Assembly (NCBI GenBank): GCA_965222075.1
Contig: OZ244937.1
Location: 1,376,001-1,440,000 of the forward strand
Direction of reading: 5' to 3'
Length of the DNA stretch: 64,000 bases
From: Candidatus Latescibacterota bacterium
GTDB lineage: Bacteria; Latescibacterota; UBA2968; GCA-2709665
The position numbers were made by a program, and so were the translations under genes. Numbering within the stretch: position 1 is the stretch's first letter; each line of letters starts with the position of its first letter. Under the pieces are notes generated by a model that searched no databases, was not told the origin of the DNA, and worked only from the letters and a program-made list of their open reading frames with translations. Shown in pieces: positions 1 through 64,000 of this stretch.

Positions 1-358
1 GCTGGCCCAGCCGTTCATTTAAGATCTTGAGTTCGGCTCTAAGTTCTTTTACCTGAATTTCCGCATATTCAAGCCGTCCTGCACGCTGCTGGAAGCTGTC
101 GTATTCTTCCTGTGAAACGGATATTACGGGTTCTTTTTGGAGTTGTTCGGGTTCGGAATATTTCAATCTTTTTCCATATTTTTTATAATATATTTCTATA
201 ATTTTTTTATATTGAATTCTCCAGGCCCCGTTCCATTTTTCGGCATCCAATATGCCTTTTTCAATATAATTTCTTATGGTCTTATCTGTTACTTTTAAAG
301 CATTTGCAGCTTGTCTTATGTTTAAATAGCGTTGAATCCCTTCACCTTGTACAGACAT
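1..358 (-). CDS. Helix-turn-helix (HTH_17/excisionase/MerR-like) protein with coiled-coil tail; 3' end runs off the window
   Basis: Not in the ORF track. Manual translation from ATG at 358 (GAGG RBS upstream): MSVQGEGIQRYLNIRQAANALKVTDKTIRNYIEKGILDAEKWNGAWRI...EIQVKELRAELKILNERLGQ, open to base 1. Visibly AT-rich. Confidence 0.75.
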   Translation of the reverse strand, partial: MSVQGEGIQRYLNIRQAANALKVTDKTIRNYIEKGILDAEKWNGAWRIQYKKIIEIYYKKYGKRLKYSEPEQLQKEPVISVSQEEYDSFQQRAGRLEYAEIQVKELRAELKILNERLGQ

Positions 359-439
359 AAGAACCTCTTCTGAAGATTCTGGATTTTTCTATTTATTTTC
401 CATTAATTTTATATTTATATAAAGTTAAGTATTTTCAGG

Positions 440-3157
440 CTATGCTGCGCCCAATGCAGCCGCTATGAGATCTTCGCTTACCGGTAAACAGAACCGCATC
501 GCTGTAAATTTCTCTCTGAATTTGGAAATACTCCCCCCCAATCCTCTGTTTTTCAGGATGATATCCGACATATATCCGGCCAGTTCCTGGAAATCGTCCT
601 TTTGCATCCCAAATCTCGTCATTTCCTGGACCCCCAGGCGGATCCCGCTGGCATCTGAAAAGGATACATCGCCTGGAAGGGCCTGATAATTCGTGATCAC
701 GTTGTTTTCTTCGAGTCTCCTGGCGACTTCAGCGCCTTTACCGCGCCCCACGTTCAGAATCACCTGGTGCGTTTCCGTATAATCCACGGAAGGATCGCCC
801 TCAACAGACAGACCGCTTTCACTGAGGGCCCTGGCAAAAGCTTTCGCATTGGCCATAACCCGCGCCTGATAGTCGTCCTTGAAGGCCATCATTTCATAAG
901 AAGCGCCCAGCAGCGCCAGGAGCGTTCCCAGGTGATGGTTGCTTACGTCTCCGGGAAACACTTCGGTTACGATCCGCTCCCACAGCGGCCTGTAAAAGGT
1001 GGATTCGGACATCCTGCTGGCGATAACACCTCTCTGCGGCCCAAAAAAGGTCTTATGCGTCGATCCGGTGACGATGTCGGCGCCCTCTTCGAAAGGCTTC
1101 TGAAAGTGCGGGCCCACCAATCCCAAAACGTGCGCCATATCGTACATGAGAATGGGCCGATCCTCCCTGTCTGCCGCGAATGCTGCGATCTCTTTCACAG
1201 GCTCGGGATGCAGCACCATACTCTTGCCGAATATCGCCAGCTGCGGGCTATATTCTTCGATCAGCGTCTTTGTCTTTTCAACGTCAATTCGATAGGGGTT
1301 ATCCTCCTGGACAGGAAAATGAACGACCGCAGGCCGTTCTGTCCTGGAATCGTGCCGCACAAAGTGCCGCAATGCGCCCATGTACTGGGCGCTTAAGTGC
1401 CCTCCCCTACCCAGGTGATTGCTTATCACATAGCCCAGTCTTTCAGGTTCGCCCCGTCCAAACCGGTTCATATAATCCACCAATCCCGAAAAAACAGACT
1501 TGTTGGCCATCTGTCCCGAAACGGGCCTCACTTCAACTTCGGAGCACCCCAGATACGCCCTGAGAACGGCCTGGGCAGCCTCTTCAACCCATTCAATAAA
1601 TCCGGTCCCCTGATAGTAAAAAACATCCTTTGCAACCTTTCCAAACGCTTTTATCGTCTTGTGCTCGGCATATCTGGCGGCCGGGTCCAGGATTGAAAGC
1701 AGCCTGACAAAGCGCGAGGGGGTCTGCTCCGAAGGAATCAGGTTTATCGCTCCCGACTGCCTGAGCTTCGTATTTTCAACCGCCCGCGCTGACAATTCTT
1801 CTGCCCCGGGCAGCTGGTTGACACCATACCGAAACCTTCTTGCTTCAGGGTGGATAATCACCCTGGAATACGGGGGCGCAGCCTCCAGGTTGCTCCTGAC
1901 CACGATTGCAGGCACAAAACGGCTTCTGGATTTCCGGATTTCTAAAAACTGGCCCGATTTGCCGGATACGATGGCCGAGTCGATATAGGCGATGGCAATC
2001 GCCCTCCTGTCCTGCGCTTCGCCCGGCGCAGAATATAACCCCGATCCCCCAAACCGCAGATAAGGGACAATCGTACCGCTTGTCACCCACCCAACGGGGC
2101 TTTCATCCAGGTAGACCTCGTCCCCTTGTCTTGCAGAACTGATCCCCGGTCCGGTCCGGTTCCCATTCAGAATCGCGATCTGCCGAATAAACCTGGGCAC
2201 AACCCTCTCGTGGAAAGGCTTCGTGAACTTCCCCCCTGCCCTCAACCTTTCGACAACTTCCTCGTTCTGCGCTATTAATGCGCCTTTTCCGATATAATCT
2301 CCTTTATCCACCGCAAAACTCGTGGATTTTCTGCCCAGCGAAAGCGCACAGATCGGAATGGGGTCTCCATTGGGGTCCTCACCCAGTTCATGCCCGTACA
2401 GGGGCAATCCGAATTCTAATCTCAGGGTATCTCTTGCGCCCAGCCCGACAGGAACAACGCCGTGCCCCTCGCCTCGCTTGAGAATCTGTTCCCACAGGGG
2501 CAAGGCGTTCGATCGCTCTGAGAAGAGCTCAAAGCCCACAGGCTCTCCTGTATACCCTGTCCTGGCAACAATGACAGCACTTCCGTTTATTCTGACGAAC
2601 GATAGCATATTCTTAAACGGTTCCGGCAGCCTTCCCGAATTCCCATTCAGGCCCAGTATTTCTTCCAGAATCAACGCTGCTTTTGGACCCTGCAGAGCCA
2701 TCATCGCAAGGTCCTCGCTCTTATCCGTGAACACGATATTGGGGAATTTGGGGCGGAACTGATCCAGCCACTGCCAGTCTTTCTCCCGGTTGGCCGCATT
2801 CACCACCAGCATATATTCACCTTGCCCTACCCGGTATAAATACGCATCATCTATGGCACCCCCGTTTTCGTCCGGAATGAGGGTATACTGCGCCTTCCCG
2901 ACTTCGTTCAGGGCAAGCGCATTATTGGTTGTTAGATACTGCAAAAAGGGAATCGCATCGCCTCCGGACACAAAAAATCTGCCCATATGGCTGATGTCGA
3001 ACAGCCCGGCGTTCATTCTCGTCGCGATGTGTTCGGAGAAAATGGTCTTGTACTGGATTGGCATGTCAAATCCGCCAAATCCGAGGGTCTTTGCCCCGGC
3101 GCTCACATGCCAGTCGTAAAGAACGGTCTTTTTCAGTTCATCCTCCTGTGAACTCAT
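440..3157 (-). CDS. gcvT: Fused glycine cleavage T protein (aminomethyltransferase) / serine hydroxymethyltransferase
   Basis: N-half has GcvT motifs (GLFDISHMG, ARTGYTGE..GFE, GLGARDTLRLE). C-half has SHMT motifs (NLIPSE, GGHLS, YDMAH..GL, STHKTFFGPQRG, SGIRLG). Start chosen at ATG 3157 after GGAGG. Confidence 0.92.
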   Translation of the reverse strand: MSSQEDELKKTVLYDWHVSAGAKTLGFGGFDMPIQYKTIFSEHIATRMNAGLFDISHMGRFFVSGGDAIPFLQYLTTNNALALNEVGKAQYTLIPDENGGAIDDAYLYRVGQGEYMLVVNAANREKDWQWLDQFRPKFPNIVFTDKSEDLAMMALQGPKAALILEEILGLNGNSGRLPEPFKNMLSFVRINGSAVIVARTGYTGEPVGFELFSERSNALPLWEQILKRGEGHGVVPVGLGARDTLRLEFGLPLYGHELGEDPNGDPIPICALSLGRKSTSFAVDKGDYIGKGALIAQNEEVVERLRAGGKFTKPFHERVVPRFIRQIAILNGNRTGPGISSARQGDEVYLDESPVGWVTSGTIVPYLRFGGSGLYSAPGEAQDRRAIAIAYIDSAIVSGKSGQFLEIRKSRSRFVPAIVVRSNLEAAPPYSRVIIHPEARRFRYGVNQLPGAEELSARAVENTKLRQSGAINLIPSEQTPSRFVRLLSILDPAARYAEHKTIKAFGKVAKDVFYYQGTGFIEWVEEAAQAVLRAYLGCSEVEVRPVSGQMANKSVFSGLVDYMNRFGRGEPERLGYVISNHLGRGGHLSAQYMGALRHFVRHDSRTERPAVVHFPVQEDNPYRIDVEKTKTLIEEYSPQLAIFGKSMVLHPEPVKEIAAFAADREDRPILMYDMAHVLGLVGPHFQKPFEEGADIVTGSTHKTFFGPQRGVIASRMSESTFYRPLWERIVTEVFPGDVSNHHLGTLLALLGASYEMMAFKDDYQARVMANAKAFARALSESGLSVEGDPSVDYTETHQVILNVGRGKGAEVARRLEENNVITNYQALPGDVSFSDASGIRLGVQEMTRFGMQKDDFQELAGYMSDIILKNRGLGGSISKFREKFTAMRFCLPVSEDLIAAALGAA

Positions 3158-3200
3158 GTTGCCTCCCTGACTGACGATACGGAACAAGACCGGCAGTCCG

Positions 3201-5648
3201 TCATACGACCACGTTCACCAGCCGGTTGGGCACTACGATCACCTTCCTGGGCGACTTGCCCTCCAGGTGTGCCTGGACGTTCTCCTGCGCCAAGGCCAGG
3301 CGCTCGATATTCTCCTGGGGCGCGTCGATCTCCACCTCGAAACGCGCCCGCACCTTGCCGTTGACCTGCACCGGCATCTCGATCGTCGCCGGGCGGGCCA
3401 GCGCCTCGTCCCATTCGGGCCAGGCCTGCTCGTGCACGCTGAACTCCCCCCCGATCCGCTCCCAGAGCTCCTCCGCTAAGTGGGGCGTCATCGGGGCCAG
3501 GAGCAGCACGAGCGTCCGGATCGCCTCCGTCCAGGCCTCCGTCTTGACGGCCGGCGTAGCTTTCGCCCGACCCAGCCCGTTGGTGAACGTCATCAGCGCG
3601 GCAACCGCCGTGTTGAAGGCGAACGCTTCCAAGTCCTTCGACACCTTCTTCACCGTCTGGTGCATCAGCCGCTTCAGGGCGTCGATATTGGCCTCCGTGG
3701 CCTGGCCCTCAACCTCCGGCGGGTGCCCGACCACCAGCGACCAGACACGGTTCAAAAACCTCGGCGTGCCTTCCATGCTGGAAGAGCTCCACGGCCCGCC
3801 CTGGTCCCACCGGCTGAAGAACATCAGGTAGGTGCGCACGCTGTCTGCACCATAGCGGTCCACCCACTCGTCCGGATTAATCACATTCCCCCGGGACTTG
3901 CTCATCTTTTCGGAGTCCTCGCCCAGGACAATTCCCTGATTGTAGAGCCGGACCATCGGTTCGTCGTCGTCCACCAACCCCATGTCCCGCATCGCCTTGG
4001 TGAAGAACCGGGTGTAGAGCAGGTGCATTGTGGCATGTTCGATGCCGCCTGTGTACTGGTCCACCGGCAGCCAGTAGTCCCCCTCCTTCGGATCGAAGGG
4101 CCCCTGGCCGTAATGGGGACTCAGATAACGATATTGATACCACGACGAACACATGAAGGTATCCATCGTATCGGTCTCCCGAACGGCATCTCCACCGCAT
4201 TTCGGGCAGGTTGCATGAAGAAAGCCCTCGTGATATTTCAGGGGGGACTCACCGGTGGGCAGGAACGCGGCGTCTTCTGGCAGCAGCACCGGCAGATCTT
4301 CCTCAGCGACGGGAACTGTTCCACACGCAGAACAATAGATAATGGGGATGGGACACCCCCAGTAGCGCTGGCGGGAGATCAGCCAGTCGTGCAGCCGGTA
4401 GTTGACCTTGCGCTCCCCGATGCTCCGGGCCTCCAGGTCGTCGGCCACGGCCTCCCAGCCCTCCTCTGAGGAGAGCCCGTCGAACCGGCCGGAGTTGACC
4501 ATCCTGCCCGGATCGATATAGGCTTCCACTGGAGGGTTGCCGTCCCAATCGGACGGGGCGATGACCACCCGGATCGGCAGGTCGTAGCGTTTGGCAAAAT
4601 TGAAATCCCGCTCGTCGTGCGCCGGCACGGCCATAATCGCTCCCGTCCCGTAGGTGGTCAGCACATAGTCCGCAATGTAGATCGGGACCTCCGCGTCGTT
4701 CATGGGGTTGATCGCATAGGCCCCGGTGAACACGCCGTCCCGTGCCCTGTCTATCGACAACCGTTCGATCTCGGACCGGCGCAGGGCCCCGGCCGTGTAG
4801 GCCTCTACTTCCAGGCGCTGGTCTTCGGTGGTGATCCTGGCCACCAGAGGATGCTCGGGAGCCAGCACGGCGAAGGTCATGCCAAATGTGGTGTCCGGCC
4901 TTGTGGTGAACACCCGGAATCCCTCTTCCTGGCCCTTGACGCGCATCTCGAACTCGACGCCCTCGCTCCGGCCGATCCAGTTGTTCTGCATGGTCACCAC
5001 CCGATCCGACCAGTCGATCTTGGAAAAGTCCAGGAGTTCTTCGGCGTAGTTTGTGATGCGCAAGAGCCACTGATCCAGCTCTTTCACAACAACCGGGGTC
5101 TCGCACCGCTCGCAGTGCCGGTCCTCGCCCTGGACCTGCTCCCGGGCAAGCGTCGTATTGCAGCTTGGGCACCAGTCTACCGGGGCCTTCTGCCTGTAAG
5201 CCTGGCCGTGTTTGTAGAACTGGAGGAACAGCCACTGCGTCCAGTGGTAATATTCGGGCACACAGGTGATCGCTTCCCGGTCCCAGTCGAACATCGTGCC
5301 CATCGTTTTGAGCTGCTCCCGCATCTGTTCAACGTTGTCCATCGTCCACTTGAACGGGTGAACACCCCGCTGGATGGCTGCATTCTCGGCGGGCAACCCG
5401 AACGCGTCAAAACCGATGGGAAAGAGCACGTTGTAGCCCTGCATCCGCATAAACCGCGCCCGGACATCGGAGGGGGCTATCGCATACCAGTGTCCGATAT
5501 GGAGGTCGCCCGAGGTATAGGGCAGCATCGTCAGCGCGTAGTGTTTGGGGCGGTCCCCGTCAACCGCGCTTCTGTAAAGCCCGGCCTCTTTCCAGCGCTT
5601 CCGCCATTTCGTCTCAATTGAGGAAAAGTCGTACCCACTGTCTGCCAT
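3201..5648 (-). CDS. leuS: Leucine--tRNA ligase
   Basis: MLPYTSGDLHIGH (HIGH), KMSKS, GTGAIMAVPAHDERD editing domain, WLISRQRYWG. Start trimmed to ATG 5648. Confidence 0.97.
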   Translation of the reverse strand: MADSGYDFSSIETKWRKRWKEAGLYRSAVDGDRPKHYALTMLPYTSGDLHIGHWYAIAPSDVRARFMRMQGYNVLFPIGFDAFGLPAENAAIQRGVHPFKWTMDNVEQMREQLKTMGTMFDWDREAITCVPEYYHWTQWLFLQFYKHGQAYRQKAPVDWCPSCNTTLAREQVQGEDRHCERCETPVVVKELDQWLLRITNYAEELLDFSKIDWSDRVVTMQNNWIGRSEGVEFEMRVKGQEEGFRVFTTRPDTTFGMTFAVLAPEHPLVARITTEDQRLEVEAYTAGALRRSEIERLSIDRARDGVFTGAYAINPMNDAEVPIYIADYVLTTYGTGAIMAVPAHDERDFNFAKRYDLPIRVVIAPSDWDGNPPVEAYIDPGRMVNSGRFDGLSSEEGWEAVADDLEARSIGERKVNYRLHDWLISRQRYWGCPIPIIYCSACGTVPVAEEDLPVLLPEDAAFLPTGESPLKYHEGFLHATCPKCGGDAVRETDTMDTFMCSSWYQYRYLSPHYGQGPFDPKEGDYWLPVDQYTGGIEHATMHLLYTRFFTKAMRDMGLVDDDEPMVRLYNQGIVLGEDSEKMSKSRGNVINPDEWVDRYGADSVRTYLMFFSRWDQGGPWSSSSMEGTPRFLNRVWSLVVGHPPEVEGQATEANIDALKRLMHQTVKKVSKDLEAFAFNTAVAALMTFTNGLGRAKATPAVKTEAWTEAIRTLVLLLAPMTPHLAEELWERIGGEFSVHEQAWPEWDEALARPATIEMPVQVNGKVRARFEVEIDAPQENIERLALAQENVQAHLEGKSPRKVIVVPNRLVNVVV

Positions 5649-5700
5649 TTGTTCCTCGCTTTTTAAGCAGAAAAAAATCACCTTTGCGCTTTCACGGTCT

Positions 5701-6996
5701 TTATGGATACAACCGCTGCAGCATCCGGGGAAACGGAATGGTCTCTCGCACGTGCGGCAGCCCGCAGATCCAGGCGACGGTCCGCTCAATACCCAGGCCG
5801 AAGCCCGCATGGGGAACACTACCGTAACGGCGCAGGTCCAGATACCACTGGAAGGGTGCCTCATCAAGTCTGTGTTCGGCGATCTTCCGCCCAAGCTCTT
5901 CCAGGCTGTCTTCCCGCTGTCCGCCGCCGATAATCTCTCCGTATCCTTCAGGTGCCAGCATATCCATGCAAAGGGCCAGCCTCTCATCGTTCGGGTCCGA
6001 CTTCATGTAAAACGCCTTACAGGCCGCCGGGTACCGGTGGACGAGCACCGGCCGGTCGAAGTGTTCCGCCAGCACGGTCTCGTCCTCTCCCCCGAAATCG
6101 TCTCCCCAGGGGTGGTCGACTCCCTCTTTTTTGAGGATTTCAACCGCTTCGGTATACGAGATCCTGGGAAAGGGCTTTGCCACACGCTCCAGGGGGCCCA
6201 GGTCCCGTTCCAGGTACTCCAGCTCTGCCCTGCGCTTTTCCAAGACCCGCTGGACAACCGTGGCCACAAAATCCTCGGCCAGGTCCATATCCCCGTCCAG
6301 GTCCAGGTAGGCCACCTCCGGTTCGACCATCCAGAACTCGGTCAGGTGGCGCCGGGTCTTGGACTTTTCCGCGCGAAAGGTAGGGCCGAAACAGTAGACC
6401 CTCCCAAAGGCCATCGCGCCGGCTTCCATGTAGAGCTGCCCGCTCTGGGTCAGATAGGCCTTCTCATCAAAATAGTCGGTTTCGAACAGGGTGGTGGTCC
6501 CCTCACAGGACGCCGGCGTAAAAACGGGGGCGTCTACCAGCACAAAATTCCGCTCGTCGAAATAATCCCGGCAGGCCTTCACAATTTCACTGCGAACCCT
6601 CAGAATGGCGTGCTGCCTGGACGAGCGCAGCCACAGGTGCCGGTGATCCATCAGAAAGGCCGTGCCGTGCTCCTTGGGGGTGATCGGGTAGGCATCGGCG
6701 ATCTGGACCACCTCCAGACCCAGAACCCCGATCTCGTACCCGGTAGAAGACCGTTTGTCTTCCCGCACAACGCCTCTGATCCGAAGGGAGGACTCCTGGG
6801 TCAGCGCATCGGACCGGTGGAAGACTTCCGGGGAGACCTCCCCCTGAAACACCACGCACTGGATGGTGCCCATACCATCGCGCACCTGAAGGAAGTGGAG
6901 TTTCCCGCTGGACCGCTTGTTATACAGCCATCCCTCCAGGAGGACTTCCTCTCCCTTGTGTTCTCCAACTTCAGCAATCGATATTCGTACGGCCAT
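5701..6996 (-). CDS. asnS: Asparagine--tRNA ligase
   Basis: OB-fold N-terminus, [48 protein letters not shown]. Confidence 0.95.
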
Positions 6997-7041
6997 TTTA
7001 CGCTCCGGTTTCAAGTAGTGGGTGACGCGTGCCCCACCCCC

Positions 7042-8277
7042 CTATCGTCCAACCGTGATCAGATGCATCCTGTTTTCGTCCATCAGGGCCTTACAGACCT
7101 CCAGGACACCCTCCTGGGTGACCCGGTTGATGGCCACAAGCCATTCTTCCTGAGAGTGATAACGCCCCGTATAGACCTCCTCCCTGGCGATTCGACCCAT
7201 CCGCCTGTCCATGCTTTCATACCCCAGGATGAGTTCCCCCCGAATCTGGGCCTTACAGCTTTCCAGCTCTTCTTTTGAAATCCCTTCCCGTCTGAATCTG
7301 GAGAGTTCGGAACGGACGATTTCGATCGATTGCTCTGCACGCGCCCGGTCGCAGGCCAGGTAGATCCCGAACAGGCCGGTGTCTTCCAGCGCCTCCAGGT
7401 AGGAATAGACGGCGTAGGCCAGCCCAAGGCGTTCCCGTACATGTTGAAACAGCCGGGAACTCATCCCCCCTCCCAGGGCTGTATTGGCAACCAAAAGGTC
7501 GTACTGTTGGGGGTGTGTGTAGGCATAGGCCGTTGTGCCCAGACAGATGTGGGTCTGCCCGACATCGCGCTGGTAATGGCGCTCCGTCCGCACCACCTCT
7601 GTGGGCCGCTCTCTGACCAGCCGGGGTCCGGCCGCTCCGGATGATTTGAAGAGCCGGCATACCATATCCACCAAACGATCGTGATCCAGGTTACCTGCGG
7701 CCGAGATCACCATCCTGTCGGGACGGTAGGTGCGGTCGAGGTAGCCCCGGAGGGCCTCCCCGGTAAAGGCGCGTACCGTCTCTGGGGTGCCCAGGATAGG
7801 CGCCCCCACCGGATGCCGCCCCCAGACGGATCTGGCAAACAGATCGTGAACCAGGTCTTCGGGGGTGTCCTCCACATTTTGGATTTCCTCCAGGACCACC
7901 CCTTTTTCTTTTTGGATCTCTCCAGCATCCAGGCGCGGGTTTTGAAGCATGTCCAGAAGGACATCCAGCGCCACGCCTAAGTGTTCATCCAGGCACCGCG
8001 CATAAAAGCAGGTGAGATCCCGGTAGGTGAACGCATCCAGGCTCCCCCCCAGGGACTCCAGGCTGTGGACAATTTGGAAGGCATCCCGCTTTTGGGTGCC
8101 TTTAAAGAGCATGTGTTCCAGAAAATGGGAGATCCCGCGCTCTGCGTCTCTTTCGTCCCGAGACCCCACCTGCACCCAGGTTCCAAGGGAGATGGACCGA
8201 ACAAAAGGAACCTGCTCGGTCAGGATTCGGAGACCATTGTCCAGCTTTGTTTTTCGAAAACTCCCGCCTGGGGCCAC
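7042..8277 (-). CDS. M16 (pitrilysin) family zinc peptidase
   Basis: HFLEH inverted zinc motif, GGGMSSRLF..VRE..GLAY. Typical position after pnp. Confidence 0.93.
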   Translation of the reverse strand: MAPGGSFRKTKLDNGLRILTEQVPFVRSISLGTWVQVGSRDERDAERGISHFLEHMLFKGTQKRDAFQIVHSLESLGGSLDAFTYRDLTCFYARCLDEHLGVALDVLLDMLQNPRLDAGEIQKEKGVVLEEIQNVEDTPEDLVHDLFARSVWGRHPVGAPILGTPETVRAFTGEALRGYLDRTYRPDRMVISAAGNLDHDRLVDMVCRLFKSSGAAGPRLVRERPTEVVRTERHYQRDVGQTHICLGTTAYAYTHPQQYDLLVANTALGGGMSSRLFQHVRERLGLAYAVYSYLEALEDTGLFGIYLACDRARAEQSIEIVRSELSRFRREGISKEELESCKAQIRGELILGYESMDRRMGRIAREEVYTGRYHSQEEWLVAINRVTQEGVLEVCKALMDENRMHLITVGR

Positions 8278-8401
8278 AGGATAATCCCTCCGACCTGCCT
8301 GCGCCGGAGACTGCTCGGCAGGCAGGAAACTTTGCTTTAAAGCGAAAAAGACGACCGGGGAAATTCCGATCGCCTTCTCCTCACCGGTCCAAACAGGCCA
8401 G

Positions 8402-10549
8402 TTACCGTCGGTTTGGTCGTCTCACCCCCCTCCCCCCTCTGGGACGTTGATCTCCGGGGGGGGGAACATAGCCCTCTGGGGGTTCGAACGTGGCCTTCCG
8501 GCTCAGCCGGATCTTGCCCTGCTCATCGATCCCGATCACCTTCACCTGCGTTCTGTCGCCCTCTTCCAGGACGTCCTCCACCTTTCGCACGCGATGGTAG
8601 TCCAGTTCGGAGATGTGGCACAGGCCCTCTTTCCCGGGCAGGATCTCGATGAAGGCCCCAAAGTCCATCACCCGCTTTACCTGACCTTCGTACATCTTGC
8701 CGACCTCCGGATCTTCCACCAGCGCCCGGATCATCCGCATCGCCTTTTCTCCGGCTTCCGCATCCACCGAGCTTACCGTAACCAGCCCGTCGTCTTCCAC
8801 GGCAACCGTCGCACCGGTCTCTTCGATACCCCGTATGGTCTTTCCACCCGGGCCGATCACCGCGCCGATTTTGGAGGAATCGATCCGCAGCGACAGGATG
8901 CGGGGCGCGTACTGCGAGAGCGCCTTGCGGGGCTCGGAAATGGCCTCGTTCATAATCCCGAGGATGTGGCTGAGGGCCTCGCGGGCCCGGCCGAAGGCCT
9001 CCTGCATAATATCAAAGCTGATGCCTTTGATCTTGATATCCATCTGGATGGCCGTCATCCCCTCGGCGGTCCCGGTGATCTTTAAATCCATGTCCCCCAG
9101 GTGATCTTCGGCCCCCAGGATATCGGTCAACACCACCCACCTGTCTCCTTCCATCACCAGACCCACGCCCGCCCCGGCAACAGGGGTTTTAATGGGCACC
9201 CCCGCATCCATCAACGCCAGCGCCCCCCCGCAGACCGTGGCCATCGAGGAGGAGCTGTTGGACTCCAGGATCTCCGAGACGGTCCGGATTGTGTAGGGAA
9301 AGTATTCCTCGGAAGGGATCACGGGTTCCAGCCCCTTCTCGGCCAGGGCGCCATGCCCGATCTCCCGGCGTCCCGGTGCGCCAATCCGTCTGGTTTCTCC
9401 GACACTGTAGGAGGGAAAGTTGTAATCTACCATGAAACTCTTAAACGACTTGCCCTCCAGGTCGTCCACCATCCGCGTATCCATCTTGCTGCCAAGCGTC
9501 GCCACACACAGGGCCTGGGTCTGCCCGCGGGTAAAAATCGCCGATCCGTGTGCGCGGGGCAAAACGCCCAGTTCGATGGTAATCGGACGCACCTCGTCCA
9601 GTGCGCGGCCATCAATACGGCGCCCCTCCTCTAAGATCATCCGGCGCATATCGGCCTTTTCGATCATGGAGATTTCATCTGCAATCGCCCCCTCCGATCC
9701 GGGAAACGATTCGGCCAGCCGTTCCTGCACCTCCACAACCAGCTGGCCGAGGGCGCTGTCCCGGTCTTCCTTGACCGGCAGCCGGTTGGCATCCACCACC
9801 CGCCCTTCTGCCAGTTCCCTCACCTCCACAACCAGCGCTTCGTTGAGCTCGGGCTCTACCACTTCACGCTTGGGTTTGCCGCAACGGGCAACCAGCTCAC
9901 CCTGGAGATCGATTATTTTGACGATGGCCTGATGGGCAACCTTGAGCGCTTCTAAGATGTCGGCCTCCGGGACCTCGTGGCATTCTCCTTCTACGGAGAT
10001 GATCGACTCCCGACTGCCGGAAACCACAATATTGATATCGCTCTCTTCAAGCTGGTCGTAGGTCGGGCTGACCACGTATTCCCCCCCGACTCGCCCCACC
10101 CGAACGGCCCCGATTGGTCCCTCAAAAGGAATATCGGAGAGACATATCGCCGCCGATGCGCCCGTCATGGCCAGCACGGCGGGATCGTTGTCCTGGTCGT
10201 AGGAGAGGACTGCAACCAGCACCTGCGTATCGTAGGAAAACGCCCTGGGAAAAAGCGGCCGGATCTGGTGGTCAATCAGCCTGGCGTTCAGCTTTTCGGT
10301 TGTCGACGGCGCGCCTTCCCGTTTGAAGAAATTCCCAGGGATTCGCCCGCCGGCATAGGTTTTTTCCCGGTAATCTACCATGAGTGGAAAAAAGTCACCC
10401 TCAAACTCCCTGTGATCTGCAACAGCCGCCACGATGACCACGGTATCGCCGTAGCGCATCCACACGGCACCGTGCGCCTGTTTGGCCACACGGCCTGTCT
10501 CGATGGACAGCGTACGCCCCTCCAACTCCATCTCTACTTTCTCAATCAT
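8402..10549 (-). CDS. pnp: Polyribonucleotide nucleotidyltransferase
   Basis: [34 protein letters not shown] and S1 domains. Start at ATG 10549 after AGGAGG. Confidence 0.97.
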
Positions 10550-10667
10550 CCACACATTCCTCCTGAAAATACACGTCTGGGCATCTGGTAACGTCCGGCG
10601 CTTCCGCACGTTAGAGGGGAGTGTTTATGCCCTGCGTTTTGTCTGCCCTGACCACCACCGCGAACAA

Positions 10668-10937
10668 TCAACCTCGAATGCCGAGCTTGTCGATCAGTTC
10701 CCGATAGCCACTCAGATTCCTCCGCTGCATGTACCTCATCAGACGGCGGCGCTGCCCGACCAGTTTGAGGAGACCGCGGCGGGAGTGGTGGTCTTTCTTG
10801 TGGGTTTGAAAATGCTCGGTTAAGTTGCGGATACGCTCTGTCAGCAGGGCGATCTGCGCCTCTGTGGAACCGGTATCTTCCGCCCTGCTGGAAAAGACTT
10901 CGATCAGTTCCGACTTCTTCTCCCTGGTTAATGCCAA
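10668..10937 (-). CDS. rpsO: 30S ribosomal protein S15
   Basis: [18 protein letters not shown]...[24 protein letters not shown] start after GGAGG gives 89 aa. Confidence 0.97.
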
Positions 10938-10941
10938 TGTT

Positions 10942-11895
10942 CTACCTCCGCAAAAGGGTTGTATCGACGTGTGATAACACATCCCGGGCGGCTTCCAGGT
11001 CGTTTTTTATCTGTGCGATCAGCGCGGCTGGGGTTTCAAACCGCTGCTCACCTCGAATCCGATGCACCAGTTCCAATGTGAGCCGTTGACCGTAGAGATC
11101 CCCCTCGAAACCGAGGAGATGAGCTTCCAGGGCGCGGGACCTGCCGTTGAATGTGGGACGATAGCCCAGGTTTAACACTGCGTCGCATCGATCCCCGGAC
11201 GGGAGATAGGCAAAGGCCGCATAGACCCCATCCGGAGGCATCAGCTTGCCCGGCTCCTCGATGGCCAGATTGGCCGTGGGAACCCCCAGCGTCCGACCCC
11301 GGCCATCCCCGCGCACGACCCGTCCGGCAACCGGATACCCACCTCCCAGGAGCCGACAGGCGGCTTCCAGATTTCCCTCTGTCACAAGCCGCCGGATGCG
11401 CGTACTGCTCACGGGTTTCCCATCGACCAGAACCGGCGGAACCGACCTGACTTCGAAACCGAAATCACGTCCCAAAGCCTGCATGGTCTCCAGGCCGCCG
11501 CTGCGGCCCTTCCCAAACCCGTGGTCATAGCCTACCACGACAACCTGCGCCTGCAGACGCCGAACCAGGTAGTCCTCAACAAACGCCTCCGGGCTTAACT
11601 CCCGCAGCGCCTGCGTAAAGGCCACAACCCCCAGCAGATCGATTCCCAGCGGGGCAACACGCCGCACCTTTTCCTCAAGCGAGGTGAGAATACCGGGGGC
11701 CTGCGTGGGGTCAATGATGGTCCGTGGATGGGGATCGAAGGTAGCCACCACCCCGGTTCCCTTCCGGGACGCAGCCTCGGCACAGACGGCTTCCAGGACG
11801 GCAACGTGTCCCAGGTGTACGCCGTCGCATTGGCCCACCGTTACCACGGGAGCAGGGAGGTCCAGAGGCGTCTCAAGGGTGATAATGCGCATCAT
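10942..11895 (-). CDS. ribF: Bifunctional riboflavin kinase / FAD synthetase
   Basis: [47 protein letters not shown] overlap with the truB stop. Confidence 0.94.
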
Positions 11896-12791
11896 GCAGC
11901 TGGTTGGCGTTTCAGGCGCTGGAAGACACGTACCGGCTTTAATACCGCCCCATCGGCCGTCCACCGCCCAATACCCAAAAGCGATCCTTTCGGATCAAGC
12001 GCCCGAACCAGATCGCTGGATTGGATTCCTACCTCCCGGATGCCGGCAACGGGGGTTCCATGGACAAACCTCCGAATCTGATCGGAAGTCAAATGGAGAC
12101 CGGGCATGTGTCCAAGGGCCCGGTTGGGGTCGATCAGGTGTTCTTCAATCCTCCCCTCTGAACACAACACCTGCAGGTCCTCCAGGGGGGTACAGTGATC
12201 CAGCCCGATCTTGCCCACAGCCGTGCGCCTCAAGGCGGTAAGATGCCCACCGCATCCCAGTTTGCGGCCAATATCATCTGCCAGGGCCCGTATATAACAC
12301 CCTTTGGAACAGGAAACCGTCAGATCCAGCAAAGGGGGGACAAATCGTTCGATATCTATCCGGTAGATGCTCACCCGATGGGCTTTGCGGGGTACCTCCT
12401 GTCCGGCCCTGGCCAACTGATAGAGCCGCTTTCCTGCGACTTTTCGAGCCGAAAACATCGGCGGGATCTGTTCGATTTCCCCAACGAACCTCCGCACAAC
12501 CTGAAAGACCACGCCTCGATCGGCGGGAACGTGATCCGAGCGGGCGATCACCGCTCCGTCCGCGTCTAAGGTATCGGTGGAAATCCCGAGCCGGATGCGG
12601 GCCCGGTAGCATTTGTCCTGATCGGTCAAAAACGAACTGAGCCGGGTCGATTGCCCCAAACAGAGTACCAGCACGCCCGTTGCAATCGGATCCAGTGTGC
12701 CTGTGTGTCCGGCCTTGCGAACCTGGAGCGTGCAGCGCACCCGATCAACCACATCGTGAGATGTCCATCCCTGAGGTTTATCAACCGGCAA
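11892..12791 (-). CDS. truB: tRNA pseudouridine(55) synthase
   Basis: DKPQGWTSHD, GHTGTLDPIATGVL, CSKGCYIRAL. The true start may be CTG at 12803 (LNGLLPVDKP), 11 nt after GAGGGG. Confidence 0.95.
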   Translation of the reverse strand: MPVDKPQGWTSHDVVDRVRCTLQVRKAGHTGTLDPIATGVLVLCLGQSTRLSSFLTDQDKCYRARIRLGISTDTLDADGAVIARSDHVPADRGVVFQVVRRFVGEIEQIPPMFSARKVAGKRLYQLARAGQEVPRKAHRVSIYRIDIERFVPPLLDLTVSCSKGCYIRALADDIGRKLGCGGHLTALRRTAVGKIGLDHCTPLEDLQVLCSEGRIEEHLIDPNRALGHMPGLHLTSDQIRRFVHGTPVAGIREVGIQSSDLVRALDPKGSLLGIGRWTADGAVLKPVRVFQRLKRQPAA

Positions 12792-12820
12792 AAGCCCGTT
12801 CAGAGCGATGGATACCCCTC

Positions 12821-13153
12821 CTACTTCAGGCTGTCCAGGAGCCGGTTGATCCGGGCGCCCCGCTCGATGGAATCGTCGTAGGCAAACAGGAGTTCCGGGG
12901 TATGGCGCAAACGGATGCGCCTCCCAAGCTCCCTGCGCAAATAGGCACCGGCATGGGTGAGGGCTTTCAGGGTCTCTTCACGGGCGGTCGCATCCCCCAT
13001 AACACTCACATAAACCCTGGCCGTCCGCAGATCCTGGGTCATGTCAACGCCGGTAAGGGTGACAAAACCCAGGCGGGGGTCTTTGAGCCGCTTGTGAACA
13101 AGCTCGCTGAGGACTTCCTGAATCTGTCGCGCAACACTGTTCGGGCGCCACAT
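12821..13153 (-). CDS. rbfA: Ribosome-binding factor A
   Basis: KDPRLGFVT, DLRTARVYVS, LRHTPELLFAYDDS. Operon context after infB. Confidence 0.95.
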   Translation of the reverse strand: MWRPNSVARQIQEVLSELVHKRLKDPRLGFVTLTGVDMTQDLRTARVYVSVMGDATAREETLKALTHAGAYLRRELGRRIRLRHTPELLFAYDDSIERGARINRLLDSLK

Positions 13154-13434
13154 CAGATCATTTCCAAAGAATAATCCACCAACGCTACCCTGGCGTCTGT
13201 TTGAACCAGGTCAACGACCTTGGAGAGAACCTGGTTGGCATGGCGAGACTCGTTGGATACAACCGCCACACCCAGCACGGCTTTCTGCCACAGGTCGTTA
13301 TCGCTCAGTTCCGAAATCGACACGTTGAATTTATTTCGGACACGCGTGCGAATACTTTTCAGGATGCTGCGCTTGCTCTTGAGAGAACCGCTCTGGGGCA
13401 AATAAAGCACCAGGCGGCACAGTCCGATGGTCAT
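13153..13434 (-). CDS. DUF503 (YlxP-like) protein
   Basis: SLKSKRSIL...KFNVSISE...DLWQ motif; sits between infB and rbfA. Confidence 0.9.
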   Translation of the reverse strand: MTIGLCRLVLYLPQSGSLKSKRSILKSIRTRVRNKFNVSISELSDNDLWQKAVLGVAVVSNESRHANQVLSKVVDLVQTDARVALVDYSLEMI

Positions 13435-13437
13435 AGG

Positions 13438-15891
13438 CTACAAGGTCCGCGCGGTCTCCACCAGTTTATAGGCCTCGATCACGTCGCCGACTTTGATATC
13501 GTTGAAGTTCTCAACCGCAATGCCGCATTCAAATTCGGCCTGGACTTCCCGCACGTCGTCTTTAAAGCGCCTGAGGGAGTCGATCTGCCCTTCGTTGATC
13601 ACCACATTGTCCCGAAGCACCCTGATCAGGGAATTCCGGTTGATCATACCCTCTGCAATATAGCACCCGGCAATGGTCCCCACGCTTGAAACCTGGAAGG
13701 TTTCCCGGACCTCGGCCGTGCCGACAATCTGTTCTTCTACAGCGGGTTTCAGCAGGCCGGACAGGGCCGCTTTCACATCCTCAACCACTTCGTAGATCAC
13801 CCGATAGAGACGAATATCCACCTGCTCCTGCGCAGCGACCTCCCGTGCCCGGGCATCGGGCCTGATGTTAAACCCGATAATAATGGCATCAGACGCCGAG
13901 GCCAAGAGCACGTCCGACTCCGAGATGGCGCCGACCCCCCGGTGAATCACGTTCAAGCGGACCTCTTCGCTGGATATCTGAGAGAGGGAATCATCAAGGG
14001 CCTCGACCGATCCGCTCACATCGCCTTTGAGGATCAGGCGCAATTCCTGGATCTTACCCGCCCGGATCTGATCGTGGATATCGACCAGGCTGACCCGCTT
14101 GCCTCTGTGGACCTCCCGCGCCCGTCGAAGCTGTTGCCGTTTTTGACTGACCTCCCGCGCCTGGCGCTCGTTTTCCACCACGTGAAACGAATCCCCCGCC
14201 TGGGGTAGCCCAGCCAGCCCCAGAACCTGAATAGGCTCTGAAGGACCGGCCGCTTCAACGGGGCGACTCCGCTCATCCAGCATAGCCCGCACCCGGCCGT
14301 TGTAGAGGCCCGTGACAAACGGATCGCCAACATGGAGGGTGCCGCTTTGGACCAGAACGGTCGCCACATTGCCCCGCCCCCGGTCCAGCCGGGCCTCCAC
14401 AATGGTGCCTTTGACGCGCTTGTCCGGGTTGGCTTTCAATTCCAGGATGTCAGTCTCCAACGCCAGCAATTCCAGCAGGTTGCCCACATTCTGCCCGGTT
14501 TTGGCGGAGATTTCACAGCACTGGACCTTGCCCCCGTAGTCCTCGACCAGTACATTGTGCTCGGTCAGCTGCCGCTTGATCTTGTCTACATCCACATTTG
14601 GCAGGTCTATCTTATTGATCGCCAGCGCAATGGGCACACCGGCGGCCCGGGCATGGTCGATGGCCTCAACGGTCTGAGGCATCACATTGTCGTCTGCGGC
14701 CACCACCAGCACCACAACATCGGTCACCTGCGCCCCCCGGGCGCGCATGGCAGTGAAGGCCTCGTGTCCGGGGGTGTCTAAGAACGTCACTGTTCGCCCA
14801 CCCTTCACCTGGACGTGGTAGGCGCCGATATGCTGGGTGATCCCCCCCGCTTCACCGGCAACCACGTTCGTGTCCCGGATGTAGTCCAGCAACGAGGTTT
14901 TGCCATGATCGACATGGCCCATGATGGTTACCACCGGAGGCCTGGGCAGCAGGTCACCTTCGGCGTCTTCGTCTGTCTCCTCCAGGACCTCTTCGATATA
15001 CTCATCGAGCTCTTCCACGTCAAACCCGAACTCGTAAGCAACCAGCGTGATCGTGTCCAGGTCGAGCCGCTGGTTGATGGTCGCCATCATCCCCATTTGG
15101 AGGCATTGTTTGATGACCTCAGTGGGGGGCACATCCATCAGACCGGCGAGTTCGCCAACCGTGGTAAACTCGCTCACCTTCAGGACACGATCTTCTGTCT
15201 CTTCCTCCGGGGTCCCATCTTCCCGACTGCGCCGTCTCCGGGGGCGAGAGGCCCCCGCCTCCATCTGGGCCATGGTCCGCCGGACGCTTTCCTCCACCTC
15301 CTTCTGATCCACAACCGGTCGACCGCGCCGCCGTTTTCGCTTCCGCCCGGCGCCTCGACCTGCCGAAACGACGGACGTTGGAGTCGGTTTACCGCCTACC
15401 GGTGGGGACAAAGGCGTCCTCTTGCTGCTGTCTTCAACCACAGGGAGGACTTCCTGCCGTCCGGAAGTCCGTTTCCGACGCCGACGTTTTGGCCTGGCCT
15501 CCTGTTCTCCTTTTGTAGATCCCTCTTCCTTCCTGGTTTGAGCGCGGGGCTTTTGAGTCTGTTTCTGTTTGGCCTGTTTGGCCTGTTTGGCCTGTTTGGC
15601 CTCTGCGACCGCTTCTGATTTCTCCCGCTCTTCCCGTTCCTTTTTTTGCGTGGCCTTGCGCTTCATCTCCTGCCGGGAGGCCTGTCGCTCTTCTTCGAAC
15701 TTTTGCTGAACGCTTTCAAACATCTCCGACGTGCAAATGGCCATATGGTTCTTAATATCGTACCCCAACCCCCTGACCACCTCAACCATTGCAACGCTGG
15801 AGAGATTGAATTCCCGAGCAATTTCGTAAATCCGTTTTTTCTTGGCATCGTCCACGTTTACTTTAGCCGATGGTTGGGCGAATTTCCTCAT
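13438..15891 (-). CDS. infB: Translation initiation factor IF-2
   Basis: [39 protein letters not shown]. Start uncertain (ATG 15891 or GTG 15855). Confidence 0.96.
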
Positions 15892-15907
15892 CCTGGTCGC
15901 CAATATG

Positions 15908-17278
15908 CTATTCACCTCCTTCTGATTCGGGCGCGGCTTCGGAAGGCTCACCGGCTGCGCTCTCTTCGGCCCTTGCAGCCTCCGCCGCCTCCTTCTCCTT
16001 TCTCTGCTCTTCTCGATAGGCCTTGACCTTTAAGGAGACGATCTCTCGGGCCACAGACTGAATTTTCTCGGCAGTGGCTTCACCGATACCGGGAACTTCA
16101 AGAAGCCTGGACAGCGAGGCCTCCGCGACATCGTTGGCCGAAGCGACCCCCGCTGTCTTCAGGCGCTCCCGCATGACCTTTCCAACGCCGGAGACCTCGC
16201 TTAAAGGCACAAAGGTCGCGGCCTTTTCTTCCTGGATCTCCTGGAATTTCGTCTCCGTAATAATGTCAATCTTCCACCCTGTCAACTGGGACGCCAACCG
16301 GGCATTCTGACCCGATTTCCCAATGGCCAACGAGAGCTGGTCGTCTTCCACGATGGCCGTCATCCACTTCTCCCTGCGGTCGACCACCACCCGCTTGACC
16401 ACAGCCGGGCCGAGGGCCCGAGAAAGGAAGATGGCCTCGTCTTCGCTCCAGGCGACAATGTCGATACGCTCGTTGCTCAACTCCCGGACAACCGCCTGCA
16501 CCCGGGATCCCTTCATCCCCACACACGCCCCCACCGGGTCGATCCGGTCATCGTTGGAGTAAACGGCGATCTTGGCCCGCGCTCCTGGTTCCCGCGCCAC
16601 GGCCTTGACCTCGATAATGCCTTCGTAGATTTCGGGGACCTCGAACTGAAAGAGCTTCACCAGGAAGGTGGGATGGGTCCTGGAGAGCACCACCTGGGGC
16701 CCCTTCGAGGTGCGCAGCACATCGATCAGATAGGCCCGAAGGGGGTCCCCCTGGCGGTACCGCTCTTTTCGAATCTGTTCCTTGAGCGGGACCACCGCCT
16801 CGGTCCGCCCCAGGTTAATCAGGATATCCCCGTGGCTGATCTGCTGTACCGTCCCACTGACAATCTCGCCGATCCGCCCCCGATAGTCTTCATAAATCCG
16901 CTCCCGTTCCGCCTCTCGCACCCGCTGGATCAGGATCTGCTTGGCCGATTGAATCGCATTGCGCCCAAAGTCGGCAAAATGCAGCTCCTCTTTAATCTGC
17001 TGGCCGACCCTGGCTTTGGGGACGATCTCGTGGGCAGCCGACAGGCCAATCTGCAAACCCGGTTCTTCGACCGCGTCATCTTCTACAACCTCTTTGTTCG
17101 CAAAGATCTGAATGTTCCCCGAAACGCTATCGATCTGGACCTCTACGTTATCGGACATGCCAAACCGCTTTTTGGCGGCAGAGAGAAGGCCGATTTCCAG
17201 GGTCTCGATGACCAGTTCCCGGTTGACGTTCTTCTCCTGGGCAATCTGCCCCAACGCTTCCAGAATTTCGTAGTTCAA
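15908..17278 (-). CDS. nusA: Transcription termination/antitermination factor NusA
   Basis: FGRNAIQSAKQ, AREPGARAKIAV, DPVGACVGMKGSRV, AIGKSGQNARLAS, C-terminal HhH domain. Confidence 0.96.
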   Translation of the reverse strand: MNYEILEALGQIAQEKNVNRELVIETLEIGLLSAAKKRFGMSDNVEVQIDSVSGNIQIFANKEVVEDDAVEEPGLQIGLSAAHEIVPKARVGQQIKEELHFADFGRNAIQSAKQILIQRVREAERERIYEDYRGRIGEIVSGTVQQISHGDILINLGRTEAVVPLKEQIRKERYRQGDPLRAYLIDVLRTSKGPQVVLSRTHPTFLVKLFQFEVPEIYEGIIEVKAVAREPGARAKIAVYSNDDRIDPVGACVGMKGSRVQAVVRELSNERIDIVAWSEDEAIFLSRALGPAVVKRVVVDRREKWMTAIVEDDQLSLAIGKSGQNARLASQLTGWKIDIITETKFQEIQEEKAATFVPLSEVSGVGKVMRERLKTAGVASANDVAEASLSRLLEVPGIGEATAEKIQSVAREIVSLKVKAYREEQRKEKEAAEAARAEESAAGEPSEAAPESEGGE

Positions 17279-17290
17279 AACACCCTCTCC

Positions 17291-17740
17291 TCAAAAGTCG
17301 AAGTGGAGATTGGCCTTTCTGACCTCGGCACGGGAGATACGGCCTACCTCACCGTTGATTGTGAGGGCCAACTCTGCGCCATTACAGGACACCAGGGTAC
17401 CCGTAAGCACCCCCCGCCCTTCAACAACCAGCCGAACATCCTGCCCCACCGCCCGCTGATAATCCCGCTCCGATTTTAACGCCCGGTTCAAGCCAGGTGA
17501 AGAGACTTCCAGTGTGTAGCTCCCATCAATGGGATCGTGCGTATCCAAAAGATCCTCCAGGCCCCGACTCAGGGCCGCACACTCACCAATGGTGATCCCC
17601 TCCGGACGGTCGGCATAGATGCGGAGCATCCTGCGGCGCGGATTTCCGGACAACAAAAGCTCAACAAATTCCACACCGCGCTCCTCCAGGAACCCCCCCA
17701 CCAGCCGTTCGATAGACTTATGCAGCGCCAGGTTATCCAT
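17291..17740 (-). CDS. rimP: Ribosome maturation factor RimP
   Basis: YTLEVSSPGLNR motif; first gene of the rimP-nusA-infB operon. Confidence 0.95.
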   Translation of the reverse strand: MDNLALHKSIERLVGGFLEERGVEFVELLLSGNPRRRMLRIYADRPEGITIGECAALSRGLEDLLDTHDPIDGSYTLEVSSPGLNRALKSERDYQRAVGQDVRLVVEGRGVLTGTLVSCNGAELALTINGEVGRISRAEVRKANLHFDF

Positions 17741-17778
17741 AAACCGGACTCGGTCTTTTCAAAGTGACCTATATACTC

Positions 17779-17803
17779 AAAAGAGTGGGCACCGGCCCAC
17801 TCT
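17779..17803 (-). promoter_or_regulatory. rimP-leader hairpin (terminator/attenuator-like)
   Basis: AGAGTGGGC-N4-GCCCACTCT followed by Ts on the minus strand, upstream of rimP. Matches the conserved GGG/CCC rimP leader. Confidence 0.7.
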
Positions 17804-17818
17804 CGCCTCAGAATCGTA

Positions 17819-17847
17819 AATATATAATATTCTATGAAATAGCGCAA
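17819..17847 (-). promoter_or_regulatory. Putative sigma70 promoter of the rimP operon
   Basis: TTGCGC-N17-TATATT just upstream of the leader hairpin. Confidence 0.55.
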
Positions 17848-17886
17848 GGGAGAAATGGGTTTTTCCAGGACGTTTTTGCATGCCGA

Positions 17887-18249
17887 TCAGGTCTGTCCGT
17901 CAACCAAATTTTTCAACTCAAGGAGCATCTCGCGAAGGTCGGACAAGAGGGCTCCCGAATCCTGTGGCTCCGGCCTTTCCTCCGCTTCGGGTTCCAGCGC
18001 CTGCTGCTGCCAGAGAGAAGGGTGCGCTTTGAGCCGTTCCACAGCCCCTTTAATGGTGTATTTCTTATTGTGCCGCAGCTCCTTAATGGCCAGGACAATC
18101 CGGATATCCCGTTCTTTGTAAAATCGGTTTCCGGACCTGCCCCGTTTGGGCCGCAGCATTGGAAATTCTTTTTCCCAAAAACGGAGCACATGGGGTTCAG
18201 CCCCGGTCTGCCTGGAGACCTCACGAATCGAATAGTAGATTTTTTTCAT
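17887..18249 (-). CDS. MerR-family transcriptional regulator
   Basis: YYSIREVS...HVLRFWEKEF..LRP.R...GNRFY wHTH signature. Confidence 0.9.
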   Translation of the reverse strand: MKKIYYSIREVSRQTGAEPHVLRFWEKEFPMLRPKRGRSGNRFYKERDIRIVLAIKELRHNKKYTIKGAVERLKAHPSLWQQQALEPEAEERPEPQDSGALLSDLREMLLELKNLVDGQT

Positions 18250-18280
18250 TTATGGTTGTTCTTGATTTTATGATAGTTAT

Positions 18281-19600
18281 CTACTTTTTTCTGAAGACGA
18301 TGCGAACGGGCGTGCCATGAAAGTCGAAGCGTTCCCGGAGCCGCCGCTCCAGAAAGCGCCGGTAGTGTTCGGGGATGTCCCGGGGCCTGGACGTAAAAAA
18401 GAGCACCGTGGGCGGTTCCGTGCGGGGCTGAACGCAGTAGTAGATCCGCGAGGTGCGCCCCTTTCGAGACGGGGGCGGCGATTCGGCGTTTAACTCCTCC
18501 AGGAAACGGTTGAGTTCCCCCGTGCCGATCCTGTACCGGCGGCGGTCGTAGACCTCAAACGCCATATCCATCGTCCGCCAGGTCCGCTGCCCCGTGAGGG
18601 CGGAGGTAAAGACCATTGGATAATCGTGCAGGGAGGGAAACCGCCGGATGAGGTCCCGGGTGCGGATTGCCGCGGTTTTGTCGTCTTTTTCAATCAGGTC
18701 CCATTTGTTCACGACCAGAACGGCCCCCTTTCCCAACGCCACCGCCTGCCCCAGAATCCTGACATCCTGCAGCGTACAGCCCTCTTCCGCATCCACCAGC
18801 ACAATCGCCACATCACACCGTCCCAGGCTCGCAGATGTGCGCACCGTGCTGTAATACTCCACCCGTTCCCTAACCCGGGCACGCCGCCGCAGGCCGGCCG
18901 TATCGATCAGCAGATAATCCCGCCCGTTTCGCCGCATGGGCAAATCGATCGCGTCCCGGGTCGTACCCGGAATCGGGCTGACCACCACCCGGTCTTCCCC
19001 CAGCAGCCGGTTGACAAAGGTCGATTTGCCCACATTGGGCCGGCCCACCACCGCGATCCGGGGGATGCCCGCCTCCTCCTCTACCTCCTCTTCGCCTTCG
19101 GGCAGCCGGGCGATCACCTCGTCTAAAAGATCGCCGGACAGACGCCCGCTGAGGGCCGATACACCGATGGGGTCGCTCAATCCAAGGCGGTAAAACGGGG
19201 CTGCATCCGGCTCATCCCGCTCGGAGTCGATCTTGTTCACAACCAGCAGGTAGGGCGTCCCGCAGGTGTGGATCAGCCGGGCCATCTCCCCGTCGTAGTC
19301 GGTAGGGCCTGTTTTTGCATCCACCACCACCAGGATCAAATCGGCCTCGGAGACTGCGATCTCCACCTGGTGCGTGACGTCTTCGGCGAGCGGTTCGTCC
19401 GGATGCGGGATGTATCCCCCCGTATCGATCAGGGTAAAGACGCGCCGATTCCAGGCCACCTCGGCGTAGTTGCGGTCCCTGGTGACCCCCGGCAGGTCGT
19501 CCACAACGGCCCGGCGTTCGCCCAAAAAGCGGTTAAACAGGGTCGATTTACCCACATTGGGCCGCCCCACAATGGCAACGACCGCTTTGCGCTGTCCCAA
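18281..19600 (-). CDS. der: Ribosome biogenesis GTPase Der (EngA)
   Basis: Two GRPNVGKST P-loops, DTGG/DTAG, NKID/NKWD, C-terminal KH-like domain. Confidence 0.96.
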   Translation of the reverse strand: MGQRKAVVAIVGRPNVGKSTLFNRFLGERRAVVDDLPGVTRDRNYAEVAWNRRVFTLIDTGGYIPHPDEPLAEDVTHQVEIAVSEADLILVVVDAKTGPTDYDGEMARLIHTCGTPYLLVVNKIDSERDEPDAAPFYRLGLSDPIGVSALSGRLSGDLLDEVIARLPEGEEEVEEEAGIPRIAVVGRPNVGKSTFVNRLLGEDRVVVSPIPGTTRDAIDLPMRRNGRDYLLIDTAGLRRRARVRERVEYYSTVRTSASLGRCDVAIVLVDAEEGCTLQDVRILGQAVALGKGAVLVVNKWDLIEKDDKTAAIRTRDLIRRFPSLHDYPMVFTSALTGQRTWRTMDMAFEVYDRRRYRIGTGELNRFLEELNAESPPPSRKGRTSRIYYCVQPRTEPPTVLFFTSRPRDIPEHYRRFLERRLRERFDFHGTPVRIVFRKK

Positions 19601-19619
19601 AAGCGTTCACCTCCCCTTA

Positions 19620-21041
19620 TCACACCACCTGATGCGACGAAATATAGGGATGTGTGACCTCTCCGGTCTCTCTGCCCATCTCCCGTCCGCCCCGTCCCTT
19701 CACCACGTCTTTGAGGGTCTCCACCAGGTCGTAGCTCCCCACAAGGACTTCACACCCCAGGTTTTCCGACAGATCCGAAGGGGTCAGGTCATCCAGAAAA
19801 ACCCCGGTATGGCTGATGCAGTTGGGAGGCAGAACGACCACGTCCGCAGGCGCGCATCGCGCCTTTAAAGCATCGCGCATATCGCCTCCGGTCAGGAGGC
19901 CGGAAACGGTAATTCCACCTCCGAGAAACCGGTTGTGCACCTCAATCAGGTGGACGTTCAGCCAGGGCAGACGGTTGAGGCGGTCCACCATGCGCCGCAT
20001 AAACCCCGCGCCCAACACGCTGGTGACCAGGGTTGCCCTGAGCGGGTCCGGGCACGTCGATTCAAGGTCGGAAACCCCTTCCTCAAAGGCGTCGATAAAC
20101 CGCCGCACCATTCCCACGCCGTTCTCCACTAAGGGAAATCCATCGTAGTGCGCCCGATCCGGTAGCTCGCGGCCTGCCAGAATGTAAAACTCATCCCCCA
20201 GGTAGACAAAGTTGATCCCCAGCCTCCTGTTGAGCCGCTCCTGCCACCCGGTGACCTGATCGACGCAATCCACTGCGACTTCAGGGGTTACCGGATCCAG
20301 TTCAGGCAGGTTCTTGCGATACCGGGTCAGCCCCAGCGGGACGATTCCCACCGATGCCACATCGGGATAACAGGCCGCCAGGTCAAACACCGTGCGCTTC
20401 AGATGGGGGCCGTCGTTGATCCCCGGACAGAGCACCACCTGCGTGTGCATCCGGATATTGTGCCGTGCCAGAAATTGGATCCGCTCCATCACATCAACCG
20501 GCTCCGAGCGGCCCAGCAACTGCCCCCGCAGGTCCGGGTGCGTGGCGTGGACCGAGATGTACATCGGGCTGAGCCGCTGATCCACGACGCGCCGGAATTC
20601 CTCTTCGGAGAGGTTGGTCAGGGTCACGTAGGCCCCGTGCAGAAACGAGAGCCGGTAGTCGTCGTCCTGGTAATACAGGGTCTTCCGCATCCCCCTGGGC
20701 ATCTGGTGCAAAAAGCAGAACACGCACTTGTTGTTGCACTTGAGGATCGGCATGTCGTCCAGCACAATGCCCAGATCCTCGTCAGCGTCCTTTTCAATGT
20801 CAAAGATGGCGGTCTCTTCTCCCCTGCGCAGGTGGACCTCAACCGCCTCGTCGCCGATGTGAAACCGGTAGTCGATGGGATCGCGGATAGGCTCCCCGTT
20901 GACCGCCTCGATCACATCCCCAACCTGCATACCCACCGCCTCTCCGATGCCACCGGGGACGACCTCCTTGACCCTCACCCTCCCCTCCGCTTTCTCGACC
21001 ATGCGGAGACCTTCTAACGCAATCCGTTTTTGGCCCTTCAT
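19620..21041 (-). CDS. PDZ + radical-SAM-like DUF512 family protein
   Basis: N-terminal PDZ, CNNKCVFC (CX3CX2C), DDDYRLSFLHG, ENGVG, TVSGLLTG. Family commonly adjacent to der. Confidence 0.88.
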   Translation of the reverse strand: MKGQKRIALEGLRMVEKAEGRVRVKEVVPGGIGEAVGMQVGDVIEAVNGEPIRDPIDYRFHIGDEAVEVHLRRGEETAIFDIEKDADEDLGIVLDDMPILKCNNKCVFCFLHQMPRGMRKTLYYQDDDYRLSFLHGAYVTLTNLSEEEFRRVVDQRLSPMYISVHATHPDLRGQLLGRSEPVDVMERIQFLARHNIRMHTQVVLCPGINDGPHLKRTVFDLAACYPDVASVGIVPLGLTRYRKNLPELDPVTPEVAVDCVDQVTGWQERLNRRLGINFVYLGDEFYILAGRELPDRAHYDGFPLVENGVGMVRRFIDAFEEGVSDLESTCPDPLRATLVTSVLGAGFMRRMVDRLNRLPWLNVHLIEVHNRFLGGGITVSGLLTGGDMRDALKARCAPADVVVLPPNCISHTGVFLDDLTPSDLSENLGCEVLVGSYDLVETLKDVVKGRGGREMGRETGEVTHPYISSHQVV

Positions 21042-21113
21042 AGAACGCCTATATTTGATTGTTACACAAGGTAGTGGACAAATAACTTATACAATTACTT
21101 TGAAAGATAAACC

Positions 21114-21153
21114 AAACAAAAAGCGCGGTCAAGGAAAATGTGGTTGACCGCGC
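21114..21153 (-). terminator. Intrinsic terminator downstream of tRNA-Gly
   Basis: 10-bp inverted repeat GCGCGGTCAA/TTGACCGCGC followed by a T-rich tract on the minus strand. Confidence 0.7.
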
Positions 21154-21167
21154 AGCATTCAAAATTA

Positions 21168-21242
21168 TGGAGCGGGAGACGGGGATCGAACCCGCGACAT
21201 CAAGCTTGGGAAGCTTGCGTTCTACCACTGAACTACTCCCGC
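21168..21242 (-). tRNA. tRNA-Gly (anticodon CCC)
   Basis: GCGGGAG acceptor stem, CAAGC-TTCCCAA-GCTTG anticodon arm, GGTTCGATCC T-arm, encoded CCA. Confidence 0.97.
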
Positions 21243-21261
21243 TTCCATCCAGGAACACTCA

Positions 21262-21290
21262 AATCTACAAACGCTTACCGGGTCTGTCAA
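21262..21290 (-). promoter_or_regulatory. Sigma70 promoter for tRNA-Gly inside the miaA 3' end
   Basis: TTGACA-N17-TAGATT, with the -10 box overlapping the miaA stop. Confidence 0.7.
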
Positions 21291-22182
21291 GTCTTTTGAG
21301 GATGGCCGTTGCTGCGTCTTCTGATGTGGGGTCAATCCAGGTCAGCCGGGACTCTCGGCGAAACCAGGTCAACTGCCGCCTGGCATACTGCCGGGTTCCC
21401 ACCTTAATTTGATCCACAGCCGTCTCCAGGTCCAGATCGCCATCCAAAACAGCGAAGATTTCCCGGTATCCAAACGTATTCAGCGCATTAAGCCCGGGGC
21501 CGTAGCCCCGTTTGCGAAGGGATTCGACCTCATCGACCAATCCCGCCTCAAGCATCCGGTCCACACGGGCTTCGATCCGGCCGTAGAGGCGCGCCCGGTC
21601 CATGTCCAGCCCGAACCAGCGGGCCTCCCACCGGCCTTCCCGGGGGCGCTTCTGGAGGTCCGACAGCCGCTCCCCCGTGGCCTCAAATACCTCCAGAGCG
21701 CGGACAACACGCTGGGAATCGTGCGGATGCAACCTCTGCGCGATCTTCGGATCGACTTTCGAAAGGCGCTGGTAGAGCACCGGCAAATCATCCCGGGCTT
21801 CCTTCAGCAGACGACTCCGGACCTCTGAGGGGATCTCCGGTATCGGGGAGAACCCATCCAGCAGCGCCTCCAGGTAAAATCCGGATCCACCGACTAAGAT
21901 GGGCAACCGTCCTCGCCGCTGCACATCCCGGATCGCCGCGGCGGCCTCCCGGGCGTAGCGCCCTGCGCTATAAGGCTCATCGGGACCGACCACGTCGATC
22001 ATGTGGTGGCGTGCGCCCACCTGTTCCTCCGGTGTAGCTTTCGCCGTTCCGATGTCCATATAGCGGTAGACCTGCCGGGCGTCGACCGAAACAATCTCTC
22101 CATCCAGGGCCTGTGTGAGGGCCACCCCGGTCCGGGTCTTGCCCGAGGCCGTAGGCCCGGCCAGGACCAGAAGCGCCGGCAC
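21265..22182 (-). CDS. miaA: tRNA dimethylallyltransferase
   Basis: GPTASGKT, DARQVYRYMDIGTAK, VGGSGFY, TRQYARRQLTWF. GTG start just after mutL. Confidence 0.95.
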   Translation of the reverse strand: MPALLVLAGPTASGKTRTGVALTQALDGEIVSVDARQVYRYMDIGTAKATPEEQVGARHHMIDVVGPDEPYSAGRYAREAAAAIRDVQRRGRLPILVGGSGFYLEALLDGFSPIPEIPSEVRSRLLKEARDDLPVLYQRLSKVDPKIAQRLHPHDSQRVVRALEVFEATGERLSDLQKRPREGRWEARWFGLDMDRARLYGRIEARVDRMLEAGLVDEVESLRKRGYGPGLNALNTFGYREIFAVLDGDLDLETAVDQIKVGTRQYARRQLTWFRRESRLTWIDPTSEDAATAILKRLDRPGKRL

Positions 22183-22189
22183 ATCCGTT

Positions 22190-24055
22190 CTACCGTCTGA
22201 AATGCTGGTCGATTTCATCCAACGACATCTTGACCACAATAGGCCGGCCCTGAGGGCCGACAAAAGGCTCCCGGGTTGCAAACAGCCGATCGATGAGGCC
22301 CTGCATCTCCCTGGTGGAGAGGGCGTCCCCGGACCGGACGGACGTGTGGGCGGCATACGATGCGGCCAGCCGGTGCTCCAGAGGGGAGATCTGCCGGTCT
22401 TGTCCGGGCGAAGCGGAAAACCGGCCCTCCAGATCCCGGACAATTTCCCGGAGGAGCTTCCCCTCCTCCCAGGCCTTCAGATCCACAGGGATCGCATCGA
22501 CCACCACGGTATTTCCCCCGAAATCCCGGACTCCGAAACCCATTTTTTCCAGCAAGGGCATGGCCTCCCGAACGGCCTGGATCTCCGCAAGCCCAAAATC
22601 CAGCGTGAGGGGAAACAAGAGGCGTTGTCCGGTGCCGGGCGTACCGTGGAAATGTTCCAGCACCTGTTCGTACAGAATGCGCTCGTGCGCGACGTGCTGG
22701 TCGATGATGATAACCCCGTTCTTGATGTGGGCCAGGATGTATCTCTGATGCAGTTGCCAGACCGAAACCTGGGCCGGGTTCTCTTCGATCAGGTCCTCTT
22801 CGGGCAACGCCCTGGCCGGCTGCACGCCCTCCACGGCCGGTTTGCGCACCGTCAGCGGCAGAGCCATTTGGGGGTCCCTGTCGAGTCCCAGCGGATCTGT
22901 GAGATAGGCCTGACGGCGTTCTTCAGCCGGGCGTTCTGCGACCAGTTCCGGCGCGCGTCCGGGCATCATCTCCGGCGGATGTACAGACGCCTTCGGAGAC
23001 GACGAAGCCGTTCCGGAAAATGTGGAAATCGGCTCAAAGTTGCCCGGCCCCATATCGGGGATCAAATCGACCTCGCGGATCGCCGTGCGAACAGCCTCGG
23101 CCAGGGTCCGGTAAACCGTGCGTTCATCGGCAAACCGGACCTCCCGTTTGGACGGGTGTACGTTCACATCCAGGCGGGTCGGATCGACCTCCAGGAAAAT
23201 GGAAAAGGTCGGATAGAGGCCCCTGGCCAGCAGTCCGCCGTAGCCGTCGTAAATCGCATAGGTCATGGCCTTATGCTGTACCCACCGGCCGTTCACGACC
23301 AGGGCCTGCTGCGCGCCCGACTTGCAGGCGGTCTCGGGGCGGCCCACAAAGCCCCAGACCCGGATGCCCTCTGCGCCGCCCTCTACAAAGATCGCATCCC
23401 CGCCCAGATAGACCCCGAATACCGATTCGATCCGGCGCTTTCGGTCGGCGCGGTCCAGGTTGAGCATTTCGCGGCCGTTGTGCGAAAAAACAAACGCGAT
23501 CTCGGCATAGGCCAGGGCCAGGCCGGTCACGGCATTGACCGTATGCCGCAGTTCGGTGTCGGTCCCCTTTAAAAACTTGCGTCTGGCCGGCACGTTAAAA
23601 AAAAGCCCGTGAACGGTCACGGTCGTCCCCCGTCCCCGTCCAGCGGACGTCATATCCCGGACCCGTCCGCCCTCCACCACAATCCGGGTTGCCTCTTCGT
23701 CCTCCTCCAGCCGGGTTTCCAGAACCATTCGAGACACGGCCGCGATACTGGGCAGGGCCTCTCCGCGAAACCCGAGGGTGCGCAGGGTGCGCAGGTCAGA
23801 CAGGTCGCAAATCTTGCTGGTCGCATGGCGTTCCAGGGCCAAGAGGGCGTCGTCCCGGCACATGCCACAGCCGTTGTCGCTGACCCGAATGGTCTCCTTC
23901 CCCCCCGCGGCGACCTCGACCACAATCCGGTCCGCACCCGCATCAATGGCGTTTTCGACCAGTTCCTTCACCACCGACGCCGGTCGCTCCACCACTTCTC
24001 CGGCGGCAATCCGGTTGGCGATTTCATCGGGAAGAACGCGAATACGGTTGGGCAT
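22190..24055 (-). CDS. mutL: DNA mismatch repair endonuclease MutL
   Basis: IAAGEVVERPASVVKELVENAIDA, GFRGEAL, DVNVHPSKREV, DQHVAHER. The C-terminal C/H metal motifs are degenerate (SYAAH, VGPQGRP). Confidence 0.95.
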   Translation of the reverse strand: MPNRIRVLPDEIANRIAAGEVVERPASVVKELVENAIDAGADRIVVEVAAGGKETIRVSDNGCGMCRDDALLALERHATSKICDLSDLRTLRTLGFRGEALPSIAAVSRMVLETRLEEDEEATRIVVEGGRVRDMTSAGRGRGTTVTVHGLFFNVPARRKFLKGTDTELRHTVNAVTGLALAYAEIAFVFSHNGREMLNLDRADRKRRIESVFGVYLGGDAIFVEGGAEGIRVWGFVGRPETACKSGAQQALVVNGRWVQHKAMTYAIYDGYGGLLARGLYPTFSIFLEVDPTRLDVNVHPSKREVRFADERTVYRTLAEAVRTAIREVDLIPDMGPGNFEPISTFSGTASSSPKASVHPPEMMPGRAPELVAERPAEERRQAYLTDPLGLDRDPQMALPLTVRKPAVEGVQPARALPEEDLIEENPAQVSVWQLHQRYILAHIKNGVIIIDQHVAHERILYEQVLEHFHGTPGTGQRLLFPLTLDFGLAEIQAVREAMPLLEKMGFGVRDFGGNTVVVDAIPVDLKAWEEGKLLREIVRDLEGRFSASPGQDRQISPLEHRLAASYAAHTSVRSGDALSTREMQGLIDRLFATREPFVGPQGRPIVVKMSLDEIDQHFRR

Positions 24056-24073
24056 AAGAAAAGCCCTTACAGG

Positions 24074-24202
24074 CTAACCCGCCAGGAGAGCGAAACAATC
24101 GGCTTCCGTCACAAACTTCTCCGCCACCACCCTGGAAACCTGCCTGCGCAGTGCTGAAAACCGCTCGTGGTCCACAATCAGCACCCGTGTTGACCCGGAC
24201 AT
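24074..24202 (-). CDS. Small hypothetical protein (42 aa), possibly a receiver-domain-like remnant
   Basis: AGGAG RBS then MSGSTRVLIVDHERF...; fills the gap between the aminotransferase and mutL. Confidence 0.35.
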   Translation of the reverse strand: MSGSTRVLIVDHERFSALRRQVSRVVAEKFVTEADCFALLAG

Positions 24203-24215
24203 AGACCCCGATCTC

Positions 24216-25574
24216 CTATCCATCTGCGAGCCGGTCCAGGGCGCAGTCCAGGGCCTGCACCGTCCTGTCCAGATCTTCCCGGGTATGTGTCGAAGCAGCC
24301 AGCCCCGCCAACCCGCACATGTCAACCCCCTCCAACAGCATGGCCGAATGGAAGGCGTCTCTGATGGCCGGATCCGGCCCTTTCAGATCCCGGTAATCGT
24401 ACCGTCCCTCCCGGATGGCCGGCAGAGCCTCTTCGGGGTCCCCACAATTGGGAAGGACCTTAATGCCCGAAAAATCTCCGTAAACCACCCAGTTGACGCG
24501 GTGGGCGGCGATCACCTCGTTCAGGCGCCTGCGCAAACGGTCTGCATTCCGGTTGGCCTTCTTGATCTCCTCACCGGAGGCGATGGTCTTCAGAGTCGCA
24601 ATGCCGGCTGCGGCGGAAAGGGGGTTGGCGTTAAACGTCCCCTGATGGGGCATTTTGCGGCAGGTGTCCCATTCCCGGTCTCCGTGAAAGGCCAGGAGTT
24701 CAAAAATATCCGCCCGCCCCGCCAGGCACCCTCCGGGCAGCCCGCCCGCCAGGATTTTGGCCAGAGAGGTCAGATCGGGCGTCACGTTGAAATAGGCCTG
24801 GGCCCCTCCGGGTGAGCAACGGAACCCGGTGACCACCTCGTCAAAAACCAGAAGCACATCGTGCCGCCTTGTGACCTCACGCAGGTCCTGTAAAAAGCCC
24901 TGTCGGGTGGGAATGGCGCCAAATGTCGCGCCCGTGGGTTCCAGGATCACACAGGCGATATCGTCGTCCTCTTTGAGAATATCTTCAATCTGATTGATAT
25001 CGTTGGGCGGGCAGAGGCGCACCGTGTCGGCCACCTCGCGCAAAATACCGGGAGGCACCGGCTCATCAAACGGGGGAATCACGCCGACGATCAGATTGTC
25101 GTGCCACCCGTGAAAATGCCCGATGAACTTGACCACCTTCCGCTTGCCGGTAAAGGTGCGCGCCAGCCGCAGCGCCATCATGGTGGCCTCCGTGCCCGAA
25201 CTGGTAAACCGGACCCGTTCGGCCGAAGGAATCAGGCGTTGCACCCATTCTCCCCATTCGACCTCCAGTTCGTGGCAGGCCCCGTAGTGCGTGCCCAAAG
25301 CAACCTGTTCGGTCACAGCCTGCACCAGCACCGGGTGGGCGTGCCCCAGCAGCAAAGCCCCGTGCCCCATCCAGAAATCCACGTATTCCCGGCCGTCCAC
25401 ATCCCACTTGCGCCCCCCCGCCGCCCGGCTTGCGTAGATCGGAAATGGACCGTAACTGCGCAGGTCGTGCGTCACCCCGTTTGGAAAGATGCGCTGAGCG
25501 CGTTCGTAGAGCGCATACGACCCCTGAAGGGCCTCATAATAAGCCGGTTCAATCCCTGCAACCATTTCCGCCAC
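24216..25574 (-). CDS. Class III PLP aminotransferase (glutamate-1-semialdehyde aminomutase-like)
   Basis: WDVDGREYVD, RFTSSGTEA, FDEVVTGFR, AKILAGGLP, GTFNANPLS. Confidence 0.88.
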   Translation of the reverse strand: MAEMVAGIEPAYYEALQGSYALYERAQRIFPNGVTHDLRSYGPFPIYASRAAGGRKWDVDGREYVDFWMGHGALLLGHAHPVLVQAVTEQVALGTHYGACHELEVEWGEWVQRLIPSAERVRFTSSGTEATMMALRLARTFTGKRKVVKFIGHFHGWHDNLIVGVIPPFDEPVPPGILREVADTVRLCPPNDINQIEDILKEDDDIACVILEPTGATFGAIPTRQGFLQDLREVTRRHDVLLVFDEVVTGFRCSPGGAQAYFNVTPDLTSLAKILAGGLPGGCLAGRADIFELLAFHGDREWDTCRKMPHQGTFNANPLSAAAGIATLKTIASGEEIKKANRNADRLRRRLNEVIAAHRVNWVVYGDFSGIKVLPNCGDPEEALPAIREGRYDYRDLKGPDPAIRDAFHSAMLLEGVDMCGLAGLAASTHTREDLDRTVQALDCALDRLADG

Positions 25575-25676
25575 AAGATATTCCTCCGATTATATCAACT
25601 CAATTTAACCGAAAACGACAATACGTCCAATAAAAATAAGCAATGGCCCTTTGGAATGCAACTGCCAAAATCCTCC

Positions 25677-25770
25677 CTACCGCTGCGCCAACAGCGCCTT
25701 TGCCTGCCCGAAGAGCCTCTCCACCATCTCTTCGGTCAACACCCCGGTGTTCATGTTGTACCGGCTGAAA
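25677..25770 (-). pseudogene. Possible C-terminal remnant of a family-5 uracil-DNA glycosylase
   Basis: SRYNMNTGVLTEEMVERLF..AK resembles the UdgB C-terminal SRYNTNTGVLT..M...F motif; the rest of the gene is absent. Confidence 0.45.
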
Positions 25771-25889
25771 AGGAATCCCCCCTGCCCCCCTCTTTTCGGG
25801 GACGCTTGCCCAATATCTTCTTTCAGAAAAAAGAGGCGATCCCCAGAATATGGGATCGCCTCCTGCACATCCGTACATCCATGCGAGGC

Positions 25890-26252
25890 TTATTCGATTC
25901 TTGGATTGAAAAAAACAGCCTGCTGAGCCTGGCGCGCCATCACTTCGTGTTCTTCATCCGTACACGCACTGTCCGTGGGAACGTCCGTATCCCGACCTCC
26001 GGGCTTATAGCCATTCGCGATCAGGTAGGACTCCAGTTCGTCCCCGTTGATATCGGCCAGCATATGGCCGCCGATCTCCACGCAGGGCTGCAGGGGCTGC
26101 CCGCTCTTGCGAACCATTTCTGCGTAGTTTTCGGGATAGTTAATAATGTCTTTATCCTGGAATTCCAGCCCATATTTTCCCAGAACCGCGCGCACGCCTC
26201 GGCTCCATCCACAACTCGGTTTTAAATAGGCAACAACCTTGGGATTTGCCAT
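25890..26252 (-). CDS. Monothiol glutaredoxin-like protein
   Basis: KPSCGWS active-site motif, SGQPLQPCVEIGG (cis-Pro region), AGAGGAG RBS. Confidence 0.85.
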   Translation of the reverse strand: MANPKVVAYLKPSCGWSRGVRAVLGKYGLEFQDKDIINYPENYAEMVRKSGQPLQPCVEIGGHMLADINGDELESYLIANGYKPGGRDTDVPTDSACTDEEHEVMARQAQQAVFFNPRIE

Positions 26253-26343
26253 AGAACGCTATCCTCCTCTTCGGAAAGGGATAAATAAACGATTGTCAAA
26301 ATGAAAGATAATCAAAATTTCAGGTTTCGCAACCCTTTAAACG

Positions 26344-26649
26344 TCATTCAGAAGCATTTACAGCCTCTGCAAAATCCAGGTCCGCCCGGGTTACGGCATT
26401 CTTGCTATGCGTGGTTACGGTTACGGTGAGGGTCTTGTTCCGGCTGTCCAGGTGAATATCCGAGTGATGGTTGTTGCTGTCCATAACCCCGGTCAGCTTT
26501 CGCACAAAGGCCATGGTCGGGACAAACTTCTCAAACCTCCAGACCCGGCGGAGCTCCTTCTTCCCCGCATCGTACTCCCACCCGTCCAGACCGGCAAGCG
26601 CACCCCGGATCTCCGCTTCGTTGACGAGGGTCTTATCCTCTACGGACAT
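26344..26649 (-). CDS. phhB: Pterin-4a-carbinolamine dehydratase
   Basis: L.GW...ELRR.WRF..F...MAFV, NHHSDI, TTHS..AVT..D. ATG 26649 after AAGGAGG. Confidence 0.85.
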   Translation of the reverse strand: MSVEDKTLVNEAEIRGALAGLDGWEYDAGKKELRRVWRFEKFVPTMAFVRKLTGVMDSNNHHSDIHLDSRNKTLTVTVTTHSKNAVTRADLDFAEAVNASE

Positions 26650-26700
26650 ACACTCCTCCTTATCTAAAAATTGCCCCAGGTGTCTCTTATGATATTCCCA

Positions 26701-26768
26701 AATATAGCAAAGGGGGTGAGATTTATCAACCCTCCAGTTCCCCAGGGAACCACGGCCTCCCATTCCCC
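26701..26768 (-). repeat. Left copy of the mobA 3'-end/promoter duplication, with an internal mobA fragment
   Basis: 26701-26736 matches 37796-37831 (34/36). 26745-26768 is identical to 38067-38090 inside mobA. Contains TTGATA-N17-TATATT with an extended -10 TG. Confidence 0.85.
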
Positions 26769-26832
26769 GAAGGCGCGGGAGGCACCCTCCTCCCTGCTTC
26801 AGGGACCAAATCCGGAATTTTGAGACGGCTTC

Positions 26833-27414
26833 TTATGGGCGATCACCCTTGATGCTTCTCGCGCAGAAGTAGCCTTTGGTGCGCGATAATCGCGCGCCGC
26901 TGCGCCAGCTGCCCGCGAAACCGTCCGCGGCGATCTCGTGTACCTCCAGCACCGTGTAGGCCCCGTCGAAGAGCATCGCATCCCGCCGGTTGGCGTCCGC
27001 ACCAAGGCGCAGCAGGATGCGGCGCTGACCGGCGCGGTTGCTTTCAAGCACGAGAACGCCGGGAGCCTGCGGGTCTTTACTGGCCGGATCGCCGACCCTG
27101 TACGCGCCAACCGCCCGGAGGTCCACATCTGTAAATCCGTACAGCGGCGTTGAGGCCGCGCCCAGCGAGTCGAGCCCCGGCGGTTGCCTGCGCAGGGTGA
27201 GCGCGCCCTGCACAGAGCGGGCGTTGGCACCATTGACCACTTCCACCAGCGTCAGCCGGTAGCGGCCGGCCCTACCCGATAGGGTCGCATCGGCGCGCAG
27301 GCGTGAGGACACCGGGGTGCAGATGGCCTCTGGCGGCGGCTCGCCTGCCCGGCATCCGGCCAGAGGTACAACGGAGATCATTGTCACAAGTATGCAAACG
27401 TCCAGGCGGCTCAT
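26833..27414 (-). CDS. Hypothetical lipoprotein
   Basis: MSRLDVCILVTMISVVPLAGC lipobox; ATGA overlap with the upstream gene. Confidence 0.65.
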   Translation of the reverse strand: MSRLDVCILVTMISVVPLAGCRAGEPPPEAICTPVSSRLRADATLSGRAGRYRLTLVEVVNGANARSVQGALTLRRQPPGLDSLGAASTPLYGFTDVDLRAVGAYRVGDPASKDPQAPGVLVLESNRAGQRRILLRLGADANRRDAMLFDGAYTVLEVHEIAADGFAGSWRSGARLSRTKGYFCARSIKGDRP

Positions 27415-29558
27415 TCGCCCTCCGGGGTGCTGCGCAGATTCAGGATGATCGGCTCGGGCTCGTCGGGTCCGGCCTCGGGGTGCGTTACGATGCAGTTGAG
27501 CAGGATCAGGTCCTCCAGGGACGCCCTTGCGAAGCGAGTAGAAGAAGAGGAGGTGGAAGGCAGGGTGTACGCGTCGGCCTGTGTGACGTCCACGCTGTAG
27601 CCTATGTCGGCCAGCGACTGGATCGTGATCGTGCTCAGCGGATGCGTAACAGCGTCGCCGATCCTGGACGTCATAAGTTCGCTTTGGAATACGGACTCCC
27701 GCCAGTGACTGTCCTGGCTGCCCGATCCCCCCCACGTGTTCTCCACCGGCACCTTCGCGCCCGTGTAGCTCGTCCCTCCCGCGGCATTGAATGCGGCAAT
27801 CGCGTTTGCACCCGAGAAATACGTATCGGGCGCGGGAACAATGGGGTCGCCGTTCACATCGAGGGAGGGGTTATGCAGCAGGTTGTGATCTTCCCACAGT
27901 CCAAGGCCGAATCCCAGGGTGTGACCCATCTCGTGCAGAATGAGGGCTGCCAGCTCGTTGTCCGTCAGTCTGTTCAGATCGTCCTGGTCCAGCTCCACAT
28001 ATGAAGCGATCGGCAATGAGGACGGAGTGCGCCAAACGAGCCGCCCCGCCTGTCCGAGGGTGCCACTTGGTCCATCGATCTCGAGGACTTCCACGTAGAT
28101 CACCAGGTCGTCGACGACCTCGGGGGCGGTGGTCCCCGGAAAAAGCCCGTTCAACAGACTGCGCCTGCGGTCCGACAAACGGTGGTTGGGGATGTCCTGG
28201 GTGATGATCCGTTCCCAACGTGCGGCGGCGGTTTCAAAGGCTGACCGAACCCTGCGGGAAGGTGTGTTGCCGGCGTAGACGAGCTCGATATTGAAGGCAG
28301 AGGCTCCGGGCACGGTCGCCTCCGCAGCCACGGAGCGCACGCCCACCAGGCTGCCGTCGCAGCCCGCCCCGAGGTATGCGTAATCCGCCTCGTAGGTGTT
28401 GCCGGGCACGAAGAAATCGGAGACCAGGGACTGCAGCGTTACCGTGATGGACTTGGGGGAATCCTCATCGTTGGTTACGGCAAAGCACCCTGTGGCCCAG
28501 CTCCCGATGGGCTCCTTCTGCCGGATTCTGATCTGGTAGGCATGGGTTTCGTTGGCCAGGAAGTCATCGGTGAATTCGAGGGTGAACAGGTTGCCGCTGG
28601 TGCTCAGTGTGGGAGCCGACAGGGATGGCGCCTGGACATTCACATCGAATGTCGTCGAGACGGTCGCGCCCCAGGGATCGCTCGCCGTTACGGTAATGAT
28701 CGCAGTGCCGGTGGCCAGCGGATCAACCAGGACCTCGGTACCGCTCACCTGCACTGACACGGCAGTCCTGTTGTTCGACGACGCCGTATACCGCAACCCG
28801 AAATCGTCGGGATCGTCGAATGCGTCATCCACGGACACGACCTCGACCGCGCCCCCCACCGGAAGCGACACATCGTCGATGGAACCATCGACGACCGGGG
28901 ACTGGTTGGGGATCGTCACCTCAGCCGAAGGAGACCACTCGCTCTCCCCTTCGTCGTTCTTCGCCCGCACCTGCACCTCGTAGGTCGTGTCCCGATTCAA
29001 GCCCGTGATCCCCACCTGCCAGTCCGGTTCCGTCCAGTCCGGTTCCGGATCCGGGGTGTAGCCGATGAAGTCGGCGCTGTTCTTGACGCGATACTGTATT
29101 TCCCAGGCGGTGATGTCCGGCCCGCTGTTCGCTGGCGGTCTCCGGCCCGGGCTCACCACGATCGTTCGGGAAAACGTGTAGGGGAGATCCAATATGGGCG
29201 CGGGCGGCTGGCCCGGGGGCTCGTCTACGTCATCTATGATAACGCTAATCGTCTGAGTCGCTGTCCGTTCCCGATCGCCCGTGCCGCTGGTCGCCGTGAC
29301 CTGGACGCCATAGACGTTATTGCTCGCGACCGGATGCTCATAGTCGGGGGCGGTCACGAAGGTTAATATACCCCCACTCGTGATCGCAAACTGCGCCTGG
29401 GTGCCGCCGGTAATCTCATAACCGGTGATATAGTCTCTGGCGTCGACATCCGTGGCGACCACCGTGCCGACCTCGGTTTCATTTTCTTTCACGTCGAAGG
29501 TGCCGGCACTGGTGAAGGTTGGCGACTGGTTGGTGCTGGTGGCTCCGATGATTGTCAC
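27411..29558 (-). CDS. C-terminal segment of a giant surface protein: cadherin-like, FN3, Ig-like and leishmanolysin/M8-type zinc metalloprotease domains
   Basis: HEMGH.LG zinc motif, DSHWRES..F.SELMT. In frame with the upstream ORF if one G is restored near 29558. Confidence 0.8.
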   Translation of the reverse strand: MTIIGATSTNQSPTFTSAGTFDVKENETEVGTVVATDVDARDYITGYEITGGTQAQFAITSGGILTFVTAPDYEHPVASNNVYGVQVTATSGTGDRERTATQTISVIIDDVDEPPGQPPAPILDLPYTFSRTIVVSPGRRPPANSGPDITAWEIQYRVKNSADFIGYTPDPEPDWTEPDWQVGITGLNRDTTYEVQVRAKNDEGESEWSPSAEVTIPNQSPVVDGSIDDVSLPVGGAVEVVSVDDAFDDPDDFGLRYTASSNNRTAVSVQVSGTEVLVDPLATGTAIITVTASDPWGATVSTTFDVNVQAPSLSAPTLSTSGNLFTLEFTDDFLANETHAYQIRIRQKEPIGSWATGCFAVTNDEDSPKSITVTLQSLVSDFFVPGNTYEADYAYLGAGCDGSLVGVRSVAAEATVPGASAFNIELVYAGNTPSRRVRSAFETAAARWERIITQDIPNHRLSDRRRSLLNGLFPGTTAPEVVDDLVIYVEVLEIDGPSGTLGQAGRLVWRTPSSLPIASYVELDQDDLNRLTDNELAALILHEMGHTLGFGLGLWEDHNLLHNPSLDVNGDPIVPAPDTYFSGANAIAAFNAAGGTSYTGAKVPVENTWGGSGSQDSHWRESVFQSELMTSRIGDAVTHPLSTITIQSLADIGYSVDVTQADAYTLPSTSSSSTRFARASLEDLILLNCIVTHPEAGPDEPEPIILNLRSTPEGE

Positions 29559-32500
29559 GTCACAGCCTCGGCGGGCACATCCTGATAATCTCCGCCGCTG
29601 ACCATGTGGCTCAGCGTGACCATGTCGTTTGCCACTGCATCGGAATCGGCAGTCACCATCACCGTTTGCGACATGTCGTAGGTATCGGCCGCGAACATCC
29701 GTTCCGTCGGGTTCACCGAGACATCCGAACCTGTTGGCACACTCACCTTGACCGTCACGTCCATCGTCGGCTGCGAGTTCAGAGCCATTGTGTACGTGTT
29801 GCTGTCGCCCACGGCCACGGATAGCTCCGTCGGGTATATCTTCACTTCCGGCAGCCCGGCGATGACTTCCAGCGGCAAGTCCGCGGATGTGACGAACGCG
29901 TAGCCGCTGTCGGTCGGGGGCAGGTCCGGCAATGTTTCGATGTCTACGGTGACGGCAAGAGTCGTGCCGGGCGTGCGGGTTACCGTGAGGACATTGCTTT
30001 CCTGGCTACCCTGGGAGATTTCAATGCTGTTTGTGCCGCCGCCAACGGTGCCATTGACCACCTGGAGTGGGAGTACCATCTCAAAGGGCGCGCCGGTGTG
30101 CGCTTTGGCTTTTAATTGGCCCGACGCAACCAGCTCCAGTGAAACGGTTACGGGCAGGGGGTCAACCGTGTTGCGCTCCAGCTTGAGCGTTGTCAGCGCG
30201 GTGAGGCCGGAGAATATCCCATCGGGCAGGCTGCTGAGGCCGTTGTCGTTCAGATGGAGGGTTTCCAGGTTCGTCAGCCTGGAGAAGAGGCCCGCGTCCA
30301 GGCTGCTCAGTTCGTGACCGGATTTCTGTTCGTTGAGATAGAGCACTTGCAGCGCCGACAGCCCGGAAAAGACATTCTGCGGCAGGCTGCTCAGTTTGTT
30401 GTCGCTCAAGTCGAGGGCTTCCAGCGCCGACAGGTTGGAAAAAAGATTCGCATCCAGGCTGCTCAGTTCGTTGCCGTCCAGGTCGAGGGCTTCCAGGTTC
30501 GTCAGGTTGGAAAATAGACCCGCATCCAAACTGCTCAGTTCGTTGCCGTCCAGATCGAGGGCTTCCAGGTTCGTCAGGTTGGAAAATAGACCCGCATCCA
30601 AACTGCTCAGTTCGTTGCCGTGCAGGTCGAGAATCCTCAGCGCCGACAGGTTGGAAAAGACACTCGCATTCAGGCTGCTCAGTTTGTTGCCGTCCAGGTC
30701 GAGGGCTTCCAGCGCCGACAGGTTGGAAAAGACACTCGCACCCAGGCTGTCGAGTTCGTTGCCGTCCAGGTCGAGAATCCTCAGCGACGACAGCCCGGAA
30801 AAGACATTCGCATCCAGGCTGTCGAGTTCGTTGCCGTGCAGGTCGAGGGCTTGCAGCGACGACAGCCCGGAAAAGACATTCGTATTCAGGCTGTCGAGCT
30901 GATTGCCATCCAGTAAGAGAATCTCCAGGTTCGTCAGGTTGGAAAAAAGATTCGCGTCGAGGCCGTCGAGTTCGTTATCCCGAAGAGAAAGCGTTTCCAG
31001 CGCTGACAGGTTGGAGAAGATATTCTGCGGGAGGCTGCTGAGTTGGTTGTCTCTCAGATAGAGCGATTCCAGTACCGTCAGCCCTGAAAAGTCATTGGCC
31101 TTCAGCGTTGAGATGTTCTTTTCACTCAGCGAGAGTTGGGTGACCGCGGCCAGGTGTTCCGGCGTGACAGCGCCGCAGGTGCTGACAGGTGCTGCCTCTA
31201 CGATCGCATCGCGCACCTGCCGGGTGCGGTTGCAGACATTGAGGGACTGGTCCTGAGTCCGGTTTGTCACGGTCAATTTTGTGAGGGCGACCGCGGAGTT
31301 TTGCGCCAGGTCACGGATCGGGTTGGTCCCCGGCGTGTAGCTCAGTTTTACCGTCTGGCCCGGTGTTACGGCAGAGGCGAGGGTGAGTGACACCTCGCTG
31401 GTGGACATCGTAACCGCAGTGACGCTGTGAGCCGTGTCGTCCACGGCAACTGCGAAGTCGCCGGTCGCCGGCCTTGGATCGCCGTCGAGCACCTCGCCGT
31501 AGCTCAGCGCCAACTCGTCGCTCTTCACCTCCGCCTCGGTGAGCGCCGGCGCGATGCCATCGACCTTGTGCCCAGACCGATTGGTGCGCGCCGTGTGCGC
31601 CAGGTCCGCGTTTATGGCAGTATTGTTTTTACGAATGCGCCCGCCGTTGAGCTTGAGGCCGTTGGCGTTGATGGTGGCCCCGTCGGTGTCCTCTTCGGTG
31701 GCCTGCACCGTGTATTGGAACAGGAGCTGGGGTGTGGTCGAGCCGCTCTGGTAGTCGGCCTGGCGCACGGTGGAGCCGACCGTCAGATCGATCTGCGGCA
31801 TCCCGATCACCGCCACCGTATCGTTGAAGGTCGCGGTCACGTCCATCACGTCGTCCCGTTTGTAGGCGCTGTTCTGCCCCGAGGCCGGGCTGGAGGTAAA
31901 CGCGACGCTCGATACCGTCGGCGCGGTGAGGGTCGTCCCGTTGACCCGGTCGGACCACGGCCCCTTCCCTTCGGGGTTTTTGGCCTGCACCTGAACCTGG
32001 TAGGTTCGGCCCGAGCGCAGGCCGGTGATGGTGCGGGTCCGGGCCAGGCCGCTGTCAGGCCAGTCGGTGAAGGCGCCGCTGTCGCGGTACTGCACAAAGT
32101 AGTTCGTGATCGCAGGCCCGGTATTGGTCGGCTCGGTCCAGCTCACGGTCAGGCTGTTCTCCGTTTCGTTGCTCACCGTGGGCGGATCGGGCTTGCCCGG
32201 CGGTTCATCGACATCTTTCACGGTGACGGTAATCGTCTGTGTTGCCGTCAGATCCCGGGTCCCCGTGCCGCCGGTGGCTGTGACCGCCACGATGTATTCG
32301 TTGTCGCTTCCCGCATCGGCCGGACGCTCGAAGTCGGGATCCTCCTTGAAGCGCAGCTCTCTCGTGTTGATAATCTCGAACCGGTCCCCGTCAGCCCCGC
32401 CGGTGACCTCGTAGCCGGTGATCTGGTCGTCTCTGTCGACGTCCTCGGCGGCCACCCTGGCGACAACCTGCTCATTTTCCTTGACCGTGAAGGCATCGTC

Positions 32501-35500
32501 ACTGGTAAAACTCGGCGGTTCGTTCTCATCCGTGACGGTGACGGTGATCGTCTGCTCGGCGGTCAGTGCCCTGCCTCCCGTGCCGCCAGTGGCCGTGACC
32601 TCAACGACATAGTTGTTGTTCCTTCCAGTGTCCGTAGGATTCTCGAAGTCCGGGTCATCCTTGAAGGTCAACACGCCTCCGCTGTTGATCTCGAACCGGT
32701 CCCGGTCAGCCCCGTCGGTGATGGTATAGGCTTCGATGCGGTCGGCGTTATCGACATCCTCGGCAGTCACCCTGCCGGCAAACGAGTTGTTTTCCGGCGC
32801 CTCGAAGGCCGCGTCGCTGGTAAATGTGGGGGCCTCGTTCACATCGTTCAGGTCAATGAACACGGGAATGGTACGACTGCCTTGATGTCCGTCGGTTGCT
32901 TTCACACTCACAACATAGCGGGACTTCGTCTCATAGTCGTAGGTCTCATCCCGGTCGGTCCGAAGCTGACCGCTGCTCTCAACGATGGTGAAGGCATCCG
33001 CGTCCTGTCCTTCGAGGCTGTAGGTCAGCGTGGTGTTCTCGGGGTCGGTGGCACCCACTGGATCGCCGATATTCTCTACGCCTTCCATGTTCTCGGCCAA
33101 ACTGCGCGTGGCGCTCGACCCGTCGGTGAACACAGGTAGCTGATTGGGGTTGGTGATTCCCGTGCCGGATGGCGACCATTCGCTCCAGCCTTCGGCGTTG
33201 TGTGCCTGCACCTGCGCCTGGTAGGTCGTGTCCGGTGTCAGGTCCGTGATGGTCGTGGTGCGGTCCGCGCTGTTGTGAGACCAGGAGGTGAAGGCACCGC
33301 TGTCGCCTTCACGGTATTGCACGTTGTAGCGGTCGATATCAGGGCCGGTGTTGACCGGTTCGTCCCAACTCACCGTCAGGCGGGTCGAGGAGGCTGCCTG
33401 GACTCTGGGTGCTGCCGGATCCTCGGGAGGTTCCTGTTCGTCGTTCAGGGCGACCGTCACCTCAATGGTGTTGCTGCCACCCTGACCGTCTTCTACGCGC
33501 ACCACCACCTCATAGCGGTCCTTCTCCTCGTAGTCGTAGGTCTCGCCTGCCCGGGTCTGAAGCTGGTCACCATCGATTGCGAAGGAGGCCCGGTCCTCGC
33601 CTTCGAGGCTATAGCTCAGTGTCCCCCCGTCGCTGTCGGTAGCACTCACCGGGTTGCCGATGTCGCGGGTGCCTGTCGTATTCTCGGCAAAACTGCGCGT
33701 GGTGGTCGAACCATCGTTGAAGGTGGGCGCCTGATTGGCGACGGTCGTCCCATTGCCCGCATCCGACCAGAGGCTGGTTCCTTCGTCACTGGTCGCCTGC
33801 ACCTGAATCTGATAGGCGGTGTTCGACTGCAGGTTCGAAATCGTCGTGGTCCTGCCGGGGCCATCGTGCGTCACAGAGGTGAAGGGGCCACTGGTACCTT
33901 CGCGGTATTGCACATTGTAATCGGTGATGGCCGGCCCGGTGTTGGTCGGGGCCGTCCACCGCACGGTCAGACTGGTCAACGTCGATTCCGTCACCGAAGG
34001 CGGGTCGGGTTGGCCCGGCCGTTCGTTGTCGTCATCGGTCACTTCAATCGTCACCGCGATGGTCGCACGGCCGCCCTGCTCGTCCTCTGCCTCCACTGTC
34101 ACCACATAGCGATCCTGCGCCTCAAAGTTGTAGGTGGCGCCCGTCCTGGTCTGAAGATGACCGCTGCCCGGGTCGATGGTGAACCGATCCGTATCCCCGC
34201 CGGCGAGGCGGTAGCTCACCGTGCGGCCTTCGGGGTCGGTCGCCGTCACGGGATCGCCGATGTCCTGGACGCCAGTCGTGTTCTCTACCAGGCTGCGCGT
34301 TGGCGCGGTCTCGTCGAATACCGGCGGCTGGTTGGCACTGGTGGTCCTGAATCCCGAAGGGGACCACTGGCCCGTACCTTCGTCGTTGTGTGCCTGTACC
34401 TGCACCTCGTAGCGCGTGTTCACCTTCAGGTCCGCAATCGTCGTGGTCGTGCCCGTGTTGTTGTGCGGCCAGGGTAGGAAGCTGCCGCTACCTTCCCGAT
34501 ATTGCACGTCGTAGTCGGTGATGTCGGGACCGGTGTTGACAGGAGCCGTCCACGTCACGGTCAGGCTGGTGGATGAGGCCGGCTGTACACCGGGCCGCGC
34601 CGGCGCTTCGGGCGGTTCGTCCACGTCGGCCACATGGATCGTCACGTCAATGGTGGCATCGCCGCCATAACCGTCGTCCGCTTCCACGGTCACCGCATAG
34701 CTAACTTTCGTCTCGTAGTCGTAGGTGACGCCCGATCGGGTGCGCAACTGCCCGTTGCCTGCGTTGATGGCGAATGAATCGGCATCGGCCCCATTCAATC
34801 GGTAGGTCAGCCGGTGTCCGTCACCATCGGTGGCGCGGACCGGGTGCTGGATGTTTTGACCTGATGCCGTGTTTTCGGCTACGCTGCGGGTGGCGCTCGG
34901 GCCCTCGTCGAAGGTGGGGGCCTGATTGGGACCCGGCGGCGGCGGTGGCGGCGGTGGCGGCCGCTGAGGCGGTGGCGGCGGTGGCGGCGGTGGCGGCGGT
35001 GGGGGTGATGTCACGACGACCCTGAAGGTGGTTTCCACACGGTTGCCCTGCGCATCAATCGCGGTTATGGTGATGGTCGCACGACCCGGCCTGTTGGAGG
35101 TAATCCTCACCACCGAACCCGAAACGCGCACCGATGCCACATTGGGCTTTGACGAGGACACCTCATATTTCAAGGTGGTCTCAGAACGGAAGAGGCCGGA
35201 CACATTCACTGTCTCTTCACGACCATCCGGATTTAGTGTCTGCGTGTCAACCGAACCGATGACCTCTATGGGCTTGACGAACAGGCGCAGCGGATCGCCC
35301 ACTCCCGTCCGGATACCCCGATAACCTTCCGGCGCCCCGGACACGGACTCCAGGCTTACCACGGTCACGTTGTCCCCACTCTGCGTCACGGTGATGGGTG
35401 TGCTCGTGGTGCTGCCCACTGCGATGGTGGTGTGCGACAGGCTACCGCCCGTAACGGACAGGCGCACACTCATGTTGAACGGCGCACCTTCGGGGAGGGT

Positions 35501-36430
35501 GACCCTCACCCTCCCCGGACCGGGTGCAAACACATCCGGCGTATCTGTCCGTTTCAGTGCCAGCATAAGCGGGAAGGGCGCCCCCGGGTTGTGGTCCAAC
35601 CACAGCGATTGCAAGCTGGATAGCCCGGCGAATATACCCTCGGGCAGCGTGTGCAGTTTATTCACATAAAGCAACAGGGTCTGAAGGTCGGACAGGTCGG
35701 AGAACACGCCTCCGGGCAGCGCGGTCAAAGCATTGCCCCCCAGGTCCAGCCGTTGCAGGTTGGACAATTTGGAGAACACGCCTCCGGGCAGGCTGCTCAG
35801 GGCATTGGCGCCAAGCTGGAGGTCTTGCAAGCTGTCCAGACCGGAGAAGATAGCTTTGGGCAACGCAGTCAGACTGTTGCTGCCCAGACGCAGGACGTTC
35901 AGGTTGGACAGGCCGGCAAAATCACCGGCCTTCAAAGCCGTGATCTCCTGCTTTCTCACATTCAGGGTATCCGTGATCGTGCTTAAGTGCGCCTCTGTGA
36001 CCAGCGCGCAGTCCGTGATCTCCGGAATCAGGGATAAGAGCGCATCGCGCACCTGTGGGGTGCGCCCGCAGATCCCCGGCGCGGTCAGCAGCACGGCTAC
36101 GGCAATCTCCTGCGTTGCGCTCCAGCGGCCGTCGTTGGCTGTGACGGTGATGGCTGCACGCCCCACAGCCACAGGGCGGATGGTCACGATGGAATCCGAC
36201 ACGCTGACCGTTGCAATGGCTTTATCGGAGGATGCTGCCGTGTAGGTCAGCGTCCCCTCACCTGGATGGGTGAACGCGCCTGCCACATTCACCACAGCGG
36301 TATCCCCCTCAGTCAGAATCAGGGTCTGCGCAGGAATGACGCCCACAGGCACCGGCCCTCCCACGGGTGTGCCGGAAACAGGGGCTGACCATTCGCTCGC
36401 CCCCTCCTCGTTAAGCGTTCGGATGCGCAC
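29555..36430 (-). CDS. Middle segment of a giant surface protein: two LRR modules, FN3/cadherin repeats, poly-Pro linker
   Basis: 24-aa LRRs, repeated N..P.F...ENT...DYE cadherin and WT.P.NTGP.IT.Y.VQYR FN3 units. It begins mid-FN3 domain, so it is not a natural start. Confidence 0.85.
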   Translation of the reverse strand: MRIRTLNEEGASEWSAPVSGTPVGGPVPVGVIPAQTLILTEGDTAVVNVAGAFTHPGEGTLTYTAASSDKAIATVSVSDSIVTIRPVAVGRAAITVTANDGRWSATQEIAVAVLLTAPGICGRTPQVRDALLSLIPEITDCALVTEAHLSTITDTLNVRKQEITALKAGDFAGLSNLNVLRLGSNSLTALPKAIFSGLDSLQDLQLGANALSSLPGGVFSKLSNLQRLDLGGNALTALPGGVFSDLSDLQTLLLYVNKLHTLPEGIFAGLSSLQSLWLDHNPGAPFPLMLALKRTDTPDVFAPGPGRVRVTLPEGAPFNMSVRLSVTGGSLSHTTIAVGSTTSTPITVTQSGDNVTVVSLESVSGAPEGYRGIRTGVGDPLRLFVKPIEVIGSVDTQTLNPDGREETVNVSGLFRSETTLKYEVSSSKPNVASVRVSGSVVRITSNRPGRATITITAIDAQGNRVETTFRVVVTSPPPPPPPPPPPPPQRPPPPPPPPPGPNQAPTFDEGPSATRSVAENTASGQNIQHPVRATDGDGHRLTYRLNGADADSFAINAGNGQLRTRSGVTYDYETKVSYAVTVEADDGYGGDATIDVTIHVADVDEPPEAPARPGVQPASSTSLTVTWTAPVNTGPDITDYDVQYREGSGSFLPWPHNNTGTTTTIADLKVNTRYEVQVQAHNDEGTGQWSPSGFRTTSANQPPVFDETAPTRSLVENTTGVQDIGDPVTATDPEGRTVSYRLAGGDTDRFTIDPGSGHLQTRTGATYNFEAQDRYVVTVEAEDEQGGRATIAVTIEVTDDDNERPGQPDPPSVTESTLTSLTVRWTAPTNTGPAITDYNVQYREGTSGPFTSVTHDGPGRTTTISNLQSNTAYQIQVQATSDEGTSLWSDAGNGTTVANQAPTFNDGSTTTRSFAENTTGTRDIGNPVSATDSDGGTLSYSLEGEDRASFAIDGDQLQTRAGETYDYEEKDRYEVVVRVEDGQGGSNTIEVTVALNDEQEPPEDPAAPRVQAASSTRLTVSWDEPVNTGPDIDRYNVQYREGDSGAFTSWSHNSADRTTTITDLTPDTTYQAQVQAHNAEGWSEWSPSGTGITNPNQLPVFTDGSSATRSLAENMEGVENIGDPVGATDPENTTLTYSLEGQDADAFTIVESSGQLRTDRDETYDYETKSRYVVSVKATDGHQGSRTIPVFIDLNDVNEAPTFTSDAAFEAPENNSFAGRVTAEDVDNADRIEAYTITDGADRDRFEINSGGVLTFKDDPDFENPTDTGRNNNYVVEVTATGGTGGRALTAEQTITVTVTDENEPPSFTSDDAFTVKENEQVVARVAAEDVDRDDQITGYEVTGGADGDRFEIINTRELRFKEDPDFERPADAGSDNEYIVAVTATGGTGTRDLTATQTITVTVKDVDEPPGKPDPPTVSNETENSLTVSWTEPTNTGPAITNYFVQYRDSGAFTDWPDSGLARTRTITGLRSGRTYQVQVQAKNPEGKGPWSDRVNGTTLTAPTVSSVAFTSSPASGQNSAYKRDDVMDVTATFNDTVAVIGMPQIDLTVGSTVRQADYQSGSTTPQLLFQYTVQATEEDTDGATINANGLKLNGGRIRKNNTAINADLAHTARTNRSGHKVDGIAPALTEAEVKSDELALSYGEVLDGDPRPATGDFAVAVDDTAHSVTAVTMSTSEVSLTLASAVTPGQTVKLSYTPGTNPIRDLAQNSAVALTKLTVTNRTQDQSLNVCNRTRQVRDAIVEAAPVSTCGAVTPEHLAAVTQLSLSEKNISTLKANDFSGLTVLESLYLRDNQLSSLPQNIFSNLSALETLSLRDNELDGLDANLFSNLTNLEILLLDGNQLDSLNTNVFSGLSSLQALDLHGNELDSLDANVFSGLSSLRILDLDGNELDSLGASVFSNLSALEALDLDGNKLSSLNASVFSNLSALRILDLHGNELSSLDAGLFSNLTNLEALDLDGNELSSLDAGLFSNLTNLEALDLDGNELSSLDANLFSNLSALEALDLSDNKLSSLPQNVFSGLSALQVLYLNEQKSGHELSSLDAGLFSRLTNLETLHLNDNGLSSLPDGIFSGLTALTTLKLERNTVDPLPVTVSLELVASGQLKAKAHTGAPFEMVLPLQVVNGTVGGGTNSIEISQGSQESNVLTVTRTPGTTLAVTVDIETLPDLPPTDSGYAFVTSADLPLEVIAGLPEVKIYPTELSVAVGDSNTYTMALNSQPTMDVTVKVSVPTGSDVSVNPTERMFAADTYDMSQTVMVTADSDAVANDMVTLSHMVSGGDYQDVPAEAVT
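30170..31150 (-). repeat. ~72-bp tandem LRR-coding repeats (about 14 units)
   Basis: Recurring units such as CAGGTTGGAAAA...CATCCA.CTGCTCAGTTCGTTGCCGT at 72-nt spacing. Confidence 0.85.
34933..35006 (-). repeat. (CCG/CCA)n poly-proline linker
   Basis: GGCGGTGGC repeats encoding PPPPPPPPPPPPPQRPPPPPPPPP. Confidence 0.8.
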
Positions 36431-36489
36431 CTGATACGCCTGGTCGTTGGTCAGACCCGTGAGCGTGACGCTCGTATCGGTGCGACTGC

Positions 36490-37704
36490 TCAGGGTTTGC
36501 CCGTCCCCCCATTGCCGCTCTCTCCACCGTTCTCTCCTTGCCCAAGCGCCACCTCATACCCGCTCACCGGGGGCTTGCCGGCTTCGTCGGACGCCGCATC
36601 CCAGCGCACCGCCAATTGGCGATTGCCCGGCGCGATAACCACCTGCGAGGGTGGTGTGGCAGGCGGTTCGGCGATGTCGGTGATGGTGATGCCGACGACG
36701 AGACTGGCGCGGCCCCCCTCACCGTCGCTGACGCGCACGATCACTGAGTAGCTGCTTTGCGCCTCAAAGTCATACGCCCCCTGTGTCCGTATCTGCCCGG
36801 TGCTCGCGTCAATGGCGAAACTGTCCGCATCAGCACCGCTCAAGCTGTAGGCGAGGGTATTGCCATCGGCATCCGTCGCAGAGAGGGGATCACCCATCGG
36901 CTCACCCGCCGGGGTGTTCTCAGCCACAGAACGCGTCACAGGACTTGCCTGCCCGTCGGGCGCAAGCAGGGGCGTTGCGGTGAAGACCGGCACGCGGTTC
37001 ACCGCCTTGCCAAAGCTGTTGGCAAGGATCTCAAAGTCGTCAAACCCAATCTCGCCATCGCTGCTCAGGTCGTACCTTGCATCATACTTCTCATCACCCT
37101 CCTGATACCCGAACGCGCCTGCGAACAGCACAAAGTCGGAAAAATTCACAAGCCCACTCCCGTCAAAGTCCGGGGAAGGGGGCGCAGCGACCTGTAAGGC
37201 AACGCTGAGGGATAGAGTCACCGCCTCGGATTGTTCACCCCGGCCAAGTTCAGCACGCACCAGCCGAATCTCTGTCTCTGAAAACGCATCTGTGGTTCGA
37301 AAACGTATTGTGCCGATCAGGCCCGCGTTCACCGTAGATCCACCCGGGGACGCGATGCCGATCCGGACAAAAGTCGAGTCCTGCTCTACAAGTGCCTGCG
37401 CATTGGGCAAGACATCGCCCGCATCAAATCCCTCGTAAACAACCTGAGTCGAATCGTATTCAAAGCGAACGGAAATACTGCTCGCATCTTGAATACCTGT
37501 GCCAAAAATCTGAATGGGAACAACACGATCGGGAGATACATCCAGAGAGGATACTGCCTGGTCGCCTTGAGAACTATCCAAATCCAGAGAGAGGGAAAAG
37601 CTGCTGGTCTGTGTGGAAAGAGACCATGGAGAAATCAAAAGAAGAAGGCTCAGCACACTGGCGATGCCGAGCGCGAGGGGAAAAAATCTAACAGAGGGTT
37701 TCAT
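36490..37704 (-). CDS. N-terminal segment of a giant surface protein: signal peptide, cohesin-like, dockerin/EF-hand, cadherin, start of FN3
   Basis: Hydrophobic signal peptide, PDFDGSGLVNFSDF and YDLSSDGEIGFDDF EF-hand pair. Ends mid-FN3 at a frameshift. Confidence 0.82.
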   Translation of the reverse strand: MKPSVRFFPLALGIASVLSLLLLISPWSLSTQTSSFSLSLDLDSSQGDQAVSSLDVSPDRVVPIQIFGTGIQDASSISVRFEYDSTQVVYEGFDAGDVLPNAQALVEQDSTFVRIGIASPGGSTVNAGLIGTIRFRTTDAFSETEIRLVRAELGRGEQSEAVTLSLSVALQVAAPPSPDFDGSGLVNFSDFVLFAGAFGYQEGDEKYDARYDLSSDGEIGFDDFEILANSFGKAVNRVPVFTATPLLAPDGQASPVTRSVAENTPAGEPMGDPLSATDADGNTLAYSLSGADADSFAIDASTGQIRTQGAYDFEAQSSYSVIVRVSDGEGGRASLVVGITITDIAEPPATPPSQVVIAPGNRQLAVRWDAASDEAGKPPVSGYEVALGQGENGGESGNGGTGKP

Positions 37705-37795
37705 ACATCAACCCACCGGGATGCCCAAATCGTCCAAAAGACCGTTGGAAAGGCCTCATTGTGGTATGGCCGAAAATACTGTATTGCGTTCCAAA

Positions 37796-37831
37796 AATAT
37801 AGCAAAGGGAGTGAGATTTATCAATCCTCCA
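37796..37831 (-). promoter_or_regulatory. Right copy of the duplication: mobA stop plus putative promoter of the adhesin gene
   Basis: TTGATA-N17-TATATT with TG extended -10; near-identical to 26701-26736. Confidence 0.7.
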
Positions 37832-38426
37832 CCCCCCCATCTACCTCCTGCAGGGCAGCTTCATAGTCCTCCGGGCTGTTCACGTTTCGCAGCGACCGGA
37901 GAGCCGGATCCACACCCCGCAGATCTTCTACCGGGACACGCCGAGCCAGACACTGATCGGGCAAGAGGCTCAGGCGCAGGCGATCCTGGCGGAGCAGATC
38001 CTGGATCCTGGATAAGACCGAAATCCGGTAGACCGCCGATAAGGGATGCGCCAGACCGCCTTCCTGGGGAACCACGGCCTCCCATTCCCCAAGCAGGCCA
38101 ATCAGATGGCGCACAAAAGCAGGCCGTAAAAGGGGCACGTCGCAGGAGGAGACATAGGCGGCCTCGACCTGCCCGGACAGGGCCGAGAATCCCGTTGCCA
38201 GGCCCTGCAGGGGGCCTTTCCCCGCGCTTTCATCTCGCACCAGGGCCACCGCTGGAGGAAGGGGGGGCACCTCCTGTGCGGGGGCGGCCACCACAACCAG
38301 AGGGTCTACAACCTCCCCCAGCACCCGGACGACCCGCTGCAGCATCCGCTCCCCATCAAACGGGAGCCAGGCCTTGGGGGTGCCCATCCGCCGGCTTTCG
38401 CCGCCGCAGAGCACGATTCCCCCCAT
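37821..38426 (-). CDS. mobA: Molybdenum cofactor guanylyltransferase (MobA-like NTP transferase)
   Basis: IVLCGGESRRMG.PKA, GPLQGL, CDVP, HPLSAVY, NVNSPED. Confidence 0.88.
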   Translation of the reverse strand: MGGIVLCGGESRRMGTPKAWLPFDGERMLQRVVRVLGEVVDPLVVVAAPAQEVPPLPPAVALVRDESAGKGPLQGLATGFSALSGQVEAAYVSSCDVPLLRPAFVRHLIGLLGEWEAVVPQEGGLAHPLSAVYRISVLSRIQDLLRQDRLRLSLLPDQCLARRVPVEDLRGVDPALRSLRNVNSPEDYEAALQEVDGGVED

Positions 38427-38479
38427 GGGAAGATTTCGGATTTCGGATTTCAAGGCTTTCGCGCCGTAAAATCTACCGT

Positions 38480-38911
38480 TCAGATATCTAAAATCACAAA
38501 CGCCTCCCAGCCCCGTTCCGTCTCCCCCACCCAAAAGCGATGGAGCGTCACTGCTTTCACATCCACGATCAGGTCGTGGCGGTGCATATCCAGCTCCTCG
38601 CCCGCCAGGTCCGCAGATGCCCGGAAGGTCTCCCCCTCCTGTTCAATCCGAACCGTTTCCGCCCGGAGCAGCAGCCGTTCGGCGTCTTTATAGAAAATGA
38701 ACTCCTGCAAAAAGTTGAACAACAGGAGGTCTGAGGCCTCCGCTTCGACCTGGACGGACCGACGCGTCCGCTTCGCAACCGTCTCCAGGTCCTCCACCAT
38801 CACGTTCATCGTGGCCTCTGCCGCCGCCACGAACATGGCCTCTACCGTATCGCCCCAGGCCTCAAAGGCCACATCGGCAATCGCCACATCTTCAAGAAAC
38901 CGATAAGACAT
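38480..38911 (-). CDS. Archease
   Basis: YRFLE...ADVAFEAWG, DVKAVTLH, C-terminal VILDI. Confidence 0.92.
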   Translation of the reverse strand: MSYRFLEDVAIADVAFEAWGDTVEAMFVAAAEATMNVMVEDLETVAKRTRRSVQVEAEASDLLLFNFLQEFIFYKDAERLLLRAETVRIEQEGETFRASADLAGEELDMHRHDLIVDVKAVTLHRFWVGETERGWEAFVILDI

Positions 38912-38939
38912 TCAATATATTCCATTGTGCCACAAAAGT

Positions 38940-39827
38940 TTATACCTCACAATCCTGAAGCTTGTTCAGGACCGATTCCCGCACCTCCTCCGCCCCCTTC
39001 CCGATAAAGACCAGCTCTGTCTGATCCGCCTCAAACGGCTCCAACTCCCAGTGCCCGGCCACAAAGTTGAACAAAAAATCCCCGTCGGCACACCGCAGGA
39101 ACCCCTTGGCCCGGTATATCTGCGGCGAAAGGCGGGCGGCCACCGATTCAAACCGCGACCGGTCCAGGGAGCTGTTCGAACGGTACACAAAGGAGCCGAT
39201 CTCCGAATCGTGATGGTGGCCCACGCCCGGCGCGGGACGGCTGCGGCCGGCCATGTCCATCCCGAAAAGGAGCGAGGGGTCCACCTCGCACCGGAGCGTT
39301 CGCAACTTCGCCGCATCCGGGTTGACCGCGCAGAGGCGGGCCTCAACAGCCTCCAGGTCGCCCTGGGACACCAGATCGAGCTTGTTGACCAGAACCACGT
39401 CGGCGGCCTCGAACTGCGCCCGGGTCACGTAGCCCAGGTCCGGAAACCGGACCATCCCGTCCGCGTCTGCAATCACAATCACGCTGTCTAAGCGGACCTC
39501 CGGCAGGCTGTCCTCCACATCGAAGATCACCGCATCCGGTTCGGCCACGCCGGTGGTCTCCACCACGATCAACGCCGGCCCTACCCTCTGGGTAATCTCC
39601 CGCACCGCAGCCTCGAATTCGCCCACCAGGGAACAGCAGACGCAGCCCCCGGCCAGCTCGGTCATCTGGATATGTTCGCCCTGTACGACCCGGCTGTCGA
39701 TCGCGATCTCCCCGAATTCGTTCATCAGAATGGCGATCTTCCGGTCTGCGTGGGCGATCAGGTGGCGCAGCAGCGTCGTCTTCCCGCTCCCCAGTGCGCC
39801 GGAGATAAGGATCATCGGCGTTTTCAT
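38940..39827 (-). CDS. COG0523/CobW-family G3E GTPase (metallochaperone)
   Basis: SGALGSGKTTLL, MNEFGEIAID, GGCVCCS, ETTGVAEP, NKLD, YRAKG. Confidence 0.9.
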   Translation of the reverse strand: MKTPMILISGALGSGKTTLLRHLIAHADRKIAILMNEFGEIAIDSRVVQGEHIQMTELAGGCVCCSLVGEFEAAVREITQRVGPALIVVETTGVAEPDAVIFDVEDSLPEVRLDSVIVIADADGMVRFPDLGYVTRAQFEAADVVLVNKLDLVSQGDLEAVEARLCAVNPDAAKLRTLRCEVDPSLLFGMDMAGRSRPAPGVGHHHDSEIGSFVYRSNSSLDRSRFESVAARLSPQIYRAKGFLRCADGDFLFNFVAGHWELEPFEADQTELVFIGKGAEEVRESVLNKLQDCEV

Positions 39828-39830
39828 TCC

Positions 39831-41288
39831 CTACCCTTTCACATTCCCAATCGGAATAAACCGCACCACCCGCCGGCTGATGCCTGCCTGCCGGGTGACG
39901 TTGATCACCTCGTCGATATCCTTGTAGGCCCCGCCCGCCTCTTCGGCCAGGCCCCGGAAGGAGACGGTGCGCACGTAGATCCCCCGCTGTTCCATCTCCT
40001 GCTGCAGCCGCTTCCCGTGGAACTGCTTCCGGGCGCGGGTGCGGCTCATCGTGCGCCCGCTGCCGTGGGCCGTGGAGAAGAAAGTCTGCGCCCCGCTTTC
40101 CACCCCCGCCAGGAGGTAAGACCCGGTCTCCATGCTCCCGCCGATAATCACCGGCTGGCCCACCTGCCGGTAGCACTGCGGCAGATCCGCCATCCCGGGC
40201 CCGAAGGCCCGGGTCGCGCCCTTCCGGTGGACCAGCACCTCCCTCTCCGTCCCATCCACAACGTGCCGCTCCAGCTTGGCCGTGTTGTGGGCCACATCGT
40301 AGACCATGCGCATCCCCATCTCCTCCGCACTGCGCCCCAGCACCTCGGAAAAAACCTCCCGGATGCGGTGCAGGATAACCTGTCGGTTGGCCAATGACAT
40401 ATTAACACCACATCTCATCGCAGCGAAATAGTCCTGCCCCTCCGGCGACCGGAACGGCGCGCAGGCCAGCTCCCGGTCCCGGACCTGGATGCCGTACTTG
40501 CTCTGCATGGCCTTCAAAAAGAGCTGCAGGTAGTCGGTAGCTACCTGGTGCCCGAACCCCCGGCTGCCGCAGTGGAACATCACGACCACCTGGTCCGGGA
40601 CCGTTATCCCGAAGGCCTCGGCCGTTTTTTTGTCGTAAACGAACTCCGGTTTGGCCACCTGGATCTCCAGATAGTGGTTGCCGGACCCCAGCGTGCCAAT
40701 CTGTTTGAACCCGCGCTCCACGGCCTTCCGGCTGACCCTGGAGGCGTCCGCCCCGGCGATGCAGCCCCCTTCCTCGGTCCGCTCCAGGTCCTCTTCCCAA
40801 CCATACCCCTTTTTCACACACCACCGGGCGCCCTCTTCAACAACCGTCCGGAACGCGTTGTGGGACAGCTTGAGGAATCCGGTACTGCCCACCCCGGCCG
40901 GCACGCGTTCAAAGAGTCTGTCCACCAGCTTCTTCAGGTGGGGTTTCACTTCGTCGTGGGTCAGATTTGTGGTGACCAGGCGCATCCCGCAGCAAATATC
41001 AAACCCGATTCCGCCGGGCGAAATCACCCCCTCTTCCGCATCCATCGCCGCCACCCCCCCAATGGGGAACCCGTAGCCCCAGTGCCCGTCCGGCATGCAG
41101 TAGGCGTACTTCAAGATCCCCGGCAGCGTGGCCACATTGGTGACCTGGTCGATCACCCCCTCATCCATCTCCCCCATCAGCTTTTCGGTCGCATAAATAC
41201 GTGCGGGTACCCGCATCCCCTCTTTGTAGGAGGTTGGGATCTCCCAGATCGTATCCGAAATCTTTTGCGCCGCAGACGGAATCGGCAT
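39831..41288 (-). CDS. rtcB: RNA-splicing/repair ligase RtcB (archaeal/eukaryote-like long form)
   Basis: MPDGHWGYGFPIGG, GFDICCG, GTLGSGNHYLE, HCGSRG, HNTAK, HRKGATRA, HGSGR, EEA..AYKD. Confidence 0.95.
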   Translation of the reverse strand: MPIPSAAQKISDTIWEIPTSYKEGMRVPARIYATEKLMGEMDEGVIDQVTNVATLPGILKYAYCMPDGHWGYGFPIGGVAAMDAEEGVISPGGIGFDICCGMRLVTTNLTHDEVKPHLKKLVDRLFERVPAGVGSTGFLKLSHNAFRTVVEEGARWCVKKGYGWEEDLERTEEGGCIAGADASRVSRKAVERGFKQIGTLGSGNHYLEIQVAKPEFVYDKKTAEAFGITVPDQVVVMFHCGSRGFGHQVATDYLQLFLKAMQSKYGIQVRDRELACAPFRSPEGQDYFAAMRCGVNMSLANRQVILHRIREVFSEVLGRSAEEMGMRMVYDVAHNTAKLERHVVDGTEREVLVHRKGATRAFGPGMADLPQCYRQVGQPVIIGGSMETGSYLLAGVESGAQTFFSTAHGSGRTMSRTRARKQFHGKRLQQEMEQRGIYVRTVSFRGLAEEAGGAYKDIDEVINVTRQAGISRRVVRFIPIGNVKG

Positions 41289-41491
41289 GGCCTCCTCCTC
41301 TTTCAGATCACCTGTGGTGGCCGCTCTTTGCGTAGTGCCTGCGCAGCATGGGAACTCCTGGTGGGAACATAATACCAGTCCAGGCGTTCCACATCTTTAA
41401 GAAGCTGCAAACCGGCTGGTCTATAAATATATCCTGTGTCCGGCCAATGGTCCAGAAGATTTGTCGATGTCACCCCCCGGGAGGACGCAAC

Positions 41492-42373
41492 ATGACGGGA
41501 GGCGTATCCATCGTGCTGCTGATAGCCGCATCGTTCTGCATGTTCTCCGCAACAGGCTGCGGCACGGTCCCCCCGGACGGGCCGCAGGAAGGCGAGGTTT
41601 TCACCGCGGCGCTCCCGGACAGTACGAGGATGGCGTTTGTCTGGATCGAGTCCGGGTCATTTGTCATGGGGTCGTCCAATTTTGAACAGGGACGGTTTCC
41701 GGACGAGAGCCCGCAGCATACAGTCATCATAAGCGAGGGGTTCTACATCGGAAAATTTGAGGTAACACAGGGGCAGTGGACGGCGGTGATGGACACCTAT
41801 CCCTGGCGCCTGCGTCTCCCTGCCCAGGGGCCAAGAGACTATGTTGTGGAACACCCGGACCACCCTGCGGTGTATATCTCCTGGCACCTTGCACAGGCTT
41901 TCATCCAGAGGTTGAACGAGACCGCCGGAGATTCGCTCTACCGGCTGCCCACCGAGGCGGAATGGGAGTATGCGGCGAGGGCCGGGACGATTACGGCGTG
42001 GTCGTTTGGGAACAATGAAAGCAGAATGAAAGATTATGGGTGGTACCTGGACAACGCCTGGGTCAGCGATCAGGAGGATGAGGGGGAGAAGTATGCGCAC
42101 AGGGTGGGCACCAGGCTGCCCAATCCCTGGGAACTGCACGACATGCACGGGAACGTATGCGAGTGGGTACAGGACTGGTATTCGGAGACCTACTACAGCG
42201 TCTCCCCCCCCGAAGACCCCACCGGCCTCCCATCGGGCAGGTACCGCGTCCTTCGGGGTGGCGCCTTCAACAACAATGCCGCACGGACAAGATCGGCCCG
42301 GCGCAGCGGCCTCCCTCCGGAGTTTATGGGGAACGGAAGCATCGGCTTCCGATTGGTGAGGCGGGCGGATTGA
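41492..42373 (+). CDS. Formylglycine-generating-enzyme (FGE-sulfatase) domain lipoprotein
   Basis: ATGC lipobox, F.MGS, FEVTQ, RLPTEAEWEYAARAG, DMHGNV.EW, RVLRGG, GFR. No catalytic Cys pair. Confidence 0.88.
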   Translation: MTGGVSIVLLIAASFCMFSATGCGTVPPDGPQEGEVFTAALPDSTRMAFVWIESGSFVMGSSNFEQGRFPDESPQHTVIISEGFYIGKFEVTQGQWTAVMDTYPWRLRLPAQGPRDYVVEHPDHPAVYISWHLAQAFIQRLNETAGDSLYRLPTEAEWEYAARAGTITAWSFGNNESRMKDYGWYLDNAWVSDQEDEGEKYAHRVGTRLPNPWELHDMHGNVCEWVQDWYSETYYSVSPPEDPTGLPSGRYRVLRGGAFNNNAARTRSARRSGLPPEFMGNGSIGFRLVRRAD

Positions 42374-42469
42374 TGGATTGAACCTTTTTTTGAACGGATA
42401 TATGAAAAATTGTTCAAATATTAAATTATTTAGACACAAAGCACAGCGTGAGAAAAAAACAAAGCCCGA

Positions 42470-43492
42470 TCAGGCTGCGACTGCTTCCATCTCCTGCGAA
42501 TACCTGCCATAGCGCGCTGCGCTGTTGCACCTGGCCCGATGGTAGAAGACCCGCTGGGCCTCAGGCGCGTTTTCTGCCTTCCCTTTCCACGCGCTGCGCG
42601 CCGGATCCTGCAGCGCCCGCCCGTAGGAGAAGCTCAGCTCCCAGGGGTGGTCGCCCAGGGCGTTCATCGCATTGAGGTGCTCCGTGGACCGCTCCGGACT
42701 TTGACCACCGGAGAGGAACACGATCCCGGGCACGGCCGCCGGAACGGTCTGGCGCAAACAGCGCACGGTGGCCTCTGCAACCTCGTCCACCCCCGCCTGC
42801 TGCAGGCAGTTCGTGCCGGAGAGGACCATGCTGGCCTTAAGCAGTGTGCCCTCAAGCAGCACGTGGTGCTCAAACAATTCGGAATACACCCGGCTCAGGG
42901 TAGCTTCCGTGACCGCTTCGCACTGCGCGATCGTGTGGTCGCCTTCCATCAGCACCTCCGGCTCGACGATGGGGACCAGCCCCACGTCCTGGCAGAGGGC
43001 GGCATAGCGCGCCAGCGCATGCGCGTTCGCGTCAATACATGCGCGGGTCGGCATGCCCTCGCCGATGGTGGTCACCGCCCGCCACTTGCCAAACCGCGCC
43101 CCCAGGTCGCGGTACCCGGTGAGACGACCGCGGAGTCCGTCCAATCCTTCCGTAATCTGCTCACCGGGGAAACCGGCCAGATCCACAAGGCCCGTATCCG
43201 CCTTGATGCCGGGGATCATGCCCACCTGCGAGAGCAGTTCGGGAAAGGGCGTCCCATCCCCGGCCGTCTGACGCAGGGTCTCCTCGTAGAGAATGACGCC
43301 GCTGATGAATTCCTCAATCCCCGGCGTGGTGAACAGCATCTCCCGGTAGACACGGCGGTTGTCCTCCGTCGGTTCAAGGTGGATGCTCTCAAAACGGCGT
43401 TTGATGGTGCGATCGCTCTCATCGGCAGCCAGAATCCCTTTCCCTTCCGGGACGAGTGCCTGTGCTATAGATTCGAGTGCCTGTTTGTGCAT
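42470..43492 (-). CDS. Fructose-bisphosphate aldolase class I (eukaryote-type)
   Basis: KGILAADES, KWRAV, VPIVEPEVL, LLKASMV, FLSGGQS, FSYGRALQ. Confidence 0.93.
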   Translation of the reverse strand: MHKQALESIAQALVPEGKGILAADESDRTIKRRFESIHLEPTEDNRRVYREMLFTTPGIEEFISGVILYEETLRQTAGDGTPFPELLSQVGMIPGIKADTGLVDLAGFPGEQITEGLDGLRGRLTGYRDLGARFGKWRAVTTIGEGMPTRACIDANAHALARYAALCQDVGLVPIVEPEVLMEGDHTIAQCEAVTEATLSRVYSELFEHHVLLEGTLLKASMVLSGTNCLQQAGVDEVAEATVRCLRQTVPAAVPGIVFLSGGQSPERSTEHLNAMNALGDHPWELSFSYGRALQDPARSAWKGKAENAPEAQRVFYHRARCNSAARYGRYSQEMEAVAA

Positions 43493-43653
43493 GGATACGA
43501 CCTCGTTGGGGGTGAAGGTTATGGATCTTCGGATTTCAACACAGAGGGATTCATCCGAATTTTTCAATTTGCAATTTGCAATTTTCTTGTATATTAAAGG
43601 TTTCAGAACCCTTCACCTGAAGCCTTTAACTTTTTATTATTATTTATCTTAAC

Positions 43654-44481
43654 ATGTTTAGCTCTCTCATCTACCAGATCTTCAGTCAACTCGCCGTAGG
43701 CGGCCTGATCGCCGTCCTGCTTGTGCCCCCATCGGCGGGCAAAAGCTTCTTCAGGTTCTGCGGCATCACCTGCCTGATTTTACTCATTCTGGCCCTCTGG
43801 GCCGGCCCCTATCCCCTGGCTCTCGTCGGCGACTTCCTCACCAACGCCAGCACCGGACACGCGCTCTCCCTCACGCTCCTCATCCTCACCGGCGCGTTGG
43901 CGCTCGGCTTCGTCATCGCCGTGGTCGCCGAGCGCCAGCCCCTGCAAAAGCCCCTCTTAGCCGGGGCGGGACTGCTGGGCGCTGCCGGGGTCCTGATCGA
44001 TGGCTTCCACGACGTGCCCGTCGACATGCCCGCCTTCGCCCCCCTGCTTGCGGCCCTCTACTTCCTCGTCTCCGCGCTCTTCCTGGGCAGTGTAATCTTT
44101 GCGATGATCCTGGGCCACTGGTACCTGGTAGTGCCCACCCTCCCCATCCATCCCCTCCGGTCGCTGACCCTGGCGATGGTTGTCACCACCCTGGTCAAAG
44201 TCCTGCTCGCGGGGCTAACCCTCTACCTTTTCTGGACGGCCGGGGGTCTTCAGGCCCGCGAGGTCCTGCGGTCATTTTTCGGGATTGGAGGGATCTTCTT
44301 CTGGACCCGGGTGCTCTTCGGGCTAATCGGCCCCATGGCCGTTGCCTATATGACGTGGGAAACGGTCAAGATCAACTCCACGCAGTCGGCGACCGGCCTG
44401 CTCTACGTGGCCACCATCTTTGTCCTGATCGGCGAAACGACTTCCAGGTATATCTTCTACACCACATCGATCCCCCTATAA
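43654..44481 (+). CDS. Multi-pass membrane protein of unknown function
   Basis: About 8 hydrophobic segments, MILGHWYL and STQSATGLLYV motifs. Confidence 0.75.
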   Translation: MFSSLIYQIFSQLAVGGLIAVLLVPPSAGKSFFRFCGITCLILLILALWAGPYPLALVGDFLTNASTGHALSLTLLILTGALALGFVIAVVAERQPLQKPLLAGAGLLGAAGVLIDGFHDVPVDMPAFAPLLAALYFLVSALFLGSVIFAMILGHWYLVVPTLPIHPLRSLTLAMVVTTLVKVLLAGLTLYLFWTAGGLQAREVLRSFFGIGGIFFWTRVLFGLIGPMAVAYMTWETVKINSTQSATGLLYVATIFVLIGETTSRYIFYTTSIPL

Positions 44482-44484
44482 GCT

Positions 44485-44937
44485 ATGGAAATCGCCTGCC
44501 GCTGTCCTCAGTGCCAGACTGCACACAGCATCGATCCGATCGGGGTCCAAAACTCGGTCGCCTGTTCTGCGTGTGGCAGCCGGATCCCGCTCGTCCCGTC
44601 CGAATCCATCCGGAAATACAACCTCGTGGATGCCTGTCCCCGGTGTGGAAAAACGACATTCTACATCCAGCGCGACTTCAACCAGAGGCTGGGACTTGGC
44701 ATCATGATCCTCTTTGCCCTCATCGGGCTGGTCTTTGTCTGGCTGGACCGCCCCCTCTATTTCTACCTCAGCCTGGGGGCGGGTGCCCTGCTCGACCTCC
44801 TGCTCTACGTGATGCTGCCGGAAGTCACCATCTGTTATGCCTGTAAGACCGCCTTTCGAAACGTGTCAAAAAATCCGGACCATAAACCGTTCGACCTGCA
44901 CATCGCCGACATCTACGACAACCGCTCGAAGGGATAG
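44485..44937 (+). CDS. Zinc-ribbon membrane protein
   Basis: Four CxxC pairs (CPQC, CSAC, CPRC, CYAC) flanking two TM helices. Confidence 0.72.
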   Translation: MEIACRCPQCQTAHSIDPIGVQNSVACSACGSRIPLVPSESIRKYNLVDACPRCGKTTFYIQRDFNQRLGLGIMILFALIGLVFVWLDRPLYFYLSLGAGALLDLLLYVMLPEVTICYACKTAFRNVSKNPDHKPFDLHIADIYDNRSKG

Positions 44938-44958
44938 CACCCCCCAGGGCCTTCCTCT

Positions 44959-45537
44959 TTACGCTTCGCGCCTTCTGCCCAGCAGGTCCAGGAATTCTTC
45001 TCGTGTGCCCCGCTCCTTTTTGAACACGCCCCGAACGGCCGACGTGGTCGTCCACGTGCCGGGCTTTTCCACCCCTCTCATCTCCATGCACAGATGCCGG
45101 GCCTCTACGACCACCATGGCGCCCTTTGGGGTGAGTTCCCGCTCCAGATATTCGGCGATCTGATGCGTCATCCGTTCCTGGATTTGGGGCCGCCTGGCGT
45201 GGTACTCCGCCACCCGGGCAAGCTTGCTCAGCCCCACAATTTTGTCCGTAGGAATATAGGCCACATGTGCATGCCCCCAGAAGGGCATCAGGTGGTGCGC
45301 GCACATCGAATAGAACGCGATATCCGTCATCACCACCATATCCTCGAACCCCTCTTCGTTGGGAAATACGGTCATCCCGGGTTCGTTTTCACGATCCAAC
45401 CCCTCAAAAATCTCCAGATACATGCGGGAAAACCGCTCGGGCGTGTCCCGGAGGTGGGGATCGTTCAGGTCCAGATTCAGAACTTTCATAATCTCAGCAA
45501 TGTGATAGCTGATCCGCTCCATCCTGTCTTCAGCCAT
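44959..45537 (-). CDS. folE: GTP cyclohydrolase I
   Basis: DTPER, SMCAHHLMPF, GLSKLAR, PQIQER, HLCMEMRG. Confidence 0.95.
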   Translation of the reverse strand: MAEDRMERISYHIAEIMKVLNLDLNDPHLRDTPERFSRMYLEIFEGLDRENEPGMTVFPNEEGFEDMVVMTDIAFYSMCAHHLMPFWGHAHVAYIPTDKIVGLSKLARVAEYHARRPQIQERMTHQIAEYLERELTPKGAMVVVEARHLCMEMRGVEKPGTWTTTSAVRGVFKKERGTREEFLDLLGRRREA

Positions 45538-45625
45538 ACGCTCCTCTCATCCCCATTGAAGGCCCATTTCCCGTATATTTCAGGTCCCGGCGCCCGCCAG
45601 TAGACCCGTTTTGCCAGATGACGTA

Positions 45626-45654
45626 AGTATATACGGAAACCGCCCGAACGTCAA
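45626..45654 (-). promoter_or_regulatory. Putative sigma70 promoter of folE
   Basis: TTGACG-N17-TATACT. Confidence 0.65.
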
Positions 45655-45874
45655 GCAATTTGATCTCATATCCCTTCGTATAACACATTGAATTTCAACC
45701 TGCTAAGGCCTTTGTATCACGCTTCCTTTTAAACACGTCCCACCTTGTCCCAACTCCGGACCTGCCCGCTGTCAACAGATCGTCTTGCAGGAGACATCTC
45801 CTGTTGGGCCTTTACATTGTGTTAAGTTTTTATGAAACATAGCCATACTCTTTACAAAAAGGGTCGAAAATCTG

Positions 45875-45903
45875 TTGACGGAAATCCTTTTTCAGCGTAC
45901 CAT
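45875..45903 (+). promoter_or_regulatory. Putative sigma70 promoter of the defence operon
   Basis: TTGACG-N17-TACCAT, ~115 bp upstream of the DUF499 start. Confidence 0.6.
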
Positions 45904-46018
45904 AACAACGGCTGATTGTGATTTTGGACGTGACTCAGTGCCCTGATTCGCTGGATTCATTGACGAGAACCCGAAATTTTCGCCATAAAGGGCGCAGCGA
46001 ACAGGCGGAGCACAAGCC

Positions 46019-49000
46019 ATGACCATCCCGACCATATTCGAGACATGCCGTCCACGCGCGGATGTTCTCAAGGGAGCGATTACCGAGGCCGATTTCGCGG
46101 CGGACCTGGCCCAGGTCATCACCGGCACGGGAAATGCCGAATATCTTGACCCGGCCCGTTTCTTCGCCAACACCTATCCCACAAGGGGCCTCAAGAACCT
46201 GCTCGCCAATGTCTGCCGACGGCTGACCGGTGCGGGCGGTGAAGTCGCATCTATTTTCCGGCTCGACACCTCCTACGGCGGCGGCAAGACCCACGGGCTG
46301 ATCGCGTTGTGCCATGCCGCACGCGGCATGCAGGGTGTGTCGGGTATTGCGGAATTTGTCGATCCCTCCCTCCTGCCGCAGAGCCACGTCCGCATCGCCG
46401 CCTTCGATGGCGAAAACGCCGATCCGGCCAATGGCCGGACGATGAAAGACGGTCTTCTCGCTTACACCCCCTGGGGCGAGATCGCTTATGCGCTTGCCGG
46501 CAAGGATGGGTATGCGCGGGTGCGCAAGAGCGATGAGAGTCGCATCGCGCCCGGCGCCGAGACCCTGCGTGAGCTGTTCGGCGGTGAGCCGGTGCTGATC
46601 CTGCTCGACGAGCTGTCGGTTTACCTGCGCAAGGTGCGCAATCTCGAAGATGCCCGCGATCAACTGACCGCGTTCCTGACCTCGCTGTTCAAGGCCGTCG
46701 AAAGCGCGCCTGACGCCGTCCTGGTCTATACACTGGCGATCGGCAAGGACGGGCGGGCGACCGACGCCTACAACGAAGAGAACCAGTTCATCGCCGACAA
46801 CATGGCGGAAGCGGAGAGTGTTTCCGCGCGCAAGGCAACGCTTTTGAACCCCACCGAGGAGGACGAAATGGTTCAAGTCCTCCTCCGCCGCCTGTTCGAG
46901 TCCATCGATGAGACGAGGGTTCCGGCCATCATCGATGCCTACCGGGATCGCTGGGCAGCCAACAGAGAGTCCCTGACTGGCGATGCCGCCCGCTCCGAGA
47001 CCGCCGAGACCTTCCGGTCGAGTTACCCGCTGCATCCGGACGTTCTGGAAACCCTGACCGGCAAGACGGCGACGCTCGGCAATTTTCAGCGAGTACGCGG
47101 CATGCTGCGGCTGCTGGCGCGCACGATCTCGCATCTTTGGGAGAAGAAGCCCAAGGATGCGACCGCGATCCATCTTCACCATATCGATCCCGGCTACGAA
47201 CCGATTCGTCAGGAGATCGTGACGCGCCTCGGGCAATCCGCCTACGTACCGGCCATTACCCACGATATCGCCGCCGGACCGGTCGAGAAGAAGGCACTGG
47301 CGCAGGAGATTGATGCCGGGCATCACGGCGGCATGCCACCGTATGCGGTCTACGTTGCCCGCACCATCTTCATGCACACGCTGGCCTTCAACGATCCGCT
47401 CAAGGGGATTTCGCCGGAGCAGCTGCGCTATTCGGTCCTGGGTCCCACAACGGACATCAGCTTTATCGAGGAGGCGCGCAAGAAGTTCATCTCCGAATCC
47501 GCCTACCTTGACGACCGCCCCGGCGCGCCGATGCGCTTTCTCGCCGAGGCCAATCTGCGCCAGATCATCCGCCGCGAGGAACACCACGTCGATGCCGGGG
47601 AAGCCCGCGCCGAGCTCAACGACTGCATCCGTGAGATATTTGGTGGCAAGACGTTCGAGACGGTGTCCTTTCCCGGGGGGCCGTTCGACGTTCCCGATGA
47701 GGTCGGCGACGGCCGGCCGAAGCTCGCCGTCCTGGCCTATGACGGCCTGACCATCGGTAGCTCGGTTGATGACGTGCCTGAGTTAATCGAGCGGATTTAC
47801 ACCCGGAAAGGCTCGGAGGGTTCGGCCTTGCGGGCGCTTCGAAACAATCTGGTATTCGTGGTCGCGGACGATGCCCGTAAGGAGGAGATGCATCGCAAGA
47901 CCTTTCATCGTCTGGCACTGCGAGAACTGAAAAAGCCGGAACGCCTCAGCGATCTGGCGGAGCACCAGCAGGCCCAGGTGCGTGAGATGGAAGCCCGATC
48001 CGAGCAGGAACTCGCGATCGCCATTCAACAGTGCTATCGGCACGTTTTCTACCCATCCCGCAACCGGGTTGGCGCGAGTGACGTCGACCTGGCCCATTCG
48101 GCGATCGACATCCATTCCACTTCCGATCGGCCTGGCGCGGGCCAGCAACAAATTGTGCGGGCATTATGCAACCTCAGTAAGCTGCGCCTGTCCGAGGACC
48201 AGCCGGACTCGCCCGCCTATGTGCGCGACCGCACACCGCTCAAGAAGGGTCAAATCACCACGCTGGCGCTGCGCGACGAGTTCAGGCGCGATCCTGCCCT
48301 CCCAATCCTGATTGGCGATGACATCTTCATTCGTGGCGTACGGCGCGGCATCGAGCAGGGCGAATACGTCTACCAACGCGGTGAGTTGCTGTTCGGACCG
48401 GGCGATCCGTCGGCCGGCATCATGATCGACGAGCAATCCGTGGTCTTCACCATGGCCTATGCGAAGAATACCGGCATCTGGCCACGGCAAAAGCCCGATG
48501 AACCCGCGCAGACGGAACCGGGTGGTGGGGAGCCGGGCTGGCGAGCCAAGTCGCCCGGTGGCGAGCCAGGCGCGAGCTTCGCCTCGGGGCCGGTTGGAGG
48601 CTATTCTGTCGGGAAGGCGCCCGGATCGTTGACCGCCGAGGGCGTTCTCAGAGAAGCATTGATCCAGTTGTGGGAGCAGGCCCGGGCGAAGGAAGTCGAG
48701 ACCATCGGGGTTTTGAACATCCGCATGTTCGAGGCAGGCGACGCCTTCCGGCTTTTCGGCGCCGTGGGCGCCGTATCCGGAGCAGAAAAGATCGTCACCC
48801 TCACGGGCGGCTACGAAACCCGTGAGGGTGGATCGTTCGAGTTGACGTTTCAGGGTCCGGTATCGGACGCCCAGCCGGTGAAGGAGTTTCTGGAACCCCA
48901 GCTTCGGGACGCAAGTTCCAGTAACCTCGAGGCGGGTTTCCAGTTGACCTTTGCCGAGGGGCTTTCCATGCAGGGCGACGCGGCGGAGAAGCTCACCGAG

Positions 49001-49063
49001 CGCCTTGCCCGGTTTGCGAGCGGGGCTGCCTACGTGTCGGCCACGGCGGAGGTCAAGGCTTAA
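46019..49063 (+). CDS. DUF499 AAA+ ATPase (BrxC-related; gene A of a restriction-like/BREX-related system)
   Basis: FAADL, FFANTYPT, SYGGGKTH Walker A, LILLDEL Walker B, SYPLHP, FQRVRG.LR. Confidence 0.9.
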   Translation: MTIPTIFETCRPRADVLKGAITEADFAADLAQVITGTGNAEYLDPARFFANTYPTRGLKNLLANVCRRLTGAGGEVASIFRLDTSYGGGKTHGLIALCHAARGMQGVSGIAEFVDPSLLPQSHVRIAAFDGENADPANGRTMKDGLLAYTPWGEIAYALAGKDGYARVRKSDESRIAPGAETLRELFGGEPVLILLDELSVYLRKVRNLEDARDQLTAFLTSLFKAVESAPDAVLVYTLAIGKDGRATDAYNEENQFIADNMAEAESVSARKATLLNPTEEDEMVQVLLRRLFESIDETRVPAIIDAYRDRWAANRESLTGDAARSETAETFRSSYPLHPDVLETLTGKTATLGNFQRVRGMLRLLARTISHLWEKKPKDATAIHLHHIDPGYEPIRQEIVTRLGQSAYVPAITHDIAAGPVEKKALAQEIDAGHHGGMPPYAVYVARTIFMHTLAFNDPLKGISPEQLRYSVLGPTTDISFIEEARKKFISESAYLDDRPGAPMRFLAEANLRQIIRREEHHVDAGEARAELNDCIREIFGGKTFETVSFPGGPFDVPDEVGDGRPKLAVLAYDGLTIGSSVDDVPELIERIYTRKGSEGSALRALRNNLVFVVADDARKEEMHRKTFHRLALRELKKPERLSDLAEHQQAQVREMEARSEQELAIAIQQCYRHVFYPSRNRVGASDVDLAHSAIDIHSTSDRPGAGQQQIVRALCNLSKLRLSEDQPDSPAYVRDRTPLKKGQITTLALRDEFRRDPALPILIGDDIFIRGVRRGIEQGEYVYQRGELLFGPGDPSAGIMIDEQSVVFTMAYAKNTGIWPRQKPDEPAQTEPGGGEPGWRAKSPGGEPGASFASGPVGGYSVGKAPGSLTAEGVLREALIQLWEQARAKEVETIGVLNIRMFEAGDAFRLFGAVGAVSGAEKIVTLTGGYETREGGSFELTFQGPVSDAQPVKEFLEPQLRDASSSNLEAGFQLTFAEGLSMQGDAAEKLTERLARFASGAAYVSATAEVKA

Positions 49064-49064
49064 A

Positions 49065-49541
49065 ATGGCGGGCCTGGAGAGAATCGCCCAGATCGAGACG
49101 CCGGACTCCGCGCCCCGGTACGAGTTGCGGGTGCGCCGTCACGGGCCGGCCAGTACCGAGTATGAAATCTGGCAGATGCCCGCGACAGCCACGCCGCAGG
49201 TCACATCACCGCTGCGTGTCGCGGGGCTTCGGGGCCGCAACCTCGAATTGGTGGAGCACCGGGTGCTGAAGCGGCTTTCTCGATCCGGCGTCAAGCCGGA
49301 GCGGAGCGTGGGCACCAGGAAGCGCGGCTATACCCTCACGGAAGATCTGGCGCTGACGCTGGGGCTGCTGTTCCGCACACTTGCCCCGATGCGCAGCCGC
49401 CACAACATGCGGGCGGTGGCCGAGGGCATCGAGGCCATGGGGCGCGAGGAGGCCGCCTACTGGCTCGGCATGGCGATGCACCGCCAGCATCCGCGCCGGG
49501 TGCTGGCGGCGTTGCGGTTCCTGCTGACTGAGCCGAAATGA
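49065..49541 (+). CDS. Small accessory gene B of the DUF499-DUF1156 system (DUF3780-position protein)
   Basis: Starts 1 nt after the DUF499 stop; LTEDLALTLGLLF...EEAAYW...ALRFLL. Family assignment is from position only. Confidence 0.7.
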   Translation: MAGLERIAQIETPDSAPRYELRVRRHGPASTEYEIWQMPATATPQVTSPLRVAGLRGRNLELVEHRVLKRLSRSGVKPERSVGTRKRGYTLTEDLALTLGLLFRTLAPMRSRHNMRAVAEGIEAMGREEAAYWLGMAMHRQHPRRVLAALRFLLTEPK

Positions 49542-50692
49542 TGAGCGGACAGGCTGGTATACAAAAGACACCGAGGGACGACGCCATGGAAACTCAACAA
49601 TCCGGTCGGCTAGCCGACGATGAACAAATCGAAGGCCTGGACCCCAAGAGCGAATCGTGGGGCGACTACCCCATTGACGACCTATTGATCCGGAACGAGA
49701 GTCGAACGATTTTCGATATCATCCGACGGATCAAGAAGGGCGACTATGTTATGAATCCAGACTTCCAGCGAGACTTCATCTGGCCGGAAGACAAGCAAAG
49801 CAAGCTGATCGAATCCGTGATCATGCGGATTCCCCTGCCGGTATTCTATTTGGCGGAAGATGACGAAGGGCGGATGGTGGTCGTGGACGGTTTGCAGCGT
49901 CTGATCACATTTCAAAGATTCGTGAAGGGCGATCTGAAGCTGCACCTACCCGACCGCGACGAACTCAATGGCAAAAAGTTCTCCGACCTCTCGTCCAAAC
50001 TCCAGAACCGTATTGAAGATTGCAATCTGATTCTTTACACCATTGACGCGAAGGTGCCGGAACGTACCCGTCTGGATATCTTCGATCGGGTGAATAGCGG
50101 TGAGCCGCTCACCCGGCAACAGATGCGCAACAGTCTGTTCATGGGACAGGCGACCCGCTTCCTGAAAGAGGAAGCACAGACCGATATTTTCCTTGAGGCA
50201 ACAGGCGAGAGTTTGAATTCAAAAAAAATGAGGGATCGGGAGTTCGTCAATCGATTTTGCGCCTTTCAACTCCTTGACCTTGATGTGTATCGCGGTGATA
50301 TGGACGATTTCCTTGCTACATGCCTGCGTAAAATGAATGAGATGGAAAACTCTGACCTATCGCGATTATCCGAAGAATTTCACAGGGGCCTTGCCAATAA
50401 CCTTGTGCTGTTTGGTCGGCACGCGTTCAGAAAACACACGCCGGAACAGGGATGGCGCAGTGTTCTTAATGCGTCCCTCTGGGATGTGATGTCTACCGGT
50501 TTGTCGCGTTACGCCGAAGACCGGGTCATGGAGTGCGCCGCGCCCCTTTGCCAAGCCGTCTATCGGTTGCTCGGTGACGAGGAGTTTGTCACTGCAATCA
50601 CTTATGGGCCGAACGGCGCCAGAAAGGTAAAACGCCGGTTCCAGATGACTCGGGGAAAATTTGAGGAGATCCTGGATGCTTACACGGATTGA
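49538..50692 (+). CDS. DUF262 (ParB/GmrS-like) protein, Menshen NsnA-like
   Basis: PDFQRDFIW, LIES, VVDGLQRL, IFDRVNSG motifs; ATGA overlap with gene B. Confidence 0.85.
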   Translation: MMSGQAGIQKTPRDDAMETQQSGRLADDEQIEGLDPKSESWGDYPIDDLLIRNESRTIFDIIRRIKKGDYVMNPDFQRDFIWPEDKQSKLIESVIMRIPLPVFYLAEDDEGRMVVVDGLQRLITFQRFVKGDLKLHLPDRDELNGKKFSDLSSKLQNRIEDCNLILYTIDAKVPERTRLDIFDRVNSGEPLTRQQMRNSLFMGQATRFLKEEAQTDIFLEATGESLNSKKMRDREFVNRFCAFQLLDLDVYRGDMDDFLATCLRKMNEMENSDLSRLSEEFHRGLANNLVLFGRHAFRKHTPEQGWRSVLNASLWDVMSTGLSRYAEDRVMECAAPLCQAVYRLLGDEEFVTAITYGPNGARKVKRRFQMTRGKFEEILDAYTD

Positions 50693-51842
50693 TCTGCGGC
50701 ATTTCAAATGCTTCGAAATGTTGAAGCTGCCGATGCGTCCGCTGACCCTGCTGTCCGGCGCCAATGCCTCCGGGAAATCGTCCGTGCTACAGGCACTTGT
50801 CCTGCTACATCAGACGATGCGCGAACAGGAATGGTCGACGCGCCTGATGCTCAACGGCGGCACCGTCCGGCTCGGCACCGTAACCGACGTGATCGATCAG
50901 GTTCACGGGCGCCGCGCTTGCGAGATCGCGTTGCTGGACGGTGATGAGGCGTATTTTCGATGGGAATTCGAGGGCGAACCCGATGAGATGTCGATGGCGG
51001 TGACGCACGTCTATGTCGATGGCGTTGACGGTCTCGACGTGGACGAATTCGAGCCGCTTCACTACTTACTGCCTCACCGCCTGCCGACGCCGTCGGGTGC
51101 CGAATCATTGACCGACCGTCTTCGTGGGCTCGCCTACCTGACCGCCGAGAGGCTGGGGCCGCGTGAGACCTATCCATTGGAGGATCCTCAGCATACGTCC
51201 GTCGTCGGTCCAAGGGGAGAACACGCAGTCAGCGTCCTGCACTCTGGCCGTGGCCTGCGTGTTCTGGACGGCTTGGCGATCGCGGGCGTACCGCCGACCC
51301 GGCTGCGGCAAGTTGAAGCACGTATGGGCCGCTTTTTCCCGGGTTGCGAGTTGATTGTCGATAAGATTCCTCAAGCCAACGCGGTAACTTTGGGAATTCG
51401 GACATCGAGGAGTACGGACTTCCATCGTCCGATTCATACCGGCTTTGGGTTGACGCAGGTCCTCCCAATCGTGGTGGCGGCCTTGTCCGCAGATAAGGGT
51501 GGCTTGCTACTGATCGAGAATCCGGAAGTACATCTCCACCCCGCCGGGCAAGCGGCGATAGGCGAATTTCTCGCCGAAGTCGCGGCTGTGGGCGTGCAGG
51601 TCATTCTCGAGACGCATAGCGACCACGTGTTGAACGGCATTCGGCGGGCCGTCAAGAAAAGGGGTTTGGCTCCCGACGATGCCGCCCTGCACTTCTTTCG
51701 ACTGCGGCAGGATGATGAACAGGAGGGTGCTGTGCAGGTGGCAAGCCCGATCCTGGACCGCGACGGCAATGTCGACATGTGGCCGGAGGGATTTTTCGAC
51801 CAGTTCGACAAGGACATGAATTATTTCGCCGGCTGGAGTTGA
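50676..51842 (+). CDS. AAA_21/ABC ATPase with DUF3696 C-terminus, Menshen NsnB-like
   Basis: GANASGKSS, GFGLTQVLP, IENPEVHLHP, ETHSDH, WPEGFFDQ. Confidence 0.87.
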   Translation: MLTRIDLRHFKCFEMLKLPMRPLTLLSGANASGKSSVLQALVLLHQTMREQEWSTRLMLNGGTVRLGTVTDVIDQVHGRRACEIALLDGDEAYFRWEFEGEPDEMSMAVTHVYVDGVDGLDVDEFEPLHYLLPHRLPTPSGAESLTDRLRGLAYLTAERLGPRETYPLEDPQHTSVVGPRGEHAVSVLHSGRGLRVLDGLAIAGVPPTRLRQVEARMGRFFPGCELIVDKIPQANAVTLGIRTSRSTDFHRPIHTGFGLTQVLPIVVAALSADKGGLLLIENPEVHLHPAGQAAIGEFLAEVAAVGVQVILETHSDHVLNGIRRAVKKRGLAPDDAALHFFRLRQDDEQEGAVQVASPILDRDGNVDMWPEGFFDQFDKDMNYFAGWS

Positions 51843-51843
51843 C

Positions 51844-52806
51844 ATGGAATTCTTCGCCAACGACCTGTCGATTCACGGACAATTCTACGACATACCTTTG
51901 TTTCGCGATGCGCTTGCGCGGCTGATGGCCATGCGCAACGCAGCCCGGCGCTTCGGTCGGCAGGTGTATTGCCATCGAGCGTTCACGAGTGTCGAGCCGA
52001 TCCCAGACGTGCCGATGCAGCAAGCAGTGCAGCGTCTTAAGAAGGACGAGCAACGGTCCGTGATGAGTTGGCTAACGAAGGGCGGGCCGTTCTGGGACGA
52101 TCTTCGCAAGCATGGCCCAGCCGACTGGCTGGAATGCCGGGGCGAGGTGGTTACGGATTCCGCCGTGGGGGAAGCGGCGTATCGAAAATTGCATGCCATC
52201 GAATGCGGTCTGGTCAGCGTCACACCGTCCAATTGGGACTTCTCGCCTGTGGCGGTGACTTGGCGACGGGAGGCAGAAGGATTAGAAGACCAGCACACAG
52301 ACCTCGACAACTGGCGAGACGCCTTCACGCTGGAAGAAATGCTGCGCGATGCAGCGCCGCCAATTCGGTCATGGGACGATTTACAAGATTCCTCGACGAA
52401 CCGGTTCAGGAGCCTGACGTTCGCTGGCGACTGCTTCAAGCCGCTTGTAGGGATTCCGTTCTCCGAGAGCGCAGCGGACCGCATCCTCTTCCTACTCGGC
52501 ATTCTGGATCAATTCGCACGTGCCTTCGACGCGGACGGTGCGCGGACATCCGAAGGCCATGGGATTTACCAGAACTACTTTACAGGCGGCGAGAATGCGT
52601 TGTTTTCGGACTCATCACCCCGGGAGAAGCGCAATTTCCGTAATGAATTGACCTTTCCTTACCCGGAGAGTCCTGAAAAGTCCTTGTGCTGCACCTGGCA
52701 TGGCAAGGAGCGTCACATGATGCTTCGCCTGCACTTCTCCTGGCCCATCCAATCCGGCAAGCCGGTTTACGTCGTATATGTCGGCCCTAAGATCACCAAG
52801 CGGTAA
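51844..52806 (+). CDS. Hypothetical protein, putative effector (NsnC position), C-terminus RelE-like
   Basis: Third gene of the coupled trio; WHGK...RLHFSWP...VYVVYVGPK tail resembles RelE/ParE-type folds (inference). Confidence 0.6.
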   Translation: MEFFANDLSIHGQFYDIPLFRDALARLMAMRNAARRFGRQVYCHRAFTSVEPIPDVPMQQAVQRLKKDEQRSVMSWLTKGGPFWDDLRKHGPADWLECRGEVVTDSAVGEAAYRKLHAIECGLVSVTPSNWDFSPVAVTWRREAEGLEDQHTDLDNWRDAFTLEEMLRDAAPPIRSWDDLQDSSTNRFRSLTFAGDCFKPLVGIPFSESAADRILFLLGILDQFARAFDADGARTSEGHGIYQNYFTGGENALFSDSSPREKRNFRNELTFPYPESPEKSLCCTWHGKERHMMLRLHFSWPIQSGKPVYVVYVGPKITKR

Positions 52807-52836
52807 GGCGACGATGACAACCACGGAACGAGACAC

Positions 52837-53070
52837 ATGCCCGACACCCGCCTGATCGAACGATGGCTGCCGATTGCCGAACTTGGCATCGAAAACACGC
52901 GTGAGCGGTGCCACCTACTTGTCGGCCAAGGCGGGGGTCAAGGCTTAAAATGGTGTGGCTATACCCTCACGGAAGATCTGGCGCTGACCCTAGGGTTGCT
53001 GTTCCGCGCGCTTGCTCCGATGCGCAGCCGCCACAATATGCGGGCGGTGGCCGAGGGCATCGAGGCCATG
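52837..53070 (+). pseudogene. Mosaic scar 1: DUF1156 5' end + DUF499 3' end + gene B fragment
   Basis: 52837-52908 encodes MPDTRLIERWLPIAELGIENTRER. 52914-52953 matches 49029-49068 (37/40). 52957-53070 matches 49326-49439. Confidence 0.9.
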
Positions 53071-53099
53071 CGCCGACGGCTTCGGAGAGGACGGATAAC

Positions 53100-53792
53100 A
53101 TGAGGATCGAGCCGGAGATCAGCGGCGTGAATGTCGTTTTGCTTGGGGATTTCAACCCTGCGATCTTCACACCTGCCTGGTTTGCGCTGCACGGCCTCCT
53201 GTCGGAGAGTGTCACAGACAGCGCAGATTTGCAGGTCGCCCACCAGCAGGTGACAGACTTTGTCGCTGACTGGCTTAGCCTGCAGGTCACGACCGAACGT
53301 TTTTCCGTCGGAACCTTGCAGGCGCCCTATATTCGCCTGCGCGATCTCGTCGCACGGATATTCAAAGAGCACCTGCATCATACGCCCCTCAGAGCGTTCG
53401 GCATCAACCGTTTCGTTCATTTTCAGGTGCAGAGTTTGAATGAGCGGGATCGAATCGGTAGAACACTGGCGCCGGTGGAACCGTGGGGAGCCTGGGGGCA
53501 CGACCTTGGGGTGAATGGCGAGCATGGCGGCATGACATCGCTGACGATGTCGCAAGTCGCCCCCCAGGGAAGGCCAACGGGTGGTCAGATCAACGTCACG
53601 GTGGAGCCGTCCAAACAGATTGGCAAGGGGCGAACTGGAGTTTACGTTCGGGTCAACGATCACTATGCCATCGACAATGCCGAGTTGGGAACTGCCGGAC
53701 GCTTAATGCAACTTTTCGAGGACAACTTCGATACGTCACTCAAACGTAGCGACGGTATCGTTGATCACATCATGTCCTTGGCAAAGACATAA
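53100..53792 (+). CDS. Hypothetical protein (possibly TIGR04255-like), gene 1 of cargo 2
   Basis: GGAGAGG RBS; VVLLGDFNPAIFTPAWF, AFGIN, VNDH. The family guess is tentative. Confidence 0.65.
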   Translation: MRIEPEISGVNVVLLGDFNPAIFTPAWFALHGLLSESVTDSADLQVAHQQVTDFVADWLSLQVTTERFSVGTLQAPYIRLRDLVARIFKEHLHHTPLRAFGINRFVHFQVQSLNERDRIGRTLAPVEPWGAWGHDLGVNGEHGGMTSLTMSQVAPQGRPTGGQINVTVEPSKQIGKGRTGVYVRVNDHYAIDNAELGTAGRLMQLFEDNFDTSLKRSDGIVDHIMSLAKT

Positions 53793-53805
53793 GGAGGTTT
53801 AGTTC

Positions 53806-54411
53806 ATGTTGCAGGCGGCTCAATCCACAGCGGCGCAGCACGCCAATGCGCGTGAAAGGCTCAGTGATTTCGATGAAGATGACGCGCGGGAGTACCTCGT
53901 TCAGAATGCGGACCAACCTGTCCGCTTGTTGTTAGAGCAGGGAGTGGGCTCTCCGACAACAAGTGTACACGACCAGGATATGGAAGGGATGACTATGCCG
54001 GCGTTCGCAGGTCGTGAACAGGACGCCGACAATTTCTCGTGGATTGTGAACTTGCCGCAGCCGCGACCACACCGGTCGCCGCCAGTGACTTTCCACGCCT
54101 TACAAGAGTGGGAAGGCTATGTCACTGAGATAAACGACATGGAATTTACTGCAAGCCTGACCGACCTGACGGCTGGGGCGACCTTTGCGGGAGAAGAAGC
54201 GGATATCCCTATAGACGAAATATTAGAAGCTGATGCCGCTAAAATGCAGGTCGGGAGTATCTTCCGCTGGGTGATCGGCTACGAGCGCACGGCGGGATCG
54301 AAAAAGCGGGTCTCCCATATCGTGTTCCGCGACCTTCCCGCGATTACCAGGACCGACCTGCGGGATGGCGAGGAATGGGCGCATAAAATCATGGCGACTT
54401 TCGAGCAGTGA
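53806..54411 (+). CDS. Hypothetical protein, gene 2 of cargo 2
   Basis: AAGGAGG RBS; C-terminal beta-rich domain LQEWEGYVTEI...GSIFRWVIGY. Confidence 0.65.
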   Translation: MLQAAQSTAAQHANARERLSDFDEDDAREYLVQNADQPVRLLLEQGVGSPTTSVHDQDMEGMTMPAFAGREQDADNFSWIVNLPQPRPHRSPPVTFHALQEWEGYVTEINDMEFTASLTDLTAGATFAGEEADIPIDEILEADAAKMQVGSIFRWVIGYERTAGSKKRVSHIVFRDLPAITRTDLRDGEEWAHKIMATFEQ

Positions 54412-55502
54412 CAGAAACCAGAAAAGCGGGCAACCCGCCAGGCGAGGATGAGTTTGAGGTCGTGTTGCTTGGCCCTGGCTACGGCGAGAGCATCGTCCTG
54501 CATGTAGGCTGCGGCGGCTGGGTAATCGTTGATTCCTGCATCAACGTCGAAGGGAAACCACGTGCCCTGGAGTATCTCGAAAGCATCGGCGTCAACCCGG
54601 CGGAAGCCGTTGATCTGGTTGTGGCGACTCACTGGCACGACGACCATATACGCGGGATAGCAAAGCTGGTCGAAGCCTGCAGAAAGGCCGATTTCTGTTG
54701 TGCCAATGCGCTTCTCAACAAAGAGTTTCTCGCTGCCGTTGATGCTTTGGAGGGTCGCCACCTTTCCGCGGACGGTTCAGGAGTTCGTGAGATTTACCGC
54801 GTATTCACCTGGCTTGAGTCCGCGGCGTCACGTCCCACGTTCGCTCTATCCAACCGACGCGTCCATGCCCGAGGCAAGTGTGAAATCTGGTCATTGTCGC
54901 CCGATGACACCGCCTTTAAGAACTTCCTGAAATCTGTTGGCAATCTGTTCCCCGGCGAAGGCCGGACAAAGACTCGGCTTCCACCCGTTGCTCCCAACGA
55001 TATTGCGGTCGCGCTGTGGGTCGGCGTTGATGATATTGTGGTACTGCTTGGTTCGGATCTGGAAAAGCGTAGTTGGGTAGAGATTCTACAGAGTGAGGAG
55101 CGGCCGACCAGCAAGGCGTCGGTGTTTAAGGTTCCGCACCACGGAGCGGAAAGCGCCCATGAACCGGAGGTATGGAAGCGGATGCTCGCGCCCGATCCGT
55201 TCGCGGTACTCACGCCCTGGCGCAGAGGCGGCCGTGCGTTGCCGAGCCAAGACGATGTACAGCGCATTCTCTCGCACACCAAAAACGCCTACGCCACCGC
55301 GAAAGCTGGTCCGGCTGCTCAATCCCCGAGATACGCTAACCGAACAGTTGCCCGAACCATTCGCAGTACCGGCATCGAACTTCGGCGGCTCGCGATGTCG
55401 CCCGGCGCGATTCGACTACGGTGCCTGATCGGTTCTCGGGCACCCTGGAAGGTCGAGACCTTCGGAACCGCCTGCCATCTCAAGGACCTCGCCGGGTTAT
55501 AG
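54408..55502 (+). CDS. Metallo-beta-lactamase-fold (ComEC/Rec2-like) hydrolase, gene 3 of cargo 2
   Basis: GYGESI, IVDSC, THWHDDHIRG (HxHxDH), LGSDL, KVPHHG; GTGA overlap. Confidence 0.85.
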   Translation: MTETRKAGNPPGEDEFEVVLLGPGYGESIVLHVGCGGWVIVDSCINVEGKPRALEYLESIGVNPAEAVDLVVATHWHDDHIRGIAKLVEACRKADFCCANALLNKEFLAAVDALEGRHLSADGSGVREIYRVFTWLESAASRPTFALSNRRVHARGKCEIWSLSPDDTAFKNFLKSVGNLFPGEGRTKTRLPPVAPNDIAVALWVGVDDIVVLLGSDLEKRSWVEILQSEERPTSKASVFKVPHHGAESAHEPEVWKRMLAPDPFAVLTPWRRGGRALPSQDDVQRILSHTKNAYATAKAGPAAQSPRYANRTVARTIRSTGIELRRLAMSPGAIRLRCLIGSRAPWKVETFGTACHLKDLAGL

Positions 55503-55524
55503 ACCATTTGCTCATGGTGTGAAC

Positions 55525-55725
55525 GTGGATTTGAACCGATGTCCGACACCCGCCTGATCGAACGCTGGCTGCCGATCGCCGAGCTTGGCATCGAAAGTAC
55601 GCGCGAGCGGACGCCCAGCCGGTGAAGGGATTTTTGGAACCCCAGCTTCGGGACGCAAGTTCCAAGAACCTCGAGACGGGTTTCCAGTTGACCTTCGCCG
55701 AGGGGCTTTCCATGCAGGGCGGCGC
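55525..55725 (+). pseudogene. Mosaic scar 2: HNH-gene tail + DUF1156 5' end + DUF499 near-3' fragment
   Basis: 55525-55541 is identical to 61378-61394. 55539-55610 encodes MSDTRLIERWLPIAELGIESTRER. 55608-55725 matches 48864-48981. Confidence 0.9.
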
Positions 55726-55951
55726 TACTCGCCCAGAGCGGCCTCACGGGTCCTCTTGAGATTGCCAATTCCCCAATAATATTGTTTGCAACAAGTTCGT
55801 TGGAAAGGGCACGATTATGGGGATAGAAAGCAGGGGCGAGCTGGGTCAAGCGGATCGGTTCTTCGGCTCAGGGAAGCGCGAAGCCGTGGCATCGAGTAGG
55901 GAGAAGGTGGTGAACCCCGCAACCCCACAGCCGTGCAGCCGGACCGGAAGG

Positions 55952-55980
55952 ATGTGCGACCCACGGCTGATCGAGCGGCG
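55952..55980 (+). pseudogene. Highly degenerate DUF1156 5' fragment
   Basis: ATGTGCGACCCACGGCTGATCGAGCGG encodes MCDPRLIER (compare MSDTRLIER), preceded by GGAAGG. Confidence 0.55.
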
Positions 55981-56323
55981 ACCTACAGATAGCCTACAGA
56001 TCCTAACCGAAGCCCGGATCCACCAGAAGTATCGACACTTGGCCGGACGGATTTTTGGATCAGTTCGATGTCTCCTCAGTGCGGCGTTCTCTGTGCGCGT
56101 GAATGGCAGTTATCTTACTCATTAACCTCAATACGACAATAATTCAGCGGCAAAGTCGTTCGCGGATCAGAAATACAGCCTTAGGGGCCATTCGAACGCT
56201 CATTTTTACAGGTCGCACTTGGCGGCTTTGAGATTTCCTGATATGGGACCCCAAGCGCGCGATATTCATCGAACCAAATCCGAGTTCGGGTAGCCAAAAT
56301 ATGTCGGATCAAGGTTAATCGCT

Positions 56324-58978
56324 ATGTCTGATTATGATTTCGCGCAGTATCTTAAGATTCTTAATTCAACGAAGTTTCAGCATCTCTGGCCGGCGCAGAA
56401 GCACATCCTGGACGCCTATGACACTGACTTTCTGGACGTCAGGGACGTCGGTATTGAGCTTCCAACCGGGGCCGGAAAAACACTGATTGCGTTGCTCATT
56501 GGAAGCAAGTGGCTTGATTACGGGAAGAAGGTTGTCATTTTGTCGGCGAACAAGACCCTTGCTCGCCAGATGCGTGATGAGGCCACAGTACTTGGGCTAC
56601 CGGTAGCGTACATGGAAGGACGCGGCGAAGATATTCCGGCTGCAAGTCGTCGCTCTTACCAGCGCGCAAAGAAAATCGGGATCATGAATTATTGGGTTTA
56701 TTTCAACCAAAACCCAGTGGTCGACCCTTCAGATCTTGTAGTGATGGACGACGCGCACTTGGCGGAGCATTGCCTGGATTCGCTTTATTCCATCATCATC
56801 AGCCGGAAAGACCATAAATATCTCTTCGAGCAGCTCATACGTGAGCTTCACGATCGCTTCCCCGACTATGCTATCTTGGCAGACGCGGCTACGGCTAATG
56901 CACCACCGAACACTTCGACAGAGCTTCTGTCGTTCATCGATCACGCTGAGATCGTCGAGCGCCTCAAAGAAAATATCGACGCATCTCCGTTAATGACTTC
57001 GGATAGCGACCTGTGTTTTCGCTGGCACCGTCTCCGGGCACAAATTCATCTTACGAATTTCTATATTGGCCGCGATGCACTCTGGTTGCGTCCATACATC
57101 TATCCGCTCATTAGCAACGAACAATACCGACACACCAAACAGGTGCTCTATATGAGCGCCACAATTGGAGATCCAGGGGACTTGGCACGTCGTTTGGGAA
57201 CTCGACCAATCCGAAAGATCCAGGTTCCGGCGCAGTTCGCGGACCGCAGTTCCGGTAGACGTCTTATCGTGATGAACAGGACGAATGACGACTCGGACAT
57301 TCCGCGTCGGATGGCCCTTGCGCTCCACAATGCCATAAGTACGCATCCCAAAAGCGTTTGGCTTTGCGCGAGTGAACACGAGGCAATCCAACTCTGCGAA
57401 GTAGTTGCGGGGTGGCTTGAAACAAACAACCATGTCGGCCACCCAACATGGATTCTGACGCCCCTCGGAGATGAGATTGATCAATTCCGTCGGGCACCCT
57501 CAGGCCATCTTTTCGTGGCCGGACGCTTTGATGGAATGGATTTCAGTGGCGATGAGTGTCGGATCGTTGTTCTGAGCACGATGCCGAGGGCCATTAACCT
57601 CCAGGAGGAATTCATTTCGAGCTATCTGCGCGACAGCGGTTTCATGCGCAGGCGACTGAACCAACGGGTCGTTCAAGGTCTTGGGAGATGCACGAGGACT
57701 GACGATGATTTCGGAGTCTACTTCTTGGCCGATCAGCGATTTGCTACACACTTCTCTCGCGAATCCAACCGGGAGGGGATTCCGCAACACATGGCAGCAG
57801 AGCTAGATCTCGCCCAAGATCTAGCTGAGCGAGAAGAAAATGACCTTGCGAAGTACGTTACGCAGTTTCTGCATGGCGATTTCACCACCTACGATGTTGA
57901 CCTCGCGAAACTCAACGAAGATACTCCACCGCCGATAAGCGGTAATTTGGTAGGCGCCGACACGTCCAAGGACGAAGTAGTCGGTTGGTCCGCATTGTTT
58001 GAGAGCGAAAATTTCGCGGTTGCGCAGCAACGTTTTGAGCGATGCTGGGACACCGCCAAAGAAGACAACAATCTCCGAGAAATTACGGCTCTACATGGAT
58101 GGCATCGAGCTAAGGCGCTGTATCTTGAAGGTCTTCGCGGAAACCAGGTTTCTGTGGACAGAGCGCTTCACGTGCTGGAAGAGTCGATTGAACGCGGAGG
58201 ACTAAGCTCCTGGTTCAACCGGATGCGAGGCTCGCTCAATCGTGCTCGCAACCACAGTATAGCCACCGAAAGCATTGTCCAGCAGGAATATGGGGAATCA
58301 ATTATCCATGGTTTTGACGAACGTCTCGAGCGCCTCGGGACAACAGGACCCAAGTTTCAAGAATTCGTGAATCACCTCAGAGCAAGGCTGGAATCGGGAA
58401 CTCACGCAGAATATCAGGAAGCCTTGGAGGACCTCGGAACTCTACTCTGTTACCGGGCACGACGGCCCAAATTCGGCGCATCACCCGATTGTGTGTGGCG
58501 CGGCGAGTTCGGCAACTCTCGGGAAATTTTTACTTTCGAGGTGAAGGTTGAACAGGAGCCTTCACATCCAATCACCACCACCCACCTAGGTCAGGCTCAC
58601 ACACAGCACAGCTGGGCCAAACAGAAATATGGTATGCAGGGCTATTCAGTTCGGGCCCTAATAGTCACCCATCTTGACCAATTGGCTCCCGATGCTCAAT
58701 CATCTGTGGAGCCGATCAAACTTCTTCATAAGGACGTCGTCCTGGCGCTTTGGACCCGTGTTTGTGACATCATGACCACGTATCGCTCTCTCTGGAATAT
58801 CGATGACATTCAGGCGAAGAGAACAGCAGCAACGGCTATCAGACCGCGACTTCCCAAGACTGGCTGGTTTCTCCGGGCGTTGGATCGTGCGGCCCCATGG
58901 CTTTCTGAGGCTGATGTGCTGAAGGAATGGGACGTGGCAAGACCTGCGCCCGTGTACCCGGATCGGAAAGATGTCTGA
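56324..58978 (+). CDS. SF2 (DinG/XPD-like) helicase with C-terminal PD-(D/E)xK nuclease, Hna-like
   Basis: LPTGAGKT, MDDAH, MSAT, FDGMDF...CR, QGLGRCTR; C-terminal PDCVW...FEVK. Confidence 0.82.
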   Translation: MSDYDFAQYLKILNSTKFQHLWPAQKHILDAYDTDFLDVRDVGIELPTGAGKTLIALLIGSKWLDYGKKVVILSANKTLARQMRDEATVLGLPVAYMEGRGEDIPAASRRSYQRAKKIGIMNYWVYFNQNPVVDPSDLVVMDDAHLAEHCLDSLYSIIISRKDHKYLFEQLIRELHDRFPDYAILADAATANAPPNTSTELLSFIDHAEIVERLKENIDASPLMTSDSDLCFRWHRLRAQIHLTNFYIGRDALWLRPYIYPLISNEQYRHTKQVLYMSATIGDPGDLARRLGTRPIRKIQVPAQFADRSSGRRLIVMNRTNDDSDIPRRMALALHNAISTHPKSVWLCASEHEAIQLCEVVAGWLETNNHVGHPTWILTPLGDEIDQFRRAPSGHLFVAGRFDGMDFSGDECRIVVLSTMPRAINLQEEFISSYLRDSGFMRRRLNQRVVQGLGRCTRTDDDFGVYFLADQRFATHFSRESNREGIPQHMAAELDLAQDLAEREENDLAKYVTQFLHGDFTTYDVDLAKLNEDTPPPISGNLVGADTSKDEVVGWSALFESENFAVAQQRFERCWDTAKEDNNLREITALHGWHRAKALYLEGLRGNQVSVDRALHVLEESIERGGLSSWFNRMRGSLNRARNHSIATESIVQQEYGESIIHGFDERLERLGTTGPKFQEFVNHLRARLESGTHAEYQEALEDLGTLLCYRARRPKFGASPDCVWRGEFGNSREIFTFEVKVEQEPSHPITTTHLGQAHTQHSWAKQKYGMQGYSVRALIVTHLDQLAPDAQSSVEPIKLLHKDVVLALWTRVCDIMTTYRSLWNIDDIQAKRTAATAIRPRLPKTGWFLRALDRAAPWLSEADVLKEWDVARPAPVYPDRKDV

Positions 58979-59319
58979 CACCCGCCTGATCGAACGATGG
59001 CTGCCGATTGCAGCTCTTGGAGAAGAGAGTATTCGCGAGCGACGTTCCATGACGGCGTTGCCGCCCACCTATCATCTCCATGTCTGGTGGGCACGGCGTT
59101 TCTCGCCACCCTGCTGCCCGCGGAGGATGATCTGGAGAGGTGTCCGCAGATCCTTGGGATTCATGGAGATCCATTGGCAGCAATAGAATTGACCGAGCAA
59201 AAAGGGCGGGAGTCGCGGTGAATAATCCCTCTCGCTACACCCTCAGGGAAGATCTGGCGTTGACGCTGGGGCTGCGGTTCCTGCTGGCCGATTCGAGGCC
59301 GAGGGAGGCTCGCCCATGA
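58971..59319 (+). pseudogene. Mosaic scar 3: internally deleted DUF1156 5' end + two joined gene B fragments
   Basis: MSDTRLIERWLPIAALGEESIRERRSMTALPPTYHLHVWWARR, near-identical to 61392 onward. 59234-59274 matches 49327-49367, fused to the LRFLL 3' end of gene B, whose TGA overlaps the next ATG. Confidence 0.9.
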
Positions 59320-60635
59320 AACTAAAGTCTGTGGAAATCGAAAACTACCGGGCGATCGAGAAACTTGAGTTGGCACTCGATCCGTCGCTAACGGTTTTTC
59401 ATGGCGACAATTCGCACGGCAAGACCAGTGTTCTGAGCGCTATTGCCGTCGGTTTGGGGGCGGTTCCTTTCTTGCTGCCGGATGTGTCGGGGATTGGATT
59501 CCTCAAGAAGGACCGCCGCGAGGGTGGTGAATGCGTGCGGGTTTCGCTTACTACGACCAATGAAATTACATGGGAACGAACATCGAGCTATGTACGAAAA
59601 AGTAGGTGGACTCTAAGTGAGGATACAGCCCAAGAACGCCAAGAACGGCCCCGTCATACCTTAAGGGAGTTGAAGCAATGGCTGGAGAAGACTGCACTTG
59701 CTGCTTGGGGAACACCTATCGATCTACCGATAATGGCCTTCTATGACACGGAAAGGGTGGTACGGGGTCTCGCGAAACGACGCGGCCGCCCAAAGAGCGC
59801 GATTTCTCGGTATGCTGCGCTGGAAGGCGCACTGTCTGCACGGACTAGCTTTAGGGAGTTGTTTGAGTGGTTCTACATAAAGGAGAACGAAGAACTGAGG
59901 GAACAGCGAGAAAGGCGCGACCTTGACTTTCGCTTGAAAGAACTGACTGCGGTACGCGATGCGATTTCATCCATGATTGATTGCATTGCCGAACCTCACG
60001 TCGAGCTTCGTCCAATGCGCTTTGTGGTATCCGAGAGATTAGACGGGGAGGCCGCTGAAAAACGAACGCTTGACCAGTTGAGTGGCGGCTGTCAAGCCGT
60101 ACTTGCACTTGCCGCTGATTTGGCTTGGCGGATGGCCCAGGGAAACCCTCATCTCGACGACACGCTCTCCTCCGAAGCAATCGTCCTGATTGACGAGATC
60201 GAACTGCATTTACACCCCTCATGGCAGCAACGCATCCTGGGCGACCTGCGGCGGACATTCCCAAACGCGCAGTTTATCGTCTCTACTCACAGCCCGCAGG
60301 TGCTGACTACGGTCGAGCCGCAGCACATTGTGGAACTGTATCGGGATGGCGACCGCATTGTTGCCGGGGCACCAGGGGGGGCGACTTATGGGGCCGAGGC
60401 AGGAGACGTTCTTTCCGTGGTGATGGGTGTAGATGAGCGACCGCCCGAGAACCGCTTCACAAAAGCTTTGGACCAATACCGGCGGCTGATCAGGGAGGAG
60501 CGGTGGGAGTCCAAAGAAGCCTTGGCTCTGCGAGAGAGTCTGGAGAGCATGTCCCCCTACGATTCGGCCCTTGATCGCGCCGACCTTGAGATCAAGCGGC
60601 GCAAGCTATTCAAGCAGCGGGCCGAGTCACAATGA
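59316..60635 (+). CDS. AAA_21/ABC ATPase, Septu PtuA-like
   Basis: IENYRAI, GDNSHGKTS, QLSGG, VLIDEIELHLHPSWQ, QFIVSTHSPQV. Confidence 0.85.
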   Translation: MKLKSVEIENYRAIEKLELALDPSLTVFHGDNSHGKTSVLSAIAVGLGAVPFLLPDVSGIGFLKKDRREGGECVRVSLTTTNEITWERTSSYVRKSRWTLSEDTAQERQERPRHTLRELKQWLEKTALAAWGTPIDLPIMAFYDTERVVRGLAKRRGRPKSAISRYAALEGALSARTSFRELFEWFYIKENEELREQRERRDLDFRLKELTAVRDAISSMIDCIAEPHVELRPMRFVVSERLDGEAAEKRTLDQLSGGCQAVLALAADLAWRMAQGNPHLDDTLSSEAIVLIDEIELHLHPSWQQRILGDLRRTFPNAQFIVSTHSPQVLTTVEPQHIVELYRDGDRIVAGAPGGATYGAEAGDVLSVVMGVDERPPENRFTKALDQYRRLIREERWESKEALALRESLESMSPYDSALDRADLEIKRRKLFKQRAESQ

Positions 60636-61387
60636 AGATCATCCGCGAATTGAAAACGCCCACTTCCGGCCTTGCCGAATATCTCGATGCCGTGGACGAC
60701 GACGCGAATTGGGTCGAATTCCGCTCTCACGATTCGGGAGCGTCTTACCACGAACTCAGGGATGCCCTGACCCATAGCCAACACGGGCTTTGCGCGTACT
60801 GCGAGATGGTGATCGATGAGTGGCGTCGTCAGGTCGAGCATGTGATCCCGCAGAGCGATGACGGATTAGGTAAAGTGAAAGCCCTCGACATAGCCAACAT
60901 GGTCGCCTGCTGCAAGGGTGGAATCGTGCAGGATGGTGATGAGGATCATTATCGTAGGCCAGTGAGACACACCATGAGTTGTGGTCAGGCAAAGGGAAAT
61001 CAGATTGACGAAAATTTTATTGACCCCCGTACACTACCTGCGTTGCCATCGCTTGTGAGGGTGGTTGATAACGGGCTGATTGAAGCAGACGAAAATGCCT
61101 GCGAAAGGGCCTGTTTTCTTCCCGACCATGTAACCCGCACCATTGAGATTCTGAACCTCAACGCGGAACGGCTCCGGTTGCAGCGGGAGAAGCGGTGGAA
61201 TGGTCTTGAGGAAGAGTCCGGACAAATTGATGATCCGGACAATCCAGATATGATGAATACCTGGATACGCTCTGTGCTGACGCCGGATGAGAACGACCGG
61301 TTGGATCCCTTCTTCACCACTACCCGGTCGTACTTCGCCCCGTTGGGCGAAGGCATCCTGGCAGAAGAACCCCAAAAGTGGATTTGA
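60632..61387 (+). CDS. HNH endonuclease, Septu PtuB / TIGR02646-like
   Basis: QHGLCAYCE, VEHVIPQ, NMVACC, SCG..K, TIEILNLN; ATGA overlap with the ATPase. Confidence 0.85.
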   Translation: MKIIRELKTPTSGLAEYLDAVDDDANWVEFRSHDSGASYHELRDALTHSQHGLCAYCEMVIDEWRRQVEHVIPQSDDGLGKVKALDIANMVACCKGGIVQDGDEDHYRRPVRHTMSCGQAKGNQIDENFIDPRTLPALPSLVRVVDNGLIEADENACERACFLPDHVTRTIEILNLNAERLRLQREKRWNGLEEESGQIDDPDNPDMMNTWIRSVLTPDENDRLDPFFTTTRSYFAPLGEGILAEEPQKWI

Positions 61388-61391
61388 ACCG

Positions 61392-64000
61392 ATGACTGAC
61401 ACCCGCCTTATAGAACGCTGGCTGCCGATTGCGGCTCTTGGAGAAGAGAGTATTCGCGAGCGACGTTCTATGACGGCATTGCCTCCTACCTATTATCTCC
61501 ACGTCTGGTGGGCGCGGCGGCCGCTGGTGGCGTCGCGGGCGGCTGTTCTGGCGTCACTGCTACCCGCGGACGCCGACAGGGATAAGTTTATGCGTGTCCT
61601 TGGGATTCATGGGGACCCGGTTGCCGCCAAGAAACGAATTGCTATTGCAAACCGGAAAGGGGAACGTTTAGGTGCAAACGCCTACGGTTATCCGCGCGCG
61701 TTTGGCTACACTCCGGACAATCGGGACAAGGCTTGGCTGGCCGAGAATTCGATGAACGGAGCTATCGTTGCTGATCCGACAGCTGGTGGTGGCAGTGTGC
61801 CCTTTGAGGCCGTTCGTCTTGGACTTGCAATCTATGCCAACGACCTGAACCCGGTTGCGGCCCTGATCGAACGCGCGACGCTTGACTGGCCCGCCATGCA
61901 TGGCCCCGAAATCAAGGTGGCCGTCGAAGAGTTGGGAAACAAGCTAACAGTGGAAGTCCGTAAGCGCCTCGCTGACGTATTTCCCGATGAACCGGGAAAC
62001 AACGCCCGGCCAGACGGCTACCTCTGGGCACACACCATCTCCTGTCCCTATTGCGACGGCCTTGTGCCGCTTTCGCCCAACTGGCGTCTCGCGCCCGACG
62101 GGACGGGGGTCAGGCTCAAGCCTCACCTGGCTTCCGGCCCCGGGACGCAGGGCCGTGTCTGTTCGTTCGAGATCGTCCAATCCGCCAGGGAACAGTCGAA
62201 TGGCACGGTGGCGCGTGGTGCCGGCACCTGCCCGTATCCCGATTGCGGGCGCGTGATCGACGGCGATGAGATCAAGACGCAGGCCCAGGCCGGCCACATG
62301 GGCGAGCAACTCTACACCGTCGTCTACAAGAAACGGGTGCTCAGCGAGACCAAGACCGGCAAGACCCGCGAGAAGTGGGTTCGCGGCTACCGGGCGCCGC
62401 GTCCCGAGGACGACAACAGCGCCGAAATTCAGGCGAGGCTTGCCGAGAAGCTGCCCGAGTGGGAAGCATTTGATATTATACCAACCGAGAGCTACGATTA
62501 TATGTATAGCGACCGGTCAAAAATCTATGGCGTCAACAAATGGAGCGACCTGTTCTCGCCGCGCCAGCTCCTTTGCCACGGCACGAGCGTCGAGATTTTC
62601 CGTGAAATGCTCGACGCCGACCGGGCGGAGGGAAAGCTGAATGAGATTCGCCAAGCGGCGTACGGGTACTTGGCGCTCTCAATCAATAAGTTACTAAACT
62701 ACAACTCCCGGATGACTCGTTGGATTGTGCCCCGTGAAGTTGTGGCGGGCACATTCGATCGGCACGACTTCGCTTTCAAATGGTCCTATGCTGAAATGGC
62801 CCCCCTCATCGTCGGCCTGGGCTATGACTGGGCCATCAAACAGACTGCCAAGTGCATCGACGAACTCGTCGCGCTGGTTCGCCCCGAAGCGAACGACCCT
62901 GCGGGCGATCTGTTCGACAGCGCCGGCGCGATGGAATACACCCCACCGCCCGTCACCATCACCTGTAAGCCGGGCGACAGCCTCGACCATATCGAGGACG
63001 GCAGCATTGACGCGGTGGTCATGGACCCGCCCTATTACGACAACGTGATGTATGCCGAGCTATCGGACTTCTTCTATGTCTGGCTCAAGCGCACCGCCGG
63101 GCATGTCTTCCCGGAGCTGTTCCGCCGTCACCTGACGGACAAGGACAACGAGGCCGTCGCCAATCCGGCGAGGTTCAAGGGCGAAAAGGGCGCCCGGGCG
63201 CTCGCGGGACGGGAGTATCAGGAGCGGATGGCCTCCATCTTCGCCGAGTGCCGCCGGACGCTGAAGCCCGACGGCATCATGACCTTGATGTTCACCCACA
63301 AGGCGACCGGGGCCTGGGACGCCCTCACCAAAGGACTGATGGAAGCGGGCTTCGCCATCACTGCTTCATGGCCGATCAACACCGAGGCCGAAGGCAGCCT
63401 GCACATCAAGAACAAGGCGGCGGCCAACAGCACCATCTTTCTGGTCTGCCGCCCGCGCCCTCCCCGTGCGGAAGAGAATACACTGAAGGTGCGCGAAGCG
63501 CCGGCGGTCTACGGCGAAGCCACAACCGCGGTTTATTGGGAGGACGTGGAACCGCGGGTCGCCAGGGCGGTGCGAACGCGGGTCCAGGAATTCCAGGCCG
63601 CGGGCATTGCCGGAGTCGATCTGTATCTGGCTTCCTTCGGCCCCGCGTTGGAGGAGTTCTCGCGCCACTGGCCGTTAAAGCGCGGCACGCCGCACGAAAT
63701 CCCGGAGAAGCGTCGGCGGCGGCGCCAGCAGGTCCTGTTCGAGGAAGAATGGGACCCCTACGCCGCCACGCCGGAAGACGCCCTTGACGCGGCCCGGCGC
63801 GAGGTCAAGCGCTGGCGACTGGAGCAACTGACGCATCTGAAGGCCGATGCCGATCTCGATCCGGCCACGGCGTTTCTCGTGCTGGCGTGGGACGCCTTTA
63901 AGGCGCCGAAGTTTTCCTACGACGAAGCGCTGAGGCTCGCCCGCGCCGTCGGTATCGATCTCGATAATGACATCGTCGGCCGGCTCGCGGAGAAGAAAGG
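61392..64000 (+). CDS. DUF1156 adenine-specific DNA methyltransferase (gene C), intact start, runs off the window
   Basis: Not in the ORF track because it has no stop in the window. MTDTRLIERWLP...LHVWWARRP, DPTAGGGSVPFE (SAM-binding), CPYC/CPYPDC zinc ribbon, MDPPYYDN catalytic motif. Confidence 0.9.
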   Translation, partial: MTDTRLIERWLPIAALGEESIRERRSMTALPPTYYLHVWWARRPLVASRAAVLASLLPADADRDKFMRVLGIHGDPVAAKKRIAIANRKGERLGANAYGYPRAFGYTPDNRDKAWLAENSMNGAIVADPTAGGGSVPFEAVRLGLAIYANDLNPVAALIERATLDWPAMHGPEIKVAVEELGNKLTVEVRKRLADVFPDEPGNNARPDGYLWAHTISCPYCDGLVPLSPNWRLAPDGTGVRLKPHLASGPGTQGRVCSFEIVQSAREQSNGTVARGAGTCPYPDCGRVIDGDEIKTQAQAGHMGEQLYTVVYKKRVLSETKTGKTREKWVRGYRAPRPEDDNSAEIQARLAEKLPEWEAFDIIPTESYDYMYSDRSKIYGVNKWSDLFSPRQLLCHGTSVEIFREMLDADRAEGKLNEIRQAAYGYLALSINKLLNYNSRMTRWIVPREVVAGTFDRHDFAFKWSYAEMAPLIVGLGYDWAIKQTAKCIDELVALVRPEANDPAGDLFDSAGAMEYTPPPVTITCKPGDSLDHIEDGSIDAVVMDPPYYDNVMYAELSDFFYVWLKRTAGHVFPELFRRHLTDKDNEAVANPARFKGEKGARALAGREYQERMASIFAECRRTLKPDGIMTLMFTHKATGAWDALTKGLMEAGFAITASWPINTEAEGSLHIKNKAAANSTIFLVCRPRPPRAEENTLKVREAPAVYGEATTAVYWEDVEPRVARAVRTRVQEFQAAGIAGVDLYLASFGPALEEFSRHWPLKRGTPHEIPEKRRRRRQQVLFEEEWDPYAATPEDALDAARREVKRWRLEQLTHLKADADLDPATAFLVLAWDAFKAPKFSYDEALRLARAVGIDLDNDIVGRLAEKK

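Follow-up and report, generated by a model that had tools for sequence, protein, structure and literature searches.

Defence cassettes separated by remnants of scaffold genes within a BREX-related operon of a Latescibacterota bacterium

The window analyzed here is a stretch of 64,000 nucleotides from the genome of a Candidatus Latescibacterota bacterium, assembled as a single 5.36-Mb contig. Towards its 3' end lies what is predicted to be an intact four-gene, restriction-modification-like operon of the BREX-related type 2 (MANTIS/Gao_RL/'Hma'-like), in the order A-B-slot-C-D (Table 1). It is flanked by housekeeping genes, with folE, an aldolase, and RtcB upstream, and BCCT, a TonB receptor, and YchF downstream. 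In profile searches, A matched DUF499 in Pfam (3e-38) and both DUF499 (5e-40) and HmaC (9e-97) in PADLOC; its matches in three family-level relatives (G016, G017, and G021) are full-length with 80-82% amino acid identity. B matched Pfam DUF7680 (4e-44). C matched DUF1156 (5e-15) and N6_N4_Mtase (1.5e-4) in Pfam, and HmaB (2e-68) and DUF1156_MTase (9e-47) in PADLOC; a start at 61287 in the list of open reading frames was rejected in favor of the one tabulated. Finally, D combines PLDc_2 (7e-7, residues 134-200) with SNF2-rel_dom (8e-23) and Helicase_C (4e-18), and matched PLD_Helicase in PADLOC (5e-75).

Table 1. Features of the operon and of the array within it. Coordinates are those of the window; dA, dB, and dC denote remnants of genes A, B, and C.
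Feature	Position	Strand	Components and size
A, DUF499 AAA+ ATPase (HmaC/MtsA-like)	46019..49063	+	intact, 1014 aa
B, small DUF7680 protein in the MtsB position	49065..49541	+	158 aa
Cassette 1, Menshen	49538..52806	+	NsnA 49538-50692; NsnB 50661-51842; NsnC 51844-52806
Junction J1	52837..53103	+	dC 52837-52908; dA 52903-52953; dB 52957-53070
Cassette 2, unnamed three-gene module	53100..55502	+	230 aa, 53100-53792; 201 aa, 53806-54411; MBL-fold, 364 aa, 54408-55502
Junction J2	55539..55725	+	dC 55539-55610 joined to dA 55608-55725
Remnant field	55726..56323	+	cassette-X pieces, dC start, NsnB 3' trace
Cassette 3, PDC-S28 DinG-like helicase	56324..58978	+	884 aa
Junction J3	58971..59319	+	dC 58971-59206, then dB 59188-59296
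Cassette 4, Septu	59316..61387	+	PtuA 59316-60635; PtuB 60632-61387
C, DUF1156 N6-adenine methylase (HmaB/MtsC-like)	61392 to 64370, past the window end	+	992 aa
D, PLD+SNF2 helicase	64373-67540, outside the window, 3' of C		1055 aa

The closest described system is MANTIS (Gao_RL), a type-2 DUF499-centred BREX-related system (bioRxiv 10.64898/2026.09.23.753747; PMC12839542), and the label of a BREX-related, restriction-like system in the initial annotation agrees with the accessible text of both sources. According to the part of the preprint available, an asymmetric site is hemimethylated and all four proteins are required for restriction (bioRxiv 10.64898/2026.09.23.753747). Gene order and domains are alike: an ORC/Cdc6-type AAA+ ATPase with DUF499 (MtsA, as A), a small protein, an N6-adenine methylase with a DUF1156 N-terminus (MtsC, as C), and an effector that joins an N-terminal HKD/PLD nuclease to an SF2 (SNF2) helicase (MtsD, as D). 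In contrast to MANTIS as described there, the small protein is by sequence DUF7680 rather than DUF3780, for which B gave no Pfam match even at E ≤ 10. The AlphaFold model of B (pLDDT 84) nevertheless has 4 strands and 5 helices, the same count as given for DUF3780 in the text seen of PMC12839542, and no relative of B was found in the PDB by sequence or fold. A second difference from that description is that 11.9 kb of other predicted defence genes lie between B and C.

This slot is 11,850 nt long and holds four intact cassettes, all co-oriented, together with the debris of at least two lost ones. Menshen is predicted from three adjacent genes with strong PADLOC matches (NsnA 1e-111, NsnB 3e-101, NsnC 7e-114), and Septu from an ABC-type ATPase, PtuA (9e-111), followed by an HNH protein, PtuB (4e-55). 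The stop of PtuB is 4 nt from the ATG of C, a spacing that recurs in many related loci. Cassette 2 corresponds to no PADLOC system; its third gene matched Pfam Lactamase_B (2e-8) and its first two had no Pfam match, and the module was also found outside any Hma operon, in genome G018. An apparent '294-aa' reading frame at 52908-53792 is not one gene: it consists of a remnant plus the 230-aa gene. The helicase of cassette 3 had been called Hna-like, an identity that was withdrawn because no Hna model in PADLOC matched it at E ≤ 0.001; it matched PDC-S28 (1e-84 and 5e-72) and typeIV_DinG (4e-27), with DEAD and Helicase_C_2 domains in Pfam. Its homology to relatives stops at residue 869/870, and alignment traces its last ~15 codons to the 3' end of gene 2 of a further cassette, designated X.

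Between the cassettes are pieces of the scaffold genes. A repeat search, self-blastn of 45-70 kb, and searches of the slot with the scaffold genes as queries (tblastn/blastn) confirmed that all of the repeats named in the initial annotation exist, far above chance, and that its central observation, an array inside a DUF499-DUF1156 system with scaffold-gene scars between the cargos, was correct. The slot contains the 5' end of C three times plus one trace, parts of the last 200 nt of A twice, and parts of B twice. These pieces all derive from three sources, nt 2846-3045 of A, gene B, and nt 1-227 of C; tblastn/blastn found nothing in the slot that stems from D or from internal parts of A or C.

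Each junction has its own composition. In J1, dC corresponds to codons 1-24 of C (protein E 3e-6), dA matches A at 49018-49068 with 87-88% identity (the last 46 nt of A, the stop, and the ATGG of B), and dB matches B at 49326-49439 with 94% identity (codons 88-125). The copy of A is real, although it begins at 52903 and not at 52914 as first annotated. Joined together, the pieces make up an open frame of 88 aa, the stop of which overlaps the first ATG of cassette 2, and the breakpoint between dC and dA carries GCGAGCG, present in both parents. In J2, dC again corresponds to C codons 1-24 (E 6e-7) and is joined, with the microhomology CG, to a dA that matches A at 48864-48981 (nt 2846-2963; 93%, E 9e-47). 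Alignment places both J2 breakpoints in G017/L051 as well, preceding its Nsn cassette. In J3, dC matches C codons 1-43 as far as 59099 (95% aa, 91% nt, E 1e-26) and runs on, diverged, to ~codon 90, whereas dB fuses ~B codons 68-103 to 150-158, with a block at 59234-59281 that is 92% identical and an internal deletion at CTGC(T/G)GTTCC. Thus the end codon of dC is 24, 24, and ~90 at the three junctions, and 17-65 in other loci; across junctions, the codon at which dB begins varies between 18 and 142.

The remnant field between J2 and the helicase was resolved by blastn against related loci and by alignment. Two of its pieces belong to cassette X: the beginning of gene 1 (55826-55865) and, together with a dC start, the 3' end of gene 2 (55888-55977). 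Another piece, 39 nt long, is a trace of the NsnB 3' end (56031-56069). The degenerate trace of C at 55931-55977 is 79% identical over 47 nt to 58950-58996 (E 2.9e-4). The gap before S28, ~700 nt, has a lower G+C content and one promoter-like match (55756-55785), from a scan that as a whole was at chance for promoters (9 found against 7.3 ± 3.1) and terminators (15 against 17.1 ± 5.4). Direct reading of the sequence upheld the stop/start overlaps that had been described: the B stop with the NsnA ATG (49538-49541), the stop of the J3 remnant frame with the PtuA ATG (59316-59319), and the S28 stop (58976-58978) with the dC ATG at 58971; a further one, at 53100, had been missed.

The same slot was compared in 80 related loci from several phyla, where it holds zero to several cassettes. 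The B-C distance ranges from 17 nt to 8.7 kb in the 58 loci with C in view, in keeping with the earlier suggestion of a cargo hotspot, and all tblastn matches to the cargo proteins of this window are co-oriented with the scaffold. It had also been anticipated that each module would occur singly in relatives. This holds for three of the four: Menshen is the lone cargo in L038 and L068, Septu in L023, L058, L081, and L095, and cassette 2 in seven loci (L063, L072, L074, L080, L027, L022, and L050). S28 is the exception, being in none of the 80 slots; its nearest homologues are 73-75% identical, with no scaffold gene within the 20 kb around them, and its source is not a sampled operon variant. 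As expected of such an array, cassette number differs, as does order, among the family-level relatives G016, G017, and G021.

Scaffold remnants were present in 18 of the 80 loci. Sorted by slot length, they occurred in 0/10 slots shorter than 1.5 kb, 4/28 of 1.5-4.7 kb, and 10/20 of at least 4.7 kb. A reversed-sequence control gave no match at ≥50% identity or E < 1e-6, and weak tblastn matches to dA below 50% identity were dropped as noise on that basis. The source stretches of the remnants are conserved blocks bordering the slot, with 65-91% column identity (54-57 loci), which falls to 31-58% just past C nt 240. Detection is biased to conserved stretches; yet D and the catalytic region of C, also conserved, gave nothing. 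Furthermore, the same genome contains a second array, a 36-kb type-1 Hma locus (G000:C1:5220733-5256348) with an AAA_21 gene between hmaB and hmaC, as in type-1 Hma. Between its cassettes, methylase 5' pieces are followed by helicase 3' pieces, and in its second slot methylase 3' pieces precede the cassettes. Both arrays in this genome follow the same remnant rule.

An artefact of assembly, in which community members with common scaffold genes were joined into a chimera, is the least credible of the explanations for such a pattern. In public reads (Logan contigs from 4 runs of 3 studies) the scaffold genes are many-fold deeper in coverage than the cargos, as a chimera might lead one to expect, which implies that many organisms in those runs carry near-identical scaffold stretches. 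Against it, the genome is one contig, and the repeats (48-129 nt, 79-94% identical) are too short and too diverged to mislead long-read assembly. Arrays with like remnants are found in separately assembled genomes (G016/L049, L026, L052, L056, L061, and L067). Contigs of run X1 cover 55646-56395 and 58069-59006 with 0 differences, an agreement that is not independent, as X1 may be the source sample. Joints at 49477->55536 (X4, X6) and 49484->59472 (X4) were set aside, having sides of 23-28 letters; they most likely stem from the B-C or B-Septu operons of other organisms. A contig of run X3 matches 55545-56990 with 4 differences and extends upstream by 883 letters that are not in the window, which hints at a different cassette upstream of the J2 dC in another sample.

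Integron arrays consist of co-oriented, closely packed, mostly promoterless modules, the number and order of which vary between relatives. The array described here is also a row of co-oriented, packed modules of variable number and order, and a site-specific system outside the window (an integron-like integrase with attC-type sites, or a transposon) could in principle insert apparently promoterless cassettes in this way; for 19.1% of hmaA homologues a phage integrase is found no more than 10 genes away, according to the part seen of PMC11232893. We consider such a system very improbable here. Unlike integrons, the array has no IntI tyrosine recombinase beside it and no attC-type repeats at its boundaries, and an inverted-repeat search found no inverted repeat shared by the five cassette boundaries. 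The initial annotation had seen no integrase nearby; in the whole genome, PF00589 gave 7 matches, the nearest more than 700 kb from the array, and PF00239 (serine recombinase) none. The flanks are housekeeping genes, the breakpoints vary among junctions, and the boundary sequences are pieces of scaffold genes. Neither a conserved recombinase accompanying the arrays across the 80 loci nor one fixed sequence at the junctions was seen in the material examined. Spacers made of the operon's own gene pieces point to ordinary recombination rather than a dedicated integrase, and since these pieces are variable, any mobility would run on general recombination.

Two forms of ordinary recombination can be weighed. 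The initial annotation proposed that whole systems that differed in cargo had integrated by homology, in tandem (for example, by a single crossover of a plasmid or island), and that the redundant C-D-(backbone)-A-B cores were deleted later. Single-cargo operon variants do exist, and some genomes have two operons that differ in cargo, as with L068/L074 (the same record) and L039/L063 (the same MAG). Erosion is real, given the several successive internal deletions in B remnants, and in L045, alone among the 80 loci, the array contains an internal fragment of A (codons 116-242). We nevertheless judge this route unlikely. All junction end-points lie within ~270 nt of the C start and ~205 nt of the A end, despite a redundant core of 9.6 kb; neither D nor the interiors of A and C are represented among the remnants in the slot, no trace of a plasmid or island backbone was seen, and C-D-A-B between cassettes, the expected intermediate, was found in 0/80 loci. 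One candidate, L029, with Nsn genes after D, was rejected as its genome has one C only. As a counterpoint, the same junction would result if a tandem duplicate lost everything between C 5' and A 3' in a single large deletion.

The absence of D and interior remnants, with no recombinase within 700 kb, favours a route by short flanks: the array was probably built by short-flank homologous and microhomology recombination between operon variants, followed by decay through deletion. Variants with different cargos would share flanks conserved at the nucleotide level: to the left of the slot, the 3' part of A together with B (~900 nt), and to its right, the first ~240 nt of C. When the DNA of two variants meets, one end would recombine by flank homology and the other by microhomology, either as homology-facilitated illegitimate recombination or by single-crossover entry of a short circular piece. 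A segment [A 3' end-B-cargo-C 5' end] would thereby be added rather than exchanged, each addition leaving a C 5' piece and then an A 3'/B piece between cassettes, with no need for a dedicated recombinase. Later deletions at short direct repeats would trim the duplicate B copies and sometimes entire cassettes, and the remnants, keeping homology to the live scaffold genes, would be available for further rearrangement. We infer these recombination events from their end products. J1 and J2 have an identical C breakpoint and J2 is common to G017, so some junctions were inherited or copied, not independent, which weakens event counts. S28 sits inside the cassette-X remnant, and at least one capture would therefore have been purely illegitimate.

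Cargo next to C shows no phylogenetic signal on C trees for 34 loci (17-18 changes, against 19.6 ± 1.5 when shuffled). The link of cargo to the C 5' flank (18 changes, against 19.6 ± 1.5 in shuffles) is no better than for distal C. The C 5' flank is not clustered by neighbouring cargo and, at this divergence, thus gives no direct sign that the two travel jointly, a point against the short-flank route.

A more tentative extension of the short-flank route, which we rate as rather doubtful, is that the remnants are themselves working parts. The bracketing pieces of B (or A 3') and C 5' are homologous to all operons of the family, so that recombination could loop out a circle [dA/dB-cargo-C5'], and one crossover into B or C of the same or another operon would reinsert it. 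This would amount to an integrase-free, homology-driven counterpart of the integron across phyla. For example, the order B-Nsn-dC-dA-dB-cargo2-dC-dA-(Nsn trace) would be expected from entry of a circle at B of B-cargo2-dC-dA-dB-Nsn-C, a form that G016 and G017 still show and that is taken as ancestral. On the same reading, open remnant frames with stops that overlap the next ATG may also pass ribosomes from cassette to cassette.

Hma and BR loci are already published as hotspots for insertion of defence genes. Inserts in hma operons of Halomonas include Septu, PARIS, Ppl, AAA_21 pairs, and GmrSD-like genes, and 66.5% of hma systems have insertions in a region termed a hotspot (PMC11232893, in the text available). 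The presence of other defence systems inside the operon is shared with that hotspot, and the second locus in this genome is of its type-1 form; as far as that text goes, the work concerns type 1, with the NOV_C helicase first, whereas the scaffold here is type 2, and it describes one or two inserted systems per operon with no mention of scaffold-gene remnants or a recombination route. In BREX/BR core loci of thousands of taxa, pairs of OLD-family ABC ATPase and HNH (Septu type), GmrSD-like ParB/HNH, and other nucleases are read as 'auxiliary and backup effectors', helpers functionally integrated with the host system (PMC12839542, in part). Cargo here, in contrast to such helpers as that text presents them, is unlinked to scaffold phylogeny, and the remnants mark exchangeable cassettes.

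P4/P2 hotspots show rapid turnover of defence systems between conserved core genes, with many small intergenic pseudogenes similar to core genes (in P4, 24%, typically Ash), which the authors take as remnants of intense recombination (PMC13586616, from the portion seen). Turnover between core genes and core-gene-like remnants are features in common with the array. Those hotspots, in the same portion, belong to mobile phage satellites and prophages with integrases, whereas this is a chromosomal defence operon; and the remnant order is regular here, with a 5' piece of the downstream gene followed by a 3' piece of the upstream gene.

The nesting of defence genes in Hma/BREX-related operons is therefore known, and their route of entry and stacking is unexplained in the literature examined, the main texts on Hma/BREX and defence hotspots, by which measure the scaffold remnants and their implications appear to be new. 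As the junctions still hold readable remnants, this route is amenable to inference and testing. The exchanged unit appears to be the cargo with short stretches of the neighbouring scaffold genes, and the same rule is seen in two unrelated operon types of one genome and in loci of several phyla. The slot is also a practical hunting ground for new defence systems, such as the three-gene MBL module, paired STAND/TPR ATPases, and other recurrent unknowns. If general, the finding would make a widely shared defence operon a common docking frame, where ordinary recombination allows immune modules to be traded among unrelated bacteria.

The gap between B, the small DUF7680 protein, and C, the DUF1156 methylase, holds pieces of the scaffold genes between its cargos. 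Repeats were examined by a repeat search, by self-blastn, and by tblastn and blastn of the four scaffold genes against this 11,850-nt slot, the longest among the loci seen. The scaffold-gene repeats named in the initial annotation proved real by these approaches (E 1e-9 to 1e-46), and its weak trace of the C start also held (E 2.9e-4). Stop/start overlaps occur at 49538, 58971, and 59316 as it stated, and there is a fourth at 53100, where an open frame of 88 aa made of remnants meets the start of the first cargo-2 gene. Every remnant in the slot derives from the last 200 nt of A (the DUF499 ATPase), from B, or from the first 227 nt of C; in the tblastn and blastn searches of the slot, no pieces of D (the PLD+SNF2 helicase) or of gene interiors were found. 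The source assembly carries the window, G000:C1:1376001-1440000, on one 5.36-Mb contig.

Features of the array, its relatives, and the second array (L, related loci; nt, nucleotides of the named gene)
Feature	Location	Strand	Details
A, DUF499	starts 46019	+	PADLOC HmaC 9e-97
B, DUF7680	directly after A	+	Pfam
Cargo 1, Menshen: NsnA, NsnB, NsnC	after B	+	
First remnant cluster	between cargos 1 and 2	+	C codons 1-24 at 52837; A nt 3000-3045 at 52903; B nt 262-375 at 52957
Cargo 2, three genes	53100-55502	+	last is an MBL-fold protein
Second remnant cluster	between cargos 2 and 3		C codons 1-24 at 55539; A nt 2846-2963 at 55608
600-nt fragment field	55726-56323		follows second cluster; weak C-start trace 55931-55977
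STAND/TPR debris	55826-55977; 58935-58970		only fragments left in window
Cargo 3, PDC-S28/DinG-like helicase	after fragment field	+	884 aa
Third remnant cluster	between cargos 3 and 4	+	C codons 1-43 (95% aa) at 58971, diverged continuation to ~codon 90; B nt 263-310 at 59234
Cargo 4, Septu: PtuA, PtuB	between third cluster and C	+	
C, DUF1156 methylase	61392-64370	+	end past window
D, PLD+SNF2 helicase	64373-67540	+	outside window; BCCT transporter next
Slot empty	L086, L035, L087, L021		
Menshen as sole cargo	L038, L068		
Septu as sole cargo	L023, L058, L081, L095		
Cargo 2 as sole cargo	L063, L072, L074, L080, L027, L022, L050		
Cargo-2 module, further	L020 8797-11204		
Multi-cargo arrays include	L026, L030, L033, L049, L051, L052, L056, L061, L067, L069, L078, L084		
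STAND/TPR pair intact	L037 11050-15820; L040 13377-18392; L052 14103-17918; also L042 and others		directly upstream of C
Second array	G000:C1:5220733-5256348 (L110, L009, L111)		inserts include AAA_15/21 pair, PHP-SMC-like ATPase, Schlafen/AlbA, transposase (DDE_5), HEAT and DUF5677 proteins, SIR2-HerA, SDH protease, AAA_21 protein

By domain set and gene order, the scaffold matches the type-2 DUF499-centred BREX-related systems in PMC12839542, and MANTIS/Gao_RL as described in the preprint 10.64898/2026.09.23.753747. According to the latter, the MANTIS methylase hemimethylates DNA and requires the ATPase and small protein for this, and restriction by the PLD-helicase requires all four proteins. 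The predicted model of B has four strands and five helices, the same as published for DUF3780, but B belongs to Pfam DUF7680 and lacks a DUF3780 signal, and we therefore call the scaffold ‘MANTIS-like’. Within C, segment 62753-63386 has a word depth of 297-812 compared with 10-200 nearby in all four public runs, which points to a near-identical methylase segment common to many community members.

A profile built from four B proteins retrieved 80 loci with 10-kb flanks from public genomes. B is 65-89% identical across MAGs labelled Acidobacteriota, Gemmatimonadota/Longimicrobiales, Binatia, Latescibacterota, Alpha-/Gammaproteobacteria, and Entotheonella, indicating one operon spread across phyla; by label, the family occurs in MAGs of at least six phyla or classes (L021-L100). 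Two copies with differing cargos are present in several genomes (L068/L074; L039/L063), and genome G062 carries about eight DUF1156 genes. The B-C distance ranges from 17 to 8,734 nt in the 58 loci with C in view, and is ~10.9 kb in L030. Single-cargo relatives, foreseen for each module by the initial annotation, exist for Menshen, Septu, and cargo 2; S28 (cargo 3) is found in 0 of 80 slots. All protein matches to the window's cargos in related loci lie on the scaffold strand. Other slots contain AbiL-like/PDC-M38, PDC-M68, Qat, RT-nitrilase DRT, other RTs, methylases, and several recurrent unknowns.

Each slot was also searched with its own and the window's A 3′, B, and C 5′ proteins. A 50%-identity filter, with L043 and L085 dropped (the match was the locus's own C), left 16 loci; L093 (E 7e-19) and L045 (E 1.6e-10) were added despite failing it, giving remnants in 18/80. 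In a reversed-sequence control covering the same 386,664 nt, matches were found only below 50% identity, with E at least 1.75e-6. Remnants rise with slot length: 0/10 below 1.5 kb, 4/28 at 1.5-4.7 kb, and 10/20 at 4.7 kb or more. Their order is constant: a C 5′ piece comes after a cassette, and ahead of the next one stands a piece of B 3′, in some cases together with the A end.

At the junction after cargo 1 (J1), C ending ...GCGAGCG is joined to A at an identical heptamer, and the last 46 nt of A, its stop, and the ATGG of B are retained before a skip to B codon 88. After cargo 2 (J2), C runs up to the same GAGCG and there meets A nt 2846, the two sides having 2 nt in common; after cargo 3 (J3), the B copy has lost an internal stretch between a pair of similar 11-mers. 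Alignment places J2 itself, with both breakpoints kept, upstream of an Nsn cassette in G017 (L051), and the sole Nsn survivor 3′ of J2 in the window is a 39-nt NsnB 3′ trace. The shared junctions (J1/J2; J2/G017) imply fewer events than remnants. The junction in G016 (L049), comprising a C piece, ~60 nt of the A end, and B codons 118-158, has breakpoints different from those of the window.

The remnant-source stretches are 65-91% identical in nucleotides in 54-57 loci, and C is 31-58% identical just beyond nt 240. The initial annotation had whole systems integrating in tandem, with redundant cores then deleted. Random erosion of tandem operons should leave fragments of D as well as of gene interiors; since the slot holds neither, we prefer, from sequence comparison, the entry of short-flanked segments (A 3′-B-cargo-C 5′), although a single large deletion inside a tandem duplicate would produce the same junction. 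Such segments would be anchored on one side by homology and closed on the other by microhomology, with repeat-mediated deletions afterwards. Placement of cassettes by a site-specific system is unlikely: the flanking genes are housekeeping, the closest tyrosine recombinase match is >700 kb away, the genome has no serine recombinase, the boundaries have no inverted repeat in common, and breakpoints differ between junctions.

Debris of a two-gene STAND/TPR cassette also lies in the fragment field ahead of S28: the 5′ start of one of its genes and the 3′ end of the second. The intact cassette encodes STAND-like NTPases (AAA_16/AAA_22, 420-530 aa; AAA_16 with TPR repeats, ~1250 aa) that match no PADLOC system. 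The final ~15 codons of S28 are that same 3′ end, so S28 entered a cassette that was already in place, through an illegitimate event. A set of 167 further genomes from the phylum contains five S28 matches, three at 73-75% identity with no scaffold genes within the 20 kb fetched. The field is the array's only long non-coding gap (~700 nt, G+C ~0.50-0.54) and may contain an internal promoter; a sigma-70-like match lies at 55756-55785, with the promoter scan overall at chance level. The cargo-2 module (~230 aa, ~200 aa, and MBL-fold ~360 aa) turns up repeatedly in slots as one unit, and once outside any Hma operon (genome G018), with a remnant of B codons 1-58 just before it. It matches no PADLOC system, genes 1-2 have no Pfam family, and the module is a candidate unnamed defence system.

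Searching the genome for DUF1156 and DUF499 revealed a second array, a type-1 Hma operon (SNF2+NOV_C helicase, methylase, DUF499) of 36 kb through its inserted genes. Here a copy of methylase codons 1-99 (90% nt, 281 nt) runs straight into helicase codons 1106-1150 ahead of SIR2, with one more methylase 5′ piece and one more helicase 3′ piece further upstream; in the methylase-ATPase slot, the methylase 3′ end occurs twice, ahead of the two cassettes. This array obeys the same remnant rule with other genes. Elsewhere, an orphan DUF1156 N-terminal fragment (G000:C1:699499-699744, minus strand; 54% aa identity to the second-locus methylase) lies ~2 kb from tyrosine-recombinase fragments (G000:C1:697244-697616, minus strand), and may be what is left of a third copy, a mobile one.

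The hma region has been described as a defence-gene insertion hotspot (PMC11232893), nucleases embedded in BREX/BR loci are listed as auxiliary effectors (PMC12839542), and core-gene pseudogenes in P4/P2 hotspots are regarded as recombination remnants (PMC13586616). The main text consulted and the literature searches yielded no account of scaffold remnants lying in order between the cassettes of such operons, of a remnant rule across two operon types, or of a recombination route deduced from remnants of this kind. Trees of C do not support a C 5′ flank travelling with its cargo. The cargo adjoining C shows no phylogenetic signal on these trees, which is consistent with fast turnover of cargos.
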